Positions 1-64,000 of a stretch of 64,000 nt of DNA are shown piece after piece. The notes beneath the pieces were generated by a model. It was not told the DNA's origin, made no database searches, and saw only the letters and a list, made by a program, of their open reading frames with translations. Source of the stretch: Schmidtea polychroa (taxonomy: Eukaryota). How positions within the stretch are numbered: the first letter of the stretch is position 1; every line of letters begins with the position of its first letter. The stretch spans positions 46,066,001 through 46,130,000 of the forward strand of contig CM097885.1 in assembly GCA_044892525.1 (NCBI GenBank), read 5' to 3'. A program made the position numbers and the translations under genes.

Positions 1-514
1 AAGTTGTAGAATTCCAGCCATTTTCCCAATTGTTTTTGTGTTTTCTCGCAATTTTTTTCAACGTTGCACCAGATTGTTTCTTCGTAATACCCATTTTGTT
101 TAAATCCATTTTTTAAACTAATCTATTTTATTTTAAATTAATAATATTATTTTATTTATCAAAAAATGAAAGATTTAAACATTTTCTTTGGAATGATTTG
201 TAGTTTTTTTCCAAAGGCAGACGAGAACAATATGGCCACTGCGATTTGCATAATAATGTCACATCTAATACACACCTAATGCACGCTAATGGACCAGTTC
301 AACCAGTAATGGTAAAGATAAGATAGGCTAGCTAGAGTCGTTTTCGTGCATGACATGTGATATTTTTTTTAATTATTCATATGTTTTGGTAATGTTTTTA
401 AACCTCTTTATTAATTAAAAAAACATTTTTGCATTAATAAAAACTTTCAAATTTAAATAGTTTAAAATTCAATAAAATTATTCATTTGTATAAAATTTCT
501 TTCGTTTAAAATAA

Positions 515-577
515 TTTGGGTCGCGACGTTTTAAAAAAATATCAATGGGGTCGTCAACACAAGGTTGAAAACCACTG
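515..577. mobile_element. 3' end of a hAT-type MITE
   Basis: GGGTCGCGA/GGGGTCG motifs and terminal AACCACTG resemble the MITE at 21362-21574. Similarity to the gene copy 2 flank starts right after it. Left end not identified. Confidence 0.45.
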
Positions 578-713
578 CTTTAGAAGGAGCATATAATCAT
601 GTTTATTTGCATAATCTAACTGCATTTTTTTATGGATATTTCTTCCAATTGAAATTCTTTTTATTTATTATTTTATTTCCAATTACCTTGCTTTATTTTT
701 TTTTACTTTTTAG

Positions 714-3700
714 TCCCACTTCACCATGAGACGTATGACTTATTAAGTCGAATTCATCTGGCGAAAGGTGACAATAAAAAAGCCAGCGAGGTATCTAACC
801 GTACAGATTTTGAAATTATTTTATTATCAATATTTTAGTTTTATTTTACATCTGCAATGTGTGACCCTAAAAATTCTAATAAATGGTTAGTTTGCATAGA
901 AAATACTGAACGTCTAGAAGGAATAGAAAAAGCCATCCAATTGACTAAATTGTCTATGAATCGTTGTAATACAATAGATATCAGAGAAAAATTAGTCGAA
1001 TTGCTTGAAAAATGTGGCTATGAAAAAGAAGCAATGAAAAGAAAACTAACCAATTTCGAAATGTCTGCCAGTGAAAAGAATCCAACGGTCATTAATGATA
1101 TCGTTAAAGAACTATTTGTTATGTCGGAGAAATTTTATGTACGTAAAGACGTAAAACGATCGTGTAAATGTCTGGAAATAGTAAATATGAAATATCCAAC
1201 TCTAGTCACAGATGAGCAGAGATTTAGTCTCCTCAAGCAAATGTTCAGTGTGAATAGATTTCATGGTATATTAGATGTGGTGAAAAATATCAGAGGAGTG
1301 GAAATCGATTTAAATTATCCCTCTAATTTATTGTCTTTTTCCTCGGAAATTTCGTACGACAATAGGAAACAAATAACTTATTATGTACTCTTTGCTTCAA
1401 TCCATTTAGAAATGATAGTATTTGTTGAGAGTCCATCATTTGTTTTATTTATGAAAGATATTATCGATAAATCTGATTGGTATTTGACTATTTGTCATAA
1501 ACTGTATGATATGAAAAATTATAAAATCGCATTAAATCTTCTAGAGAATCTTGGAGATATGGCCGATGTAAGTTATATTTCCTTTTTGTAAAAGCTATTT
1601 TAAATAATTTGAAAATAGAAATTTAAAATGACCTTCAATAATCAAAGTACTTAAACATCTCTAATCATTAATATTGCATTAACTCTAAATAATAATATCT
1701 AAAGCTTATTGAATCAATTAAGAGTTTCATTACACTTCGGAAAGTACCACAGCTCGAAATAATATATATATATTTTATTTTTGTAGCTATTATTTGATAT
1801 TTATTTTCAATGATCATTTCACAAAAATTATTTAAATAAATAAACTACAATGGCTTAATGTACAATGTGTCCCTTTTCCAGCTTTGAATCCATCGGGATG
1901 AAGCTGAAGGCACATTTTGTAACCGTTTCTGTGGGAATAGAACGGGTCACTATAAATATCAGCATTATTTTTTTACACGGAGAGGGTTAATATAATATCT
2001 GAGTTGCCGATTTTAATTACCATTACAGTTAGACATAAATTTTAATTAATTAATTAACTTCATCTATAAAGTTTTTATTACATAATATGGAAGTTATAAA
2101 AGAAATATATGATAAAATTATACAAATTATGCATCATTCATCAGAGAAAGTGGATTTTCAGATAACATTGCAATAAAACTATCATGTTGTCGATTGACAT
2201 TCAAAATTATTATACAAAATTCAAATCAAAAATTTTTTAATATTTAATATGATAAAAAATATTTGGAATAAAAATGCAATGTTGTCGATTAATATTAAAA
2301 TTTATTGATTATGTATTTCAATATTGAAAACGCATTTAATTAAATTCGAAAAAAGGTTTCAAGCTTTGATTTAAGCAACTTAGATTTTCTAAAACTTTTG
2401 CCTATCAATTTCGACTTTGAAATATATGAATTTAGTATAATTTTAAATAATTTTCTAGAAATTAGCCTCATTAAAACTATTTGGGAAATGTCAAGAAGCT
2501 TTGGGTTTCGATAATGATGCGTTGTGTACATATGATAATATCATAAACAATGTGACTGGACAGGATGCATCTGTTTGGGAATTGAAAGCAAATTTGTTGT
2601 ATAGATTAAAGAGAGAAGATGACGCAATTCAAGTTTTAGGTGAAAGCCAAAAATTTATATACATTAATGTTCCTCAAACTAATCTCGTCAATCGATGTAA
2701 GCCCAATAAGGACAGTATTCAGTTACTGTATAAACTCTGCAATTTACTCTACAAAGAAAAACGATTTGAAGATTTTATAAAAGTCTCATGGAAGTTCCTT
2801 TTCATTGATTCGTACGAATATTTCCAAGTAAATAAAGTTGAACTGTGTTGCGAAGACATAGCATTTGCAAAATCGAGAATTTCAGAAATTCAAAACAATA
2901 TCTGGCTTTGTATATCAAAAACTCTCGATGCTAATGGCCATTGTGTCTTTACTACGACTCATTTGAAAATGGGTGACGGCTCAACGTATGATATATTGAA
3001 AAAGTTACTGGATCTTTTTGTAGCATCCGGAGAAGATTATTCAGAGTTACTTGAACTGTTGTCTCAATGGGGATTGGTTTTAACGAAAATTCTCAGCTGG
3101 CAACATTCTATCCGATTGAATCTATCTGTGATCTATGTGACAACGGCTATAAGAAATCGAATAAAAAATTATCGGTTAAGACAAGATGTTTCTGGAAATA
3201 TGATTTTTCAAGAGTTGAGAATTCTGAAAACTAAAGTAATTGTCATTTCGACTGATACATGTTTTAACGCATTTAAACTTTACAGTATGCAGAGAATATT
3301 CAATTTTGGAACTTATTCCTTATTTATGCGTATTTTATTGGCGCTAATAATGACAGATTCGTTCTTCGAAATTTACCAGTTGTAAGTATCTCTATTGTTG
3401 ACGTTATTTAGTAATTATCTTTATTAAAACTCAAATAAATCGATATAATAAAAAATTAAAAATGTGCTATTTATAACTCTATTACTTTTGAATATTATAC
3501 TCAACAACGTAAAACATATTGTCAGTGATCAGCGGTAACATTAAGATTTGTGACAATAAAAGATAATAAATGATAATAATTGATTCAGTTAAATTGAAAG
3601 ATTTTAAATCAATTTTATTGGATGAATATTTAATTTATTAAAAGAAAGGATGAAATGCTTGTTTATTTTAATTTCTTGTATACTGTTTTTCAATATTTTA

Positions 3701-5814
3701 TTTTTTAAACGAAAAAAGATTAATTGTGGAGAAGATAAATAATTTTTTAAGGAAGATTAAATTTTTTTTTATTACAATCGTTCTTTGTGGAACTATTCAC
3801 CAGCTATTCTTCTTTGTTTTCTCATTGATATAATGTCCACTTTCTTGTATTTGTTCACTCTGGTCGCGTTCCATTTGACATAAGCCGAGATCTCGTCGGG
3901 GAAAGAAGTTTCGAGTTTTGTCTACCGGATTCACTCAGACTTTTGTCTCCTAACAACCAGGGTAGATCTAACTACACCCGGGTATCTGTAAGTTTAACTC
4001 TTATATTTCGGAATTAGGTGTAATTAATGTTATTATTATTATTAATTTAATAATACAAAATCTCTTTATTTTTAAAACAACGTGATATTTCTTGACGTTT
4101 TTATTAGGTTAACGTTAAGTTAAATAACCTTTGCAAATTCATATTTATATCAATATTTATTGATTAATAATAAAGTTTATTGGCATAATATAATTTCGAA
4201 ATTAATATAATATAAAATTAATAAAATTAAAAAATTTTATTTGAATACTAGTTTAAACATAAGATTTATTCCAAAACGGGATCTTGGCGATATTATGAAT
4301 TTTATTAGACCTTTGGTTGGTATATTTTATTTGCTTCATTTTGATCAAAGAGCACTGTATTTCTAAATTCCATTATATTATTTAATTAGCCATTGTAAGT
4401 TACATTCACTTTAAAATGATCTTTTCTCTAGCTTTTATGAAAGTGGAATTGATGTTTACTTGAATTCATATTTACAGTTAAATAATTTTTTATTAATAGG
4501 TTAAAAACAATTATCCACTAGAAATAATCAACGCTGGTTTTATTTTAATAGGCAGTGCAAAATTGAGTCTGGGTAATAACGATAAGAATACTGATAAAAC
4601 AAATAATTATTAATCTTTTAGCTATCAATAGTAAACTATTCGATGAAAACAGTGAAAATCCTCAGTTATGTCTGCATTTAGCCATAACGTTAATCAATTC
4701 AGCATTATCAAGGAATTGTCGGAAAAGCTGGAAGCTAACTTCTTTGGTAGGTAGCTTAATACTTTAATTTTTAATACGAGATTGTATGGGGAAATTTTCT
4801 TAACCGAATTACTATTGCAACTTTTTTAATAGAAATCCATAAATTATACACAAAAAAATATGCCAAAAAGCAACATTTATAATTTATTTAATCATCAACT
4901 GTTAATATTACTGTAGAATTTTATCACTAAACTTATTATAATATAAAAACAATAATTTTAGCTTTGAAATAACCATCTTATGCTATAAACTTTCCCAACA
5001 TTAAAAAGCTTCTTTAAAATGTCATAGTCGTAGGCCAACATCTCGTCACCTAATTATAATATAAAGAAAAAGATTTTAATTTTTGAACGATCCTTGACTA
5101 AAATCTTTCCAAACAGTTTTGGCACGCATTTATATAAATGATAATGCTCTTCTAATGAAATGTCTCGATTGCTATTTTCTCGAATATTCTTAGCCTCTAA
5201 ACGACTAAATCTTTATTCTAAATATAGTTTCACACTCATAAAAATATTATTTCACACGCATAAAAATATTATATCCAAAGTTATCAATTAATTTTTTATA
5301 ATTTATCTATTATCAATAATTTTGCCTTGTTTATAACTTTCCAATCCAGTTAATGATATTTTCACGTTATTATAATTTGTTTTGGTCAAGAATTACGAAT
5401 CAGTTATTTTTTTTTCTGAATTATTTTTTAATTTATTTTAGGCTTTTGAGTTTATGAAACACTATAAGAAATTACGAGGAAATTGCCAAGAAACATATTA
5501 TAACTTTGGCAGGTTCTATCACAGAATAAGTAGAAATTTGTTTGTTTCGATTAGCTTTCTCAAAGATTTATTTAGAAAATGAAGAACGTGCTATAAATTG
5601 CTATGAAAAATGCTTATCATGTCCACCAGTTGGAAACACAGATTATGAAAAATCAGTATATAATTCGTAATGTCAAGACTTTTTTATTATTTACGCTATT
5701 TTCTAGCTGAATGATCTGTCACGAGAAGCTGCCTTTAATTTGGTCTATATATACAAAGGAAGAAACCAGAGGAAAACGGTTGAATATTTGACCCAAAAAT
5801 ATTTAACGATATGA
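714..5814 (+). CDS. GTF3C3: TFIIIC TPR subunit (GTF3C3/Tfc4-like), copy 1; multi-exon, 5' exons lie upstream of the window
   Basis: GT-AG exons at 714-790 (PLHHETYDLLSRIHLAKGDNKKASE), 839-1567, from 2459 (KLASLKLFGKCQEALGF...), from ~4620 (ENPQLCLHLAITLINSALSR), from 5442 (AFEFMKHYKKLRGNCQETYYNFGRFYH) and a last exon LNDLSREAAFNLVYIYKG...YLTQKYLTI* ending 5814. These track the TPR array and C-terminus of human GTF3C3 as I recall it (LRGPCQESFYNLGR; DLRRDIAYNLSLIY). Exon boundaries between 2459 and 4620 not resolved. Confidence 0.8.
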
Positions 5815-6380
5815 TATTGATCGACAACCTTATTTTGAGATCTTTTTTATTTCCTCCAGTTGTAAAATATAATTTCTATTTTATCAATTTCTATTGGCCT
5901 TCATTATTACACTGGACTATGTCAAATATATCTCTTTGGTGAGGAGCTAGTCAGAAGGATACTAGTTAACCATTCAAACAGTCCCACAGGTTAGTCTGCT
6001 TCCTTGACAACACGAGCATATCAATCAAGAATTTAGCACGAGGAATCCGTTGGACTGTGGAACTTATGGGAACTTAAGCCAAAGGTGATTTGCATTACCT
6101 AAAATGTCCATTATGTTGTGTTCTACTGAAATCGATATTTTAATTTTACTATTATCACGCTCACGTCTCAATCAATTTTAGTGTTAAATACTTTTTGTTT
6201 TAATAAAGTGGATTTTTGTGTTTTATTTGAATATTATACAATTTCATATCTTTTTTATGTGTGTGTTGCGCAACGAAATATTATGCTCGTACAAACGCGT
6301 TTGGAAGCTTTGAATTTTTTTCTACATCAGCTGCATAAAAGGTAAGTTTAGAGTTTAATCACAGGCTAAATCTATACATA

Positions 6381-6784
6381 TAGGCTTGCCAACTCTCCCG
6401 TTTTTAGCGGGAGTATCCCGGTTAACTATGACCCGGGAGATGTAAATCACCCGTTTTTGCAATATTTTACAATTTTTCAAGAAAAAAGTGCAGTTTTTGA
6501 AGTTTTAACTTTTATTTTATTTCTCTAAAATAATGATAGTCAATATCGCGTTGAGCGATTTTATGTTTTTCTTCACTGTAAGGTATTTTTCACTTTTAAA
6601 ATGTAATATGTAAAAATAATTGTTTTGTTTAAATCTTTATGGCATTAGTCATCATATAGTTAAAATCACTAACATGTGTAAACCAAAAAACTGAAAAAAC
6701 ACCTGTTATATTATATCTTAAGCGTTATACTGTTCGCAATTTTATAATCTTCCGGGTTCGAGGTTGTGGTAGTTGTCAACCCTA
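6381..6784. mobile_element. MITE with ~14-bp imperfect TIRs
   Basis: TAGGCTTGCCAACT at the start and AGTTGTCAACCCTA at the end. No clean TSD. Confidence 0.5.
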
Positions 6785-7405
6785 CGCACAGAGCTTTTTG
6801 ATGAATTATACAGTGAAATTATTTTATAACCATGTTTTCAAAAGAATCCAATGTTAAAACCGATCAAATTTATAGCTCCATTCTTTTTAACTGATGTTAA
6901 GGAATTTAACTTTTGGTCACTGATTCCTACAAAATGGCTATATATAGAGAAATAGAACAAATCTGATTATTATTATAATAATTCATGTTCGACTGGTATT
7001 TTAAGTGGTACCTTTCAATGTTATTAAATTGGCCTCAATATTTTGCTTATGACCACTGCTTATTTTTTCTAAGAAATTAGAATGATATTGGATAACTTGA
7101 GCAGGACCGTAGATACATTTGTCCTGACAAGTCACTACAGGACTGGGTAGAATAAATTTAGATTAAACATCTGCAGTGAAAGGAAGTAAAAACCCAATCT
7201 GAACCGTATACAAATTCATCATACAATTCAATTAATCCTGATTCAACATATTGATGGGCTACAACTGATTTCGAGCCCAAATGATTGAATAGTGACTGAA
7301 AGACGCAGAGATGACAGTAAAATGATTCAGAATCAAACACGTCCAAACATTAGGTAAACAAATAAATATAAACATACATGGCAATGATTTAATTATAAGA
7401 TAACG

Positions 7406-7983
7406 CATTCTTTTCACGATATTTTTCGACAGTTTTCTTTTCATCATCATCATTAATGATTTTTAACAAATCTATTAATTATATAAAAACTTTTTTATTT
7501 ATTAAAAACATTTAATTATTTTTAAAAATTGTAATTAAATTAATATATAATTTTTAAAATTTAAACATTTAAAATTTAATTTAATAATTAAAAAAATTTT
7601 ATTAATTATTTAATTTAACACAATAATCAATACATACAATATACAAGAAAAACATTATTTAAAAACATTAAAAATACAAGTATTCACTGCATTCTGCACA
7701 TTAATTTTTGGATTCAATAACTTTATCAACAACGCCTCACAAATCACACGTTCCCAATAATTATCGAAATTTTTTAATTAAAATTTTAAAATCAGACATA
7801 CATATTTTAATCTTACAGCCCTTATTGTGCTCACTAATATGGGTCAAAGCCTTCGGTCTACAATGTTCTCGAGCTCGAATACAGAGATGACGGGAAGTCT
7901 CTCCAATGTATGTGGCATTACACCCATTACATGTAAACTGATCGAAATATATAAAACTGTCGAAATATATCGTGAAAAGAATG
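7406..7983. repeat. 29-bp inverted repeat pair (7406-7434 / 7955-7983), probable MITE remnant
   Basis: CATTCTTTTCACGATATTTTTCGACAGTT versus AACTGTCGAAATATATCGTGAAAAGAATG, one mismatch. Similar motif in the TIRs at 62984-63613. Confidence 0.5.
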
Positions 7984-9493
7984 TTTGATTATCTAATAAA
8001 CAGATAAATTGTGTTCACTCAACACAAAAATAAACTAATGTGAAACAAAAGTAAGAATTATTATATGAAAAAATCCACTCAAAACACAACATAGATACAC
8101 AAAAGAAGTAGTCAAAGTTTAATTATTGGCGATAAGGAGATATAAGAATTGAAATTAGAAAGATTCCCACAAAATAACGTTAGAAAATAAAGTAGGGATA
8201 AAATATTTACCATAGAAAACTAGGATATTCTATAAAAATGTAGAAATAAAATAAAAGATAAAATTTGATGAGTTAAAATTAACCTGAAATAACATAGGAA
8301 TTAAAATAAATAAGAATTCGTTAATAAAATCTCCAAAACAACATCGAATATCCTAGAAAATGCCCATATCCCTTAAGGCGGCATTCAGGGCGAAAATAAA
8401 CTTAATGATAATTTATAGAAAATCACCATCAAAATCTATAAAAATTAGAATTAAAATTAGATAGAATTAAAATAATTCAAATTTGTTTTACTGAATCATT
8501 TTACGCACACATACTCGCATACCAAAATTTAGGTATATATTCCGATGCAATTCAGTCACAGTTTAATCGATTTGTGATTGACTTTATATTTCGTTCTTTG
8601 TACTCGATAAGATGCTTGTACAGTACAGTATATATACAGTTCAGTAGTTACAAGTATTTTTTATTTGTAAATCCTCAAAAATCAATTTCTTTAAATAAAT
8701 TAAGATTTATTTCGATAAGGCTCCGGAGACCGCACATGCTTCTCAGGGAGGCTGCAGGTTCCCCACCCCTGGGCTAGACCATGGATAAGAAAAATTTATT
8801 ATTAAACTTCAAAAATCATTGCCAGGATCTGTCACAGTGACATCATTCAGCACGAAAAAGCAAGAAGTGTATATAAATAAGAAATAAAACACCGAATAAA
8901 CAAAAATTAAATCAATATACTTAATTAAAAAGTAAAACGAAAACCAATAAAATCGGAAAATGCAAAAAGCCACAAAAATACATATTTAATAGCAAAATAA
9001 ATGCTAAATTATCAGCGGATGTAAAGTGCGCTCAATACTCGATCTTTCAACTTTTTGAATATTGTAATAGATTTGTAGATTCAGCAAAGACATTGATGTC
9101 ATATTGAAGTAACTAGTAGTTCATTTTGGCACAGAAACATACTCAATGTATCCGTTTAAATTTACGAGAAATTCGCTATTCAATAATATAAAGTTATTCA
9201 CAATTGTCAAACAAGATGACAATATTATGCCAACAATATCATGAGCAAGAAAACATCATTTTACAATCATTCAATTAATTAAAATTATGTAAATTATGTA
9301 GTTATTTTATAATTATACTTACATTTAAATTATTAATATATTATAAATTTTTTCCAATTTCAACATTGATTTTTTTCCCATTGTATTTATTAAAAAGAGC
9401 TTGAAGAAATTTTTGTCCATATTTAAAATTACTAAAAATTTTATCATATTTAATTTTCACATGAATTTGAAATAAGATTCATACAATAATAAT

Positions 9494-9610
9494 AGTTATG
9501 TAAAGTTGTTTGTTTTAATAATATTCGTTTTAGCGTGTGTTTGGAAAATATATTTTAATTATTATTGATTTATTGATTTTATGAATTCAGAAGTTGAAGA
9601 CATCATAACT
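9494..9610 (+). repeat. 5' LTR (117 bp) of the gypsy element
   Basis: Direct repeat of 17929-18045. Confidence 0.9.
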
Positions 9611-10569
9611 GGCGACCACACCAAGGAAATCAATGCGATAGGAAAAAAGAAAGGAACTAAGAATATGTTAGATTCCTTGTCAAAACAAGCACGTGAGATG
9701 CTGGAACTAGCTCAAATTCAGCAAGAGAGAGATGAAAGATTCCAAGCCTTCGAAATACGAGTAAGAAGTTTAGTTAAAAGTGTATTTAGCTCTGGAATGT
9801 CTGATGAACAGATTTTTCGAGACATTATCTCAAACAGATCGAAAGACGATAGAGTAAAAGAAATATTCTTATCAGGGAAAGTGACAAGTTTTGAAGATGC
9901 CAGGGATATGGCAAAAATTCAGGAGAAGATCGAGATGACGAATGACAATAAATTCAATATTGATGCCATAAGAAGAGACTCCTACGCATCAGTGATGAAA
10001 AATGGTAAATTCGAGGGTAGACGAGACCAAAGAACAATTGTGAAGACAACTGCACATCAACGCGACGAACACCGAGAGATTAATCATGAGAGGAATAGAC
10101 CTGGTAATGGTCGGTTTGTACCGATTGTAAATGAAGACAAGAATGAAAATGAGCGGTATAGAGGACGATATGAGACAGGAGAACCAGAGAGAAGAATACC
10201 TACAGTATCGCTTAAAGATATTGCAAGAAGGTTATTTAATGACAGCAAAGGAAGAGATTCGCCTCATCCAGTCAGTGTTTTTGTTGTGGAGAAAAAGGGC
10301 ACCGGCGTTTTGAATGTCCTATGAAAGACAAATGTCTAATCTGTGGAAAAGAAGGTCATGGATTCAGAGATTGTTTTTTGCTTAAAAATAGAAATGGATA
10401 TCAGAAGAGAGTGGCATGTATTTACGAAGAAGATCACGAAAGAAATAATGGTGATTTAACAGAAGATTTATACAGTAATTACGAAGAAACGATAAAAAAA
10501 TCAATGGATAAACCAAAAAACAAGGACGATCCCATTGCTTTCATTTCGTCAGTGGGGTCGACACAATAA
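9581..10569 (+). pseudogene. gag: gag, frameshifted, with two CCHC zinc knuckles
   Basis: After a frameshift near 10260 it reads CFCCGEKGHRRFEC...CLICGKEGHGFRDC. No protease motif follows, suggesting an internal deletion. Confidence 0.7.
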
Positions 10570-10639
10570 TCAGTAGAAAGAAGCGAAATGAAGACATGAT
10601 GCAGAAGATGTATGAGACGACAGACAGAAGAAAGTGGAG

Positions 10640-11348
10640 TAAGATTGTAATAAACATGTCACAAACTTATTAAAAGCGAGAGTTATTAGAAAATGCAAAA
10701 GTGCATGGAACGCGCCACTAGTGATTGTGGCTAAGAAAGATGGATCAATAAGGATGTGTGTCGACTATAGAGGGTTGAATGCGATCACTGAAAAGATATC
10801 TTTTCTCATGCCAGATACACGATTTCTACTGGATTGTCTGGCAGATTCAAAATATTTCACATCCATCGATCTAGGTCAAGCATATTATCAAGTTGGAATG
10901 GTGAAGGAAATTCAAGAGGTCACGGCTTTCAATACAAGGCAAGAACAGTTTTGTTTTAAACGACTTCCTTTTGGACAAGCAACTGCCCCTGCGACGTTTG
11001 AAAGAATGATGCACTCAATGTTGGATGGAATATTATTTAAGGGTGTTGTTGTCTACCTAGACGACATTCTTGTCTATGAAAAAGACATAGAGGAATACAA
11101 TAACCGATTATAGGAAGTATTCAGAAGAATTCAACTAGCGGGGTTGAGAATTAACCCAGAAAAATGTAATCTGTATAAAGAAGAATTGACATTCCTAGAA
11201 CACACTGTAAGTGCAAGTGGGATAAAAACGAACGACAAGAAGATTAAAGAGATTCAAGATGCAGAAATACCAGTATGCGCCAAACAATTAAGATCCTTTT
11301 TAGGTATGACCAATTACTATAGACTATGCGAAAATTGCGGAACCTCTA
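10640..11348 (+). pseudogene. pol: Reverse transcriptase, N-terminal part, with a premature stop
   Basis: KKDGSIRMCVDYRGLN, LPFGQATAPATF, YLDD; in-frame TAG at 11111-11113. Confidence 0.9.
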
Positions 11349-11644
11349 CCTCTGTGTGCGCGTTGTATTGTGTGATGGGTTTGTGTGCGCACACAGACGC
11401 GAGCAATGTCATTTTTGTGTTGGGTTGTTAGTTTATCTCGCGTCTGTGTGCGCTTTTCTTTTCTTTGTTTTTGGCTTGTGTGCGCACACAGACGTGAGCA
11501 AGAGGTAGGAAAATATTTTATTAATTAGTTTATTGTGAATTTTGTAATTTTTAGATTGTATCGATTTTTTGAATTTATGATGAGTTATGTTTCGAGTTTA
11601 ATGGAGTCGAATTATTTGGGTTTTTAATGATTTTCGGATAAAAG

Positions 11645-13102
11645 ATGGCTGCTTTTAATGAAGAAATGGAAATGGGAAATACTACCAACGAAACTGATGG
11701 TTCCTTTTTTATGACCCCAAGAGATCCTGATAATGTTAATGGTGTTTCTGGCCAACTAATATTAAATTTATTTGGTGGATGGATTTCCGTTGGTATTCGA
11801 GGCAATAATTGTGATGTAGTAGCTACACAAAGAAAGGTTCCAGATAAAATGATTGAGAAGAGTTCAGCTACAAGGTTGTTTAATATTACTGAAAGTCCTG
11901 GAGGTGTTATGACTGGTATGATCCCTGATTATCGATCTCAAGTATGTCGTGCACAAATGGAAGCAGCTCGATTTAGATATAAACATGGATATGAAATGCC
12001 TTGTGACATAATATGTCGTTCTATTGCGGATATTAAGCAGCTTTCTACCCAATCAACTGAGATGCGACCATTAGGTTGTTCAATGATGGTATTATCTTAT
12101 GGTATTGAAATGGACAAACTGTTATTATTCAAAACTGGCTCTGTGGATGAAAATAAAATTATTATTCGTTATCTTGTATTTAAACATGGTAGCAGAGCGT
12201 GGTTCCGGCTAGCAAGCCGGAACAAGGTAATTAATGATTATAAAATGTCTTTTTTGTGTTTATGTATATTATGTGTACATTATGTGTATTATGTGTTTAC
12301 TAATATTTCTTTAAAATTAACCATTCTCCCTTCCCTACCGAGCGTGGGAAAGTGCTGCTATGGGCCCCAGCACTCTTTTAAAGGGGGAAGCCAGGGGAAC
12401 AGGATAAAGAACAGAGCTAAGTCAAGGGTGAGGGCGAGCGGGGTAATGGGTTTTGAATTGCGATGGGAAAGTATAAATCAAATATTTGTCAAAACTCTTA
12501 CTTGTAAGACAATTACTCTTGACGTTGAATGGAATGAAACAATTGAAAAGGTAAAAGGAAAAATCCAGGACAAAGAAGGAATTCCGGTAAATTATCAAAG
12601 GTTAGTATACGCAGGAAAGCAGTTAGAAAATAAAAGAATATTGAACGATTATAGGATGCGAGTAGGTTCGACACTTCATTTGTCACTCAGGCTGTGCGGC
12701 GACAATGACGAAGAGATTTTAGAAGAAGAATTGTGGAAAAAGAGAATGAAAAAAGGAAAATTAACGAGATTGAGAAACAAGATTATGAATGATATAAAGG
12801 GTAAGGATGTTAGCAAATGGTTGGAGGAATATAAAGATCAAAAGGAGAGTCTAGATGAAGAATTAAGAGATCTAAGAACGATCAGTGAAAAATTGCAAAG
12901 ATTGGACATCCCTGCAATCTTAGATGAAGACCTGCAGGAGATCGAAGAAAAACATCAAATAATTGGGGCATTGATGGAAAGAAAAGCAAATCAATCTATT
13001 ATGGAAAAGAAGGAAATGGTGAATGATGATACAATCAAGAAGAATAATTCCGTGCATAAAAGAAAACTGGAAAGTACAGAAAATTACAATACCTGTCTTT
13101 GA
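11645..13102 (+). CDS. 485-aa chimeric ORF: proteasome alpha (PSMA6-like) fragment + ubiquitin-like domain + coiled coil
   Basis: [35 protein letters not shown]...MRPLGCSMM matches PSMA6. [50 protein letters not shown]...LHLSLRLCG is ubiquitin-like. Confidence 0.7.
12187..12204 (+). promoter_or_regulatory. Primer-binding site, initiator tRNA-Met type
   Basis: TGGTAGCAGAGCGTGGTT directly after the LTR end (...AAACA); complementary to the iMet 3' end (...CTCTGCTACCA). Confidence 0.85.
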
Positions 13103-14969
13103 AGGCAAGATGAAAGAGTACGAACCATGGAAAGCAGCTTTTACGGCGTGTGTTGACGAAGCGGAAGGTGATGAGGTTGAAAAGATGTTTCACCTGCACA
13201 AGTACCTTCACGGAGAGCCATTAAAGTTAATTGAAAATCTAGGATATTCGGCAGAGGCTTATCAAATGGCAAAAGAGAAGTTGGATAGGCGATATGGTGG
13301 GGATGAAAGGATATATTTATCAATGTTAGAGGAGATGGACAAGTTCAGGCCAATTCGAGAAGGAGATTTGAAGGATCTAGACTTATTTGTTGGATTATTA
13401 GAAACAGTCACCGTTCGATTTAAATCCACTGGGAAAGAATCCGAGTTAAAGACTGGATATCTTTTTCAAAAGTGTTTAGGCAAGTTAACAACTGATCTTG
13501 TGTATAAATGGAAGAAAGAGAAAATAGAAAAGGAATTGCGGGAGACGATAGAGGATTTGAGAAGATGGATACAACAAGAAGCGGAGATCCTAAGGTCCAC
13601 TAACGAGGTCGTGTATGGGACTCAACCATGCACCAGGGCTTATGATGGGCATAGAGTAGAAGGTGTGTCTAGAGAAAGAGAAAGCTTCAATCCAGGAGGT
13701 CGGACGCATTTTACGGGGCAAGCAGATGGCAGAGTTAAAGGTGGAATGGTTATACAAGTGAATAACTCTAACGGCTATAGATTAGAGTGTGTACAATGTA
13801 ATGGTCAGCATTACCTAGACCAATGTGACAAGTTTAAGCAACTCAGAATTTCAGAAAGGAAGAGAGTCATCGAAGAAAAGAAACTGTGCAGGAATTGCTT
13901 CAAAAGAAATCACATGGTCAAGGAATGTCGTAAAGAATTTTTCTGCAAGGTTACCGGATGTAAGCAAAGACACAATGAATTATTAAATGAAAACGCATCA
14001 AGGAGGACGGTTCAGAGTTATTTTGCGGTAACTGAAATGTTCAATGACGAGTTACGGGCATCTCGAGGAATTGAGGACACGCCACTCGACAGAAGTAAGG
14101 CATCTAATGAAGAGCAAGGAGCTCAGAGTCATTTAGATGGGCAAATATTCAATTCTGGAAGAACTAACGAATTAGTTAACGTTATGACAATCACACAAAA
14201 TGTTCAAGGAAAAATACATACAGGGGAAAAGCAAGATGAGGCTTGCCGGGCTGGTGAGATCATAAAATTATCCGACGATAAAATTGTGGAACCGAAGACA
14301 ACGGAAGTGATGAGTAATTGGGAAAAAGACAAACCAGAATTAGAGGATTTAACGCCCGAGGCGGCGGTTAATGATATGCAGGTCGACGAAGGGGAAGTTA
14401 ATCGATTAAAAGAAGAACGTGATAATGTAAAAGGGGCAGAAGACTCCAGAGGGGAGAAGCAAAACAAGGAGACCAGTATGGTATATGGGAAATCATGGGA
14501 AACTGTACGTGATAATGATCAAGGGGCCAAAGAAGTTGTGGAAAAATTGAACGAATCTTCGAACAGTTTCAAACAACAAGGATCACTGGAACTCGCTTGC
14601 ACGCCTCTAAAGATGCACATGAAAGACAAGGGGTCGATTGTGGAATCGAAACACGAAGCAATCAAAGAACGACTTTGTAGGATGCTTATAAAAACATTAA
14701 GTGAAAACTGTTCACTAAATGAAATGCAACAGGGAAAAGTGTTGAATATTGAATTGGCGAAAAACGGAGAAAGAATAATGGAGAGATTACACCTAAACAA
14801 ACTGAACATGGACAGCTGCTTGACTGAGTATTTCGTTGGTGGGTGGAGAATCCACAATGATCTTTCAAAAAAGGTGCGTGGTGCGGCGGCTTATATAATA
14901 CAAAGATGGGTTTGTGAGTGTTATTGGAGATTGAGCCATAATGCAGGAAATGAAGGGGGAAAGGGATAA
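13023..14969 (+). CDS. gag: BEL/Pao-type Gag (DUF1759-like region plus three Cys/His knuckles)
   Basis: [20 protein letters not shown]...[10 protein letters not shown]; [41 protein letters not shown]. No pol follows. Confidence 0.8.
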
Positions 14970-15142
14970 AATGGCGGGGGAAATGCAGAAAATGAAGGGG
15001 AAAAGGGATAAAATGGCGATGGAAGTGCAAGAAATGAAGGAGAAAAGGGATAAACTGACACTGGAATGTATCTTCAAATAATGTTGGAGTATAAAAGAAG
15101 AAGGAGAAGCTGATGGGGATTTGAGATTGACACTAAGGTGTC

Positions 15143-15156
15143 AAGGGGGGGGAGGA
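15143..15156 (+). promoter_or_regulatory. Polypurine tract of the BEL-type element
   Basis: AAGGGGGGGGAGGA immediately before the TG start of the 3' LTR. Confidence 0.8.
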
Positions 15157-15475
15157 TGGAAAATTGTGAGCTCAATGCGCGTCTGTGTGCGCGTTGTATT
15201 GTGTGATGGGTTTGTGTGCGCACACAGACGCGAGCAATGTCATTTTTGTGTTGGGTTGTTAGTTTATCTCGCGTCTGTGTGCGCTTTTCTTTTCTTTGTT
15301 TTTGGCTTGTGTGCGCACACAGACGTGAGCAAGAGGTAGGAAAATATTTTATTAATTAGTTTATTGTGAATTTTGTAATTTTTAGATTGTATCGATTTTT
15401 TGAATTTATGATGAGTTATGTTTCGAGTTTAATGGAGTCGAATTATTTGGGTTTTTAATGATTTTCGGATAAAAG

Positions 15476-16016
15476 ATGGCTGCTTTTAATGAAGAAATGG
15501 AAATGGGAAATACTACCAACGAAACTGATGGTTCCTTTTTTATGACCCCAAGAGATCCTGATAATGTTAATGGTGTTTCTGGCCAACTAATATTAAATTT
15601 ATTTGGTGGATGGATTTCCGTTGGTATTCGAGGCAATAATTGTGATGTAGTAGCTACACAAAGAAAGGTTCCAGATAAAATGATTGAGAAGAGTTCAGCT
15701 ACAAGGTTGTTTAATATTACTGAAAGTCCTGGAGGTGTTATGACTGGTATGATCCCTGATTATCGATCTCAAGTATGTCGTGCACAAATGGAAGCAGCTC
15801 GATTTAGATATAAACATGGATATGAAATGCCTTGTGACATAATATGTCGTTCTATCGCGGATATTAAGCAGCTTTCTACCCAATCAACTGAGATGCGACC
15901 ATTAGGTTGTTCAATGATGGTATTATCTTATGGTATTGAAATGGACAAACTGTTATATTTCAAAACTGGCTCTGTGGATGAAAATAAAATTATTATTAGT
16001 TATCTTGAATTTCAAC
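15476..16016 (+). pseudogene. PSMA6-like fragment in the 3' LTR copy
   Basis: Near-identical to 11645-12185. Confidence 0.8.
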
Positions 16017-16017
16017 A

Positions 16018-17918
16018 AAAAGATTAAAGAGATTCAAGATGCAGAAATACCAGTATGCGCCAAACAATTAAGATCCTTTTTAGGTATGACCAATTACTAT
16101 AGGAAGTTTATAAAAGACTATGCGAAAATTGCGGAACCTCTACATGCAGCTACGTCCGGCTGTGAGAAAAAGATTAATTGGTCAGAAGATTGCAACAATA
16201 GTTTTGAATTACTTAAAACAAAGTTGTGTGAAGCTCTAATTCTAGATTACCCAAGAATGGATAGAAACTTTATTCTGGATACAGACGCTAGTTTTGGGGC
16301 CATCGGAGCAGTTTTATTTCAAGCTAAAGAAGATGGTACTGAAGTGGTAATTACATATGGGTCGAGACACTTGACCGCCCATGAAAAAGGTTATTGTGTG
16401 ACTAGGAAGGAGTTACTTGCTATACACGAATATGTAATGTATTTTATACAATATCTATACGGAAAGTCATTTGTAGTACGAATGGATCACAAGGAGTTGG
16501 TTTTCATGAGATACACAAAAACACCGATAAGCCCGCAATTTCAAACCTGGCTAGCCAACCTGTCCGGATATGATTTCGATCTTCAATATAGGAAAGGAGA
16601 GGAACATTGAAATGCGGACGGAATATCAAGGATTAAAGGGATGTTATGTGCACAATGCCAGACTAGACATGAAGACGTAAAAGAAGAAAAAGCCAGAGTA
16701 AGACATATCAGCTCATTACAGAAGACTGAGTCGATGACAAAACTCTTAGAAAAGCAACAAGATGATGTAGATTTCATTCACATGACAAGAGTGTTACAGG
16801 GAGAAGAGAAAAAAGATGACTTGAATAAAAAGAAATTTCCTTTCAATTTGCATAACAACATAAAATTAGAAGATGGGTTTTTATTATTAGAGAACAATGG
16901 TAAAGATGTCATCCTGGTGCCGATAGACTACTAAAATACGTTAGTTAAAGGAATACATACTGAAATGTGTCACATTGGAGTAAAGAAATTAATTAGCTAT
17001 ATGAGCAACATATTTTTTTGGCCAAACATGCAAGAAACTATACAAAACTGTTTGAGAGTATGTGAGATATGCTGCAGAAGGAAAATAGTACGGGAGAAGA
17101 CAAAGGAACGATTGTTGCCGATAATAAGTTCAGAATTTTTAGAACAGTTGGTCATTGATATAGCACACATGAAGAATGGTGGAGTGTACAAGTATATGCT
17201 AGTTATCATTGATCGTTTTAGCAAAATGGTCAGTCTGACCGCACTGGAGAGACAAAACGAGAGATCGATTTTCAAAGCCATATTGGAGAAGTGGATATAC
17301 CGTTTCGGAAAACCGCGAAATTGTCTGTCAGACAGAGGAAAGAACTTCGATAGTGGTTTTATGAAAACAAATCTAGGAAGACTGGGTATTACTCAACAGT
17401 TCAGTTCACCATATCAGCATCAATCTAACGGTTTAGTTGAGAGAACAATACGGACAGTCAGAGACTTGCTGACAACATCATTAGCAGGTGGACTAGGAGA
17501 GCGAAATTGGGCGGAGTTACTTCCTCGAGTAGAATTTTGTATCAACGTGACACAACAGAGCGCGACGGGATTTTCTCCATTTGAAATTGTTTTTGGGAGG
17601 AAGATTAACCTTCATTCAACATTGCCTCAGACGACATTGGATACAGTTGAGATACATAGATTGGTAAGAGAGAACAGTGAGAAAGCAGCTAAACGAATGA
17701 AAGAGATGGAAACAGAGAAGAGAACGAATCGATGTTTCACGGTGGGGGAGAAAGTATTAGTTCGGAAAGAACCACAAAATCGCGACAAAGATGGACTACA
17801 GTATGAAGGTCCGTTTGTCATATCAAAGTTTTTGTCAGAACACCAGGTGGAATTGAGTGACGGGACGACAAAGAAACTCAGACGAATTGAATGGCTTAAG
17901 AGATGGGCAGTTCCTTAA
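16018..17918 (+). pseudogene. pol: RT C-terminus, RNase H and integrase of the gypsy element, interrupted by stops
   Basis: LRSFLGMTNYYRKFI, FILDTDAS, HxxxxxH...CxxC, IDRFSK, SDRGKNF, NGLVERTI, GPF motif; stops at 16610 and 16934. Confidence 0.9.
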
Positions 17919-17928
17919 AGAAGGGGAG

Positions 17929-18045
17929 AGTTATGTAAAGTTGTTTGTTTTAATAATATTCGTTTTAGCGTGTGTTTGGAAAATATATTTTAATTATTAT
18001 TGATTTATTGATTTTATGAATTCAGAAGTTGAAGACATCATAACT
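17929..18045 (+). repeat. 3' LTR (117 bp) of the gypsy element
   Basis: Direct repeat of 9494-9610, preceded by a polypurine tract. Confidence 0.9.
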
Positions 18046-18201
18046 ATAATAATTGAATAATTTAAATCTATGTTGAATAATTTAAATATTTTGACCGTAA
18101 AGATGATTGATGTAATAATATTATTTGTTTTAATAATTATTATAAATAACTGAATAACTTAATTATATATAATTTAATATTTCAAAAATTCTCAATCCTT
18201 T

Positions 18202-18871
18202 ATGGCATCACCTGCAAAACGAGCTAAAATATTTAGCTCGTCATCTGAGGATGAAAGTTCAAATAATTTGATTAGCAGAATGTTAAGAAGTAGTACAGCT
18301 CGAAAATCTAAAGAATTATGCAAGCAATTGCTTACCACTCTAAACAAAAGCAACAGTGACTCCGAAGATTATGAAGTAAAACATTGGCTTTATATTAACC
18401 TAAATTTATACATAGGTTTCTGAGTATGATTCAGATGTAGACCCAGAATTTAAATATTCTGATGAATCTGAAAACGATGACGCCGAAGAAGGACCTGAAA
18501 GCATAAGCGAAAATTCTAGTTGTAACGAGGAATCAGTTATTTCAAATATTACTGAATTTGATGAAACCTTCGATATGCTTGAAAGAATGTATAATAATGA
18601 AACACTAATATCGAGTAAATTACTTGACTATTACATGAAACTTACATAAAACACAATTTAGAAGAATGTACGTTTAAAACGGCAGAACTTTGTAATGTAA
18701 GCATTTATTTTTTTATTTTTCAAATAAAAATTAAATAAAAGAAGGAAAGACACATATCTAAAAGAAAACTCTCAGATGAATGTAAAAGTATATATGGAGC
18801 TGCCGAACACAATTTCTGGGATGGAAAGTATGACGAAGCTCAAGAACAATGTGCTAGAATTATTAAAGAAT
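18202..18871 (+). CDS. GTF3C3: GTF3C3-like copy 2, exons 1-4 (18202-18375, 18416-18614, 18662-18696, 18742-18871)
   Basis: GT-AG introns of 40, 47 and 45 nt keep the frame. An acidic N-terminus is followed by KRKLSDECKSIYGAAEHNFWDGKYDEAQEQCARIIKE, similar to human RSKLPRALRGLMGEANIRFARGEREEAILMCMEIIRQ. The phase-1 donor fits the phase of the exon at 55036. Confidence 0.75.
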
Positions 18872-20984
18872 GTAAGCAATTCAATAAATTAAATAAATTT
18901 AATGAAAAAACTTCCTGTGACGATTTTTGTCATTTATATTAATATTTATATTTATTATGATATTCAATAATTGTATTAAAATATATATTTGAATTTAACG
19001 AGTGTTACTGCAGATCACACCGAAATCGTAATATTTGATAAGATCGCACCAAAGGTGGAAAATATTTGAATATTCAAGAATCAATTTATCCATTGATAAA
19101 AAAATTTTCTCGAAGAAAGAAGAAGATCCAAAGGAGTGATTATTATTATTATTGCACCGAGTCGCAACAATTATTGGTGGCTTTTATGGAAACCATGACG
19201 TCAGATGAAGATGTTAACAATCTGGATCATTTTTGAAATATGCCAAAGGGAAAAGCTTCTTATAAAATATCATTTACACGAACCAGATTAAGCAGACATG
19301 TGACGAAAGATTTAAAAATTTTGTGATCACAGTAAGAAAATTAGTATGTAAAGTTCTATCAGTGAATCAAACGGAAGACATCATATAACTCATAGAAATA
19401 TAAAAATTAGCGTGTAGGATTGTTAGGATCCGAGAGGGGCTTAGGATTATTTATTATTTATTAATATTTTTGTTATGCATAAGCAATTATAAATAGTAAT
19501 TTAATATTACTATAAATAATCAATAAGTATAAATATTAATTCAATAATACTATATATCAATTATAGATAAAATTAGTAATTTAATATCACTAATAATTAT
19601 ATACAAGTATTTAAAGCAAATGCTATTTCATATATAAATGAATAATTAACTAAGAAGAAGGACGGGAAATTAGAGGCAGAAATAGAAATCGTAATATTAA
19701 CCAATTGGCGCAGAAATAGTTAACTATATTGATTGAAAGAAACTTAAATTAATTGAACATTTGAAATTATATAAATCCGTAATTGAATCTCAAATAACTG
19801 GAAATATTTAATCAGAAGACTTTGGAATTTGGAAGCTTACAAACTTTACAAATAACCGTTTTCGAGGTATGGATCACAGTAGTACTGTTGTTTATTCTTA
19901 TATAGATATATCCACTCCAGGTCCCAAGACAGGTATTTACATTTGGAATTGATAGGAAACAATTATCGTATGCATCAACAACTATAAGTAAAGTACCAAT
20001 GAATCAAAGCTTTCCTTCAGCGATTAAAACTTAAGTGATTATGACCATCCGTTCCAGAGACTAACCGGCCAGCAAAGAAAATACGAGAATTATAATTAAA
20101 GACAACGTGGCTCGGAAAGAAGGAATATCAGATAATGAGAGACTCAATAGACTCTTCTTTGTATGAGACATATAGCAAAGTGTTAGATGACGAGGGCAGA
20201 CCCATCACTACATTCACTTTAGATAAATATTACAGAACAGGACCAAACAAGTACAGGGTCAATGTGTACGCCGAAGAACGTAAATAAAGGAAAATTCTCT
20301 CCAACAGCTAAACAATTTAACTTTCCAAATATCTCTAATAGCTCAACAATCCAATTCCCCAAATAAGAACAATAACTGTTAACATTTTATGTGTTGCATA
20401 TAATTTTTATTGACATTCATTTATATCTGTATGACTTTCATTGACATTCATTTATATTGAATTGTATATAATTTTAATTTTATCGAATTTGTATTTTGTT
20501 GTGAATTTTATTTATGTAACACAAAAAAAAATTAAATAAAAATAAGGGATATTTAAAAAGAAATTAATTTAATATAAAAATAATTTAAGTATTAATAATT
20601 TTTAATGTCAACGTTAATTTAGTATTTAACCTAATTTAAAAGTTTATTAGTCTGATTAGACTAAAATACGCCAAATTCCAATGACTAAAATGAATTATAT
20701 TAAATTTCAATATTAAAATGAAAGACTAGAATAAATAAAATTAATAAATTATGCATAAAAATTTTAGTATATAAGCAACCCGCAAAATTAGTTTAATCGT
20801 CAAAATTTAGCGTCTTGACTATTCGAAGGGTATAATATAATTCCGGAGAATAATTTAAAAATAGAAACAGAACAAAACGTTTCACAGAATTTTAAAAGGT
20901 AGCAGTAAATAATACATAACACGCACAACATAACAATTTAACAAAACATACAAGCACGAGTATTGAATCGTCAAAAAATTGAAT

Positions 20985-21002
20985 TGGTGCCGCGAACCGG
21001 GA
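20985..21002 (+). promoter_or_regulatory. Orphan PBS-like 18-mer (tRNA-Phe-like)
   Basis: TGGTGCCGCGAACCGGGA resembles the tRNA-Phe-type PBS TGGTGCCGAAACCCGGGA. No intact downstream ORF. Confidence 0.45.
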
Positions 21003-21361
21003 CTTTAAAATTAATTATTGTTATTGTTGGGCTGAAACCGAGAACTGAGAGTTTGTTTTAATCGATCGAAAATACCTAACACAAAAACCGCAAAGTTGAA
21101 AAAATTTATGATCAAGGTTTAATATAAAATAAGTTACATCACACATTAAGAATCAATAAACCCCGTATAATAGAATAAAGAGATAAATAAATTTAACAAA
21201 AAAAATTCAACACTTAACAATTTCGATAGGAAAATAATAAAATGTAAAATAGAATTATTTGAAAATTATTTAAACGATATAAAAATTAAATCGTCAAAAT
21301 AATAAAATTAGTTAGCATTATGTAAATTGTAAAGTTTATAGAATTAAATGGTTATGTAACT

Positions 21362-21574
21362 CAGTGTTTCTCAAACTATGGGTCGCGACCCATTTTTGGG
21401 TCGCGAAAGAATTTTTGGTGGGTCGCGATGACTTATGGAAAGATCTACAAATATAAATTTTGGAAGTTTAAGCCTTTTAAATTTATTTAATCTTTGTCAT
21501 GTGGGTCGCAATAAAATTTTTGGCATGAAATGTCAAAAATTTGGGTCGTGATCAAAAAAGTTTGAGAACCACTG
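21362..21574. mobile_element. hAT-type MITE, 213 bp
   Basis: TIRs CAGTGTTTCTCAAACT / AGTTTGAGAACCACTG; 8-bp TSD ATGTAACT. Confidence 0.9.
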
Positions 21575-22118
21575 ATGTAACTTATGTTGGGGTTACACCT
21601 CGGCTGACCACTCTACCATGTTGACGGGTCTAAGGGTTGATTGTCCATCTCGAATAAAAGGTGCCACCGATTTGTCAACCTGGAGTGAAACCCCACATAA
21701 CTTTCTTCCAACATAGTGCCCGTGAATCACTTCACGTTGGTACTGCACTATGCAGGCGAGACGCCAGCAAGCAGGTGAGCTTCTGCCTTAAAACTACTCC
21801 TTGCTGAGGCCTCGACTTCCCATTCACGACTGCCGATAGAAGGGCTTACGTCCATTTCCTTACACAACCGCTTATCGGGATTCGCTGAATGCAAATTGGG
21901 AATTTCTCACTAGATCTTGCGGGTTCTCTACTCGACCCACTTAATTAAAGTCTAATTATTCATGAACGAAGACGTGTAAGACAACAAGATTTATTAATTT
22001 CAATGTTATGACACAAGGATTCAGCTGTACCCTTTACTAACGTTTGTCGAAAGAAGAGAAAACATCATAATCAACATAGATCGGATCCTTGTTCCTCATC
22101 CTGACCGCCACTGGGATT

Positions 22119-22907
22119 TTATTGTTTCTCCCATTCAGTGTCGGCGAATAATTCGTCGAGGTTAAAAAACTCGGAAGCGTTCTCTTCCCACATTACGCCA
22201 GCGGCTGATATGATTCGTGCCGAGGGTCCCGTTGTTAGGTCGATGGACACGTGAGAGTTGCCACCGCTGGTTGAATCCTCTATGGATGGGATGTTTGGCT
22301 TTGTAGTGGCGCACTCGCGCTGTCTCTTCTTGCGCTCTGCACGAGAGAGTTGTTTGCGCTTGGGTTTGCTTGAAGAGGCCACTTGCAGAAGGGTGACTGA
22401 TACGGATGGACTAGCAGTGGGGGGCTTACTGGTACCCGTGATGACAACATCTGGTCGCTTGGGGGACAATTCGGTTTCGACGCAGTCTCGGCACGGTCTC
22501 TTGAACGGTGGAGTTGGATTCGAGGAAAGGTTGTGATGAGGCGGAAAGATGTCATCGGCCTCTCGGATGGGAATCTGCACGATTTTTCGGGTTGTAGCCG
22601 CCTGCACGTAAACCTTATGCAGTGCCTCGGATTGTTCTCTGATTAGACTTCTTTGGGCACGGCTCTCAGATATTAGCGCGTCCCGGCAATGCTCGCTACG
22701 ATCGAGCTTCTTTTGGATCTCTTTCATCCGAGCGGGACTAAACCATGTCCCTTCCAGCTCGTCTATCTTCCTCTTGTAACGTCCAATCTGAGTTTGTAGG
22801 TCCTTTATCACCGTATTTTTATCCGCGCACGAGAAGCACGGCCGTAATGCTGATTTAGTGGTTGGTAGCATGCTTGCTATAAATAATACTAATGAAATGG
22901 AGAACAT
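22119..22907 (-). CDS. LTR-encoded 262-aa protein of unknown function (3' LTR copy)
   Basis: Open frame with CxxC, coiled coil, basic NLS-like KPKRKQLSRAERKKRQR and an acidic-aromatic C-terminus; AATAAA downstream at 21990-21995. Confidence 0.65.
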   Translation of the reverse strand: MFSISLVLFIASMLPTTKSALRPCFSCADKNTVIKDLQTQIGRYKRKIDELEGTWFSPARMKEIQKKLDRSEHCRDALISESRAQRSLIREQSEALHKVYVQAATTRKIVQIPIREADDIFPPHHNLSSNPTPPFKRPCRDCVETELSPKRPDVVITGTSKPPTASPSVSVTLLQVASSSKPKRKQLSRAERKKRQRECATTKPNIPSIEDSTSGGNSHVSIDLTTGPSARIISAAGVMWEENASEFFNLDELFADTEWEKQ

Positions 22908-24324
22908 ACGATTTTAGAATAAATTAGATACGACCCGCGTCCATTCGTGGATACTTGACCGTCGAAAAGAAGGAAAACTTATTCTACAATCCGGTTTTAC
23001 TACGGATCTTAGTTGTTAAAACAGTTTATTTAACCAAATGCCATCGGTTTGACGCATGTTATTAACTTTGACTATCTATTGATCTAACTGTATGCATGAG
23101 GGACGTAATAATTGATAGGGTGTAAATATAATATTGGTGAAACAATATAATAATGCTTTAGTAGAGGGACATTATAGTATGCGACCAAACCTTGCTATAT
23201 GTTATCTATTTTAATTTATTAAAAACAAATTACTATCGCTCTCAACATATTTTTGATTCGAAATTGGTTATTGGAAGTGCACTTTTAATTCGGTAGTGAA
23301 TGTGATTATCCATGTTGTCTACCATCGGTCTGAAAATATGTGATGAGTTTACATCAGCCATTACTTTAACACCCTCATGGAAAATCCCATCGGTCATAAC
23401 ATATCCAAATTTACGGATACTGCTGTCGACTGGTTGATTACATTATCGACCTATTGTGAATGGCACGTGTCGCGACTATCATGTATGCTAGTCTGATATT
23501 CTGTGCTCTCACCACATGGATTCGTGTATGGCTACTATCTTATCTCACTCACTTGGTGTATGCCATTTTCACGGTGATTTCATCGATCCTGCTGTCATAT
23601 GATTTTTTCTACACAGTGATTTATTTGAATTATGATTTACGCTACAGTCAGTTCTCATCGCGGAATTTTGCCCTTATCAACTTGTGTGAATGATCACCAT
23701 CGTTTGGAAATTTATTGGATCTTTTCAGTGATCGTCGAGGGAATAATTCTACCAAATACTGAAGCTTATTACTACTCTCGTCATTCTACTCGGATTTTCC
23801 TATTCAGATGTAATGCCGTCTCAATGAAACCTGCCCTTAGCCATTCGAAATTTTCTCTCAGGTTAAATAATTTGGATATATACAGTGATGCCCTGGCTCT
23901 TATTGTAGAAATAAATGTTATTAATTAAATTTGATGATATTTTACCTGTTTATAATTTTTGAAATAACTAAGTCTATAAAAACTTTCTGATTATAATATT
24001 AGAGAGGTTTTCGTAGAATCTCGCATTTTTCAGTTTCGAGTTAGTTAAAGTTTTTAGGATACTTTCGTAACCTGACATACAATCTGGACAGGCTAGATGA
24101 CATTGGGTCTATGATAACGGAATTTCATACGAAATTAGTTCTACTGAGTCCGGCAAATAGACGTTGTCGCAATTAACTTGATGAAACCATGTTTCCAGAT
24201 GAAGCGTACTATGAGATGTCGTTATTTTTGACGAAGTTCACTAAATCGTTGTCTGGATCTCATTTTTCAATAGGGGTAAGATTTACGAAAACGACTTGAC
24301 GAAAGAAAAAGGAATGCGACGCCC

Positions 24325-24594
24325 TCAGTCACTGTGTAAATCCTTGAAAATCCCTTCATTCGTACGACTATCTCTGTGAAAATCATTGTCTGCCAGCGAT
24401 TCTTTTAACCATGACCCCTTGTGATCATTTAGTCGCATCTTCAGCGATAGGACCCGTGAAGAAGCCTTCACATTTCGGCCCAATCTAGCTGCGTGATTGA
24501 AATACTCCATGTCCACCGGCTGAGCTCCCGAAGGCACCTCATACCATGACATGGAGTATCTCAACTCCACGTTACTCGTTAAATGAAAATTCAT
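24325..24594 (-). CDS. Small LTR ORF, 89 aa (copy at 50424-50693)
   Basis: A diverged nucleotide homolog exists at ~52096-52245; coding status uncertain. Confidence 0.35.
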   Translation of the reverse strand: MNFHLTSNVELRYSMSWYEVPSGAQPVDMEYFNHAARLGRNVKASSRVLSLKMRLNDHKGSWLKESLADNDFHRDSRTNEGIFKDLHSD

Positions 24595-25666
24595 AAAATC
24601 TTTAATTCAAATAAAATACGGACATCTGGATAAAAATATTTTATTAATTCTGAAATACTTAAATAATACAAATTACATCAATACGTTAAAGTTATTAAAA
24701 TGAAGAATCAAATGAAGAGAGTTAACCAAAATGTTTAATCGTTAATATTTACCATTACTATTAGCTTTACAAATACTTAAATAAATCTATAAACAAATGA
24801 AATACCCCTTACTATTGTTTAGGCTGAGTCAAAATTCAATATTGTTCGTTCCAAATAGTTTGAATGGTGGTCCGTTGGATGTCGATTATTGTGACGAATG
24901 GTATTTCGGTCTCTGAACTGGTTTTGAATAGTTGTGGAGTTTTCTGAATGACGGTTGCTTGGCTAGTAGTGTCGATCCTATGAAATGCTCGGGGTTAACA
25001 GTAACAGTAAACATTTTTCTTACCTATGAAATGCTCGGGGTTAACAGTAAATTTAATGTTTTTGGTAGTTGTATATATATCAAATTCTTATTTGTGCGGA
25101 CCAATCAGAGTTGAGTACCGCTTATTTCTATTAATTTAATATAATTTTCTTGTTTTTAGGTTGTTTTTTCCTTATTTTCTTTATTTTTAATATGTTTTTC
25201 TATTTATTTCCTTAATTTCCTTATTATTTCTTGAATTCCTCTTTATTTATTTGTCAACTTGTTCTATTTTAATCTTTTCTTAATTTTATTTTTTGTTTTA
25301 ATTCTTATGTCTTACTTATTATTTTCCTTATATCTTATTCTATTTTATTTCTGATTTTATTTATTTTATTATTATTTTTCTTAATGTTCTACTTCCCTAC
25401 TTTCCTATTTTTCAACGATTAAATTTTCGACTCAGCCCAACAAATCACTCGGGGACCCATCAAAATTGCGTCCCGCAATTGCATAATTAACTTAATTCAT
25501 TCATTCAAAAAAAATATAACACGAACACGAAAATTATACAACAATGATAAAATTTTTATTGTAAGATCTAGGTCAAAGCAAGATCAAGCAAGTATCACTT
25601 AAGGTGATAGTTTGTACATACAATAAAAGTTTCCACATATAATAACACAAATGTTTGAATTAGAGT

Positions 25667-26335
25667 TTATGAATTGTTAACCATTGATGCTTCTGCTGGC
25701 GGCTGTTGGTTGGTTTGGGTATTGATGTTGAGATAGGTCTGACTATTAGATTTCGGCTGGATTGGTTGATTACTCGGGGTTCGAGGTTGGAATGGGGTTG
25801 GGTTAAGATTTGTCAGGGGCACTTCTTGAGGATTTTGGTTCGAGGTTACTCTTATTGATGTCGAGACTCTACATCTATTTCGAATTTCGTAAATTTTCAT
25901 GAATATTGGTAGACATAGGAGGAGGGTTTCTGCGATCACCACATATATGAGATAATGGGTGTCATTGATCTCGGGAGGTGTTTTTGGCTTTTCTACAAGA
26001 TTTTCAAAATCCTCTTGTTGCATTTGTTGTTCCAACTGGTCGATCTGTTGGCTTTGTTCGAAGATTTGTTTGTTTATCATTTTACAAATGGGATTCCTTT
26101 TACACATTGTTTGGATGTTGTTGATGTGTGATCGGGTTGATTGAATGGTTTGGATGATATGGGTTTTTACGGTCATCGGGTATGTGCATTGACTGGATTC
26201 TTGTTTAGGTTCTTGATTTTGATTTCGGTAATCTCGTACGATTTTCGGTTGGGCGTCTATTTGTTTGCTCTCCATCAGAATCCTCAATACCATCATTGTT
26301 ATCATCATCTCGCCTCGCATGATACTATTATACAT
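25667..26335 (-). CDS. Accessory ORF: probable single-pass membrane protein with coiled coil
   Basis: Hydrophobic N-terminus, CxxxxxC, TM segment YLIYVVIAETLLLCLPIFM, and a P/Q/N-rich tail. Confidence 0.65.
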   Translation of the reverse strand: MYNSIMRGEMMITMMVLRILMESKQIDAQPKIVRDYRNQNQEPKQESSQCTYPMTVKTHIIQTIQSTRSHINNIQTMCKRNPICKMINKQIFEQSQQIDQLEQQMQQEDFENLVEKPKTPPEINDTHYLIYVVIAETLLLCLPIFMKIYEIRNRCRVSTSIRVTSNQNPQEVPLTNLNPTPFQPRTPSNQPIQPKSNSQTYLNINTQTNQQPPAEASMVNNS

Positions 26336-26375
26336 TCATTATGTTTATTTACAATTGGTTTTAATGACCCTTAAT

Positions 26376-27128
26376 TTAATGGTTCTGATTTGGATTATTT
26401 TCGCCGATTCTCATCAAGGTGGACTCTGCTTTAATTACCCTGTGTCTTAACTCGGGCAGCATTTCCAATTGTCGGTCTTTTTCACGGGCTTCTCTCTTTA
26501 GATGTCTAATTTCTTTTTCCAAGCGTCTAATTTCTTCCCTTTTCTTTTCAAGGTTTCTTTTTAGCTCGATTTGTAGGAGATCTTGTTCGTTTTCTTGCAG
26601 GTAATTTTGTTGTTGATGTTTTCTTTCTATTTCTCTATATTTGCGGACCCACTTCCTCATTTCTTTACTTTCCCGTTGGTTTTCTTCTAGTTGTCGTTTT
26701 AATTTATTTATAGCTGTTTGGCGCTCCTTCGCCTCAGTTTTCCAGTAGTCTTGGATTACCTCCTTTGCTTTGAAGCTTGCCCTCTCTTTCCATAGTTCTT
26801 CCGCTATCTTTTCCCAGTTTTTCCCTCGCTTCCTTTGTTCGTGTAGCCATTCATTTTCCTCTTCCGTTTCTCTTTTTATTTCCCCCAACGCTTCGCACTC
26901 TTTCTTTAACACCTTTATCATTTTCCGGTCCTCTAGGTATTTGTTTATTAATCTCCCGTTTTCGTATTTCTCTTCCCGTAACTCGGCCTTTAGCGTTTGT
27001 GTTTCTGTTGTTTCTGCCTCAATCTCTCCCTCTTCTACGTCGCTCATAATTTCTATCATTTCCTCGATTTTCATATCTATAATATGTACAGTTAATGGTG
27101 CGCTATAGTGCGACTTATACGTATACAT
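26376..27128 (-). CDS. Accessory coiled-coil protein (likely start M19 at 27074)
   Basis: E/K/R-rich heptad-like sequence with the same codon bias as the other element ORFs. Confidence 0.7.
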   Translation of the reverse strand: MYTYKSHYSAPLTVHIIDMKIEEMIEIMSDVEEGEIEAETTETQTLKAELREEKYENGRLINKYLEDRKMIKVLKKECEALGEIKRETEEENEWLHEQRKRGKNWEKIAEELWKERASFKAKEVIQDYWKTEAKERQTAINKLKRQLEENQRESKEMRKWVRKYREIERKHQQQNYLQENEQDLLQIELKRNLEKKREEIRRLEKEIRHLKREAREKDRQLEMLPELRHRVIKAESTLMRIGENNPNQNH

Positions 27129-27246
27129 TGATATAAAATTTAATAGTTTGGGTTACAGTCCCTTGAATACTTTTACAATACTTTAATTTTTTTTGTTTGG
27201 GATATACGTCCCGGTTTTTAGTTTTTTTTCATCTTTTCATCCACCC

Positions 27247-28356
27247 TCATACGAAGGTTTCCTCCTGGCCTACATAACCTTCATCACTATCGACCGCGGA
27301 ATGTAACTGTATCGCAATAGGGTCGTATGGTAGGTAATATTGGGGAATTTGAGCTCTCAATTCACTAACTTCGTCTCTTAGAGCTCGAGTGATATTCAAT
27401 TCCTCGTCGAGCAGATAGGTGAGATACCTTGTCTCTTCATCTTGCGCCTCTATCTGTTTGTCTAGGGCCTTGATTTTCTCGTCGCCCTTCCATTTTTCAA
27501 TTTCTATTTCTAAGTTTTTAATATTTTCGGTGTACATTTTCCTTTCGTTTTCTAATTTTCTGTTTTTTCCCGCTAGGACCATGTTTCTTTGTTCCAGCGA
27601 TCCTTGTAATCCATTAAGGTCTCTTTTCATCTCTTCTACCTGATTTACTAATTCCACAACCCGTCCCGCTTGTTGGGTTATCATCTCTTCCATTGCGGCA
27701 TTCTCGTGCTCTCTTATGTCGCACTTCATTGCCAAATGTCGCTCAAACTCCATAGCCTTTGTTTGCCAGGTTTGGCTTCGGGCGGCGACCTTTCTCAACC
27801 TTTTCAATTCTTCCTTTATTATTAAATTCTCTTCCCATTTACCTTGTTCGCTTTCATATCCGAGTCTCATGGGCAATTCTTTCATCTCTTTTTTCATTTC
27901 TCTGTTTTGTCTTTTCCATTTCCTCGCTTCTGCCACTAAGTGCATCATTTTCCTGTCTTCTATTTGTTTTTCCGCTTCGCGCTTGGTGTTCTCATCGGTA
28001 AGTCTCTTTCTCGCTTCCTGCACTAGCTGCTTTAAGTAGTGGCTGTGTGCTTCTTGGCGGGTATTTTCTAGTGACGCCCATTTTGATGCTCTTTTGCATG
28101 CTTCTGCTTCCGCTCTTAAGTTGTGTATTAACCATTGGTATTGACTATTCTCATCTTCTCTAGTTTCTTCGATGTGATTTCGGGTGAGATTAGTTAGTTG
28201 GAACATTACTTTGTTCCATTTTTTGTTATGTTCTCGGGGAATTTGTGTCTTGTTGACATTGGTTGGGGCTATCGCAGTTTCGGTTATTTTCTCTTGTGTC
28301 ATCTCTAAATCATAGACATCGATTAATCTTTTTATTATGAAAAAGAATTTATTCAT
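27247..28356 (-). CDS. Accessory coiled-coil protein (likely start M19 at 28302)
   Basis: 369-codon open frame, predominantly helical and charged. Confidence 0.7.
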   Translation of the reverse strand: MNKFFFIIKRLIDVYDLEMTQEKITETAIAPTNVNKTQIPREHNKKWNKVMFQLTNLTRNHIEETREDENSQYQWLIHNLRAEAEACKRASKWASLENTRQEAHSHYLKQLVQEARKRLTDENTKREAEKQIEDRKMMHLVAEARKWKRQNREMKKEMKELPMRLGYESEQGKWEENLIIKEELKRLRKVAARSQTWQTKAMEFERHLAMKCDIREHENAAMEEMITQQAGRVVELVNQVEEMKRDLNGLQGSLEQRNMVLAGKNRKLENERKMYTENIKNLEIEIEKWKGDEKIKALDKQIEAQDEETRYLTYLLDEELNITRALRDEVSELRAQIPQYYLPYDPIAIQLHSAVDSDEGYVGQEETFV

Positions 28357-28494
28357 TATTTACTGTTTCTTGGGAAATTTTCGCATCATTTTTGGGTTTT
28401 CGTATTTAGGGTTTTCATACTATTATTATATAATATTTTATTGGTTATATACACCGATATATACAGATTATTATATACAACATTATTCGATTGG

Positions 28495-29883
28495 TTACTC
28501 CGTTCTACCCTTCTCCTCTTTCCTCACGGTCATCTTGATATATATGGTATCATTTCTCGCCATATCTTCTACTCTTTGTTGTGAGATGAACGTAGGTGCT
28601 CCTGTTGCTGATCCTTCTTCGTTGAGGGGCCTCTGGTAAGCTATTTGATTCCCCGTTGTTTTGAAGCTTTGCTCATGTATACTTTGGTTGTTCATCAGAG
28701 TAATATCGATTTTTGCCTGGAACGGCCATTCTAATATTTCGTCGTATTCTCCTTTACATAACAGAAAGAAAATCGAAAAGTGCGTGTTTAATCCGGTTCC
28801 GTCCCCGTTGGGATATATCTTCATTTTCATTTTGTACCCATTTTTCCAAGAGTGGAATGTAGGACTTGTTATTCTTGTCTCTTCTCCGGTTTTTGCTTTT
28901 CGTATTCTTTCTTTTACTCCCGTTATTTTCCATATGTAGGGTGCTGTTGGGGTTATCTCATTTAGATTTATTTCCCGTATTTTCTGATGTAGCTCCTTGG
29001 CCTGATTATTACTGATTTCTGTTCGGTTTATTTGCATCTTTAGGTTTGCTCGGGCTTCTTCGAACGCTTTCCTTTCTTCTAGTAGTTCTTTGACTAACAC
29101 TTTCAACGATGTTATCTCTATCTCCATTTGTTTTACTTTCTCTTCGCTTTCTTGTAACGCAGTCGACCACATTTCTGCGTGAGTTGAAGCATTTTCTACT
29201 AAATGATGTGGTAACTCACCTCGGTGTAGTAATTTCTGACAACCCCATCTACCTAGTACACATGTCATTCTTTTCTTTTCGCATTCCCTTAGATGCTGTG
29301 CCACCTTCATTATTTCCCCTTGGTTACATCCGTTTGGGCATTCCCCACTGAACTCCGCACATACTCTCTCCTCTTGGACATTGTGATGTTTGAGGGTGAG
29401 ATTTATCCACGTATCTATTTCTCCACAGTGTTCACATCTTTCTAATCTCTCTTCACACTGCTTTTGATGTTCTTTTTCTTCGCTTGCTCGAATGGTTTTA
29501 TGGCATCTTTCACACTGGCCAATTCTGTACATACATTCTCCCATATGTTGTACTACCTTCCATATTACTCCTTTCCATTCGCATGGGGCATTTTTGCATC
29601 CCAGGTTGGTGTTTAACACGTCTTTCACTGCGGCTTTATCCTCGTTAGTGTCTTCTAAACTCGATATTAGTGTCTCTTTACACACCGGGCACCTCTGTGG
29701 TCTATTCTTTATTGCTTCACTGATACATTCTTTACATACTCTGCATCCACATTGCGTTTGGTGAGGTTCCTTTAACAACTTTTCACATATTCCGCACATA
29801 ACATGTTTGTGTATTCTGATCGTTGTAGATTTTCGGACTTGCTCGACAATCTCTCTGAACTCTTCTCTTTGTCGTTTATCCAT
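28495..29883 (-). CDS. Intronless TRAF-family protein (RING - TRAF zinc fingers - coiled coil - MATH/TRAF-C)
   Basis: CGICEKLLKEPHQTQCGCRVCKEC...CPVC; CKNAPCEWKG...HMGEC; YIWKITGV...SPTFHSWKNGYKMKMKIYPNGDGTGLNTHFSIFFLLCKGEYDEILEWPF. Confidence 0.93.
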   Translation of the reverse strand: MDKRQREEFREIVEQVRKSTTIRIHKHVMCGICEKLLKEPHQTQCGCRVCKECISEAIKNRPQRCPVCKETLISSLEDTNEDKAAVKDVLNTNLGCKNAPCEWKGVIWKVVQHMGECMYRIGQCERCHKTIRASEEKEHQKQCEERLERCEHCGEIDTWINLTLKHHNVQEERVCAEFSGECPNGCNQGEIMKVAQHLRECEKKRMTCVLGRWGCQKLLHRGELPHHLVENASTHAEMWSTALQESEEKVKQMEIEITSLKVLVKELLEERKAFEEARANLKMQINRTEISNNQAKELHQKIREINLNEITPTAPYIWKITGVKERIRKAKTGEETRITSPTFHSWKNGYKMKMKIYPNGDGTGLNTHFSIFFLLCKGEYDEILEWPFQAKIDITLMNNQSIHEQSFKTTGNQIAYQRPLNEEGSATGAPTFISQQRVEDMARNDTIYIKMTVRKEEKGRTE

Positions 29884-29968
29884 TCTATAATTATATGTAC
29901 AAATAGTTCTTATCGATACAGGTTCGATATTTTATTTACAATTATTTACATTTTAAGCTAGGTTTGGT

Positions 29969-30328
29969 TTAGGGTTCGGAAGAGTCGGCTTCGTGCCCGC
30001 TCTCCTCTCTATTCATTAGCCATTCCGACCAGTCTTCTATTTCTGTCTGTTCTGCTTCCTCCCTCATTCGGTCTATTTCAATTTCCTGTCGACGGCTATA
30101 TTGGGTTATCCTCTCTATCTCTCTTTGCATTTGTTCGATTTTTAACCTCTGGTCTTCAATTATCTTCAAATAACTAAATCCTCTGTTCATACTCTCGATC
30201 AGGTTTCTGTGCATCGTCAGTCCTTGTTCTTGCAAATTGGACACTAATTGTGCTAATACGGCACATTGTTGCTTCCATAATTCTTCAGTTACTGTATTGT
30301 GGTTCATTTCGTTATTTCCTTGATCCAT
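29969..30328 (-). CDS. Small accessory coiled-coil protein (119 aa)
   Basis: Open frame with heptad pattern, flanked by the same intergenic signals as its neighbours. Confidence 0.6.
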   Translation of the reverse strand: MDQGNNEMNHNTVTEELWKQQCAVLAQLVSNLQEQGLTMHRNLIESMNRGFSYLKIIEDQRLKIEQMQREIERITQYSRRQEIEIDRMREEAEQTEIEDWSEWLMNREESGHEADSSEP

Positions 30329-30488
30329 TCCTAATTTATATACACTTTTCAGCTCTTATGTAAATTTAATTTTATTTTATGATTCCCGTTATTGTATAAT
30401 ATTGATACCGCGCTTATATAAAGATATAGTACTGTTATATACATAAGATATACTTACTTTTTACAATTATATACAGTCATATTCCTTT

Positions 30489-33400
30489 CTATATACGTGA
30501 GTTTGGAGGGCGCTGAGCGTTCCAGGCCTCCACCCACTGTTCTTGTTTGATATTACTTGGTCGTTTCACTCGATGTTGGAAATTTCTGATTCGAGTCATC
30601 TCTAGTTCTCCGCGATGTCGTTTATCCTTAATTATTTTTATTGTTCCCCCCGTTATGATTAGGAATGCCCCTGTTATTATTATCCCACTGATCCACATCA
30701 TCTGCTTCACGCTTATACTCTCTGGTTTTTCCTGGTTTGTTAATGTTGATATTGCTTCTGTACTTTTCTCGTTCCCTCTTTTGCCGTTTCCTTTCATCCT
30801 TTCCCGTATTCTTGCTATTTCCTCGTTCATACCCTCCTTTGCCATCTTCTGTATTTTTTCCATCTCTTCTTCCGAAACATAGTTGTCCTGAGCTTCCTCA
30901 CCAGTTTTCTTGTGCTTTCCTCCTTCGTTCTTTTCGTCGTGGTTCTTTCTTTTCTTTCCTCTTTTCCCCGGGTATCGTCGGCATTCTCTTTTTGATTCAT
31001 TCCTCCAGATACAAACCGTGTATTCTTTCGGCGGCTGCTGCTGCGTCACATATTGATGGCATCTCTCACCTGGTCCTAATCTTGAAATACAGACTTTGTG
31101 CTCTTTTCTAGGTTGGATCTGCGTTATTACTACTTCACCACCTTTTCCTAGGTGTACCTCTTTTCCTTTGACGTTCGTTATTCTCTTCCCGTCTCGATTT
31201 CGGTATGCTTCTTGTATTCTTACTTCTGTTATTGGTTCTGTGTCCTCATTTATCAGTACTAGTTTCTGATACGCTCTAGACATGCATCTTCCTAGTATGC
31301 ACCTTTCCTTTAAGTCCCATTCTTCCTTTAAATCCCACTGCTGCTCTTGTGCTTGCTTTCTCTTTTCTTGTTTTAGTTCATCCTCTTTGCTATCTTGATT
31401 CTCCGCTTCTTTGGTTTCTTTTATCGTTCTCGTCCCTCCCTGAGCTGTTACTAACTCTATCATGGTAAGCATAATTATCATTAATATCATATTTGTCTCT
31501 ATTTCTTTGTTAGTGAAAGGTAGGCATACCCTCTGTTTTCCATTATTCGATTTTTCCTCCTCTTTGGTCTTGGTTCTCGGGCTGTTTCCCTCTCTTTTCG
31601 TATCCGAATCCTTGTTTTCTGGTTTACCCTCCTCCGGTTCTCTTTTCTCTTTATCCTCCTTGCGGTCTTTTCCGTTATTGTCATCGTGTTTATCTCCCTC
31701 GCTGTCATTTAAAATGTCGTCCTCGACATTTATATCGTTCAATAATCTGCGATATGCTGTTAGCACTCTGTTTCTTGCTAATTTTGCTTCGAATTCAAAC
31801 TCTTTTCTACCCGTTGCAGCATGTCTCTTTCTATTCCATTCTTTAACTAACTCTCTCAATTGCATACGACGATGTTTCCCAATTCGTTGTTGCTCGTTCT
31901 GATTTTGCGTGAATTTTAGGTCTTCTCTATTTAATACTATTAAAATAATTTTAGGCGTCCCCCCCTTAGTTAGGGTATTCTTTACCATCGCATTTTCTCC
32001 GTTTTCGTAGAATTCGTTTACATTTATCGCATATTTATTATTTTGTGGTACTCTCCAGGTTAATAATAATTTCATTGCTTCTAGATTTTTCCGTACCGTA
32101 TTCCATTGAAACTGAGATGTGTTTTTGCACATATTTTCAACTTCTTCTTTTGTCGCATTTTTGCAAATAAATCTGATCATTTCTAAGTTTGGCTGTATGG
32201 TTGCCCAGTCCAAGGTGGAATTTCCTTCATTGGACCTTTCGTCTAGTTTCGATCCTGATTGATGTAGGATGTGGAGTGTTTTTGGGTGTATTTTCGTTAT
32301 AGCTGCATACATCATGGCGGTTTCACCTTGTTCATTTTTCGTGTTGGTTTCCTCGCCCATCTCTCCAAGGATTCTCACGATCGTTATTGCTCTATTTTCT
32401 TTCGCCGCTAGTATTGCTTGTTGTAGGGGTGTTCTGGAATCCTTCGTTACCATCGTAAATGCTCGAGGCAAGAAGGTTTTGATTTTCCCGATATCTAAAT
32501 CCGTGGTTTGATCTCTTGCGTATGTGTGTACGGCTTTTATTATTTTTGACAATATTATTTCGTCTGGCAGCTCTAGCATTTCCTCAAAGAACACTTCTTT
32601 TGCTTTGCGTATTATTGCCTCTTGATCTATACTCATTGATTTGGTTTCGATGACGTTGTTTGTGACCGTTTGGTTCGTTGTTGACTTTGATTCCCTGGAT
32701 TTCTCATACCTTATTTTCGTTTTCTTTCCGTTTGGATTATTGATTCGTTCCTCTGCTGTAAGTATTTGGATAATATCCATGTAATTCTCGCGGATGTTAT
32801 TCATCGTGTCCATCATATATAATACACTTACTGTTTCCCAATATTTATGTCGTACTTGGTTAGTAAATTGGAATAGTGATTTTTCGAATGTGTCGATTCG
32901 CTTTTTTGTTAACTGTTCGTCTTTGTGATTTGTGAATTTTATCCCTCGTTCCAGTAATTGATTCGGGATTTCGAATAAATGATGTCCTTTCATAGCTTCT
33001 CTCATCAGCGTGTTCTCTCCTCTCGTGAACGCTTCGTTTACGTTGATCATATAATCGTTTCGAATTGGATTTCTCCATGTAATTAATATTCCGGTAATTG
33101 TCGTCAGTTTTTCTTTGATCGCTGTTAGCAATCCATCATACATGTTTCCGACTTCCCGATTGTCCTCATATGATAGTAGTTCCATCAATGACGTGAACGC
33201 CTCGGTACTTCTCCCTCTGATAGCATGATGTAGAGCGTTTTTCCGCTCGTGGTCTTGTGTAGTTATTTTCGATCCGGTATCGAGTAATGCGGTTATGATG
33301 TCTTTTGTTTTGCCTCTGTTTGCGGCTATCATTAATGGTGTGTAACCTTGGTTGTTTGTTTGTTCTGTTGATCGCTTGCAGTCGTGAAATGCTTCTATTG

Positions 33401-36400
33401 TTTCTAGTATTTGCTCGTTGTTACCTACTTTCATGAGTTTGTGTAATGGTGTGTCTCCGTAATGATCTGTTATTGTAAATAATATTGGCCATTGGCTTTT
33501 GACTACTCGCAATAATGGGTGTGTCCTTTCTCTATTTGCATAGTTCTCGATCATCGTCAATAATCCTCCTAATATTTCGAAATCTAATCGATCTTTTGCC
33601 CATCCAGGTATTTTAATTTTTACCTCCTTTACAATCTTTTCCGCTTCTGATGGTTGGATACCTAATCGTCCAGTGATCGGTTCTGCGAGTTGCTGCATCA
33701 TGTTCATTCGGTAGGTTTGCGAACGTGTGGTTAATGTACGGCCTTCTGGTTGACTAGTGGCTGTTTTTGGGATTGATTTGCATCGTGCCACGTTTACGTA
33801 TATTGGTCTGGTAAAGGGGTTATTTACCAATTTCACTCTTACATTAGTTTCGCCTACGAATAAGATCTCATATGGTCCTTTTCCGTTGCGTTGTAACTTT
33901 TTTGTGGTTCCTGGAATTAATTCCGGGGTTTCTATCATTACCCAATCACCTGTTTGGAACGTATGTTGCTTCACGTTTTTCTTTCGATCGTGTAAATCTT
34001 TATAACTTTCCTGGTAGAACTTGATATTTAATCCCGCAGTTTCCCAAATTTCTTGCATTCTTTCCTTGAATTTCGTAACATAATCATCGATCTCCATATA
34101 CTGCGATATCGGTGGTTGGTATTCCAGGTCCATTGGCATGTTACATTCTCTTCCGTACATTAATTTGAATGGGCTCATTTTCGTTGATGCGTGAATCGAC
34201 ATTCTGTACGCCATAAGACATAGGTTTATATATTCGTCCCAATCTCGTTGGTGACGGTCAACGTAGTTTGATAACATTTGTATAAGTGTTCCATTAAATC
34301 TTTCCGTCATCCCATTGGTTTGAGGGTGGTATGGAGATGTTCTTAGTTTTGCTATTTTGAAGTAATTTGTTACTTCGCTCATTATCTCACTCATAAAATT
34401 AGTTCCCTGATCGGTTAAGATTTGTTTTGGTGTTCCATATCGGCAACATATCTCTTCTACCAAAATTTTTGCGATTGTTTTAGCTTTTTGGTCTGGCATC
34501 GCGAATGCTTCTGGGAATTTCGTAAGAAAGTCTGTGATCACTAGAATGTAAACGTTTCCTTTATCTGACTCTGGTAGTGGACCAACTACGTCCATGGATA
34601 TCATTGTCATTGGTTCTATTGGTACTGGCATTGGTGTTAAAGGTGCTTTCCATTTCGATCCAGTATTCTTCCTGGTTGCACAAGTTAGACAATTTTTTAC
34701 CCATTCGGTTACATCTTCAGTTAACGTAGGCCAAAAATATTTCTGTTTCATTCTTGCTAACGTCTTTTTCGATGACATATGTCCTCCCAATCTCCCATCG
34801 TGATATTGCGTTAGTAACTCTTTTCGTCGGTTTTCCGGTATACACATTAATCGTTTTTCCCCATCCATTATCAGCAACCAATCTTTCTCTATAATATATC
34901 GGTGTCGGTGTTTATCCATATGTTCTTTTAATTTTTGGTCTTTCGCATATACCTCTGTCTTTCCGGTTTTTACATAATCGATAATTTGTTTTAATTCCGC
35001 GTCCTCTTGTTGGTCCTTTCGTAATTGACAGAAATCCAAATCTTCCGCTACTATTAAGCATATGCGTTGCATTTCTGAATCCACCAAATCTGGGAAAATA
35101 AATCTTGACATACAATCGGCGTTGGCATTTGCTCTTCCCGCTTTGAATTTTATAAATGGGGAGTATTCTTGCAATTGCATGGCCCATCGCATCAGTCTAC
35201 TGGACGCTTCTTTATGTTGCCCTAACCACACTAATGGTTGATGATCCGTGGTTATGCATATCTCATGTCCCCATAGTAAATATCGGAAGTGTTTGATAGC
35301 TTGTATTATAGCCAATGCTTCTCGTTCTGTTACCGAATAGTTCTTTTCGTGCTTTTTGAATGTTCGACTGTAATACCCGATTACTCTCTCTTTTCCCTCA
35401 TCGTCTAATTGTCCCAGAATCGCGCCTGCCGCGTACCCGCTTGCATCCGTTGCCAATAGAAATGGCTTCTTAAAATCTGGGTGTACGAGGATAGGTGCTT
35501 CGATTAGTTTGTCTCTCAGCGTTTCGAACGCCTGTTGTTGTTCTTTTTCCCAAATGAACGAAATATCCTTCTTTACTAATTCCTGGATTGGTTTTGCAAT
35601 TCCTGCATAATTTTTGATAAATTTGCGATAGTATCCGCATAATCCTAGAAATTCCTGAACTTGGGTGACAGTTTTCGGTGCTGGACATGTTTTTATTTTC
35701 TCAATGTTTCTTGGATCTGGCTCCTTTCCTTTAGCTGACACTATGTGTCCTAAAAACGTGACTTTTTCCTTTGCCCAATCGCATTTTGATGGTTTGAGTT
35801 TGAGTTTCCACTGTCTTAATCTAATAAATACGTTTCGGATATCTTCCAGATGTTGTTCAAATGTCGCTGAATAGATTAGTAAATCATCAATATATACCAT
35901 ACATTGTTTGATTCCATGGGTGACAAAGTTCATACACCGTTGAAATGATGCTGGTGCGTTGGTCAGTCCAAATGGCATTTTCCTGAATTGATATAGATCT
36001 CGTCCCAACGTGAAAGCTGTTTTCTCTTTGTCCTCATCTTTGACTTTAATCTGCCAGTATCCACTTTTTAGATCTAAAGAAGTAAAATATGCTGCCCCTT
36101 GCAACATCAATAACATCTCATTGATGTCCGGCAATGGGTAGGTATCTCTCTTGGTCACTGCGTTTAACTTCCGATAATCGATACAGAATCGTTGGGTGCC
36201 ATCTTTCTTTTTCACCATGACCACTGGGAATTGCCAGGGTGAGCAACTTGGTTCGATTACTTTTGCGTCTAGCATCTTTTGTACTTCTGTTTCGGCTATT
36301 TCTTTCTGCATTTCTGCTAGCTTGTATGGTCTCAATGCAATTGGGGTTTCGTCTATGAGTGGTATTGCATGTAAGGTAACATCACATGTACCCAAGTCTA

Positions 36401-39400
36401 AATCTGAGATGGCGAATATATCTTTATATTCTACCAACAATCGGTGCAATTTTTTCTTTTCGTCATTCGTCAACAACATACTATCTATTGTCCATAATTC
36501 ATCATCTTTGATCATCTCGTTGGTCACTTTCGGTAATTCTATGTCCATCATTGGGGTCAATCTTCCCAATTTTTCGTTCTCATAAATGATTTTGTCTTCC
36601 TCTTCGAAATTCGTGATGTTGAGCGGTATCACTCCTTCTTGGTTTATTGTGATTATTTCTCTTGCGAGTGGTAATTCTCGTCGCTTTTCAAATGACTTGC
36701 TTGGTTCAAAGATAACTTCTCCTTCCATACCCGTATCCACTTTTATCTGACAAATCATCTGTGATTTTGCTGGTACTATTATTTTTTCTGGACATCTGAT
36801 GACTGCATTCATTTTGCATATTCTACCGGTTTTGTCTTTTAAACACATGGTTGTTAAGTCAATTACGACTTCTTTTAACAATTCTGGCATCAAATCCGTT
36901 CCGATTATGCATGGTACGCTAAGTTTTGGTATTACTGCCAAATACGTTTCAATTTCGTTGTCCTGGTATCTCAATGTAGTCCACCATCTTCCGACCACGT
37001 CCACTGTTTCTTTACTACATGCTATGATGTGAATTGTTGTTGATTCGATATCCTTCCAGTGTTTACTGGGGATTTGATTAATCGCTATCGCTGATACATT
37101 AGCTCCGGTGTCTATCATAGCATTGGTTTCTTTACCATTGATTTGAATCATAACTGTTACTGCTGGACCTCCAGGTAAACTCATCGCTGCTATTGTTCTT
37201 ACGTCATCTGCTTGATCTACACTTTTGGTACGTCGTGTTGGCATATAATGCATACCGGGTTGACTCGGTAATTGCGGATACATATTTTGTGTCATGGTCA
37301 AAGCTGTTTGTGGTCCCACGATATCCGGTGGTATATAGCTTCCATTGGCGATCCAGGTGTTTGTCTTTTCCTTTTCCCAATATGGTGCCGTTTCCATTGG
37401 TTTTTCGTTTGGGTTTCTGTTTGGATAAAGACATTTATCGTTCCCGTTATCATCGTCGTCACTATCGCTGTTAGATGATTGGCTTCTAAATCGGTCCAAG
37501 AATTTTGGCTTATTCTTTTTCAATTGTCGTCTTGTTGCTTCATCGTACATTACTTTCCGGAATCGTCTGCCTACTTCTTCGTCGGTTCCTTTAATCTTTG
37601 TTAATATTTTTATCAATCGCTTTATCCGATGAATGTCTTTTGAGTGGCCATGTAATACCATGGTCTTAGCTAAAAATGGTAAGAAGCCTACTATCATTTT
37701 CCAATTAACTTTCTTTTCCCGCTTGTATATATCGAAACAAGCTAACATTTGTGTTAGTATTACTCTGACTATCTGAATTATGAGTATGATCCCTAATATC
37801 CCGGCCATCATTTGTCCAAAAACTAAGAATCTTCCCCACATTGCTTTCATCATGTTTGACGTAGCTTGTTGAAAATGGTCTGGCGATAATAGCAGCTCGT
37901 AATTCGGGCCTGATTGATAATTTGTGCCCCCAGTTATTGTAACCATATTAGACAAAATGGATTCTCGTCTGGCTGGGAAGAGTACGTTAAGTCGTGCTGT
38001 TTCTAGATCTTCTGGGGAATACATACCACCGTTTGACACGTCTATAGGTTTGAAATCCAGCTCTGTGGCGAGTTCTATTAATCCAAATTTCTTGGGCTCC
38101 TCGGATATGGTTTTTCCCGGTAACATCATCCATTTCCCATCGGGCCTTTCATATAAAGGTCCGTATGCATTAGAACAGTTAAAGAGATTTGGGTAGAAAC
38201 CCACTGGATTCATAATTCTAGTGACTGGTTGGACGAATCGATTTTGTCCTTTATAACGGATTTCTAATTCATTTGCACATCTCTTTTCGGGTAGTATGGA
38301 TTTTTCTGGCATTCGTGCATACGTCTTGGTACACTGGTATGTGTACATCACTTCTCCTACCATTCTACCAAAGTGTCCATCTGGTAATGGGAGGGATGGC
38401 ATCGTGTTATCTGGGTGCGTTATCGCAATAGCTAGCTTTGTTTTCAATATTTCTTTATTCAATGAACAATCGTTTTGTATCAGATCGTAATATACTTTTT
38501 GCAAGGTCGTTTGTCCACGATGAAATAGAAAATCCATTTTATTATTTGCATATAAGTATAGTTTTACGTCCTCCGTTGCTATCTTTCCCACTGCTCTATC
38601 GATTATTTGTCTCGACATATAGATACCTGCGTAATTGGTTTTATATACTATACTGTCACATTTGGTGGTTTCTTTCTCTTTGATAAACCTCATACCTAGA
38701 TCTGGATCGTCTGTGATTAATGCTGTTGGTGTCTTCTGCGTTGAAAGTCTCTTTTCTCTGGGAGATGGTGGCATTGGTTTTCCATTTCGCATCCTCACTC
38801 TGTCGTTTCCATCCTCGTCGTTCTCGTTCTCATATATTTCTCCTTTTACTTCATTGAACAAAGCACTTTTTAACAGTTGGAGTCGGCATTTTTGGGTATT
38901 AGCTTCATAGATTATAGTTGATACTCCTGTCCTGCATACGTTTTCTGTAGCTTTACACGTTGGGTTGGTCTTCATTTGGTAATTATTTGCGTCAAATTGC
39001 GCTTCGTATTCTTTTAATTCGACCGTGTAAGACTCGATCACTACAACTCCCGATATTACCTCGCCTCGGATCGTATACGTACCTCCGTTACATGACCCAT
39101 CTGATGATTTTACTTTTCCGGATACGTAAACACTTTCGGTTTTAATCATTCCAGTTTGTCCGTGAATTGTCACTCCGTTATGCATTTTTAGCGCTCCGGT
39201 TCTAAATAGCTCTTTACAATCCTCTCGTTGTATTGATACGATTTCTTTATCCAGACCGGGTAGTATAAGAGTCGAATACGAATATTGTCCACAGTAATAT
39301 GCGAGTACCTTTTTTGATACTACGCATTCCCTTGCTTGCGTTCTGATGAAATCTGATTCTTGATATACATGGTAAGTAACTTTTGTTCTTACGATGTCCA

Positions 39401-41345
39401 ATTTGTTGGGTGAGGCTTGTCTGCATTCTTCTATGTCTCTCAATGAGTATTTATCTCTCATTATCATATTATCACAATCGTAGATGGTGAAACCTGTTGC
39501 TCCACTTGTGCACAACATCCATATCATCATAGTCATCATTAACGAATTTATTGATGCTTTTCTGCTTGCGGGATCTTTCATCGGTAGTTCCCATTCTAGT
39601 TCATTTAACAGTTTTTTCAATCTAACTTGCATCGACCTTTCTTGCTCATTTTTCCGTGGCGCTTGTATTAGTCTTTTCCATCCTCCTGCACGAATAATAT
39701 GTGGTTCAATAGTATTCTCTATGATTGAAACGGTCATTTCCACATGATTTGCAAACTGTTTATTTGGTATTTTCCTCGCAGCTAGTCCCATCAAATTATA
39801 CATCAAATAAGTGATTACCACTAGATGATGCTCGTCATCATTTGCATTTGTCGTGAGCTGCTCAATCACTCTCTTTGTTTCGTCCCAATCCGTTTTGGTG
39901 GTTTTCGTTTTCTCTTTGATTAACTTTGGGATTATCCCCGAAATGGTGCGCCATAATTGTCTAGCTTCCGTACTGGCTACTTTCCGTTGCCACAAACGTC
40001 TAAGTTGTGGGTTTGTTATTATTAACATATCTTTTAACAATTCTCGTATCCATTTTTCTCCTCTTTCGATCGTTGGTTGGGCTTCCTTTAGATCCCATAC
40101 TATTTTATCCAATTTTTCTAATCGAAATTGCCCTTGTTCTTGCTTTAATTGTTCTTTGGTTTTGAACTCAGACTTTTCTCCTTGTTTCTTGGGTCTTCCT
40201 TTTGCCCGTTTTTCCATCATCGTTCCTGCTTCTCTGGTATTTTCGTAATTCGGATTTCTTTCGTTATCCGTTCTGGGTAATGAGCTATCGTTATTTCTTA
40301 GCCACTCATTCCATTCGTCTATTATTTTGTCGGTTTGACTTTCTGGTGTTACTTTCGTTGGTTCTCTTTGCTTCTGGAATTGTTCATCCGTTTCGGTTTC
40401 CGTAGTATTGTCGATGATTTCTTTGATGTTCAGTTTCGTTGGTTGTTGATAACTCGTTGATGGCTGGTTATTAGTCCACATTTCGGCTCCTGTCGGCCAT
40501 CTCACTAATAGCGGTGATCTTTCTCCTGGTTCATCGTCACTATCTTCCAGGATTATCTCTTCAACTTCTTCAGTTTCATTAGATTTACTTGGTGCTTTGT
40601 TCGGACTTGGAGTACTCAAACTGCCTTTTGTTGGTTTAATAATTTTACTTTTCCTTTTTAACGGTTTTCCCAACGTTTCTGCCATTGTTAATACATTTGT
40701 CTCTTCCAATCTCATGGGGGTTATCCCGACGTCTGCATTATCGTCTAGTGATTTTCCGAACAGTTGCAGATGGAATGGAGTTTCATATGCTAATTTCTTT
40801 TTTAATTCTCTAATTTTTGTTGTTGGATGCACCTCTAGTTCCTCGATGCTCTTGTCCGGATACTTGATTCGGATGTGATACCTCTCCTGGGTGTCTTGTG
40901 CCCATTCCTGATTTCTCCATTTTCGAATAATTTGTTCTAGCTGTTCTGGATACCATTCATTATATTGCCGGTATTCCTCTATTGCCTTTGCCATTCCTCT
41001 CAGATTGTGGATGTCCTCTGATGTCTTTAAGATGATGTTAGCCAACGCTACTACTTGGCGTCTTTGATTTTTCGCTCCCATTGCTAAGATATCGCCTAAT
41101 TGTTTATATCTTTCTTTCTCTTCTCGTTCTCTTGCTTCCGTCGCTTCCTCGCCGTCCATATCAGCATATTCACGTTCCTTTTTCCTCATTGCATGAATAT
41201 GTCTCGCTTCATTTTCGCTTTCTGATGTGACATCCGTCTCGCCTTCGTCATCTGATGTCTGTTCCCTTGCTTCCTCTTCATATTTTGGAGGTTCCTCTTC
41301 TTCTTCCTCCGATTCACTTTCTGTCTCACCAATGTCTGTTTCCAC
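30489..41345 (-). CDS. pol: 3618-aa polyprotein: UBL - Bcl-2-like - envelope glycoprotein - PR - RT - RNase H - IN - ankyrin repeats - C-terminal membrane protein
   Basis: PR IDTGANVS (~37110); RT YIDD (~35890); RH LATDASG (~35450); IN HDGRLGGH...CLTC, DVVGP, TDQG, NGMTERFN, GPY; ankyrin GDTPLH, GYTPLM, GETAMM. The annotated start is a GTG 7 codons after the gag UGA, in the same frame. Confidence 0.95.
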   Translation of the reverse strand: METDIGETESESEEEEEEPPKYEEEAREQTSDDEGETDVTSESENEARHIHAMRKKEREYADMDGEEATEAREREEKERYKQLGDILAMGAKNQRRQVVALANIILKTSEDIHNLRGMAKAIEEYRQYNEWYPEQLEQIIRKWRNQEWAQDTQERYHIRIKYPDKSIEELEVHPTTKIRELKKKLAYETPFHLQLFGKSLDDNADVGITPMRLEETNVLTMAETLGKPLKRKSKIIKPTKGSLSTPSPNKAPSKSNETEEVEEIILEDSDDEPGERSPLLVRWPTGAEMWTNNQPSTSYQQPTKLNIKEIIDNTTETETDEQFQKQREPTKVTPESQTDKIIDEWNEWLRNNDSSLPRTDNERNPNYENTREAGTMMEKRAKGRPKKQGEKSEFKTKEQLKQEQGQFRLEKLDKIVWDLKEAQPTIERGEKWIRELLKDMLIITNPQLRRLWQRKVASTEARQLWRTISGIIPKLIKEKTKTTKTDWDETKRVIEQLTTNANDDEHHLVVITYLMYNLMGLAARKIPNKQFANHVEMTVSIIENTIEPHIIRAGGWKRLIQAPRKNEQERSMQVRLKKLLNELEWELPMKDPASRKASINSLMMTMMIWMLCTSGATGFTIYDCDNMIMRDKYSLRDIEECRQASPNKLDIVRTKVTYHVYQESDFIRTQARECVVSKKVLAYYCGQYSYSTLILPGLDKEIVSIQREDCKELFRTGALKMHNGVTIHGQTGMIKTESVYVSGKVKSSDGSCNGGTYTIRGEVISGVVVIESYTVELKEYEAQFDANNYQMKTNPTCKATENVCRTGVSTIIYEANTQKCRLQLLKSALFNEVKGEIYENENDEDGNDRVRMRNGKPMPPSPREKRLSTQKTPTALITDDPDLGMRFIKEKETTKCDSIVYKTNYAGIYMSRQIIDRAVGKIATEDVKLYLYANNKMDFLFHRGQTTLQKVYYDLIQNDCSLNKEILKTKLAIAITHPDNTMPSLPLPDGHFGRMVGEVMYTYQCTKTYARMPEKSILPEKRCANELEIRYKGQNRFVQPVTRIMNPVGFYPNLFNCSNAYGPLYERPDGKWMMLPGKTISEEPKKFGLIELATELDFKPIDVSNGGMYSPEDLETARLNVLFPARRESILSNMVTITGGTNYQSGPNYELLLSPDHFQQATSNMMKAMWGRFLVFGQMMAGILGIILIIQIVRVILTQMLACFDIYKREKKVNWKMIVGFLPFLAKTMVLHGHSKDIHRIKRLIKILTKIKGTDEEVGRRFRKVMYDEATRRQLKKNKPKFLDRFRSQSSNSDSDDDDNGNDKCLYPNRNPNEKPMETAPYWEKEKTNTWIANGSYIPPDIVGPQTALTMTQNMYPQLPSQPGMHYMPTRRTKSVDQADDVRTIAAMSLPGGPAVTVMIQINGKETNAMIDTGANVSAIAINQIPSKHWKDIESTTIHIIACSKETVDVVGRWWTTLRYQDNEIETYLAVIPKLSVPCIIGTDLMPELLKEVVIDLTTMCLKDKTGRICKMNAVIRCPEKIIVPAKSQMICQIKVDTGMEGEVIFEPSKSFEKRRELPLAREIITINQEGVIPLNITNFEEEDKIIYENEKLGRLTPMMDIELPKVTNEMIKDDELWTIDSMLLTNDEKKKLHRLLVEYKDIFAISDLDLGTCDVTLHAIPLIDETPIALRPYKLAEMQKEIAETEVQKMLDAKVIEPSCSPWQFPVVMVKKKDGTQRFCIDYRKLNAVTKRDTYPLPDINEMLLMLQGAAYFTSLDLKSGYWQIKVKDEDKEKTAFTLGRDLYQFRKMPFGLTNAPASFQRCMNFVTHGIKQCMVYIDDLLIYSATFEQHLEDIRNVFIRLRQWKLKLKPSKCDWAKEKVTFLGHIVSAKGKEPDPRNIEKIKTCPAPKTVTQVQEFLGLCGYYRKFIKNYAGIAKPIQELVKKDISFIWEKEQQQAFETLRDKLIEAPILVHPDFKKPFLLATDASGYAAGAILGQLDDEGKERVIGYYSRTFKKHEKNYSVTEREALAIIQAIKHFRYLLWGHEICITTDHQPLVWLGQHKEASSRLMRWAMQLQEYSPFIKFKAGRANANADCMSRFIFPDLVDSEMQRICLIVAEDLDFCQLRKDQQEDAELKQIIDYVKTGKTEVYAKDQKLKEHMDKHRHRYIIEKDWLLIMDGEKRLMCIPENRRKELLTQYHDGRLGGHMSSKKTLARMKQKYFWPTLTEDVTEWVKNCLTCATRKNTGSKWKAPLTPMPVPIEPMTMISMDVVGPLPESDKGNVYILVITDFLTKFPEAFAMPDQKAKTIAKILVEEICCRYGTPKQILTDQGTNFMSEIMSEVTNYFKIAKLRTSPYHPQTNGMTERFNGTLIQMLSNYVDRHQRDWDEYINLCLMAYRMSIHASTKMSPFKLMYGRECNMPMDLEYQPPISQYMEIDDYVTKFKERMQEIWETAGLNIKFYQESYKDLHDRKKNVKQHTFQTGDWVMIETPELIPGTTKKLQRNGKGPYEILFVGETNVRVKLVNNPFTRPIYVNVARCKSIPKTATSQPEGRTLTTRSQTYRMNMMQQLAEPITGRLGIQPSEAEKIVKEVKIKIPGWAKDRLDFEILGGLLTMIENYANRERTHPLLRVVKSQWPILFTITDHYGDTPLHKLMKVGNNEQILETIEAFHDCKRSTEQTNNQGYTPLMIAANRGKTKDIITALLDTGSKITTQDHERKNALHHAIRGRSTEAFTSLMELLSYEDNREVGNMYDGLLTAIKEKLTTITGILITWRNPIRNDYMINVNEAFTRGENTLMREAMKGHHLFEIPNQLLERGIKFTNHKDEQLTKKRIDTFEKSLFQFTNQVRHKYWETVSVLYMMDTMNNIRENYMDIIQILTAEERINNPNGKKTKIRYEKSRESKSTTNQTVTNNVIETKSMSIDQEAIIRKAKEVFFEEMLELPDEIILSKIIKAVHTYARDQTTDLDIGKIKTFLPRAFTMVTKDSRTPLQQAILAAKENRAITIVRILGEMGEETNTKNEQGETAMMYAAITKIHPKTLHILHQSGSKLDERSNEGNSTLDWATIQPNLEMIRFICKNATKEEVENMCKNTSQFQWNTVRKNLEAMKLLLTWRVPQNNKYAINVNEFYENGENAMVKNTLTKGGTPKIILIVLNREDLKFTQNQNEQQRIGKHRRMQLRELVKEWNRKRHAATGRKEFEFEAKLARNRVLTAYRRLLNDINVEDDILNDSEGDKHDDNNGKDRKEDKEKREPEEGKPENKDSDTKREGNSPRTKTKEEEKSNNGKQRVCLPFTNKEIETNMILMIIMLTMIELVTAQGGTRTIKETKEAENQDSKEDELKQEKRKQAQEQQWDLKEEWDLKERCILGRCMSRAYQKLVLINEDTEPITEVRIQEAYRNRDGKRITNVKGKEVHLGKGGEVVITQIQPRKEHKVCISRLGPGERCHQYVTQQQPPKEYTVCIWRNESKRECRRYPGKRGKKRKNHDEKNEGGKHKKTGEEAQDNYVSEEEMEKIQKMAKEGMNEEIARIRERMKGNGKRGNEKSTEAISTLTNQEKPESISVKQMMWISGIIITGAFLIITGGTIKIIKDKRHRGELEMTRIRNFQHRVKRPSNIKQEQWVEAWNAQRPPNSRI

Positions 41346-41366
41346 GAAGGTTCCTTTCCGGATTTC

Positions 41367-44342
41367 TCATTCCTTACTTTCTGCATTCCACACTCTTTCC
41401 CATGGGGTTCGTCTGCAAGATCTGGTATTTAATTTCGTGATTTTTCCTTGTAGCTCTTTTTCTTTTAACCATTGTTGGTGGATTTCAATTATTTCTGTAG
41501 ATTTTCGATATAACGTTTTCATCCGGTCTCGTATTTCTTTTTGATATGTTACATCTCTTGTTCGGAATTCATCCATTGGTACTATCCTGATTATCTGATG
41601 ATTGTCCCACATACCCATTTCGCTTAACGAGGTGTCGTCCTCCGCTCGTAATATTATCTTATCGTACATCATGACTACATCATCCACCATACCATCACTA
41701 CTTTCGCTACGTACCTTTTCCGTTATCTCTTGGTTTATTTTTGATACCAAGTCATCCACTGTACTCTGATTGCTCATTTTTATTCGTCGTTTTTCTTCGT
41801 TCGGTAACCATATGGTTATTTCCAACCTCTGTGGCTGGGTTTCTTTTAACCTTCCATATTTGTGGATCAAATTTATGGTTCTCCAATCACTCATTCGGAG
41901 CATTTCTGTATCTCGCAACCGGCTCATTAGTTCGTACATGACTGGGGCTCGTCTGGTGATGAGTAAATCCCAGTTGTCTTCTACTTGTTCTTGAATTTGT
42001 TTGATCAGCTTATCCAGGTTTCGTCTCAGAGTACATTGTTTTATTTGTTCTAATTTCAATTTGATATTAAAATCATATTCTGCCTTGGCATCTTTAGCCC
42101 AATCGTAAAGGTTGGCTGGTTGTTTTTCTTTATGCAACTTCAGTATTTGCGTTTCTCCTGGCCATATTAGTGCATCTACTAAGTGCATATCTGGTTTGAT
42201 CTGTTCTCCTTGGTATTGATACAGATATTCTTTCTTTCTCGAACTTCCCAAATGTTCTCGTATCCAATCGAAAAGTTCGTCGGTGACTGTATTTTTTATC
42301 CACATTCTTTCAAGTCCTCTACTCGTTCCAATTTTTATTACATACCGCGTGGTATCGGCCTGCTTCATTTTTTCCATATAATTTTTTATAATTGATTTTT
42401 CCTCGTTTGGTATTAAATCTTTCTCGTTTCTTTCCAATTTCATCACTTTTTGCACGAATCGCCTGAATGGTATTACGTCAATGAACTCTTGGTTCCTCAC
42501 TACTACTGGGAGTATTTCGGCTACCTGTTTTATCGCTTCCTCCCTTGCTTTTCTCAACTTTATTTCGATATCTTCGTCTTCACTTTCACTGGTTATCTCG
42601 TTTCCGCTTTCTTCCTCTTTGATTTCCCCTTTTGGAGGTTCGCTTATTTCATTCGGCTGTAGTATTTCTCCACCCAAACTACTTACATAATCTTCTTCTT
42701 CGTCTGACGATGCTACATCTTTTGTCCTTTTCATCATATTGATTTGCAAGTTTCTCATCCTTGGTACTTTCTTTAGTTTCTTTCTTTCGAATATTGTTGT
42801 TTCTTCTGGTTCTGATTCTTGTAGCATTTGGTGGTTTAGTTGACTGGTTTGTTCCTTGCTCTTGTTATTTTCATCTTCTGTCTCGGTTTTCGCTTTATTA
42901 TGTTCTTTTTCGATTTTATCCTTTATCTTTTTCCAGAATATTTTCTGAGTTCTCTGGTTTCCTTTTAAAATCGTGGTTGAATTCTCTGTTTTCATTTCCG
43001 TTGTTATTTCTTTTACCTTTTCTGGTTCAGTCATGGGTACTACCCTTGGGCTTTTCCCGTAATTGTAGCAATACTGGCTCTTCATGTCTTTTACTAACCT
43101 CATCATATTTATTCGCAATGGTTGTTCTTGTCGTTGTTGGTTGCGTTCTTGTTTTATCCTCTCTTCCTCGGCCTGTAGCCTTTGCCATTCTTGTACATGT
43201 TGATGCACTTCATAATTGTTGAGATTTTCGGTACTCCTCATCATACGTATATTCTGGGTTTGTTGTGGTGCTGATTCTTGTCTTGGTCTCATCATTTGTT
43301 GCATCATCTGTTTCATCTGCGAAATTTCCTGCATAACGTTCATTTGTTTTCCTTCGTTAGGGTTACTTTGTCGTTGCGGATTCGCTATATAATTATTATT
43401 TCGCTGTGGTGGTCGTTGTTGTTGGCCCCTTTCTCGGCAATCTCTGGAGATGTGACCTGGCTGACCACAGTTAAAACAGCCTCGCAATTGGCATACATTT
43501 TCGGTATGTCCACGCCGTCCGCAACGATTACAATTTGAATTTCTATAACAATCTCTGTCCCAGTGTCCTGGTTTACCGCATGTTCGGCACTGCTTGTTAT
43601 CGTTCATATTTCGCCGATTATTGAAATTGTTCTCATTATTCGGGTTGTTACGATTACCATTATTCCCGTTTGATCGTCCTTGTGGTGGTTTGAAAATTTG
43701 GTGCGCTCCTGGTATAAATTGATTCATTTTCGGTTCTTGATTGTTGTTATCTCCGTTATCCGCTTTCGCTATTGCTGTCGCTATCCTTCCCTCCTCTTGC
43801 ATAATATTCATTTGAGCTGGAAGGTGGAGCTCGCATCTTGTAGCCCAATCTATGGCTTCCTCTAATGTTTTGCACATTTGACAACCTACTGAGGCTCTTA
43901 CTTCTTCTCGGCGTAATCCCTCTATGAAATAACCGATCAGATTTTCTTCGGGTAATTTTCCATTCATTGCTTTCTTTGCTAATCTCCGCAATTCACTGGC
44001 ATATAATGTTATCGATTCGTTTGCTCTTTGTTTCCTATTTGCTAGTTCGCCCAACGCCTGGTTGATTGGCTTACTGGCTCCGAAGGTTTTCTTCAGGAAT
44101 GTTTTAATATCTTCCCACTTTTCTAATTTCGTGTCTCTCTCTTTAGCTTCTAAATATACCTCTAATGCACTATCGCACAAAAACAACGGCATCCTTTTAC
44201 TAATTGCTTCGGGTGTCCATCCACACACAGTGATATAAACTTCAAAATTAGTTATGAACGTTGCTAGCTTGTTTGCATTTCCGTTGAACGGTTCTCCTCT
44301 GAACTTCTCTTTATACTCGTCGGTTTTTACGACATTCGTCAT
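41367..44342 (-). CDS. gag: Gag (capsid-like region plus three CCHC knuckles) with a ~600-aa C-terminal extension
   Basis: FNGNANKLATFITNFE...; CRTCGKPGHWDRDC, CNRCGRRGHTENVC, CFNCGQPGHISRDC. Confidence 0.92.
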   Translation of the reverse strand: MTNVVKTDEYKEKFRGEPFNGNANKLATFITNFEVYITVCGWTPEAISKRMPLFLCDSALEVYLEAKERDTKLEKWEDIKTFLKKTFGASKPINQALGELANRKQRANESITLYASELRRLAKKAMNGKLPEENLIGYFIEGLRREEVRASVGCQMCKTLEEAIDWATRCELHLPAQMNIMQEEGRIATAIAKADNGDNNNQEPKMNQFIPGAHQIFKPPQGRSNGNNGNRNNPNNENNFNNRRNMNDNKQCRTCGKPGHWDRDCYRNSNCNRCGRRGHTENVCQLRGCFNCGQPGHISRDCRERGQQQRPPQRNNNYIANPQRQSNPNEGKQMNVMQEISQMKQMMQQMMRPRQESAPQQTQNIRMMRSTENLNNYEVHQHVQEWQRLQAEEERIKQERNQQRQEQPLRINMMRLVKDMKSQYCYNYGKSPRVVPMTEPEKVKEITTEMKTENSTTILKGNQRTQKIFWKKIKDKIEKEHNKAKTETEDENNKSKEQTSQLNHQMLQESEPEETTIFERKKLKKVPRMRNLQINMMKRTKDVASSDEEEDYVSSLGGEILQPNEISEPPKGEIKEEESGNEITSESEDEDIEIKLRKAREEAIKQVAEILPVVVRNQEFIDVIPFRRFVQKVMKLERNEKDLIPNEEKSIIKNYMEKMKQADTTRYVIKIGTSRGLERMWIKNTVTDELFDWIREHLGSSRKKEYLYQYQGEQIKPDMHLVDALIWPGETQILKLHKEKQPANLYDWAKDAKAEYDFNIKLKLEQIKQCTLRRNLDKLIKQIQEQVEDNWDLLITRRAPVMYELMSRLRDTEMLRMSDWRTINLIHKYGRLKETQPQRLEITIWLPNEEKRRIKMSNQSTVDDLVSKINQEITEKVRSESSDGMVDDVVMMYDKIILRAEDDTSLSEMGMWDNHQIIRIVPMDEFRTRDVTYQKEIRDRMKTLYRKSTEIIEIHQQWLKEKELQGKITKLNTRSCRRTPWERVWNAESKE

Positions 44343-45650
44343 GATTGGTGTTCTAGGTTCGTCTGTTTCTTTTAAATTGTCTAACGATGTGACTAAACTT
44401 TGGGCTGATAATTCCTCGGTTGACGTTGCTAAACTATTAGTGATATCGGACAGACTTTCTCTACTTCGAGATCGACTAGGGGTATATCCGAGATTTTCTT
44501 GGTCAAATATGGGTACTTGATTGGTTCTTCTGGATCCTTGTGATATTCCTCTTTGATGTTTAATGGATCGTCCTCTTTTGAGTTGTTGTAATTCGTCTCC
44601 TGAAAATAATACGTCTCCTGGCTTACTAGAAGATCTAAGATTGGGTTTATCCGTGATTCCTTTCTTACGCTTCTTGGTAATTAGCGGCTATTGAATTGGA
44701 CGCGTTCGGTTCTGATTGTGTTTCCTTCGATAAATATTCTGTATGAATCTGCTACTGAGATCCTGAGGAGATTTACTAATCCTTGGCAGATGGCTGCTAG
44801 TATTTCTTCCGTTCTGGAGTCTTCCGGTTGCTGTGTCTCTCGGTGCGGGTTCTGAATGGATTTATCCTTGGTTGATTGTCGATTTCTTCGAATTCCTTTT
44901 GTGCAGGTTCTGGATTGTCTTGGTTGGCTGGATTGGCTTGATATCTAAAATGAAAAAATGATCTCGTGTTGCATTTGCTTACACGACTTCATCATTCTTT
45001 CTACAACATTCAAAAACAGACGCCTTTTAGGTTTCTGTTTGTGCTTCCCCTATCTTTTTGTGAAATCCTTTCTGCGGGTTATAATATCCCATCAGCCCGT
45101 ATTTTCCGTCGATTTTAAATTATCTATATGGGGTAGTAACAATTATCTATAAAGTCGTAATAATTATCTATTCGTTATCAATTATAGTAAAAATAGGTCG
45201 TTGTCAGTCTCTGCTTATTACCCCCCTTCGTTTTCTTATTCCTTTGCGCTGTTGTCGCTGTTTTACTTTTCGTATTTACTATTATCCCACTCGGTTCTAC
45301 TCTGGAACCGGTAAAAATACATTTTCCCGGTTTACAAAAAAAAAATTCCGTAGAGTTTCTCTACTTCACTGGGATCCCTTTAATTAGTTAGTTACTTTCC
45401 TCTTTACCCATTATCATCATTTCATCTATTCTTTATTTTCTATTATCTCTTTAATTCGTTTCCTTCTTCCCTTTCCTTTTTCATTATAATCTTATTTTCT
45501 TTTCCACGAGCTCGTTTATTTCCTCTCTAAACTCGAATTTTCAAAATTACATTCAATTTGTTCTAGCTAGCTTTAATATTCCGTATCACTAGTAATTTTA
45601 AATATTATCTCATTGTAGCTTAACTGCTATCTCTCGCTTTTCTAGGCCTT

Positions 45651-46279
45651 TACGACTGGCTGGCACTATTCAACAGCTCAATCTTCTTCCTTCTGATCGG
45701 TTAGACTATTCAACAACTCGATCTTACGACTGGCTGGCACTATTCAACAGCTCAATCTTCCTCCTTCCTGATCGGTTGGACTTTTCACAACTCGACCTTA
45801 CGACTGGCTGGCACTATTCAACAGCTCAATCTTCCTCCTTCCTGATCGGTTGGACTTTTCACAACCCGACCTTACGACTGGCTGGCACTATTCAACAGCT
45901 CAATCTTCTTCCTTCTGATCGGTTGGACTATTCAACAACTCGATCTTACGACTGGCTGGCACTATTCAACAGCTCAATCTTCCTCCTTCCTGATCGGTTG
46001 GACTTTTCACAACTCGACCTTACGACTGGCTGGCACTATTCAACAGCTCAATCTTCTTCCTTCTGATCGGTTGGACTATTCAACAACTCGATCTTACGAC
46101 TGGCTGGCACTATTCAACAGCTCAATCTTCTTCCTTCTGATCGGTTGGACTATTCAACAACTCGATCTTACGACTGGCTGGCACTATTCAACAGCTCAAT
46201 CTTCCTCCTTCCTGATCGGTTGGACTTTTCACAACTCGACCTTACGACTGGCTGGCACTATTCAACAGCTCAATCTTCT
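45651..46279. repeat. Tandem array, 8.5 x 74 bp, two unit variants
   Basis: TACGACTGGCTGGC recurs at 45651, 45725, 45799, 45873, 45947, 46021, 46095, 46169 and 46243. Confidence 0.95.
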
Positions 46280-46853
46280 ATATTCCTCGCTCTGCATGCT
46301 TCTATTTCTCTTTTCTTCTTTTACTCTAGTTTACCATTTTCTCTGTCTACTTTTAATTTGTCGACTTAATCTTTACCGCTTGGGAGTGTTTCCCCTTTCC
46401 CCCCTTGCTTAAAACGCACGACGATCGCGATGATCCATTTCTACCTTGGCATGGTGATCAGTCATGTCGCAAAAACTTCTCATCATATGCGATGGTACCC
46501 CGCCCTACGCTTCTTACTTGGGTTGATCAGTTATCCCCTCCCAACGGGTTCTTGCAATAAGACGTACCGCCCGAAGGTGGCTCGGTTTGTACCCCTGCAG
46601 TCTATATTGGGACTAATTCCACGTTATTCAACCCTCTCTTCATTTGATTCCGAAGAAAAAGAATAAAACAAAACAAACACGCAAATATTCATTCGTCATG
46701 CAAATTTTATTAGTCCTAATCATCAAAACTTTTTAAAGACGAATTTATTTATCATAAACATAAAGATTGAATCATTAACAGTACGTGTTACTTCAACAAT
46801 TTCATGCATTCTTGTTCAAACATCGTATACTTGCTGTTACATCGCCGGCCGTT

Positions 46854-47339
46854 TCATTCGCCATAATAGACCATATGGGTCTCTTTTATTTCATATTTGC
46901 ACATCGTGCATCTTTTTAGGTCTTTTACACACTCTTCACAGTGACTGAGGTGTCCACACGGTAAGAATAATACGCGAATAGGACGGAGTTTGCAGGCTAT
47001 ACAAGTTCGTAATTGGTTAACTTTTTCCTGTATTTTTTGTTCGATTGCATCTGGTATTGTATTTAGTGAGTCTTTTAGACGCTGATAATCTAGATTTAAT
47101 GTTGGGTGGTTCAATCTCTCTTGATACCACTGATATACGGTTTCGGGGTTTATTTTTCCATCTGGGCGACTTAGGCCTGTGGCTAATATCATATGATTAG
47201 GTACGACTGGTGTTTGTCCGATTGCTTGTAGTAATATCGCGTTGATTTTTTCTCTTTTATGCGTCAGTGTTGTTAGGGAGTCGTTTTCTATATCGATAAA
47301 CTTGAGCAGTTGTTGCATTTGGTTCGCGAATTCTGTCAT
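46854..47339 (-). CDS. C-terminal RING protein of the IAP/MDM2-like type (161 aa)
   Basis: CIACKLRPIRVLFLPCGHLSHCEECVKDLKRCTMCKYEIKETHMVY at the extreme C-terminus. No BIR domain seen. Confidence 0.85.
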   Translation of the reverse strand: MTEFANQMQQLLKFIDIENDSLTTLTHKREKINAILLQAIGQTPVVPNHMILATGLSRPDGKINPETVYQWYQERLNHPTLNLDYQRLKDSLNTIPDAIEQKIQEKVNQLRTCIACKLRPIRVLFLPCGHLSHCEECVKDLKRCTMCKYEIKETHMVYYGE

Positions 47340-47658
47340 AGCTGTTGGAAAAGTAATGTTTTAATAATATGTAGTAAATTAATAGTTAATTCGTTAATTG
47401 GTTTCTTTAACCATTGTTAATTATTTAATTTGACTACTTTATCTCCTTTATTTATATATATCCTTAATTTTTCTATTATCTACATTTTGATTTTCTCTAC
47501 TTAGTTCCTAATATAATTTAATAATCAATAGTCACCTTGCATTCGTCAAGCAATGGTCGATTGAAAATAGAAAATCGATGTGATAAATCCCTTTAATTTT
47601 GTATGAAAATCCCGGTGAATTTCGCATTCGTTAATAGAAATTTCGATCGACTGTAGAT

Positions 47659-47676
47659 ATCCCGGCTGAGCCCCCA
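47659..47676 (-). promoter_or_regulatory. Primer-binding site, tRNA-Pro type
   Basis: Minus strand reads TGGGGGCTCAGCCGGGAT, 16/18 to the MLV tRNA-Pro PBS TGGGGGCTCGTCCGGGAT; 7 nt from the LTR end. Confidence 0.85.
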
Positions 47677-48217
47677 AAAATCATGTTGGGGTTACACCTC
47701 GGCTGACCACTCTACCATGTTGACGGGTCTAAGGGTTGATTGTCCATCTCGAATAAAAGGTGCCACCGATTTGTCAACCTGGAGTGAAACCCCACATAAC
47801 TTTCTTCCAACATAGTGCCCGTGAATCACTTCACGTTGGTACTGCACTATGCAGGCGAGACGCCAGCAAGCAGGTGAGCTTCTGCCTTAAAACTACTCCT
47901 TGCTGAGGCCTCGACTTCCCATTCACGACTGCCGATAGAAGGGCTTACGTCCATTTCCTTACACAACCGCTTATCGGGATTCGCTGAATGCAAATTGGGA
48001 ATTTCTCACTAGATCTTGCGGGTTCTCTACTCGACCCACTTAATTAAAGTCTAATTATTCATGAACGAAGACGTGTAAGACAACAAGATTTATTAATTTC
48101 AATGTTATGACACAAGGATTCAGCTGTACCCTTTACTAACGTTTGTCGAAAGAAGAGAAAACATCATAATCAACATAGATCGGATCCTTGTTCCTCATCC
48201 TGACCGCCACTGGGATT

Positions 48218-49006
48218 TTATTGTTTCTCCCATTCAGTGTCGGCGAATAATTCGTCGAGGTTAAAAAACTCGGAAGCGTTCTCTTCCCACATTACGCCAG
48301 CGGCTGATATGATTCGTGCCGAGGGTCCCGTTGTTAGGTCGATGGACACGTGAGAGTTGCCACCGCTGGTTGAATCCTCTATGGATGGGATGTTTGGCTT
48401 TGTAGTGGCGCGCTCGCGCTGTCTCTTCTTGCGCTCTGCACGAGAGAGTTGTTTGCGCTTGGGTTTGCTTGAAGAGGCCACTTGCAGAAGGGTGACTGAT
48501 ACGGATGGACTAGCAGTGGGGGGCTTACTGGTACCCGTGATGACAACATCTGGTCGCTTGGGGGACAATTCGGTTTCGACGCAGTCTCGGCACGGTCTCT
48601 TGAACGGTGGAGTTGGATTCGAGGAAAGGTTGTGATGAGGCGGAAAGATGTCATCGGCCTCTCGGATGGGAATCTGCACGATTTTTCGGGTTGTAGCCGC
48701 CTGCACGTAAACCTTATGCAGTGCCTCGGATTGTTCTCTGATTAGACTTCTTTGGGCACGGCTCTCAGATATTAGCGCGTCCCGGCAATGCTCGCTACGA
48801 TCGAGCTTCTTTTGGATCTCTTTCATCCGAGCGGGACTAAACCATGTCCCTTCCAGCTCGTCTATCTTCCTCTTGTAACGTCCAATCTGAGTTTGTAGGT
48901 CCTTTATCACCGTATTTTTATCCGCGCACGAGAAGCACGGCCGTAATGCTGATTTAGTGGTTGGTAGCATGCTTGCTATAAATAATACTAATGAAATGGA
49001 GAACAT
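48218..49006 (-). CDS. LTR-encoded 262-aa protein (5' LTR copy)
   Basis: Identical to 22119-22907 except one C/R change. Confidence 0.65.
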   Translation of the reverse strand: MFSISLVLFIASMLPTTKSALRPCFSCADKNTVIKDLQTQIGRYKRKIDELEGTWFSPARMKEIQKKLDRSEHCRDALISESRAQRSLIREQSEALHKVYVQAATTRKIVQIPIREADDIFPPHHNLSSNPTPPFKRPCRDCVETELSPKRPDVVITGTSKPPTASPSVSVTLLQVASSSKPKRKQLSRAERKKRQRERATTKPNIPSIEDSTSGGNSHVSIDLTTGPSARIISAAGVMWEENASEFFNLDELFADTEWEKQ

Positions 49007-51169
49007 ACGATTTTAGAATAAATTAGATACGACCCGCGTCCATTCGTGGATACTTGACCGTCGAAAAGAAGGAAAACTTATTCTACAATCCGGTTTTACT
49101 ACGGATCTTAGTTGTTAAAACAGTTTATTTAACCAAATGCCATCGGTTTGACGCATGTTATTAACTTTGACTATCTATTGATCTAACTGTATGCATGAGG
49201 GACGTAATAATTGATAGGGTGTAAATATAATATTGGTGAAACAATATAATAATGCTTTAGTAGAGGGACATTATAGTATGCGACCAAACCTTGCTATATG
49301 TTATCTATTTTAATTTATTAAAAACAAATTACTATCGCTCTCAACATATTTTTGATTCGAAATTGGTTATTGGAAGTGCACTTTTAATTCGGTAGTGAAT
49401 GTGATTATCCATGTTGTCTACCATCGGTCTGAAAATATGTGATGAGTTTACATCAGCCATTACTTTAACACCCTCATGGAAAATCCCATCGGTCATAACA
49501 TATCCAAATTTACGGATACTGCTGTCGACTGGTTGATTACATTATCGACCTATTGTGAATGGCACGTGTCGCGACTATCATGTATGCTAGTCTGATATTC
49601 TGTGCTCTCACCACATGGATTCGTGTATGGCTACTATCTTATCTCACTCACTTGGTGTATGCCATTTTCACGGTGATTTCATCGATCCTGCTGTCATATG
49701 ATTTTTTCTACACAGTGATTTATTTGAATTATGATTTACGCTACAGTCAGTTCTCATCGCGGAATTTTGCCCTTATCAACTTGTGTGAATGATCACCATC
49801 GTTTGGAAATTTATTGGATCTTTTCAGTGATCGTCGAGGGAATAATTCTACCAAATACTGAAGCTTATTACTACTCTCGTCATTCTACTCGGATTTTCCT
49901 ATTCAGATGTAATGCCGTCTCAATGAAACCTGCCCTTAGCCATTCGAAATTTTCTCTCAGGTTAAATAATTTGGATATATACAGTGATGCCCTGGCTCTT
50001 ATTGTAGAAATAAATGTTATTAATTAAATTTGATGATATTTTACCTGTTTATAATTTTTGAAATAACTAAGTCTATAAAAACTTTCTGATTATAATATTA
50101 GAGAGGTTTTCGTAGAATCTCGCATTTTTCAGTTTCGAGTTAGTTAAAGTTTTTAGGATACTTTCGTAACCTGACATACAATCTGGACAGGCTAGATGAC
50201 ATTGGGTCTATGATAACGGAATTTCATACGAAATTAGTTCTACTGAGTCCGGCAAATAGACGTTGTCGCAATTAACTTGATGAAACCATGTTTCCAGATG
50301 AAGCGTACTATGAGATGTCGTTATTTTTGACGAAGTTCACTAAATCGTTGTCTGGATCTCATTTTTCAATAGGGGTAAGATTTACGAAAACGACTTGACG
50401 AAAGAAAAAGGAATGCGACGCCCTCAGTCACTGTGTAAATCCTTGAAAATCCCTTCATTCGTACGACTATCTCTGTGAAAATCATTGTCTGCCAGCGATT
50501 CTTTTAACCATGACCCCTTGTGATCATTTAGTCGCATCTTCAGCGATAGGACCCGTGAAGAAGCCTTCACATTTCGGCCCAATCTAGCTGCGTGATTGAA
50601 ATACTCCATGTCCACCGGCTGAGCTCCCGAAGGCACCTCATACCATGACATGGAGTATCTCAACTCCACGTTACTCGTTAAATGAAAATTCATAAAATCT
50701 TTAATTCAAATAAAATACGGACATCTGGATAAAAATATTTTATTAATTCTGAAATACTTAAATAATACAAATTACATCAATACGTTAAAGTTATTAAAAT
50801 GAAGAATCAAATGAAGAGAGTTAACCAAAATGTTTAATCGTTAATATTTACCATTACTATTAGCTTTACAAATACTTAAATAAATCTATAAACAAATGAA
50901 ATACCCCTTACTATTGTTTAGGCTGAGTCAAAATTCAATATTGTTCGTTCCAAATAGTTTGAATGGTGGTCCGTTGGATGTCGATTATTGTGACGAATGG
51001 TATTTCGGTCTCTGAACTGGTTTTGAATAGTTGTGGAGTTTTCTGAATGACGGTTGCTTGGCTAGTAGTGTCGATCCTATGAAATGCTCGGGGTTAACAG
51101 TAACAGTAAACATTTTTCTTACCTATGAAATGCTCGGGGTTAACAGTAAATTTAATGTTTTTGGTAGTT

Positions 51170-51204
51170 GTATATATATCAAATTCTTATTTGTGCGGAC
51201 CAAT
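51170..51204 (-). promoter_or_regulatory. Candidate LTR promoter: CCAAT box and TATA-like box (copy at 25071-25105)
   Basis: GACCAATCAG (NF-Y-like) followed on the minus strand by ATATATATAC, downstream of an A-rich U3. Confidence 0.5.
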
Positions 51205-52095
51205 CAGAGTTGAGTACCGCTTATTTCTATTAATTTAATATAATTTTCTTGTTTTTAGGTTGTTTTTTCCTTATTTTCTTTATTTTTAATATGTTTTTCT
51301 ATTTATTTCCTTAATTTCCTTATTATTTCTTGAATTCCTCTTTATTTATTTGTCAACTTGTTCTATTTTAATCTTTTCTTAATTTTATTTTTTGTTTTAA
51401 TTCTTATGTCTTACTTATTATTTTCCTTATATCTTATTCTATTTTATTTCTGATTTTATTTATTTTATTATTATTTTTCTTAATGTTCTACTTCCCTACT
51501 TTCCTATTTTTCAACGATTAAATTTTCGACTCAGCCCAACACTTATTAAATTTAAAGAACAAAAGTGTTTAAATTAATAAAAATTAATATAACTCAAATT
51601 ATTTAAATTATAAAATTTATAAAATTAAAATTAATAAAAAATTAAATAATTAATTAATTAAATTAATGAAATTAAAAATAAATAAATAATTGCACACACT
51701 CATGCATGTATACAAAATTAATTCAAAATTTCTCGCACTCTAATTGGATAGAGTGGCAGAGAATGAATGAATGCGCATTCAAAATCAGTATAAATACTGA
51801 TTACAAATTCATTTGAAGAGCTAGTTTTCCAACACCACAACTGGTCATTTCGGATAGTGTAACCATTACATTGATGGTAAACACTTGCTCTCAGTTTTTC
51901 TCGATTTTATGCCATCGTGGATTGGGTTGGGTAATTTTAATTTTTTTTATATGAAATTTTTGTGTAATGTTTTAAGCTAAATAAATTTTATATTCAATTT
52001 AGTTCAATTGTTTAATTGTTTAATTTTCATTTAATTTTTAAGTTTTGGATAATAATTTTTATTGGGTTCAATTGTTATGCTTATTGATTATGAAC

Positions 52096-52245
52096 GATAG
52101 TACCATGGAATTGAGATCCAGCATATCATGGTTTGGGGTACCTTCGGGATGCTCAGACTGGTGGGTATGCTGGCTTTTCAATCGCGCAGCTGATTTCGGG
52201 CCGAAATGTGGAGGCTACTCCACGGGTCCGTCGCTGGAAGTACTT
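52096..52245 (+). pseudogene. Diverged homolog of the giant LTR's small ORF region
   Basis: ELRSSISWFGVPSG versus ELRYSMSWYEVPSG; shared GGGCCGAAATGTG..CACGGGTCC; several indels. Confidence 0.75.
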
Positions 52246-52439
52246 TGGTCAAACATAGATTAGGACTAAGAATACAGGCAGATCCATGCTCAAATTTGTT
52301 GAAGAACAATTTAAATATTATGGGAAGCGTGGATTAACTTGGAAATAAGGGCCGATCCCTGCTCAAATTTTTTGCGAGATAGGTTAAATATTCATAAATA
52401 TTCAGATGATAGAATAGCCTTTTTTGAAGAAACTCGTCA

Positions 52440-54450
52440 AATTAAGTATGGCATTGACTTACCTTCCAACATTTTATACCCCTCTTGATGGTTTGAACTG
52501 CTCGTTCGGCTCTGCCATTTGCCATTTGGAAGTATGCGGGGATTCCATTTTACGGGTTCCTTGGTCCTCTAACCGAGACTTTTATAATTTTTTTTAAATT
52601 GTGCTTCAAATTGACTGCATTTGGACCATCTTCCACTTATTACTCGTTGCATAATTCCTTTCAACCGTTTATCAATCTCAAGTTCATCTAAAACACTACA
52701 AAATGTGATGTAGTAAATTTGTGGCGCATTCATCGTGTCGAAATCAACAGTTTTCTTGCCTGCATCTTTGAATTTAAGTCTTGACATGGTGTGGAATCTG
52801 TGCTCCCGGAATATATATTATATCATAGTCGTATTTCATCAGTTGTATTGCCCATTTTGTTACCCGGGCTGAAACTTGTTCTGGATTGGCCTGTCACTTC
52901 CGAATAAATATTTCAACGGACAATGATCAGTCTGAATTAGGAATTTTCTTCCTAGAAGGAAATGACTCAACCTGGTTACAGACCATACAACCGCTAAGGC
53001 TTCTCTTTCTATGTTTGAATAATTACGTTCTACTTGGGTCAGAGTTCGAGAAACATAAATAACTGGGTAACCTTCTTGAACTACTCAGACGACGTTCAAG
53101 GATGCGTCTGTCGTCAGAGTCACTTCTTTTTCATGGGAGTACGGTTTCACTACCGGATGATAGGATAATTGCATCTTTAGTTGGTCGAAACTTTCCTGAC
53201 AATTCTCAGTCCAAACAAAAATACTATCTTTCTCTGGTTGTTCAAAGATGCAATTTTGTCCAAGTATTTGGGAATGAGTCTACCAAAATAATTTGTTAGT
53301 CCGATAATGCTTTCTACTTCTGTCCTATTCGTAGGAACAATGATGTCTTGTAATTTTCTTACTAACTTATTATTCGACTGAATACTCCGACTAGATATAT
53401 TAAACCCTAAAACGTAATTTCATTGACGTACGCAATTTACTTTTCTTTGTTTACAGTGATTTTCTTTTCTTTTGGGCGTTATTTGACTGCGTCTAACCGC
53501 TTTTTAACGAGACATCATTCTCTCCAAAAATCAGGACGTCATCTTGGTATATAAGGATACCTTTTATATCTGATAAAATTTCCTCCATGGTTCTTTGAAA
53601 TATCGCCGAAGCATTTTTCATGCCCATCTGCAGGCGATTTACACAGTATAAACCTTTTGGTGTATTAATAATTGATAGTTGTTGTGCCTCCTTATCAAGC
53701 TCGATTTACCAATAGGCCGATTTTAGGTCTACTTTGGCAAAACGTTTTGCATTTTTGATGCGTGCGAATATAGTTTCTATCTTGGGTAGAGGATATGATT
53801 CCGTCTTGATTTTCTAGTTTATATGAACTTTGAAATACACACACATCCTTAAATCTCCATTCTCTTTTTTATTCATACTACGGGAGAATAATTCATTACT
53901 GGATCTTTGTGAGATGACTCCCATTTCCTCAAGACGTGATAATTCCTCGTTGATTCTTGTTTCCATTGCCAACGCTAAGGTTCTTGCCTTACAGAATACA
54001 TTCCTGGCCCCTTTTATTGGTATCATTGTGGCTTCAATTCCTTTGATTGTAGGAAGAAATGTACTCTTCATCATGACATTGTGATCACAGATTTCTGCAT
54101 CTAAAATATCTCTGCCTAAAAGACCATATGTTATATCTGATTCAATAACCGTTAATGTTATGACCTGACGTTTGATTTTAGTTTCTACATCAGCAAGAAA
54201 TTGACATCGGCACATCATCGTATGACCATCGTATGCTGACAATCTAACTTGCGAATGGGTTAAATGAGGTTTTCTTATATTCTCCCACATCCTGGACGAT
54301 ATTATGGACACATCTGCACCCCTGTCAACCTGCATAAGCACCTCGTGCGAGTTTATTTGTTAATTTACTAGCTCCTTCCTACACGAATTAATTGCGATGA
54401 TTGTTTCAATATCTGAGTTTGTTTTCTTGGTCCATAACTTGAAAAGTCGG
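52440..54450 (-). pseudogene. pol: Decayed Ty3/gypsy pol (PR-RT-RH-IN start)
   Basis: QVDRGADVSII, LIYQDDVL (~53545), TLTTDAS, YSNIEREALAV; many stops and frameshifts. Confidence 0.85.
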
Positions 54451-55035
54451 TTTATTTGATCTACTGTAATTGTTCATTTTATGTCGTGAGATGTTTGATA
54501 AACTATATGTGATTTATTATTTAAATAAGGTCCGATTAATATTTAAATATTTTTGTAAGGAGACCATTTTCTTCGGCCTTAAGAAGATAAAAATATCGTA
54601 ATTTACTCAATCTATTTTTAACTTTAATATGATTGCTTCTTAAGGAAACAGTCTTTTCAATTTGATTAATTATTTTTGCTTTTTTGGGATAACTTTACAC
54701 AAATTTACGAGTTATCCTAAATTTTCTATATTTAATGCGATTAATACGTGGAACTTCATCGAAAAAATATAGAAGAAATAGAATCGTTAGTTTCTTATGT
54801 TTAAGTATTTCGTAATTCTACATGGCCGGTATTATAAAAAACTGATTGTACCAATTATTGAAGAGTATCAGAACATGCGTGCTGTAAGTCTCTGATGTAC
54901 ACATAATTACTTTAGAAGTAGCATATAATCATGTTTTTTTGCATAATTTAACTGCATCCATTTTTTCCAATTGAAATTCTTTTTATTTATTATTTTATTT
55001 CCAATTACCTTACTTTATTATTTTTTATTTTTTAG

Positions 55036-58000
55036 TCCCATTTCACTATGGTGCGTATGAAATATTAAGTCGAATTCATCAGGCGAGAGGTGACAATAAA
55101 AAGGCTAGCGAAGTATCTAAACGTACAAATTTTGAAATTATTTTATTATCAATATTTTAGTTTTATTTTACATCTGCAATGTGTGACCCTAAAAATTCTA
55201 ATAAATGGCTAGTTTGCATAGAAAATACTGAACGTCTAGAAGGAATAGAAAAAGCCATCCAATTAACTAAATTGTCTATGAATCGTTGTAATACAATAGA
55301 TATCAGAGAAAAATTAGTCGGATTGCTTGAAAAGGGAGGATATGAAAAAGAAGCAATGAAAAGAAAACTAACCAATTTCGAAATGTCTGCCAGTGAAAAG
55401 AATCCAACAGTCATTAATGATATTGTTGAAGAGTTATTTTTTATGTCAGAAAAGTTTTATGTTTATAAAGACGTAAACCGATCGTGTAAATGTCTGGAAA
55501 TAGTAAATATGAAATATCCAACTCTAGTCACAGATGAGCAGAGATTTAGTCTCCTCAAGCAAATGTTCAGTGTGAATAGATTTCATGGTATATTATATGT
55601 GGTGAAAAATATCAGAGGAGTGGAAATCGATTTGAATTATCCCTCTAATTTATTGTCTTTTTCATCGGAAATTTCGTACGACAATAGGAAACAAATAACT
55701 TATTATGTACTCTTTGCTTCAATCCATTTAGAAATGATAGTATTTGTTGAGAGCCCATCATTTATTTTATTTATGAAAGATATTATCGATAAATCTGATT
55801 GGTATTTGACTATTTGTCATAAACTGTATGACATGAAAAATTATAAAATCGCATTAAATCTTCTAGAGAATCTTGGAGATATGGCCGATGTGAGTTATAT
55901 TTCTTTTTTGTAAAAGCTATTTTAAATAATTTGAAAATTAGAAATTTAAAATGACCTTCAATAATCAAAGTACTTAAACATCTCTAATCATTAATATTGC
56001 ATTAACTCTGAATATCTAAAGCCGTGGTTCTTAACCTTTTCAAACTTATGGACCCCATAAATATATAATTGGTACTGACGGACCCCTGAAATTGACAGAA
56101 TTAAATAACACCCGCGAGTTAAAAGAAAAAAACTTCAACTAAATTTAACTTTATTATAGCAACAATAAAAACTTCAAATCAATGCAAAAAGAGAATAGTA
56201 TCATAGCAACGTGTAAATATTTACAAAAAAAGTACCTACTTAGAATTAAATTTTTTAACATAAAAATTCAAATGTTAGAATTTTGATGCTACAAAACAGT
56301 AAAGAAATGTTATTTATTATATTAGTTACAATATCAAGATAACATAAAAAAATTATTTACGATTTTTTGTAAATAGTGCCGCGGACCACTTGGAACCCGT
56401 TCGCGGACCCCCTGGGGGTCCATGGACCCCAGGTTAAGAACCACTGATCTAAAGCTTATTGAATCAATTAAGAGTTTCATTACAGTTCGGAAAGTACCAC
56501 AGCTCGAAACAAGGGCGTAGTCAGGAATTTATAGAGGGAGGTTTTTAGAAACATTTAAATTTTAACTATAAACAACTTTTGAATGGGAATTAATTTTTAT
56601 TGTCTTACATTTATTTTGCAAAAATCAGACATTAAATTTTATTCTTCGAGCTACTTTTGACATTTCAAAAATTACTTCATCGACGCTTATCTTTTTATTG
56701 CGGTAAACACTTAGCAATGTCAATACATTTAGTCGCTCTTCAGTCATGGTAGTGCAGTTATTCGCTTTAATTTTTTTCAGTTTGCTGAAGCTCCTTTCCA
56801 AATGCAAATTTGAAGATGTTCATGCACCGAAATTGGCTTATTTTCGGTTTTGGATAACTTCAGTTGCCAAAGATTGATTTCTGCTTTCAATTGACTACTC
56901 GTAGCCTCCAAAAGGCAACCATAGAAGGTCAAAAGTTTGTCAACTTGCATATAAATCTCATTATCACTCGAAATTGAGCTGCACAAAATTGGCTGAAAAC
57001 CTTTGAAAATTTCTGTGTGTATTTATGAAACTTTTCCTTTAACTCATAAGAGAAACTTGCAACCAAAGGAATCAAGAGCAATTTGTAAAATTCCGATGGC
57101 TCTGATGTTGAATTAACAATTTGAGGTCGTCCACAATTCTTTGGTTTTGAAATTTGAATCTCATAATTTTCTGCAATATTCATTGCTTTGAAGATTTCTG
57201 CAAATGCCATCGTAGATTCTGTTTCAATTGTTTGGAAGTATTCAATAATATTTTGAGACATTTCAACTGCTTGCATGAGGTCATTCAATTCCGCTTGTAA
57301 ATAGCGACTTAGTCCAACAGTATTGCCTGAAGTAAAGTCAAGAGTGAAAAATGACACAACGAAAGTTTGAGCACTGAATTCAAATAACCACTTGCTTCAC
57401 TTGAACTTCCATCTTTACATTCGCTTATTTCTTGTAGTCACTCGATAATAGGATCAGAAGGTTCGATAAATGTTGACGTGGTTTGATGTCGTTCAATGAA
57501 TATTTCTCAAATTTTTCTTCATGGTTTCGTGACATTTTTCCTGAATGCACTTTGAAAGAACATTTTGACGTTTTGGTGTGTTAAAAGAAATGTAGATGTT
57601 GTGGATTAACTCGTTGCAGTTTGTAATTAAATTAATGTCACAAGCTTCTGTTAATGCTAGATTCAAGCAATGGCTAAAGCAATGAACATAAATTGCTGTC
57701 GAGTGCAAATCAATTACATGCGTTTTGACACACCAAATCGTACTCCTGACATAACTGCAGCACCATCGTAGCCTTGTCCCAAACAAAATGACATATCGAT
57801 GTTCATGTCTTGAAATGCTTTGAGTATTTCATTGAAGATATTTGCAGCTGTTTGATTGGTCAAGCTTATAAATTTAAGAAAGTCTTCCTTAACGATCAAT
57901 GTTTTTGTGTCTAGTTAATGAACGCTAATAGCTAATTGTTCCACATTTGCTCTGTCAGAAGTTTCATCAGCATTAATCTTATCAGTACGACGCTTGATAA

Positions 58001-61000
58001 TAATTTTCTCAATTATATTGATTATTTCATTTTGAATTGTTGGATTCAAATATGATGCATTTCTTTGAGCTCCTTCAATCATTTTCTTAAAATTACAGTC
58101 TGACTCAGCACGCCATCAAAGCAAAGATCAAAAATTTCCATCATTAGCGGAATCTTCAGTTGAAAAAAATGCTCCTCCATCCTTCGTTCCTCTCAAAGCT
58201 ATGTTTTGTTGACTGCAGAGTATAATTGTCTCGATAATCGGTTCGATTATTGCACGATTTTTCTGCTTTCATATCTCTATTTTTTTGTATCTCTTTTTTT
58301 TTGCTTAACATAATTTTATTATAAGTACAAATAGGCCAGTCGGGCATAAGGGGAGAAATTCTCGACCTTTTAGTATTCTAAGGCTTTTAGGTTATCTTCA
58401 ATGGACGCTGTGTCTAGGACTCAAGCGTTAAACGTGGAATTTGATTGTTGTCTGGTGTAACCACAAAACTGTCTATATATGGCGCAGAGCAGAACATTGA
58501 TTGAAGTTTGATTGGGCATTTGATATTGGAAGTTATTTGACTTAATTGAGTTGACTTATTGTTTGGTGTACACATAGATTAGCTATTGGGACTCGACTGT
58601 TCTGAATTTGGATTATGGTGGTTGATTGATTATAAGGTTAAAAGGCAGTAGTGATGGGGCTAAGCAGTGAGCTGACAGGAAGCAAAGCTCCGTGAGTTAT
58701 TGCGCTTCTGATGGAAACAAATTGAATAGATTTTTTTATGATAATCTGTATTCTCGTGGCTTCCAAAACTCTCCAGTGACTTACGCCAGTTGCTTAAGCC
58801 ATCCAAAGTCAACTTTCCCCCAATTTTCTCTTCCAAAGAAATAGCAGTATTTGCCAAATGCTCTATCAGCAGACTTCGATTATGCAAGACATGAGTAGGA
58901 TTGTATTTATTTGCATTGAAAACGGAGAAGATTACCGCGCTCATTAGCTGTCTTTGGATAAATGTATGCTGCTTCTGGATTTGTGATGGTTGAAATTGCA
59001 CAAAGTTTTTCCTCTTCGGTCATTAGATCTGGATTAAAAAATTTGATGTCAATAGGCAGAGTAAGTAAAGCAATGTCAAGACTGCTCGGAAAACTGCCGC
59101 CGAGTGTGTGTATATTGAGACTCAAGTTGAGATGCTTCAGGAACAGATTGAACATTATCGATACCTTGACATGGTTCGCTGAGTTTCGGAATTTTAGAAA
59201 AATAACTTTAAATCTTATTTTTTTGACCTTGTTTCATTTTCTGTTACAAGGAGAACAATGTATTATTTGAATAAAGTATAATATCAATTTAACTTATCGA
59301 TTTAGCAGGTTATATATAAAAATGTCAATATTACCAAAATGGTAAATTATAGAAGTGAGTCGAAATAATATTTAATAATTTAAACATTAAAACAATTTAA
59401 CGTTTATAATAGATAAAATAAGTAGAATGTCAGCATAATTACTAGGGCAACAAGTTGCAACTATTGCAATTTTCGCAATTTTCATTTTTTTGTTGATGTA
59501 TGCTAATTTATATAACATTTTAATGAAAGGCATAAAATTAATTAGTAAAAAGCGAAAACAATGTTTCTTACGTATTTATATTGGAGGGGGATTTAACGCC
59601 CAACCCGTCCCCCACCCCCTGGCTCGAAATAATATAAATTTTTTTTATTGTCGAAATATAAAATAGAAATTTAAAATGACCTTCAATAATCAAAGTACTT
59701 AAACATCTCTAATCATTAATATTGCATTAACTCTGAATATCTAAAGCTTATTGAATCAATTAAGAGTTTCATTACAGTTCGGAAAGTACCACAGCTTGAA
59801 ATAATATATATATATCTTTTATTTTTGTAGCTATTATTTGACATTTATTTTCAATGATCATTTCACAAAAATTATCTAAATAAATAAACGACAATGGCTT
59901 CATGTACAATTAAATTTGAAGTCTATTTAATAATATTTGAGTTTTCGATTAAAATTACAGTTAGACATAAATTTAAATTAATTAATTAACTTCATCTATA
60001 AAGTTTTTATTACATAATATGGAAGTTATAAAAGAAATATATGATAAAATTATACAAATTATGCATCATTCATCAGAGAAAAGTGGATTTTCAGATAACA
60101 TTGCAATAAAACTATCATGTTGTCGATTGACATTCAAAGTTATTAGATAAAATTCAAATCAAAAATTTTTTAATATTTAATATGATAAAAAATATTTGGA
60201 ATAAAAATGCAATGTTGTCGATTAATATTAAAATTTATTGATTATGTATTTCAATATTGAAAACGCATTTAATTAAATTCGAAAAAAGGTTTCAAGCTTT
60301 GATTTAAGCAACTTAGATTTTCTAAAACTTTTGCCTATCAATTTCGACTTTGAAATATATGAATTTAGTATAATTTTAAATAATTTTCTAGAAATTAGCC
60401 TCATTAAAACTATTTGGGAAATGTCAAGAAGCTTTGGGTTTCGATAATGATGCGTTGTGTACATATGATAATATCATAAACAATGTGACTGGACAGGATG
60501 CAACTGTTTGGGAATTGAAAGCAAATTTGTTGTACAGATTAAAGAGAGAAGAGGACGCAATTCAAGTTTTAGGTGAAAGCCAAAAATTTATATACATTAA
60601 TGTTCCTCAAACTAATCTCGTCAATCGATGTAAGCCCAATAAGGACAGTATTCAGTTACTGTATAAACTCTGCAATTTACTCTACAAAGAAAAACGATTT
60701 GAAGATTTTATAAAAGTCTCATGGAAGTTCCTTTTCATTGATTCGTACGAATATTTCCAAGTAAATAAAGTTGAACTGTGTTGCGAAGACATAGCATTTG
60801 CAAAATCGAGAATTTCAGAAATTCAAAACAATATCTGGCTTTGTATATCAAAAACTCTCGATGCTAATGGCCATTGTGTCTTTACTACGACTCATTTGAA
60901 AATGGGTGACGGCTCAACGTATGATATATTGAAAAAGTTACTGGATCTTTTTGTAGCATCCGGAGAAGATTATTCAGAGTTACTTGAACTGTTGTCTCAA

Positions 61001-64000
61001 TGGGGATTGGTTTTAACGAAAATTCTCAGCTGGCAACATTCTATCCGATTGAATCTATCTGTGATCTATGTGACAACGGCTATAAGAAATCGAATAAAAA
61101 ATTATCGGTTAAGACAAGATGTTTCTGGAAATATGATTTTTCAAGAGTTGAGAATTCTGAAAACTAAAGTAATTGTCATTTCGACTGATACATGTTTTAA
61201 CGCATTTAAACTTTACAGTATGCAGAGAATATTCAATTTTGGAACTTATTCCTTATTTATGCGTATTTTATTGGCGCTAATAATGACAGATTCGTTCTTC
61301 GAAATTTACCAGTTGTAAGTATCTCTATTGTTGACGTTATTTAGTAATTATTTTTATTAAAACTCAAATAAATCGATTTACAAAAAATTAAAAATGTGCT
61401 ATTTATAACTCTATTACTTTTGAATATATCGAAATTATACTCAACAATGTAAAACATATATTGTGAGTGATCAGCGGTAACATTAAGATTTGTGACAATA
61501 AAAGAAATGCAGAGCCGTAGCTAGGGGGTGGAGAATGGGGCGACCGCCCCGGGCGCCGAGTCGAAGGGCGCCAAAACTGTGAAATGATCATTTAATTTTT
61601 TTTTGCTTTTCTTTCTTTTTTTCATATTAAATTTTTATGTTCTGCTTTCCATGTTTACTGTTTTCAAAAGTTAAACTAAAACAAAACTGTTTTGCTGGTC
61701 TATTTAAAGGTTTTTGCAAACGGCCAACTAAATCCGAAGGTGGCTGATCATGAAAACAGTTTTGAGCATAGAAAATGCTACTTAACCTGGAAAGATCTTG
61801 AAAATCGTTTGAAAGAAGGAAGAACAATTGATGATAATCTTTAATTTAATTTATCTTTAATTTCTTTTATTTAGAATTTAATGTTAAATGTTAAAGTTTA
61901 TCACTTGATCTTTTCAAATATATTATAATAGTAATCTTAATAGGAACTTAATGATCAAAACTCTGAATTTAGGTTTAATAAATACGGAGTAAATAAATTT
62001 TCAATATTAATGTATATACATATGTATAATAAATATTTATAATTTATTGGTTTTCGTTATAATATAAGTTTGGTTAAGCATTGTATAGCTTTGTATCTTA
62101 ATTTGACTCATCAAGACCAATTCCATTACTGTAAGTACATAATTAATGGGAGTGGTGGATTCTTTTGGTACCAGGGGCGCCAAATTTCAATCTCGCCCGG
62201 GCGACATTTTCCCTAGCTACGGCCCTGAAGAAATGGATAATTTTTGTTTAAAAAATGATTGATTTCATTATTTATTTATTTTCAATTTTAATTATCTTCA
62301 TTGTTTTCAGACTAAAAGTCAATATTTTTATTTATTTGATAATAATTGATTTAGTTAAATTGAAAGATGAATATATTTAAGATTTTAAATCAATTTTATT
62401 GGATGAATATTTAATTTATTAAAAGAAACTATGAAATGCTTGTTTACTTTGATTTCTTGTATACTGTTTATCAATATTTTATTTTGTAAACGAAAGAAGA
62501 TTAACCGTGGAGAAGATAAATAATTTTTTAAAGAAGATTAAATTCTATTTGAATAGAAATGGTGATAGATGTGTTGTGATATCTTGGGGAAAAGGTTAAT
62601 TTTTCTAAATTAAGTTTTCTCAATAATTTTGTATTTATTTCGTAAAAATATGCCTCTTCCTAATGTTTATTATTTATATACATATAACGTTAGGTTACAT
62701 TACCTTTGCAAATTCATATTTATATCAATATTTATTGATTAATAATAAAGTTTATTGGCACGATATAATTTTAAAATGACAATAATATTTTCCCCATCAA
62801 AATTAAAATAATTTTATTTGAATACTAGTTTGAATATTCTTACCAGACTGACTAAATAAGATTGCTTCCAAAGCCTGATCTTGGTGATATTATGAATCTT
62901 ATTAAAGTTTTGGTTGGTTTATTTTATTTGCTTCGTTATAATCAAAGGGCACGGTATTTCTAAATTCCATTATATTATTTAATGGTAAAAGTCAGAATAG
63001 TCGAATATGGAAGTCAAAAAAAGAGTCGACAGATCGTGAAAAATTAGCTGACTGCAAACCAAAAAAAATAACCGACATCCAAAATATCCCAAAAAAATCG
63101 TCGACAAAAATCGTGAAAAATTAGCCGACAACTAATGAGAGGCTGAACAAGAGGAGAGTGTGCAAGCCATGCAGCAGCAAACATATCTTCCACTTGCAAT
63201 TGTTTGTAAAATCTGTCTCATTGATATATTGAAAACCCTTGCGACATTTTGAATGTGAGTAGTACCCTGGTGTCCAATACCCATAGCGGGACAGAATATC
63301 TTGTCGGATAAACTCTGACTATATAATAATAATCACATATTAAGAATATACACCCATGTTAAACAAGGTATGTGTATATAGAATGTGTGTAAAATTGTAA
63401 ATTATCGCTCATTATTGACAAAAAATTGTATTATTTTTTACCCCTAAAGATTCAACTATTTTTTAGGATTTAATATTGTCGACTATTTCTTTGTACTACA
63501 TTTTCGACGATTTTTTCGGGTTTCAACATTGGCGACGATTTTAACCAATTAAAGCTTTTTTTCTTTGGCGACGATTTTTTTGGCTTCCATATTCGACTAT
63601 TCTAAACCTCACCTTATTCAATTAGCCATTGTAAGTTACATTCACTTTAAAATGATCTTTTCTCTAGCTTTTATGAAAGTGGAATTGATGTTTACTTGAA
63701 TTCATATTTACAATTAAATACTTTTTTATTAATAGGTTAAAAACAATTATCCACTAGAAATGATCAACGCTGGTTTTATTTTAATATGCAGTGCTAAATT
63801 GAGTCTGGGTAATAACGATAAGAATACTGATAAAACAAATAATTATTAATCTTTTAGCTATCAATAGTAAACTATTCGATGAAAACAGTGAAAATCCTCA
63901 GTTATGTCTGCATTTAGCGATAACGTTAATTAATGCAGCATTATCAAGGAATTGTCGAAAAAGCTGGAAACTAACTTTTCTGGTAGGTAGCCTAATACTT
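55036..64000 (+). CDS. GTF3C3: GTF3C3-like copy 2, downstream exons (55036-55112, 55161-55889, from 60392, from ~63860); runs off the window
   Basis: Near-identical paralog of 714-4765, with extra transposon insertions in introns. Confidence 0.8.
56022..56446. mobile_element. hAT-type MITE, 425 bp
   Basis: TIRs CCGTGGTTCTTAACCT / AGGTTAAGAACCACTG; TSD ATCTAAAG; absent from gene copy 1. Confidence 0.9.
56510..59621 (-). mobile_element. hAT transposon (3112 bp) with a fragmented ZMYM1/DUF4371-type transposase
   Basis: TSD GCTCGAAA; CAAGGGCGTAG terminus; GLSNWRK..SHE, GQGYDGAAVMSG, YVHCFSHCLNL and ERSFSKLK motifs split across frames. Confidence 0.9.
61510..62227. mobile_element. Non-autonomous hAT element, 718 bp
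   Basis: TIRs CAGAGCCGTAGCTAGGG / CCCTAGCTACGGCCCTG; TSD AAGAAATG. Confidence 0.9.
62984..63613. mobile_element. Mutator-like (MULE) MITE, 630 bp
   Basis: Long imperfect TIRs (AGAATAGTCGAATATGGAAG / CTTCCATATTCGACTATTCT), GGT...ACC ends, 9-bp TSD TTATTTAAT/TTATTCAAT; the empty site is visible in copy 1. Confidence 0.8.

Follow-up and report, generated by a model that had tools for sequence, protein, structure and literature searches.

How a retrotransposon of some 30 kb expresses eight open reading frames (ORFs) is the question raised by the window, a 64,000-nucleotide stretch of Schmidtea polychroa DNA, and the literature we searched gave no account of how a Burro element of this size does so. 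As every extra gene has a conserved acceptor-like site ahead of it and most internal stops are followed by a Pumilio-type motif, many mRNAs are probably made from one long transcript.

The window contains a complete giant Ty3/gypsy LTR element of the Burro type (21585..51541; 29,957 bp), bounded by a TAAG target-site duplication. It lies on the minus strand, as do all features below. Its 5′ LTR (47684..51541; 3,858 bp) has one mismatch to the 3′ LTR (21585..25442), and one 20-mer of the element has 119 exact matches in the genome. We refer to the family of the window's element as W and to related families as D, F, B and C. Family F shares 73% DNA identity with W; W and D are only 25–32% alike in their cassette proteins, and their spacers could not be aligned by blastn. 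The primer-binding site (47659..47676), which we take to be of the tRNA-Pro type, has the same sequence in families D and F. A motif of ~40 nt (25443..25482), common to families W, D and F, abuts the 3′ LTR at the place expected for a polypurine tract and folds into a hairpin no better than its shuffles (z −0.3 and +0.2). A search with AlkB yielded no additional element family, and no cassette was found in the regions downstream of two family C env matches.

The polyprotein frame (gag-env-PR-RT-RH-IN-ankyrin, 30489..44342) is interrupted here by a stop between gag and env (41367–41369), which is private to the window copy, since none of the 10 alignable copies among 12 fetched has one. Pfam places PF24664 at aa 817–1156, upstream of the protease, indicating an env-like fusion protein in frame between gag and PR-RT-RH-IN, an arrangement that agrees with the single ORF of ~4,600–5,100 aa of Burro/GYPSM1 elements. 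The cargo domains reported by Pfam in W are ankyrin, MATH and RING. As far as the available part of the review on planarian Burro/GYPSM1 elements goes (PMC6431247), the likeness extends to the size of ~30 kb (the window element, present in many copies, falls just below it), CCHC-knuckle Gag, tandem repeat, accessory ORFs, a mononegavirus-like fusion protein that continues the gag frame ahead of the protease, and the ankyrin, MATH/TRAF and RING cargo. It differs in that TRAF is here a 3′ accessory ORF and BIR is missing from the window family, though found in family D. In the window element, Pfam at E 0.01 gave none of the dUTPase-like, Ubi/SUMO-like and BCL2-like domains, which HHpred detected in Burro elements according to the same text (PMC6431247). 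That part of the review (PMC6431247) is silent on accessory-ORF expression, acceptors, an LTR donor, Pumilio-type motifs and an ATG-less Gag extension.

Five ORFs follow the polyprotein on the same strand, separated by spacers of 55–192 nt, within the ~300 nt or less of an SL operon. Spacer 1 (30329..30488; UGUAHAUA at 30475, 30443 and 30344, AATAAA at 30376, TAG at 30333–30331) leads to ORF A (29969..30328; 119 aa), which belongs to no Pfam family, is 32% identical to ORF A of family D and has no other protein relatives at E 0.001 within the length range searched. Spacer 2 (29884..29968; UGUAHAUA at 29950, 29940 and 29901, AATAAA at 29936, TAG at 29887–29885) precedes the TRAF-like ORF (28495..29883; 462 aa), with RING and MATH domains, and spacer 3 (28303..28494; UGUAHAUA at 28479, 28465 and 28453, AATAAA at 28442, 28353 and 28336, TAG at 28307–28305) precedes ORF C (27247..28302; 351 aa), by eye probably a coiled coil. 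Spacer 4 (27075..27246) has no motif directly after the stop, and carries UGUACAUA at 27090, ATTAAA at 27187 and 27144 and TAG at 27079–27077 ahead of ORF D (26376..27074; 232 aa), also probably a coiled coil. Finally, spacer 5 (26321..26375; UGUAAAUA at 26353, AATAAA at 26349, TAG at 26327–26325) leads to the fast-evolving ORF E (25667..26320; 217 aa), which by eye has a hydrophobic N-terminus and one further hydrophobic segment. Coding selection is significant for ORFs A, TRAF, C and D (p 8e-7 to 5e-28) and borderline for ORF E (p 0.056). The ATGs chosen as starts in an earlier, sequence-only reading are the correct ones: in-frame extensions from upstream ATGs at 28356 and 27128 lack coding selection (3 synonymous/8 nonsynonymous and 0/11 changes), and these ATGs were rejected as starts. 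Towards the 5′ end lie the RING ORF (46854..47344; 161 aa), with an acceptor-like CAG 2 nt before its ATG, and an ORF in the LTR (48218..48978), with a T-rich TAG 5 nt upstream of its second Met (48970, 250 aa).

That reading had quoted six strings in which an AG stands just before an ATG, and all six are present at their minus-strand positions. A YAG no more than 5 nt from the ATG occurs in 5/5 window spacers compared to 0.51 expected from dinucleotide shuffles (0/5000 reach it), with controls at 35/179 internal Met codons and 2/34 other spacer ATGs; over families W and D together it occurs in 10/11 spacers (expected 1.55; 0/5000). Among 47 copies, the sites vary only by TAG to CAG (in one copy at the TRAF-like ORF, four at ORF D and one at ORF E) or by a one-base shift at ORF A in 13 copies, where the AG is retained. 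All six acceptor sites of family D are conserved in 8/8 copies. As predicted in advance, family F has an AG 0–4 nt upstream of the ATG in 5/5 ORFs with altered gap lengths, which argues that the frame of the leader does not matter. At the RING ORF, the gap from TAG to ATG is 0 in family D and 2 in family F, and in family B TTTCAG stands 3 nt upstream of the ATG of the lone 3′ ORF. As acceptors, the cassette sites are weak, with an upstream T content only in the top 7–20% of all YAGs, and a branch-point-like TRAY is marginal (157/5000 shuffles). Sequence and its variation among copies and families provide good support for a real, acceptor-like AG before each ATG, that is, for putative splice acceptors ahead of each ORF as in an adenovirus-late-type unit.

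A donor for these sites may lie in the LTR. A CCAAT-type box (ATTGG) and TATATATA (51171..51204) probably form the core promoter, and the pair is also present in four family F copies, whose LTRs are unalignable here. The candidate common splice donor, TAG/GTAAGA (51117..51125), lies 56 nt past the TATA start and is the sole sense-strand occurrence of AGGTAAG in the 5′ LTR and interior; it would close an AUG-free leader exon with an inferred length of ~25–30 nt. The donor is conserved in 24/27 copies, variant in one and missing in two. AG/GTAA 55–57 nt after the TATA box is found in the window, in those 24/27 copies and in 4/4 family F copies despite their otherwise unalignable LTRs, and the control, AGGTAA at +50 to +64, gave 0/142 TATA-like sites of flanking DNA. 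In family D, A/GTAAG follows TATATATA by 77–87 nt in 6/8 copies. The leader is AUG-free in W and F, and an ATG lies within 4/6 family D leaders. With a generic donor matrix, three sites within ORFs outscore the LTR donor. Immediately behind it, a possible mini-intron of 46 nt (GT..AG, 51077..51122) lies within a short tandem duplication, and such mini-introns of 45–53 nt are seen in W, F and 2/6 family D copies.

A much stronger acceptor-like site, T-rich and ending in TAG (44945..44961), lies above gag; its TAG is present in 27/27 copies, and D and F have like sites. An AUG-free zone begins 27–51 nt above it in W, D and F (~30 nt in the window), and the gag leader runs for 631 nt without an ATG (8.5 expected), compared to 523 nt in family D (9.3 expected). 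The ATG-less N-terminal extension of Gag (44343..44654) is under coding selection, with 35 synonymous and 14 nonsynonymous changes in the upstream gag frame compared to 28% synonymous expected. In family F this frame opens only three codons before an ACG, and Gag probably starts at the ACG at 44654. A start by the AUG of a spliced leader (SL) at an in-frame TAG, which W, D and B have, was rejected on this opening in F and on the TAA found in families C and F. An 86-codon frame after the gag acceptor was also rejected as coding (18 synonymous/35 nonsynonymous changes, with indels breaking most copies). Six metaclust relatives of Gag that fuse RING or other pieces to it resemble gene-model or assembly chimeras and were excluded as splice evidence.

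The sequence-only reading had offered two splicing mechanisms, and the one with an LTR leader spliced in cis is strengthened by the conserved TATA–donor pair, the AUG-free gag leader and the probable ACG; these features, like the strong acceptor-like site above gag, are new in this analysis. We lean somewhat towards a single short LTR leader cis-spliced to many acceptors in the style of the adenovirus late unit, inferring the splicing and the donor–acceptor pairing from sequence features, their enrichment and their conservation. The LTR promoter would give one long transcript and, from it, many single-gene mRNAs: the leader exon, closed by the donor 56 nt past the TATA box, would be joined to one of ~8 alternative acceptors (those of gag-env-pol, of the LTR and RING ORFs and of the five cassette ORFs, A, TRAF, C, D and E), so that the ORF downstream of the selected acceptor receives the first AUG, with Gag initiating at its ACG past the AUG-free region. 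Unspliced read-through RNA would serve as genome. A weak ACG start suits an AUG-free leader better than a flatworm SL, since the latter ends in AUG according to the part of PMC12582326 available. Against the cis model, introns of 20–25 kb would need to bypass the far stronger gag acceptor, and the donor may serve only the mini-intron behind it. Three pattern searches of the genome found no junction-type retrocopies (control: 119 matches), a weak test, as the primer site would be missing from any spliced RNA.

The spacers carry two further kinds of signal. TGTA(C)ATA, earlier read as part of a shared motif running into the TAG, is real, but its placement was mostly mistaken, as 8/11 exact copies lie just past the upstream stop and only three just before the AG. 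By its sequence it mostly represents another element, the Pumilio consensus UGUAHAUA, whose link is chiefly with stop codons. There are 11 copies in 664 nt of spacer and none in 18.3 kb of ORFs, and the proposed comparison with shuffled sequence gave 18 Pumilio motifs compared to 1.25 expected. The first copy falls 14–23 nt past the stop in 9/11 spacers, the post-stop motif being missing from one internal spacer in W and F and from another in D. Shared variants hit 5/88 motif sites compared to 99/550 other spacer sites (p 0.001), and position 5 varies freely; the motif agrees with a Pumilio response element in its consensus, UGUANAUA (PMC5758885), in its place where a 3′ UTR would lie and in its unconstrained fifth base. 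A PUF-repeat gene is present in the genome, and a host PUF protein binding past the internal stops would probably limit mRNA stability or translation. UGUA as a general CFIm poly(A) element is disfavoured, because 18 of ~40 TGTA words in the spacers are part of a complete 8-mer and planarian poly(A) sites are without the UGUA element (PMC5068929). The claimed poly(A)-like signals hold weakly: AATAAA or ATTAAA is present in 5/5 spacers, but the AATAAA count is at composition level (6 compared to 5.18; 13 compared to 11.9 over two families). Its position may be enriched, with 7/11 spacers of W and D having it in one 13-nt window 44–56 nt upstream of the ATG (1/5000 shuffles, scan statistic); in family F only 1/5 spacers falls in that exact window (values 42, 56, 57, none, 23). 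These weak signals would probably terminate part of the mRNAs.

The other splicing mechanism, an operon resolved by host SL trans-splicing, appears unlikely to us, though it has the strongest claim after an LTR leader. Cleavage at the spacer poly(A) signals would free an RNA whose unpaired acceptor takes the SL, the LTR donor serving the mini-intron and 5′ ORFs only; a mixture with cis-splicing is possible. Schmidtea has SL trans-splicing (PMC10899757), and the spacer lengths match the ~100 nt operon peak of Macrostomum, where an unpaired acceptor is reportedly enough (PMC8629364, available part). The AATAAA position in 7/11 spacers suits such processing, as does the confinement of the Pumilio-type motif to internal spacers (0/7 after the E, RING and LTR ORFs in W and D). 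Flatworm acceptors are often common to cis and trans splicing in the same partial account that gives UUNYAG for parasitic flatworm SL acceptors (PMC12582326), yet this motif fits only 2/5 window sites. Also unfavourable are the conserved cis donor upstream, the failure of the SL AUG as a Gag start in family F, and the search among 119 copies for a base other than T at the third position ahead of the ORF A junction, which found none. The SL AUG would be out of frame at 9/14 sites, which is only neutral, being near the 28% in-frame rate of S. mansoni (PMC9851317). Should the cassette be a true operon after all, which we doubt, with internal poly(A) cleavage, a host SL cap and cistron-by-cistron Pumilio tuning, this retrovirus-like element would draw on the RNA machinery of the host's stem cells for the expression of TRAF- and IAP-like regulators.

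It is less probable still that the cassette is expressed without splicing, either from internal promoters or from a polycistronic RNA through reinitiation or internal entry, TAG-NN-ATG then acting as a start-site or stop–start signal. The post-stop motif occurs only where another ORF follows, which would suit translation coupling, TGT recurs about equally far upstream of the ATG in 9/11 spacers (1/5000), and a TATA-like word lies within TGTATATAAA. However, with a TATA box 10–17 nt before the ATG, transcription would start within the ORF, and with the motif Pumilio-type and mainly stop-linked the suggested internal promoter TGTA(C)ATA..TAG finds no support; the AG as start site would leave a 5′ UTR of 1–6 nt, and the spacers hold many upstream ATGs. 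A stop–start codon was rejected, as TAG is exchanged for CAG or AAG, so that its role as a stop is dispensable, and just 1/5 TAGs closes a spacer uORF. The sites at gag, at the RING and LTR ORFs and in family B are, moreover, clearly acceptor-like. It seems very improbable that the signals have no present function and merely reflect A/T-rich spacers or are left over from captured ends of host mRNAs. The AATAAA count is that of chance and, through shared ancestry, the sites are not fully independent between families, but YAG and UGUAHAUA are enriched and fixed in position, purifying selection acts within the family, conservation extends across unalignable spacers, and 0/30 host TRAF-type loci (many of them close paralogues) carry the motif 12–25 nt after the stop.

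Planarian pumilio is a stem-cell regulator, to which the Pumilio sites would tie Burro-type elements. From the available parts of two reports, planarian stem cells transcribe Burro elements, which are abundant (PMC6884822, PMC8532177). They carry TRAF-, RING- and IAP-like genes, and the sequence supplies exact coordinates for a putative leader and acceptors, for poly(A) signals and Pumilio sites, and for a probable start of Gag at a non-AUG codon. Among known systems, HIV-1, foamy viruses and the spliced env mRNA of Drosophila gypsy combine an LTR transcript, a 5′ donor and weak alternative acceptors that put an accessory AUG first. These elements have a single 3′ LTR poly(A) site, shorter introns and Gag made without a spliced mRNA, and we know of no Pumilio arrays in them. 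Cer1 of C. elegans is likewise a Ty3/gypsy element with spliced subgenomic mRNA, made with and without SL1, but with one spliced mRNA and no multi-gene cassette in the part of the account available (PMC3315495). The SL operons of flatworms and nematodes, as partly documented in PMC8629364 and PMC12582326, share the short intergenic distance and a poly(A) signal followed by an acceptor at the ATG; they consist of host genes rather than a mobile element, and membership is defined by SL reads. The adenovirus major late unit, from the available part of PMC7851563, resembles the preferred LTR-leader model in its ~28 kb transcript, shared AUG-free leader, alternative acceptors and several poly(A) sites (five poly(A) families), and differs as a DNA virus without homology, with a 201-nt three-exon leader and a transcript that need not survive as genome. 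If either splicing mechanism is true, the element would be an LTR retrotransposon with an adenovirus-like late unit or a mobile element with an SL-resolved operon, and both matter.

The five ORFs of the cassette (A, of 119 aa, TRAF, C, D and E; 30488–25443, minus strand) are the 3′ end of a single complete LTR element, which runs from 51541 to 21585 on the minus strand with a TAAG target-site duplication, a primer-binding site at 47676 and LTRs of 3,858 bp each, whose 5′ and 3′ copies differ at one base. From its 5′ end, the element consists of an LTR carrying an ORF, the RING ORF, a 74-nt tandem repeat array with two alternating variants (45565–46353), gag, an env-like fusion protein, PR-RT-RH-IN, ankyrin repeats, the five ORFs and the second LTR, an organisation that agrees with that of the planarian Burro/GYPSM1 elements as outlined in PMC6431247 and so points to a planarian host. 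No polypurine tract precedes the 3′ LTR (25443–25482, minus strand); a motif of ~40 nt lies there instead and is common to families W, D and F (also at L140:775–816 and L199 about 5365–5415, L-numbers being other regions of this genome). An in-frame gag/env-pol stop (41367–41369, minus strand) is private to the window copy, being absent in 10/10 alignable copies (12 retrieved), and is present despite LTRs only one base apart. ORF E (25667–26320, minus strand), probably a membrane protein, evolves near-neutrally among copies (90 syn/222 nonsyn), unlike the other four ORFs, and is possibly under diversifying selection. The window also holds a smaller LTR element with 117-bp direct repeats (9494–18045, plus strand), which contains nested BEL/Pao-like and gypsy pieces, a ubiquitin-like segment and a proteasome-like fragment that occurs twice. 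Duplicated blocks of 94–98% identity, carrying the same two short ORFs, flank the giant element on both sides (578–4764 and 54910–64000).

Family W, to which the window element belongs, numbers 119 copies or more in the genome. Family F is 73% identical to W in DNA, family D shows 25–36% protein identity to W, family B shows 36% env identity and has a single 3′ ORF, and family C is represented by one degraded copy. Family D carries six 3′ ORFs, among them an IAP-like ORF with BIR and RING (L112:4608–5786; at least 149 genome matches). Its polyprotein holds a second MATH domain, and in its LTR (L113:1823–2868) lies a pair of ORFs, both with an ATG closely preceded by a TAG; the second ORF is stop-interrupted in both copies looked at.

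The sequence-only reading had placed an AG just before the ATG of each ORF, and every such string it quoted is exact in the sequence. In 5/5 window spacers and 5/6 family D spacers, a YAG is found no more than 5 nt from the ATG, the sixth D spacer having AAG. Dinucleotide shuffles expect 1.55 of the 11 spacers, and 0/5000 reached the observed 10; for internal Met codons, the count with a YAG ≤5 nt upstream is 35/179. The spacers of W and D are unalignable by blastn. Comparing 47 copies of W, of which 27 are the best DNA matches and 20 were chosen from the copy list (nine of these picked as a diverged subfamily), we found only two kinds of AG-site change: replacement of TAG by CAG, seen in three different ORFs, and a shift by one base with the AG retained. 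All six AG sites are intact in 8/8 family D copies (92–99.6% identity). For family F, a prediction fixed beforehand held, with an AG before the ATG in 5/5 ORFs; at ORF C only an AAG adjoins the ATG, the nearest YAG being 6 nt off. The same pattern occurs at the RING ORFs, the LTR ORFs and the 3′ ORF of family B. The cassette AG sites are weak in T content, and host TRAF-type acceptors, as deduced from reading frames rather than cDNA, are likewise A/T-rich. We infer with high confidence that the cassette AG sites are splice acceptors. Host MATH-domain (TRAF-like) paralogues form large clusters on G000 C2, at about 105–124 Mb and 1–5 Mb (L084–L107).

A candidate donor lies in the LTR, where the sole sense-strand AGGTAAG of the 5′ LTR plus interior is at 51122, 56 nt past a TATA box that is itself preceded by a CCAAT-type box. 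This pair is retained in 24/27 W copies, with a variant form in one diverged copy, and in 4/4 family F copies at a spacing of 55–57 nt, though the F LTRs are otherwise unalignable. None of 142 flanking TATA-like words has AGGTAA at the donor's distance. In family D, GTAAG follows TATATATA by 77–87 nt in 6/8 copies. The leader contains no ATG in W and F, while 4/6 D leaders have one. As a YAG lies 45–53 nt beyond the donor in W, F and 2/6 D copies, the donor could serve a mini-intron. The donor sits inside a short tandem duplication whose sequence differs per LTR variant (51077–51150, minus strand; L199–L202; L028; L014, L018), and two copies with a single duplication unit and no donor possibly reflect intron loss or slippage. 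In U5, W and F share a block with a GTAAG and a conserved stretch behind it (47870–47950, minus strand; L206:2440–2520), which D has in part, lacking the GTAAG; this block may be a second donor or a packaging structure.

The ATG-free stretch above gag extends 631 nt in W (8.5 ATGs expected), 523 nt in D (9.3) and 772 nt in B (17.5), and in W, D and F it starts 27–51 nt above a T-rich acceptor. The gag frame continues above the first ATG for ~100 codons under coding selection (44343–44687, minus strand; 35 syn/14 nonsyn in 28/30 copies). Gag most likely starts at the ACG at 44654, since the family F frame opens 3 codons ahead of an ACG that is conserved and has a good context, and Ile stands at the matching place in D and in relatives from the metaclust protein set. 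A YNLRS motif above the first Met is common to B and C, with synonymous differences.

Among the poly(A)-like signals proposed after the stops, AATAAA is no more frequent than chance (13 observed, 11.9 expected in W and D), but it clusters 44–56 nt before the next ATG in 7/11 W and D spacers (1/5000 shuffles, window choice allowed for), and four window hexamers are retained in 41–47 of 45–47 copies. Family F has AATAAA in that interval in 1/5 spacers, with near misses at 42 and 57. It is plausible that these signals are functional.

The shared TGTA(C)ATA motif was borne out as enriched: the 664 nt of window spacer hold 11 copies of TGTAHATA, and 18.3 kb of ORFs hold none (16.6 per kb in spacers vs 0.29 per kb in flanking DNA). 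The first copy lies 14–23 nt past the stop in 9/11 W and D spacers (0/5000 shuffles), and 14, 20, 16 and 19 nt past it in 4/5 family F spacers. Shared variants affect 5/88 TGTAHATA sites vs 99/550 other spacer sites (p 0.001); variation among copies at the fifth base is in line with the consensus. The motif is absent after ORF E, RING and the LTR ORFs of W and D (0/7), family F having a near match after ORF E, and 12–25 nt past the stop in 30/30 host TRAF-type loci. A terminating ribosome covers ~15 nt beyond the stop, and the motif's position at this footprint points to a cytoplasmic role. As UGUAHAUA in RNA, it is identical to the Pumilio response element given in PMC5758885; a PUF-repeat gene is found in the genome, and UGUA is reportedly absent from planarian poly(A) sites (PMC5068929). 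A looser TGT 10–18 nt upstream of the ATG is also enriched (9/11 W and D spacers) and may be part of the acceptor.

The simplest joint reading of these signals would be one LTR promoter with a single short leader spliced to many acceptors. We lean towards such one-leader cis-splicing, in the style of the adenovirus late unit, against which count the weak distal acceptors, introns of up to 25 kb and the mini-intron alternative for the donor. Host SL trans-splicing of the cassette is a real rival that we hold to be rather unlikely: the cassette spacing agrees with flatworm operons (PMC8629364), an SL is present in Schmidtea (PMC10899757), and Cer1 offers a precedent for an SL on such an element (PMC3315495). 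An AUG supplied by the SL would be in frame at 5/14 sites, near the 28% given for Schistosoma mansoni in PMC9851317 and thus neutral, and acceptors can be common to the cis and trans routes (PMC12582326). Expression of the ORFs by routes other than splicing appears doubtful in a higher degree, and signals without any function would be very improbable.

Both the element class and the accessory ORFs it carries are already known. Our literature search found no description of the expression signals of such accessory ORFs, a point on which the Grohme 2018 supplements may bear; the conserved set of RNA-processing signals within this known giant retroelement is real. The model for one-leader cis-splicing in the element, the adenovirus late unit as presented in PMC7851563, spans 28 kb with an AUG-free leader and five poly(A) families.

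Follow-up and report, generated by a model that had tools for sequence, protein, structure and literature searches.

That a retrotransposon can carry death and ubiquitin genes of a virus-like kind is already known. Burro1/GYPSM1 (Jurka, 2007; Grohme et al., 2018; PMC6431247) is a planarian Ty3/gypsy element of ~30 kb with a huge polyprotein that contains three CCHC knuckles, ubiquitin-like (UBL) and BCL2-like domains, an env in frame before the protease, and ankyrins, together with TRAF/MATH and coiled-coil ORFs; moreover, it has a MATH domain in the polyprotein and a BIR IAP gene. The same domain list and the idea of apoptosis/ubiquitin capture were already stated in a 2019 review (PMC6431247, section 7), and it was reported in a 2026 paper, known here second-hand via the available text of PMC13465017, that the BIR-RING IAP of Burro1 protects stem cells. 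Burro-2, -3 and -4 from the same host were reported to have the same motif set and a BCL2-like domain (Grohme et al., 2018, via PMC6431247). In a Burro-like element of Dugesia tigrina, an accessory ORF and not the polyprotein encodes MATH/TRAF; this TRAF ORF lies upstream, and Gag has two knuckles (PMC6431247). The available text of PMC13524379 describes platyhelminth GAG-ENV-POL errantiviruses with an HSV/gB-type env, i.e., a class III-type fusogen, between gag and pol, an arrangement resembling that described below; its main text does not contain the word Burro.

Structure of the element and its family

The window, a stretch of 64,000 nucleotides of Schmidtea polychroa (contig CM097885.1, positions 46,066,001 to 46,130,000), contains one Ty3/gypsy LTR element (PR-RT-RH-IN) of 29,957 bp at 21585-51541 on the minus strand (Table 1). 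Its 5' and 3' LTRs differ by a single mismatch, a 4-bp target duplication flanks it (21581-21584 and 51542-51545), and a tRNA-Pro TGG was found at a genomic site matching the primer-binding site. The element is a recently inserted copy of a young and numerous family, in a genome of the S. mediterranea type. All domains named in the initial annotation lie on the minus strand within 25667-47339, and their presence in one retroelement was borne out, with TRAF, RING and both ankyrin clusters above the Pfam cut-offs. The env and the in-frame stop at 41367-41369 were absent from that domain list.

Table 1. Features of the element, ordered along the minus strand; positions refer to the window.
Feature	Position	Strand	Basis or remark
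5' LTR	47684..51541	-	3858 bp, TG...CA ends
262-codon ORF within LTR	48218..49006; second copy 22119-22907	-	N-terminus hydrophobic, function unassigned
Primer-binding site	47659..47676	-	complementary to host tRNA-Pro 3' end
161-aa ORF, helical N-terminus and C-terminal IAP-type RING	46854..47339	-	Pfam, PDB matches
74-bp tandem array, 8.5 copies, in long leader	45650..46279	.	repeat analysis
Gag-Env-Pol polyprotein frame	30489..44342	-	~4,600 codons from first Met; one in-frame stop here
Gag core and three CCHC knuckles	43434..44189	-	Retrotrans_gag E 6e-10, zf-CCHC E 1e-11 (Pfam)
UBL1	42120..42350	-	inferred by homology to UBL3
UBL2	41568..41831	-	inferred by homology to UBL3
UBL3, beta-grasp	40662..40880	-	Pfam score and predicted fold
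AT-hook-like GRP motif	40182..40214	-	common to relatives
Divergent Bcl-2-like domain	39657..40109	-	BH2 GGW retained, BH1 NWGR missing
Env, class III (chuvirus/gB-like) fusion glycoprotein	37722..39542	-	PF24664 E 2e-70
Protease, RT, RNase H, integrase	33867..37154	-	RT YIDD; integrase HHCC, DDE, GPY; catalytic motifs present
Ankyrin cluster 1	33147..33479	-	Pfam
Ankyrin cluster 2	32142..32459	-	Pfam; duplicate of cluster 1
Polyprotein tail, two hydrophobic segments	30489..31499	-	without family assignment
119-codon ORF, probable coiled coil, without family	29969..30328	-	Pfam
Full-length intronless TRAF, 462 aa	28495..29883	-	Pfam, PDB
369-aa ORF, probable coiled coil	27247..28356	-	107/111 stop-free
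250-aa ORF, probable coiled coil	26376..27128	-	sequence
222-aa ORF, one hydrophobic segment	25667..26335	-	fastest-changing ORF
3' LTR	21585..25442	-	LTR pair comparison

The in-frame stop splits the polyprotein of this copy, and most family copies are without it. Programmed read-through at this Gag/Pol stop was ruled out, because 143 of the 150 scored junction matches are stop-free across a stretch of 238 codons, three others having TGA. About 70 of 150 matches lie in frames of at least 4,700 codons by hand count, with 4,732-codon frames at the family level, all copy counts referring to best-scoring matches and thus being skewed toward intact copies. As read from its sequence, this copy would not be able to make the full frame without read-through; its Gag, RING (144/150 scored matches stop-free) and TRAF (91/92) frames are open. 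The family norm is one frame of the order Gag-UBLx3-Bcl2-Env-PR-RT-RH-IN-ANKx2 with separate RING, TRAF and coiled-coil genes.

The element thus shows what characterizes Burro elements, i.e., a planarian Ty3/gypsy element of ~30 kb with a frame of nearly 5,000 aa (at the family level), an env between the BCL2-like domain and the protease, and TRAF/MATH, ankyrin and UBL cargo. Judged by this published layout, it is classified as an env-bearing Ty3/gypsy element of the Burro type in Schmidtea and as a sister family of Burro1, probably corresponding to one of Burro-2, -3 and -4. In contrast to Burro1, Pfam found no MATH domain in either part of the polyprotein frame, no BIR was found, and the family has three UBL modules and an upstream ORF encoding only a RING. 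A separate Burro1-type family in the genome has MATH in frames of 4,791 codons, with BIR ORFs of 392 codons ~13 kb downstream, and its TRAF ORF shares ~29% identity with that of the window. As in D. tigrina, TRAF is encoded outside the polyprotein, whereas here it lies downstream and Gag has three knuckles. A homologue search with RT-IN returned relatives of 50-53% identity, of which one carries env and another ankyrins; none of the matches was named Burro. For the dUTPase-like domain that Burro elements have between PR and RT, no Pfam match was found in 36402-37001; the published call in Burro came from HHpred instead. The 262-codon ORF in the LTR has no Pfam family above the cut-off.

Assignment of the cargo and envelope domains

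The TRAF ORF contains a RING (PF00097, 22.1 bits, above cut-off), Cys/His-rich fingers, a coiled coil and a MATH domain (E 2e-27), with TRAF3/TRAF2 as best solved relatives (E 4e-28). A Cys replaces the His ligand in its RING, as in the relative P0001, and a homologue search returned one protein. In an unrooted MATH tree, four element rows are separated from ten presumed host rows, the host labels being assumed, with a support of 74/81 only; a single capture of MATH is neither shown nor rejected by this grouping.

The 161-aa ORF scores above the Pfam cut-off as a RING (PF13920, E 4e-11); its best PDB match is the cIAP2 RING (E 2e-10), and the first 10 among 14 PDB matches all come from cIAP1/2, ML-IAP or XIAP. 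The Atlas search returned generic C3HC4 RING clusters only. The BIR is the caspase-binding part of IAPs. It was not found by Pfam in this ORF or elsewhere in the element, and none of the best 150 of 309 BIR candidates in the genome lies inside 21585-51541. The predicted protein therefore has the C-terminal RING of an IAP and lacks the at least one BIR by which IAPs are defined. Baculovirus IAPs contain BIRs, whereas none was found in the RING gene of the window.

The initial annotation had proposed up to three ubiquitin-like domains, and all three are supported. UBL3 is below the Pfam cut-off for ubiquitin (E 0.005) and is confirmed by its predicted fold, the model matching ubiquitin/SUMO with TM 0.73-0.82 and E 0.0015-0.002 (top four rows). 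It has no C-terminal Gly-Gly, i.e., no conjugatable end. UBL1 and UBL2 gave no ubiquitin match in the Pfam scan and are confirmed via homology to UBL3: leave-one-out profiles scored 15.0 bits and 17.3 bits, respectively, and for each 0/500 shuffles scored as high.

The Bcl-2-like domain, also named before, is the weakest of the domain calls and is supported only indirectly, by its relatives and by a medium-confidence model. It scored 15.1 bits in Pfam (E 0.03-0.06; cut-off 31.4), while the domains of relatives scored 31.4 and 33.3 bits, and BH2 GGW is invariant in 8/8 aligned rows. Foldseek with the model returned the Bcl-2 family in every row shown, yet with E of at least 0.065; VIA gave Z 6.6 and rmsd 3.5 over 114 aligned residues, with unrelated rows tying, and in a viral fold library viral Bcl-2 proteins were the best matches at E 0.55 or worse. 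Direct proof of identity by sequence failed: phmmer found 0 PDB matches, a Bcl-2 profile against PDB reached a best E of 0.29 (53/55 rows Bcl-2 family), the Atlas search was empty and hhalign against host Bcl2-2 gave a probability of 4.6%. The host locus for Bcl2-2 is 99% identical to that of S. mediterranea. The BH1 motif NWGR, which belongs to the BH3-binding groove of pro-survival Bcl-2 proteins, was not found at the aligned position. A basic-hydrophobic segment between this domain and Env is also present in relatives; as a putative membrane anchor of the Bcl-2-like domain it is below the hydropathy cut-off used. Env, in frame between the Bcl-2-like domain and the protease, has 16 Cys, a furin-type site at 38759 and a hydrophobic anchor at 37755-37811.

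The two ankyrin clusters (Ank_2, E 6e-17 and 1e-9, above Pfam cut-offs) represent a duplication with 25% identity over 226 aa. The domain classes are the same as those of viral IAPs, Bcl-2 proteins and ankyrins, but the ankyrins of the window are polyprotein domains, and IkB was not among the 60 matches listed, of 216, for cluster 1. A 2026 study of the host planarian species reports, in its available text, seven divergent Rel-domain genes and no clear NF-kB homologue (PMC13563047). An NF-kB link of the cargo is thus unsupported for this family. A Pfam scan for RHD (0 matches, without positive control) is unusable as evidence for the absence of NF-kB and is read as a false negative, because PMC13563047 reports the seven Rel-domain genes.

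Selection on the cargo and its possible function

Neutral decay across copies, which the initial annotation had expected if its proposal were wrong, was not found. Between lineages, dN/dS is 0.01-0.07 for TRAF and the polyprotein domains, with dS of 0.9-3.7 indicating saturated synonymous sites and most domains being compared in two lineages only. Compared with one diverged lineage, without stops, dN is 0.183 for TRAF, 0.103 and 0.089 for ANK1 and ANK2, 0.047 for Bcl-2, 0.027/0.021/0.036 for UBL1-3 and 0.011 for RT. For the RING ORF, pN/pS is 0.13-0.45 in 10/10 copies, the RING being below the N-terminus in 10/10, and for env it is 0.083. All cargo examined for selection is under purifying selection. 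The linkers are constrained like the domains (dN/dS 0.05), and selection therefore shows that the protein is needed, not that it has an anti-apoptotic function. Across 25600-45500, a stretch that does not include the RING ORF, four contig sets, whose RNA identity is a guess, cover 30, 23, 7 and 0 of 30 bins; identity is 90-99% for the most part, and this is not proof of transcription.

The best explanation overall, to which we assign a probability of about 0.62, is a young sister family of the Burro type whose cargo consists of accessory proteins that benefit the element. Processing of the polyprotein might involve the element's protease together with signal peptidase and furin of the host, and the hydrophobic segment that follows the Bcl-2-like domain might serve both as Env signal peptide and as membrane tail anchor of that domain. 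The cargo would act as virus-style accessory proteins serving the element itself: TRAF and the BIR-less RING might act as ubiquitin-ligase adaptors, either redirecting the TRAF/IAP stress signalling of the host or eliminating restriction factors, and the Bcl-2, UBL and ankyrin parts might be interaction scaffolds. The producing cell would likely be kept alive, albeit not by inhibiting caspases directly or by any demonstrable control of NF-kB. The earlier proposal of captured death and immune regulators that keep the host cell alive holds in part: capture of death/ubiquitin regulators is in print (PMC6431247) and stem-cell protection is reported for Burro1 in the available text of PMC13465017, but no BIR or BH1 was found here and the idea is not new.

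Alternatively, the in-frame domains might be particle-assembly parts, i.e., spacers, a membrane tether or budding/trafficking adaptors, with the separate ORFs serving assembly or exit and none acting on apoptosis. The position of UBL and Bcl-2 between Gag and Env, their conservation almost like that of RT, the missing conjugatable end and BH1, and the recurrence of the same domain order in a third family and in the relatives P0004/P0005 would fit, but the family retains separate genes for an entire TRAF and for an IAP-type RING, and the corresponding block of Burro1 includes a BIR-RING IAP; we regard this reading as rather unlikely. It is unlikely as well that the element is a mutualist benefiting its host as reported for Burro1 (PMC13465017), with cargo made in stem cells that blocks apoptosis, TRAF and the Bcl-2-like domain replacing the BIR. 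The reported effect depends on the BIR-RING protein, whereas the window family has neither BIR nor BH1 motif, and BURRO1 and BURRO4 are described as PIWI-repressed (PMC8532177). In the host planarian species, TRAFs are reported to be needed for cell survival and their loss raises cell death (PMC7586133), which speaks for such a role, as does the fact that TRAF and Bcl-2 are strongly constrained; selection on replication alone, however, explains such constraint in a mobile family with many copies.

A quite improbable scenario is that the Burro families of one genome have diverging effects: the BIR-RING IAP of Burro1 would protect the host, and the BIR-less RING of the window, swapped between lineages, might associate with IAPs of the host or of Burro1 and either inhibit them or cause their degradation. 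The family's own TRAF and a Bcl-2-fold protein, anchored in the ER and diverted away from BH3 binding, would accompany it. If true, stem-cell death thresholds would be set by competing retroelements. That the cargo consists of neutral passengers, host fragments caught by chance, is largely refuted and very improbable, since for TRAF, RING, UBL, Bcl-2 and ankyrins dN/dS stays well under 1 with dS saturated and without stops, even though other elements in the genome also acquire host fragments and the 222-aa ORF evolves almost neutrally (pN/pS 0.72).

The window adds a comparison: in a young sister family without the BIR, purifying selection maintains the TRAF, RING, Bcl-2-like, UBL and ankyrin domains. 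The family is thereby a natural control when asking if only Burro1 confers the host benefit reported for it. Moreover, 121 to 282 TRAF/MATH transcripts are reported for planarians (PMC7586133, section 8), in a main text with 0 occurrences of the word start 'transpos'; many planarian TRAF/MATH and IAP 'gene' counts may be element-borne.

A recent minus-strand insertion with many close copies

The interval that the initial annotation had read as a retroelement with an anti-apoptosis, NF-kB and ubiquitin toolkit forms the interior of a minus-strand LTR element (table below). The near-identical LTRs, together with a bordering target duplication of 4 bp and a primer site matched by the host tRNA-Pro, point to a very recent insertion of 29,957 bp. 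Its 5' part contains in order an LTR-internal ORF, the RING ORF, a 74-bp array and a long frame encoding Gag, three ubiquitin-like modules (UBL1–3), an AT-hook, a Bcl-2-like domain, Env, PR, RT, RH, IN, two ankyrin clusters (ANK1 and ANK2) and a hydrophobic tail. Five ORFs follow on the 3' side, one encoding a full TRAF. The Env, absent from the initial annotation, is a class III-type fusion protein (E 2e-70); passages of PMC13524379 describe flatworm elements in GAG-ENV-POL order with a gB-type env.

Coordinates of the features in the window
Feature	Position	Strand	Remark
Duplicated block	578-4764		duplicated, identity 94-98%
ORF in duplicated block	839-1591		Pfam search without match
ORF in duplicated block	2459-3385		Pfam search without match
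Gypsy element	9494-18045		encloses the nested element
Nested element	11351-16017	+	836-bp direct repeats, BEL/Pao-type Gag (DUF1759)
Open frame of nested element	11642-13102		
LTR	21585-25442	-	TG...CA ends; LTRs differ by one base
Element interior	25667-47339	-	
In-frame stop	41367-41369		splits the Gag-Env-Pol frame
RING ORF	46854-47339		
LTR (5')	47684-51541	-	TG...CA ends
Probable older LTR remnant	52099-52236		140 bp, directly outside the 5' LTR, inverted, 79% identity to part of both LTRs
Duplicated block	54910-64000		duplicated, identity 94-98%

Judged from sequence, close copies are numerous. The best-scoring matches, subsets biased to intact copies, comprise 92 for the TRAF ORF (94-100% identity; 91 without stop), 150 for the RING ORF (71-100% identity; 144 without stop) and 111 for a 369-aa ORF (107 without stop). 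The in-frame stop is a defect of the window copy, since 143 of 150 matches across this junction are stop-free; in a count by hand, about 70 of 150 matches sit in frames of at least 4,700 codons (standard code). The primer pattern has 1,580 matches across the genome; it also fits a tandem array with a period of 475 bp on contig G000:C1 (~130.90-130.95 Mb). The single unit of this array that was scanned encodes tRNA-Pro(TGG).

Family placement and cargo domains

The element is almost certainly a Burro element. A retroelement with cargo of this kind is already known: parts of PMC6431247 describe S. mediterranea Burro elements with MATH_TRAF_C, BIR, ankyrin, BCL2-like and Ubi/SUMO-like domains and an in-frame env, and take the apoptosis and ubiquitination domains to suggest meddling with host systems; Burro is listed as a known repeat in PMC11410931. 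The Burro1 layout forms a separate family in the assembly, with MATH in 4,791-codon frames, 392-codon BIR ORFs ~13 kb downstream of them (spacing judged by eye from several coordinate pairs) and the ORF order TRAF, BIR-RING, coiled coil. In contrast, the window family has neither polyprotein MATH nor BIR and most likely represents one of the families Burro2-4. Within the literature covered, no publication was found that treats a Burro RING lacking the BIR, nor one on cargo selection; this negative is weak, as Lee 2026, Grohme 2018, Jurka 2007 and supplements lie outside that coverage and may already name this family.

The full TRAF, the IAP-type RING and the ankyrin clusters named in the initial annotation pass curated cut-offs. 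The closest solved relatives of the RING are the cIAP and XIAP RINGs. A BIR was found neither by Pfam on the ORFs nor by scanning all six frames of the element for the motif, and none of 150 scored genome-wide BIR matches falls in it. Ten other RING ORF copies share the layout of the window copy, nine judged from ORF sequence alone. Compared with the copy at locus L076, dS is 1.08 at the RING ORF, 0.03 at RT and 0.11 at TRAF; thus the RING gene looks mosaic, which suggests module exchange between lineages. MATH domains of elements group weakly against presumed host ones (support 74/81); host TRAFs are treated in portions of PMC7586133 and PMC8807557.

Of the up to three ubiquitin-like domains proposed, UBL3 is borne out by its predicted beta-grasp fold (pLDDT 68-76 there), which matches ubiquitin/SUMO, and UBL1 and UBL2 are supported by profile score, their leave-one-out scores exceeding all 500 shuffles. 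A helical segment lies ahead of each module (four helices in the model, pLDDT 56-60), so that the repeating unit consists of a helical domain and a UBL.

The proposed Bcl-2-like domain stays below threshold in all direct tests and is supported through relatives and weak fold-model matches. Its profile found four among 1.8 billion proteins, three with Gag or Env sequence and one reaching the Pfam Bcl-2 cut-off. Folding from element rows alone (pLDDT 61.6) gives a model for which Bcl-2 family chains fill all rows listed by Foldseek and the top three of VIA, with weak scores. BH2 is retained and the BH1 NWGR motif is lost. The segment is very likely a divergent Bcl-2 fold. In a third, shorter family (L054, L063, L064; frames of ~3,050 codons), Gag is combined with a single UBL-like module, an AT-hook, a Bcl-2 domain (25.6-33.3 bits) and Env. 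Multi-copy Bcl-2 genes are also dispersed outside Burro frames (L048, L051, L055, L062 and others); many contain a single stop where an intron probably lies, and another mobile element may carry these genes. The assembly also contains a host-like Bcl-2 locus with 99% identity to Schmidtea mediterranea Bcl2-2.

Selection on the cargo and its possible role

Compared with one diverged lineage, TRAF and all polyprotein segments lack stops and have dN/dS values of 0.01-0.07. Both the UBL and the Bcl-2 domains (dN 0.02-0.05) nearly match the slowness of RT (0.011), whereas TRAF changes faster (0.18). Against a closer lineage, dN/dS is 0.19 for TRAF and 0.09 for Bcl-2, with too few changes to judge in ANK1 and UBL1. 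The pN/pS is 0.083 for env, 0.13-0.45 for the RING ORF (10/10 copies) and 0.15, 0.36 and 0.72 for the ORFs downstream of the polyprotein. Overall, the family carries an env, is actively spreading and has kept its accessory genes conserved. Polyprotein linkers have dN/dS 0.05, in the range of the cargo, and dS is saturated, so that the constraint speaks for needed proteins rather than for an anti-death role. The initial observation is confirmed and the toolkit interpretation supported in part: the conserved cargo in one element stands, and the anti-death role is not shown by selection.

We favor, at roughly 60%, a reading in which the polyprotein would be cut by protease, signal peptidase and furin, the Bcl-2-fold domain would stay anchored through the Env signal segment, and TRAF and RING would serve as ubiquitin adaptors that target stress, death or restriction pathways of the host to the element's benefit. 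Direct action of IAPs on caspases needs a BIR, and direct caspase inhibition by the window element is unlikely because it has none. That its BIR-less RING antagonises protective IAPs is doubtful. Seven divergent Rel-domain genes and no clear NF-kB homologue are reported in PMC13563047.

Structural reuse of the cargo domains with no role in death is a less probable alternative. Somewhat less probable still is a host benefit as in Burro1, whose BIR-RING protein guards stem cells against caspase-mediated death according to a passage of PMC13465017 citing Lee et al. 2026; PIWI knockdown de-represses BURRO1 and BURRO4 (PMC8532177). Neutral carriage is scarcely credible; for the named cargo, neutral decay across copies is refuted by the stop-free low dN/dS and the RING ORF pN/pS.

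A nested ubiquitin-bearing element

The duplicated blocks probably reflect a segmental duplication around the insertions. In the nested element, the open frame encodes a ubiquitin domain (E 2e-21) together with a proteasome-subunit fragment (E 3e-23) that starts inside the 836-bp repeat. The element belongs to a multi-copy family: 88 scored candidates gave 178 matches, many of them with the ubiquitin part in 1,153-codon frames.

Follow-up and report, generated by a model that had tools for sequence, protein, structure and literature searches.

A Burro-type Gypsy element in the planarian Schmidtea polychroa carries a whole TRAF gene, and this gene is fixed in the element family. The element is 29,957 bp long and the TRAF lies 3' of its pol. 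It was found in the window, by which we mean the whole 64,000-nucleotide stretch that was analysed. TRAF and MATH cargo in Burros is already known. What this work adds is the whole fixed gene, the constraint on it, its counterpart in a second Burro family and the single clade that the element copies form. We believe the element TRAF is probably an accessory protein, captured once and long ago, that acts as an adaptor and ligase on host survival or immune signalling. The worm's own large TRAF family seems not to derive from the element.

The carrier is bounded by two LTRs with a 4-bp target-site duplication on the outside of the pair. Read along the minus strand, its 5' part runs from the LTR through a RING ORF, a 74-bp tandem array and gag to weak Ubl and Bcl-2-like matches. 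The middle holds a mononegavirus-type fusion protein, protease, RT, RNase H, integrase and ankyrins, and the 3' part consists of orfD, TRAF, orfC, orfB, orfA and the second LTR (Table 1). Neither orfC nor orfB has a Pfam match above the cut-off, and a tRNA scan with ARAGORN found none. The flanks are AT-rich, and together with the element's architecture and its nearest named proteins, TRAFs of Dendrocoelum, they fit a planarian host.

Table 1. Positions in the window of the Burro element, its TRAF gene and the domains of the TRAF protein.
Feature	Position	Strand	Basis
5' LTR, 3858 bp, TG...CA	47684..51541	-	LTR pair comparison
5' accessory ORF with C3HC4 RING	46854..47360	-	Pfam
74-bp tandem array, 8.5 copies, in leader	45650..46279	.	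repeat search
gag part (retrotrans_gag, CCHC knuckles)	41367..44687	-	Pfam
Remainder of polyprotein, in frame with gag, Ubl-like through ankyrin repeats	30489..41366	-	Pfam
orfD, accessory ORF immediately 5' of TRAF; homologue precedes family-B TRAF	29969..30328	-	
Spacer 5' of TRAF, three TGTAHATA motifs and YAG just ahead of ATG	29884..29968	-	
TRAF accessory ORF, full-length, 462 aa	28495..29883	-	ORF check, Pfam, solved-structure matches, AlphaFold, fold search
RING domain, residues 30-68, eight Cys ligands, Cys where His is usual	29680..29796	-	Pfam, ligand spacing
Five TRAF-type zinc-finger clusters, residues 96-235	29179..29598	-	Cys/His spacing and invariant columns
Coiled coil, residues 232-304	28972..29190	-	uninterrupted helix in AlphaFold model
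MATH / TRAF-C domain, residues 316-454	28522..28938	-	Pfam, solved-structure matches, fold search
orfC, accessory ORF immediately 3' of TRAF; homologue in family B	27247..28356	-	
orfB, accessory ORF	26376..27128	-	
orfA, final accessory ORF	25667..26335	-	
3' LTR, 3858 bp, one mismatch against 5' LTR	21585..25442	-	LTR pair comparison

Burro1/GYPSM1 of Schmidtea mediterranea (Jurka 2007; Grohme 2018) is described in section 7 of PMC6431247, which already reports MATH_TRAF_C, BIR, Bcl-2-like and ankyrin cargo for the Burros. The window element resembles it in size and type, both being Gypsy-type LTR elements that reach about 30 kb, with as much as about 25 kb between the LTRs. The two are also alike in having one polyprotein that runs from gag through env to protease, RT, RNase H, integrase and ankyrins, and in their accessory ORFs, tandem repeats and MATH_TRAF cargo. 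The Burro1/GYPSM1 polyprotein further holds Ubl and a Bcl-2-like region. The single gag-to-integrase polyprotein expected of a Burro (~4,800-5,100 aa) is present as 1106 + 3625 codons in one frame. The mononegavirus-like env lies in frame between gag and protease (PF24664, E 1.8e-70) and ankyrin repeats lie 3' of the integrase (Ank_2, E 6.2e-18). Ubiquitin (E 0.0039) and Bcl-2 (E 0.029) matches fall at the expected places before env, both below the cut-off, and the two regions gave no PDB match. The window family differs from Burro1/GYPSM1 in having no polyprotein MATH and no BIR ORF, two features of the latter. Downstream of pol it has a complete TRAF gene with RING, zinc fingers, coiled coil and MATH, where section 7 of PMC6431247 names only a MATH_TRAF_C domain. 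The Dugesia tigrina Burro-like element in the same source is like the window family in that its polyprotein lacks MATH_TRAF_C and a separate accessory ORF encodes it, but that ORF is described there as upstream, whereas the window TRAF is downstream of pol.

The polyprotein of the window copy is interrupted by a stop at 41367-41369 even though its LTRs differ at one base of 3858. We considered programmed gag-pol readthrough and rejected it because the stop is present in just 1 of 28 matched copies (30 loci were examined and 2 were not matched by the anchor); the junction is open in the other 27. Each window LTR also contains a 264-codon open frame with no Pfam match (22119-22913 and 48218-49012), and the LTRs of family B, the second Burro family, have a similarly placed frame. 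A further LTR element lies in the window at 9494-18045, with identical 117-bp LTRs, a 5-bp target-site duplication, pieces of RT, RNase H and integrase, matches to a proteasome subunit, ubiquitin and DUF1759, and an 836-bp internal duplication.

The TRAF frame is open for 462 codons, from an ATG at 29883 to a stop at 28495-28497 on the minus strand. The first-pass annotation had called its set of TRAF modules complete and open, and this is borne out: RING, five zinc fingers, coiled coil and MATH all lie in one chain, as they should in a TRAF protein. Pfam scores the MATH domain at E 1.6e-27 and the RING at about 1e-4; zf-TRAF goes unscored in the window copy and is scored in its homologues. 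The top solved-structure relatives are TRAF3, TRAF2 and TRAF1. The AlphaFold model (mean pLDDT 86.7 from a 19-sequence alignment) has a strand-rich C-terminal domain preceded by a helix over residues 232-304, and Foldseek matches it to TRAF domains, the MATH fold of human TRAF2/TRAF3/TRAF5 being matched at E about 1e-17 to 1e-15 with 28-36% identity. The RING ligands are C30, C33, C45, C47, C50, C53, C65 and C68, and the CGCRVC motif is found in all 38 element TRAF copies compared. The element-like codon bias that had been noted is real as well, with third-position A 0.45 and T 0.16 in the TRAF against A 0.45 and T 0.18 in gag and pol.

That the TRAF is cargo of the element is confirmed by its position, inside the LTR pair and between orfD and orfC, with element flanks at 30 of 30 top TRAF loci. 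A protein search scored 92 of 2019 candidate copies, all of them 94-100% identical and 91 without an internal stop. More distant copies (68-96% identity) lie between pol/orfD and orfC in 8 of 8 and 11 of 11 cases, and the order pol-orfD-TRAF-orfC is kept in all 19, which were fetched by their TRAF. The integrase gives a view from the other side. Among the integrase exact matches listed on C1, 54 of 57 are followed by a TRAF marker at a distance of 2-7 kb. In the remaining three the marker is 16 kb off at one, an internal deletion is present at another and the third breaks off. A one-off insertion, with other copies lacking the TRAF, had been raised as a possible objection, but the sister copies carry it.

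The TRAF-bearing family is also abundant, as the first-pass annotation had allowed it might be. Counting marker matches rather than intact genes, with up to 2 mismatches allowed, we found 142 and 172 genome matches for two markers specific to subfamilies of the window's kind. A subfamily with 68% protein identity gave 139, and the stand-alone TRAF of family B gave 288. Stand-alone TRAF markers give 599 matches genome-wide, and the marker of the family-B polyprotein MATH gives 286. The reversed-pattern control was 0 for each marker, and there was no cross-matching in the loci tested. The integrase marker has 239 matches, but it reaches one family-B locus at 2 mismatches and is therefore not a clean denominator.

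Substitution patterns show purifying selection on the element TRAF. Nei-Gojobori dN/dS is 0.13-0.34 between the window copy and 37 others (29 distinct sequences in all). Against six subfamily representatives it falls to 0.06-0.12, at dS from 0.4 to above 1, with saturation in the comparison with the most distant subfamily. Constraint extends over RING, zinc fingers and MATH, the first two being as constrained as MATH, whereas in the coiled coil dN/dS among close copies approaches 1, a value based on few changes. We infer that selection acts on the TRAF as part of the element, because every lineage went through retrotransposition. It could be argued that the TRAF is a neutral passenger, carried without function, since very recent amplification alone would keep its frames open and the two LTRs are nearly identical. 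However, the low dN/dS over such deep divergence has already largely refuted this, and all zinc ligands are kept between families A and B, whose TRAFs are just 29% identical; we find the passenger hardly credible.

There are two Burro families in the genome. Family A is the window's, and family B is Burro1-like; with its 4791-aa frame, a MATH after gag and a BIR-RING ORF, it fits the description of Burro1/GYPSM1 best. In addition to the polyprotein MATH, family B has a further TRAF, which stands alone and fills the slot that the TRAF has in family A, between the homologues of orfD and orfC. This TRAF is much further from its family-A counterpart than are long stretches of the polyproteins, which are 59-64% identical. 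Directly 3' of it is the BIR-RING ORF, an arrangement seen at L058:7242-9898 and L068:3277-4455; this neighbour is missing from family A. The succession of a TRAF and an IAP-like BIR-RING protein recalls the TRAF2-cIAP pair. At L052 the BIR-RING ORF is split into two frames, and at L068:2-3133 the env region runs in frame into the stand-alone TRAF as a result of an internal deletion, giving a 1044-codon frame in the fetched stretch.

Relatives were gathered by HMMER search; a word-index protein search gave just 1. In the 72-row tree all element TRAFs and four database proteins form one clade (support 100/98). The mixture-model tree used 38 of the 72 rows, H_L039, P0053, P0131 and P0082 being among those dropped. 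It gives the element clade a support of 100 and nests it in a wider clade (support 98) that also takes in TRAFs of the host and of Dendrocoelum. The clade persists in a tree of MATH alone (96/94), from which P0001 is absent because it has no MATH. The polyprotein MATH falls inside the element clade there, which suggests duplication within the element. The skewed amino-acid make-up of the element rows could pull families A and B together in such trees, so the shared gene order serves as independent support for their relation. We looked for a third TRAF-bearing family close to the database protein P0004 and saw none among 91 scored matches, the best of which has only 34-37% identity, with family-B frame lengths.

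These results agree with the first-pass suggestion of an old capture: the element TRAFs of both families form one clade in the triclad TRAF radiation, inside the host and Dendrocoelum group. A single capture from a triclad TRAF before families A and B split, by way of either mRNA or DNA, is the simplest reading. The element TRAF stands apart from the fish TRAF and echinoderm TRAF3-like rows and does not group with any one named vertebrate TRAF, as an orthologue of TRAF2, TRAF3 or TRAF5 should. It is like those human proteins in architecture and MATH fold, but its RING His and receptor-binding serine loop are changed.

The host TRAFs are a separate matter. About 55 host-type MATH loci, judged by match length and position, stand among the best 150 MATH scores of 1551 candidates. 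We fetched 20 regions with 23 frames from those best 150, so rare escapees from the element could lie beyond this sample. Burro gene order is found at 0 of the 20 regions, and LTR fragments in 7. In third-position A/T ratio, 11 element TRAFs range from 2.44 to 3.66 and the 23 non-element frames from 0.63 to 1.25. It had been asked whether the element TRAF might be near-identical to a single host gene; the closest non-element TRAF is only 31% identical to the window protein over 437 aa. More broadly, triclad host TRAFs (Dendrocoelum lacteum TRAF-2, -4 and -5, the non-element loci L031-L050, and Smed-TRAF-2A/B of PMC7586133) share with the element TRAF its domain order, a length of about 450-490 aa and often one coding exon. 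The Dendrocoelum proteins and the non-element loci differ from it in having 24-31% identity over long alignments, host-type codons and separate clades.

Two features that the first-pass annotation had singled out must be read in this light. The CGCRVC motif with Cys for His is real but not peculiar to the element, and we rejected it as an element novelty: Cys at this position occurs in 9 of the 9 non-element frames that the RING pattern matched (12 tested), and in three Dendrocoelum TRAFs. Among 92 database TRAFs this RING position is His in 55, Cys in 18 and another residue in 3, with 16 unmatched. The lack of introns had been taken as a sign of capture via mRNA, and this argument fails, for 9 of 12 long non-element frames also have RING and MATH in one open frame. 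Neither feature is diagnostic of the element; both are inherited host traits.

The element had also been proposed as a vehicle for TRAF expansion, with Burros seeding the host family by escaped copies that became domesticated. Hundreds of dispersed element copies and the many non-element TRAFs with a single coding exon lend this some appeal, as does local duplication on C1 (152.86-153.50 Mb, L121-L128), where a segment with a truncated Burro fragment and partial TRAF is present in at least 8 copies about 99% identical. Yet 8 of 8 duplicates fetched from this cluster stop at residue 292-302, ahead of MATH, so we rejected it as a domesticated TRAF array. Not one of the 23 frames from outside the element groups with its clade or shares its composition, and several non-element TRAFs are close to database proteins, those of Dendrocoelum included. 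Seeding by Burros is thus quite improbable. To judge from the sampled sequences, the host expansion is real, separate from the element and mostly made of clustered genes. One such group of TRAF-like genes, on C2 at about 105-124 Mb and 1-5 Mb (L042-L050), forms its own clade (100/99), with RING and MATH in separate open frames wherever both were seen; some of its loci have transposase frames of hAT or piggyBac type nearby.

What the element does with its TRAF can be approached from how the gene might be expressed. In 9 of 9 family-A copies shown, and likewise in family B, the TRAF ATG follows a YAG at a distance of 1-2 bases, which is where the splice acceptor of a putative sub-genomic RNA would be expected. 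The TGTAHATA motifs and the YAG of the TRAF spacer are common to the spacer ahead of the family-B TRAF. The motif was picked by eye before its enrichment was tested. On the sense strand it occurs 10 times in the family-A accessory-ORF spacers (window 25443-30488; shuffle mean 0.56, maximum 4) and 7 times in those of family B (L058, L068; shuffle mean 0.74, maximum 5), and on the antisense strand once in each. It corresponds to a Pumilio-type UGUANAUA, following the consensus in PMC5855632, which also reports that planarian stem cells need Pumilio. Alternative readings are a Fox site or UGUA with AAUAAA; AATAAA is not enriched in the spacers over shuffles.

We suggest that an ancestral Burro took a TRAF once from a triclad lineage before its two families split. 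The captured gene would then have evolved as part of the element, becoming as A-rich as the rest of it and multiplying whenever the element retrotransposed. The protein would be translated from a spliced or processed sub-genomic RNA. As a trimeric adaptor with a RING ligase function, it would act on signalling through host TRAFs, either for survival or in innate immunity. It may work beside the element's other apoptosis and ubiquitin cargo, the Bcl-2-like region and RING ORF and, in family B, the BIR-RING protein, with the outcome that cells expressing the element survive. The likeliest role is therefore to keep such cells alive or to damp their immune response. Loss of two TRAF-like genes leads to cell death in S. 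mediterranea (PMC7586133), and BURRO1 RNA appears on loss of SMEDWI-2 (PMC8532177).

One stretch of the protein complicates this proposal. Where human TRAF1/3 have their SSS/SAS stretch, which we take to be the receptor-peptide-binding loop, the element TRAF reads QIA and no longer has the P-D ahead of it. This makes it doubtful that receptor peptides are bound in the canonical way. This leaves room for a decoy: a dominant-negative protein that co-trimerises with host TRAFs or out-competes them, dampening innate or antiviral signalling. Such a protein might well have a loop diverged from those of human and host planarian TRAFs, with fold and coiled coil kept, as in the AlphaFold model. However, a pure decoy has no need of the RING and zinc fingers, and these are constrained like MATH (dN/dS 0.04-0.19 where estimable), so we regard a decoy as unlikely and favour the adaptor and ligase role. 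A more ambitious proposal is that Burros encode a virus-style, self-contained TRAF-IAP-Bcl-2 module for survival and immune control, tuned to stem cells by Pumilio-type elements in the spacers of sub-genomic RNAs, and that element transcripts are part of the TRAFs counted or knocked down in planarian studies. We offer this conjunction tentatively, as something that could be true but probably is not in full.

Our literature searches showed no paper on the full-length 3' Burro TRAF, on the selection acting on it or on how it is related to the TRAFs of the host, though Grohme 2018, its supplements or the Repbase GYPSM1 entry may already map the ORF. The words 'transposon', 'retro' and 'Burro' are absent from the main text of PMC7586133. 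A constrained adaptor in two retroelement families makes the remark in PMC6431247, that Burros may interfere with apoptosis and ubiquitination, testable on one soluble protein. The more ambitious proposal could bear on piRNAs too: SMEDWI-3 piRNAs target traf, ankyrin and E3-ligase mRNAs (PMC6824462), and the presence of these families in Burros may explain those targets. The first-pass concern that element copies inflate assembly-based TRAF counts is plausible. Transcript-based counts (121 domains in PMC6109357, 282 contigs in PMC7586133) would collapse near-identical element copies. The 599 stand-alone marker matches outnumber the roughly 55 host-type loci among the best 150 of 1551 MATH scores, so planarian TRAF counts, RNAi reagents and expression probes need to be screened against the element clade. 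The true expansion of host TRAFs is now set apart from the cargo of the element.

Follow-up and report, generated by a model that had tools for sequence, protein, structure and literature searches.

A conserved, probably spliced gene within the long terminal repeats of a giant planarian retroelement, and a duplicated exon that may restore its own intron

Can a long terminal repeat (LTR) be a gene in its own right, and what might its product do for the element that carries it? This question is raised by a 29,957-bp giant retrovirus-like element on the minus strand of a 64-kb Schmidtea polychroa window, by which we mean the whole stretch of DNA that was analyzed; all features described below lie on that strand. 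Its two 3,858-bp LTRs (5′ LTR, 47684–51541; 3′ LTR, 21585–25442) differ by 1 mismatch, have TG..CA ends, and are flanked by a 4-bp target duplication, and an empty insertion site is present at locus L061. A primer-binding site (47660–47676), which we take to be a match to tRNA-Pro, lies 7 nt past the 5′ LTR, and the same flank is found behind other 5′ LTRs. The internal ORFs comprise a RING-finger ORF (46854–47339; PF13920, E = 3.4e-11) with an acceptor immediately upstream of its ATG; gag (41367–44342), with Retrotrans_gag and CCHC knuckles; a polyprotein (30489–41189) in which Pfam recognizes a fusion glycoprotein, PR, RT, RNase H, IN, and ankyrin repeats, and whose open frame is 3,625 aa in this copy versus 4,732 aa in many others; and a TRAF-like ORF (28495–29883) with RING and MATH domains.

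Giant gypsy-like elements of planarians have been described as Burro or GYPSM1 (Jurka 2007; Grohme et al. 2018, as summarized in part of PMC6431247). They resemble the present element in measuring ~30 kb, in placing an env-like fusion protein between the gag and pol regions, in their cargo of MATH/TRAF, ankyrin, and RING domains, and in their leader tandem repeats. The window element has the gypsy order of pol (PR-RT-RH-IN), the ~30-kb size, and the long LTRs, together with an Env-like fusion glycoprotein (PF24664, E = 1.8e-70) upstream of PR, in frame between gag and pol, and Pfam detects the MATH/TRAF, ankyrin, and RING cargo in its ORFs; at a cut-off of E 0.05, the same Pfam search of the window ORFs showed no BIR, BCL2-like, or dUTPase-like domain. 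Placed by size, LTR length, domain order, and cargo, it is a Burro-type giant gypsy. The portion of PMC6431247 that summarizes Burro does not mention an LTR-internal gene, LTR splicing, or a duplicated exon, and searches of open-access literature listings turned up neither an account of the LTR gene nor one of an intron-restoring exon duplication.

The sequence-only reading of this locus proposed that each LTR may be a self-contained gene with a 262-aa ORF. Judged by its conservation, the LTR does carry a genuine conserved gene, although its product is 250 aa long and starts at Met13 (48218–48970 in the 5′ LTR; a second copy, Met13 to stop, at 22871–22119 in the 3′ LTR). The full open frame (49006–48218) adds 12 codons found in no LTR type but A, which accounts for 31 of the 50 loci fetched; types B and C have unrelated sequence in their place, often with an in-frame TAG, and a start at Met1 was rejected for this reason. 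The ORF is under purifying selection, with dN/dS of 0.07–0.17 in 11/11 pairs (Fisher p ≤ 0.0012), and it is intact in all 50 of the 50 best-scoring copies, rather than decaying as the earlier reading had allowed it might. Solo LTRs, proposed there as a place to look for conservation, also retain it: 7 among 8 candidates have both a target duplication and the full ORF.

The signals around the gene are conserved as well. CCAAT- and TATA-like boxes had been noted near one LTR end, and both hold up: a reverse CCAAT box (ATTGG, 51200–51204) is found in 20/20 divergent A/B/C LTRs and at 14 of 21 loci of a further LTR family, F2, and a TATA box (51171–51178) lies ~30 nt upstream of a repeat unit discussed below, with a TATA-to-donor spacing of 53–55 nt in 14/14 F2 promoters. 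(Within the 21-locus F2 set, 7 loci with no matched promoter, 1 with no matched ORF, and 10 with no matched hairpin were dropped from the respective counts.) The acceptor suspected just before Met13 is indeed well placed, for the last base of the AG is 48976 and only 5 nt separate it from that codon; the mutually unalignable LTR types A, B, and C all keep a splice acceptor 5–9 nt upstream of the ATG; and an AG stands immediately upstream of the ATG in 19/20 F2 ORFs. Running from the exon-1 donor to this acceptor would be a long intron of 2,147 nt (48976–51122), and the long-intron segment 50538–48971 is unalignable between LTR types. As for the AATAAA also reported downstream, the hexamer occurs 16 times in the window LTR, so that its occurrence alone is unremarkable; what stands is the position of the copy at 48089–48094, which would serve the LTR gene as its poly(A) signal, at +876 from the ATG in 19/20 divergent copies and +861 in the remaining one. 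In F2, a hexamer variant lies 120–150 nt past the stop in 8/8 LTRs examined. The LTR gene is probably spliced, and we consider the particular splices and RNA ends predicted here very likely to be correct. A gapped two-motif pattern search for genomic copies without the long intron gave 0 matches, a result uninformative either way; absence of such copies would be expected if the LTR-gene mRNA has no primer site.

The putative exon 1, placed by spacing and junction variants, is a non-coding unit of 25 nt (51123–51147), and transcription appears to start at, or up to 3 nt upstream of, its first base. Directly after it comes a 46-nt GT..AG mini-intron (51077–51122), the last 25 nt of which (51101–51077) duplicate exon 1; across LTRs, the second copy lies 46–50 nt downstream of the first. 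The mini-intron is present in 57 of 65 A/B copies and cleanly missing from 8, a count that left out 3 type-C loci. The two repeats co-evolve: in F2, 0.07 of 22 nt differ within an LTR versus 5.1 between LTRs (14 LTRs), and private A/B variants are found in both repeats in 3/3 cases. The junction upstream of repeat 1 is near-invariant (identical in 63/65), and that upstream of repeat 2 is hypervariable, with 16 different strings in 57 copies; in 14/14 elements, picked for their rare variants, the rare junction variant is common to both LTRs. Plain T-run slippage is unlikely as the sole source of this variation, as G or C occurs in 19/57 junctions. Homology breaks at the same place. Types A and B are 95–100% identical in the A-rich stretch of ~394 nt that these breaks mark as the probable U3 (51148–51541), versus 58–78% downstream of the repeat, and F2 homology blocks stop at the end of repeat 2.

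Non-templated and cap-opposite nucleotides are added at the first strand transfer of reverse transcription. Recombination close to the U3–R junction during minus-strand transfer has been described for fission-yeast elements (10.1101/2022.12.06.519325, in part), and a passage on Tf1 bears on additions at first strand transfer (PMC3185545). Taken together, repeat co-evolution and the hypervariable junction agree with a genomic RNA that begins at the promoter, has the mini-intron spliced out, and recovers it on minus-strand transfer; restoration of the mini-intron through reverse transcription is, in our judgment, likely. In 38/65 copies, 31 nt with a terminal AG are missing from the position directly behind the repeat, just the gap that an alternative splice would leave, and this fits restoration. 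A spliced retroelement genome would normally mean an intron lost on packaging; the repeat pattern points to a way round this, and it can be read from genomic copies alone. The 5′ LTR poly(A) bypass that had been called for follows if genomic RNA starts at the promoter, a start that the junction evidence backs. Family F3 has the gene and no visible duplication, which counts against this scheme, and the proposal leaves unaccounted the unspliced state of the 3′ mini-intron copy and the end point of genomic RNA.

These strand-transfer signatures would put the start 2.2 kb upstream of the ATG, and the gene would lie in R/U5, not U3. Alternatively, the gene could sit in a long U3 with its own internal promoter, genomic RNA starting late, right past the AATAAA, as with MMTV sag; poly(A) bypass would then be unneeded and the duplication incidental. 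Such an arrangement would yield strong-stop DNA of normal size (~0.4 kb rather than 3.5 kb), and internal promoters are used by MMTV and foamy viruses (PMC9143442, in part). It is nevertheless very improbable: the co-evolving repeats, the hypervariable junction, and the abrupt end of homology at repeat 2 would be left unexplained, and by eye there is no conserved CCAAT-plus-TATA pair late in the LTR. MMTV sag and HIV nef, with which the gene had been compared, are also ORFs carried in or into an LTR, but their place is in U3, ahead of the transcription start, and their products are membrane-associated, whereas the LTR gene is downstream of its apparent start and its product looks nuclear. The analogy with nef, sag, and tas, all in or before U3, thus fails on position. 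A gene wholly downstream of the start inside an LTR would turn solo LTRs into protein-coding, trans-acting loci, and in planarian transposon work, LTR-mapped RNA may be LTR-gene mRNA instead of genomic RNA.

Within the long intron, folding and covariation identify a two-hairpin RNA element (50541–50670), ~480 nt from the apparent start. It is unusually stable (z = −5.96; 0/200 shuffles equally stable), and comparison of 23 distinct copies, drawn from types A, B, and C and family S, reveals compensatory changes in its stems. Rfam gave no match to the hairpin at E 1, and a pre-miRNA reading was rejected because the mid-stem is variable and the loops are kept. The hairpin would be retained in unspliced RNA only. 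Family S has the identical hairpin type in a 1.55-kb LTR; it was rejected as a second gene-bearing LTR for want of an ORF there.

Homologues of the LTR protein occur in two further LTR families, F2 and F3 (37% identity; E = 3e-6). An F2 element and the window element are 92% identical in gag, 89% in env, and 96% in IN, against 37% in the LTR protein, and their hairpins are unrelated. Near-identical internal genes beside a different LTR protein and hairpin imply that hairpin type tracks the LTR protein, not Gag; this co-variation may, however, reflect linkage on one LTR alone. The comparison also bears on the possibility that the protein targets the host, for example by countering PIWI/chromatin silencing or nuclear surveillance, the hairpin being an unrelated packaging or dimerization signal. 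Such rapid divergence (37% versus 89–96%) would suit an arms race, and the hairpin without a gene in family S would be accommodated. Burro elements are described as rich in ubiquitin and apoptosis regulators (PMC6431247, in part), in keeping with the RING, TRAF, and ankyrin domains of the window, and the relevant part of PMC8532177 gives BURRO1 as a SMEDWI-2 target. Unrelated hairpins beside near-identical Gags are awkward for a packaging signal, however, and Atlas, Pfam, and Foldseek found no host-like domain in the protein; we regard a host target as unlikely.

The sequence-only reading gave the protein a CxxC, a coiled coil, a basic NLS-like run, and an acidic tail, and each of these holds up; the second CxxC is missing in F2. 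The layout comprises a CxxC at residues 12–15, helices at 13–39 and 46–99, a disordered middle, a basic helix at 177–189, and an acidic-hydrophobic tail, and the coiled coil and basic run are the part preserved in all three families. The basic run (11/22 residues K/R, with helix 177–189 modeled) is indistinguishable from an NLS, and that of F2 equally resembles a bipartite NLS and an RNA-binding helix. It sits ~80 aa C-terminal of the coiled coil, a domain order on which bZIP was rejected. The last 30 aa have a net charge of −2 to −8 and 3–7 W/F/Y/L in 13/13 proteins, and 11/13 have a hydrophobic-D-E-hydrophobic-hydrophobic motif; this tail caps a stretch of ~130 low-confidence residues in the structure model, is kept in types A, B, and C and in F2, and is absent from the end of the F3 homologue. 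A predicted dimer scored 0.57 versus 0.01 for the best control, with contact agreement of at least 97% and pLDDT of at least 73 across runs; the dimer mark is reached by 21/30 solved one-chain pairs and 0/23 single chains from microbes, by 17/29 and 0/30, respectively, from eukaryotes, and by just 1/7 pairs without an older solved relative. The predicted product is a dimer of the coiled-coil type whose chains each carry a basic helix and end in an acidic tail.

Searches with the protein placed it in no known family. Pfam assigned none (GPS2_interact, at E 0.03, misses the cut-off); a single-protein homologue search gained 0 of 463 candidates; Foldseek against PDB and viral structures had 0 of 500 matches listed at E ≤ 0.001; and the best Atlas match (0.84, recognition 1502) was weak. 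PDB sequence matches were discarded as due to host domains fused to database homologues, outside the shared core. Neither homology nor fold matched a known transactivator or DNA-binding domain in the sequence, Pfam, and Foldseek searches. The window protein has no Pfam REV match; 1 of 24 alignment members does (E = 0.0013), and distant homologues bear an NRRRRERRR-type run. Scanned with the familiar classes of nuclear-export motif, 13/13 proteins showed no excess over shuffles, and the matches were not common to A and F2.

It is possible that these parts compose an early-to-late switch. A single promoter near the LTR start would give two RNAs. By default, the 25-nt exon 1 would be joined to the far acceptor, at a distance of 2.1 kb, and the transcript, terminating at the same LTR's poly(A) signal, would be the mRNA for the 250-aa nuclear protein; this route would be open to any LTR, solo LTRs included. 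On the genome route, use of the near acceptor 46–50 nt away would remove the sole donor, and the RNA would retain the long intron and hairpin and read through into the internal genes. When such an RNA is reverse-transcribed, the DNA copied from its spliced 5′ end would anneal to repeat 2 at the RNA 3′ end, and the mini-intron would be regained. The LTR protein, like Rev, Rex, or CERV, might bind the intronic hairpin, with the result that intron-keeping read-through RNA accumulates or exits the nucleus. We put this target and action forward tentatively, as somewhat short of an even chance. They are favored by the apparent confinement of the hairpin to unspliced RNA and by the hairpin type tracking the LTR protein, as well as by the NRRRRERRR-type run, the one REV match in a relative, and the retention of coiled coil and basic run. 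The lack of an export motif above background and the family S hairpin without a gene are points against a Rev-like role, and tail conservation in A, B, C, and F2 favors transcriptional activation over it. Slightly less probable is the full extension, in which each LTR would be a complete regulatory cassette (promoter, donor with near and far acceptors, response element, and reader protein), the self-restoring intron would keep the donor heritable, and solo LTRs would be autonomous trans-acting switch genes.

Under the transactivator role originally suggested, the same gene would encode a Tas/Tax/Tat-like activator of its own LTR promoter, the dimer being brought to U3 or nascent RNA and the tail recruiting coactivators, in a feedback loop fed by solo LTRs. 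Tas activates both foamy promoters (PMC12789967, in part). The tail composition and motif and the predicted dimer would suit such a role; so would divergence of the LTR protein along with LTR type, not internal genes, and a neighboring LTR ORF in F3 with a GRPRK run, presumably AT-hook-like. A DNA-binding family or fold was not found, however, the placement of the basic run excludes bZIP, and the F3 homologue has no acidic tail. A TAR-like site would be expected closer to the start than the ~480 nt of this hairpin, and with a single promoter, activation alone cannot set splice or poly(A) choice. Transactivation is therefore plausible without being singled out, a Rev/CERV-like role fitting at least equally well; we hold a Tas-like activator to be a somewhat weaker possibility, the Rev/CERV-like switch standing slightly ahead of it.

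Known systems offer partial parallels for the Rev/CERV-like switch. Compared by description, CERV of C. elegans Cer1 (PMC10309623, in part) is likewise a nuclear regulator from a spliced gypsy mRNA, with a helical zipper, NLS, cysteines, and a predicted multimer; it differs in that it is 517 aa long, is put together from five internal-region exons, contains a G-protein-like domain, and forms multimeric rings, and in that its export function is demonstrated, that of the LTR protein being a proposal. HIV Rev/RRE, HTLV Rex, and MMTV Rem (PMC9143442, in part) share a small protein from a spliced RNA, a basic helix, an oligomerization region, and a structured element in unspliced RNA, splicing and dimerization being predictions in our case. 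The LTR protein differs from them in having no detected export signal and, as sole homology, one relative's weak match, and both gene and RNA element lie inside the LTR. Foamy virus, as far as PMC12789967 and PMC3694450 describe it, resembles this system in a major donor near the cap, within the LTR and upstream of the poly(A) signal, and in Tas, a nuclear accessory protein with an acidic tail; Tas differs in its internal promoter in env and its DNA binding, and the relevant parts of these sources describe no intron-restoring duplicated exon. Toward the end of the window LTR lies, finally, a block (47870–47960) that by eye is common to F2, F3, and S, with a GTAAG donor-like site at 47948.

The reading frame in the LTR is, on sequence evidence, a gene. 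When it was searched against its own genome, 146 of 6,996 candidates were scored, with identities of 86-100% and mostly as pairs about 26 kb apart. The frame from Met13 spans at least 249 codons in 50/50 loci fetched, which, being the best-scoring matches, under-sample its decay, and dN/dS is 0.07-0.17 in all 11 pairs compared (dS up to 0.96), with 62, 47 and 183 variants at codon positions 1, 2 and 3. Seven of eight solo LTR candidates combine target duplications with the 250-aa frame. The sequence-only reading had proposed a self-contained LTR gene whose frame would be conserved in solo LTRs, and selection, conserved signals and intact solo LTRs bear this out. Its frame stands, but its length of 262 aa does not: LTR types A, B and C, the variants of this LTR family, are homologous over roughly the first 1 kb and then again from Met13 on, and the first 12 codons are therefore not coding, leaving 250 aa (48970-48218, minus strand). 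The acceptor suspected just before Met13 is likewise present, as a pyrimidine tract and an AG 5-9 nt upstream of the ATG in each of the three types, each with its own version. Synonymous divergence along the frame shifts stepwise between types (L049:1219-1965; loci L031-L050), showing recombination within the gene without loss of frame. Tandem arrays of three evenly spaced copies lie at G000:C4:12789991-12813056 (11.1 kb) and G000:C2:177680073-177733279 (26.2 kb).

The element itself (21585-51541, minus strand), whose 5' LTR holds this gene, is already known; the regulation of its accessory gene appears to be a novel variant, and the way in which it would restore an intron is unusual and testable. 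Its LTRs are 3,858 bp each, with one mismatch between them and TG..CA termini, and it is flanked by a 4-bp target duplication, the matching empty site being present at locus L061. The internal region comprises a RING ORF, gag, a single frame joining a fusion glycoprotein to PR-RT-RNase H-IN and ankyrins, and a TRAF ORF; by sequence the element matches the planarian Burro/GYPSM1 elements as described in section 7 of PMC6431247. A search of the open-access literature (for the topic, see also parts of PMC8532177, PMC11410931, PMC6884822, PMC12789967 and 10.1101/2022.12.06.519325) found no account of the LTR frame or the intron-restoring repeat, and primary Burro descriptions may already draw the frame. 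Three more ORFs past TRAF (369, 250 and 222 aa; 25667-28356) are coiled-coil-rich, and none has a Pfam match above cut-off. An array of some nine to ten 74-nt repeats (45565-46353) lies in the leader, after the RING ORF and before gag, and strong acceptors just upstream of the RING ATG (47345) and upstream of gag (44600) suggest additional spliced mRNAs, from exon 1 or a donor-like site at 47948. The stretch ahead of the 3' LTR (25443-25470) shows no clear polypurine tract, and other copies have this flank too.

CCAAT/TATA-like boxes had been reported near the LTR end, and ATTGG (reverse CCAAT) and TATA are indeed retained in 20/20 divergent A/B/C LTRs. About 30 nt beyond the TATA starts a 25-nt unit with AG as its last bases; GTAAG comes next and, 21-25 nt later, the unit recurs. 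A gene lying in U3, with the genomic promoter late in the LTR, seems very improbable. Unit sequence differs among A/B, C and the related LTR family F2, and the design is common to all three. Among 14 F2 LTRs with nine distinct units, the two units differ at 0.07 of 22 nt inside one LTR, against 5.1 between LTRs; both units are present in 57/65 A/B copies and a single one in 8/65, and all three private A/B variants occur in both units. The 12 nt upstream of unit 1 are identical in 63/65 A/B copies, whereas the junction upstream of unit 2 takes 16 forms in 57 copies (11 copies with G, 8 with C); in F2, where unit 1 has T or C ahead of it, unit 2 has a G there in 9 of 14 LTRs. Both LTRs share the same variant in 14/14 elements, chosen for rare variants, and the variation therefore arises before integration.

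We infer that unit 1 (51123-51147) is exon 1 and that packaged RNA lacks the mini-intron (51077-51122) at its 5' end. Reverse transcriptases often add an extra terminal base. The minus-strand copy, often with such a base, would anneal to unit 2 (51077-51101) at the RNA 3' end and restore the mini-intron, or alternatively to unit 1, so losing it; the 3' end of genomic RNA would have to extend to unit 2 with the mini-intron retained. PMC3185545 has a statement to this effect on Tf1. The model fits two further observations: where unit 2 ends, LTR types cease to be homologous, and a 31-nt segment starting right after the unit and ending in AG is missing from 38/65 copies. Neither initiation at unit 2 nor the packaging of unspliced RNA would homogenise the units. 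Conservation is the basis on which all splice, start and end positions of the LTR RNAs are inferred.

Within the otherwise unalignable long intron (48976-51122), a 130-nt block is 88-98% conserved across A, B and C and has the lowest fold score among the LTR windows scanned (z = -5.96). Its mid-stem exists in three compensated sequence versions with the tip loop retained, and Rfam holds no match to it. F2 and a third family, F3, have other hairpins at comparable positions; family S has the A-type hairpin and no gene.

Modelled from a 24-sequence alignment (mean pLDDT 61), the protein shows confident helices at 13-39 and 46-99 and a further helix at 177-189, and is otherwise disordered. As a pair, residues 8-118 are predicted to form a parallel coiled coil in whose interface the CxxC cysteines lie, scoring 0.57 against 0.01 for the best control, on a dimer mark given to 21/30 solved one-chain pairs and 0/23 single chains from microbes and to 17/29 pairs and 0/30 single chains from eukaryotes (1/7 without an older solved relative). 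For the core, neither a Pfam family nor a solved sequence nor a fold gave a match. Among 1.84 billion representatives, a profile search picked out 11 at E 0.001 or better, every one a core piece and nearly all embedded in apparently chimeric eukaryotic gene models; a second search added three more. In P0001-P0013, P0015 and P0016, the database homologues of the core (GTW..P, ESR.QR), the shared part is always a piece fused to an unrelated eukaryotic host gene; these are probably gene models running into solo LTRs. Several database homologues carry an arginine run resembling Rev, with a weak Pfam REV match in one member, and several end in a PVDIDE-like motif common to F2. No export motif exceeded background. 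A and F2 retain an acidic tail bearing a hydrophobic-D-E motif; F3 has no such tail.

With one promoter, the element would need a choice between spliced, early-terminated RNA and intron-keeping, read-through RNA. Spliced RNA would yield a basic, dimeric protein while the hairpin would be confined to unspliced RNA, which is Rev/Rex logic (as treated in part of PMC9143442). By this analogy, we tentatively favor a Rev/Rex/CERV-like switch between spliced and unspliced RNA, though at less than even confidence; CERV offers a precedent in a gypsy element (PMC10309623), and in foamy viruses use of the LTR poly(A) site can be under the control of a donor close to the cap (PMC3694450). The transactivator first proposed is partly supported as the other leading option, possible but somewhat doubtful; the two roles are compatible and not exclusive of each other. 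Between F2 and the window element the LTR protein is 37% identical, against 92% for gag, 89% for env and 96% for IN; the protein thus tracks LTR type, not the internal genes, and its target therefore likely lies in the LTR or the host. A role directed at the host appears unlikely.

The F2 LTR encodes a 253-aa homologue (42% identity over 181 aa, E 9e-37; 150 of 6,883 candidates scored), and AG abuts the ATG in 19/20 F2 ORFs. At F2 loci L138, L167 and L168 the internal region is near-identical to that of the window element (gag 92%, IN 96%) and the LTR and RING ORF are far apart from it (37%, 41%); LTR plus leader behave as an exchangeable module. A shorter F3 homologue (E 3.4e-6, core-profile search) is present in both LTRs of 30-kb elements. 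The 4.3-kb F3 LTR (L160:1810-6132) has two ORFs, one of 121 aa with an AT-hook-like run at its end and then the homologue, for which no start codon or upstream exon was found there; it has its own hairpin (L160 2773-2845) and no exon duplication. Because F3 lacks the duplication and S the gene, neither is universal.

The window element sits inside a 1.55-kb LTR of family S (21023-21361 and 51542-52402; L061:700-2257), which contains an ATTGG and a TATA of its own and no ORF, and carries the two-hairpin RNA of the A type at 52099-52240 on the plus strand. At locus L065 a family-S LTR precedes broken gag- and env-like frames, and at L057-L060 one lies within a duplicated block of 29 kb that also holds Polinton-like ORFs and a 1,019-nt tandem array. 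Elsewhere in the window, BEL/Pao- and gypsy-like pieces are joined to proteasome-subunit and ubiquitin fragments, in part as duplicates (11645-13102, 15476-16027), and a fragmented host-like gene region flanks the nested elements on both sides as a segmental duplicate (578-4764, 54910-64000).
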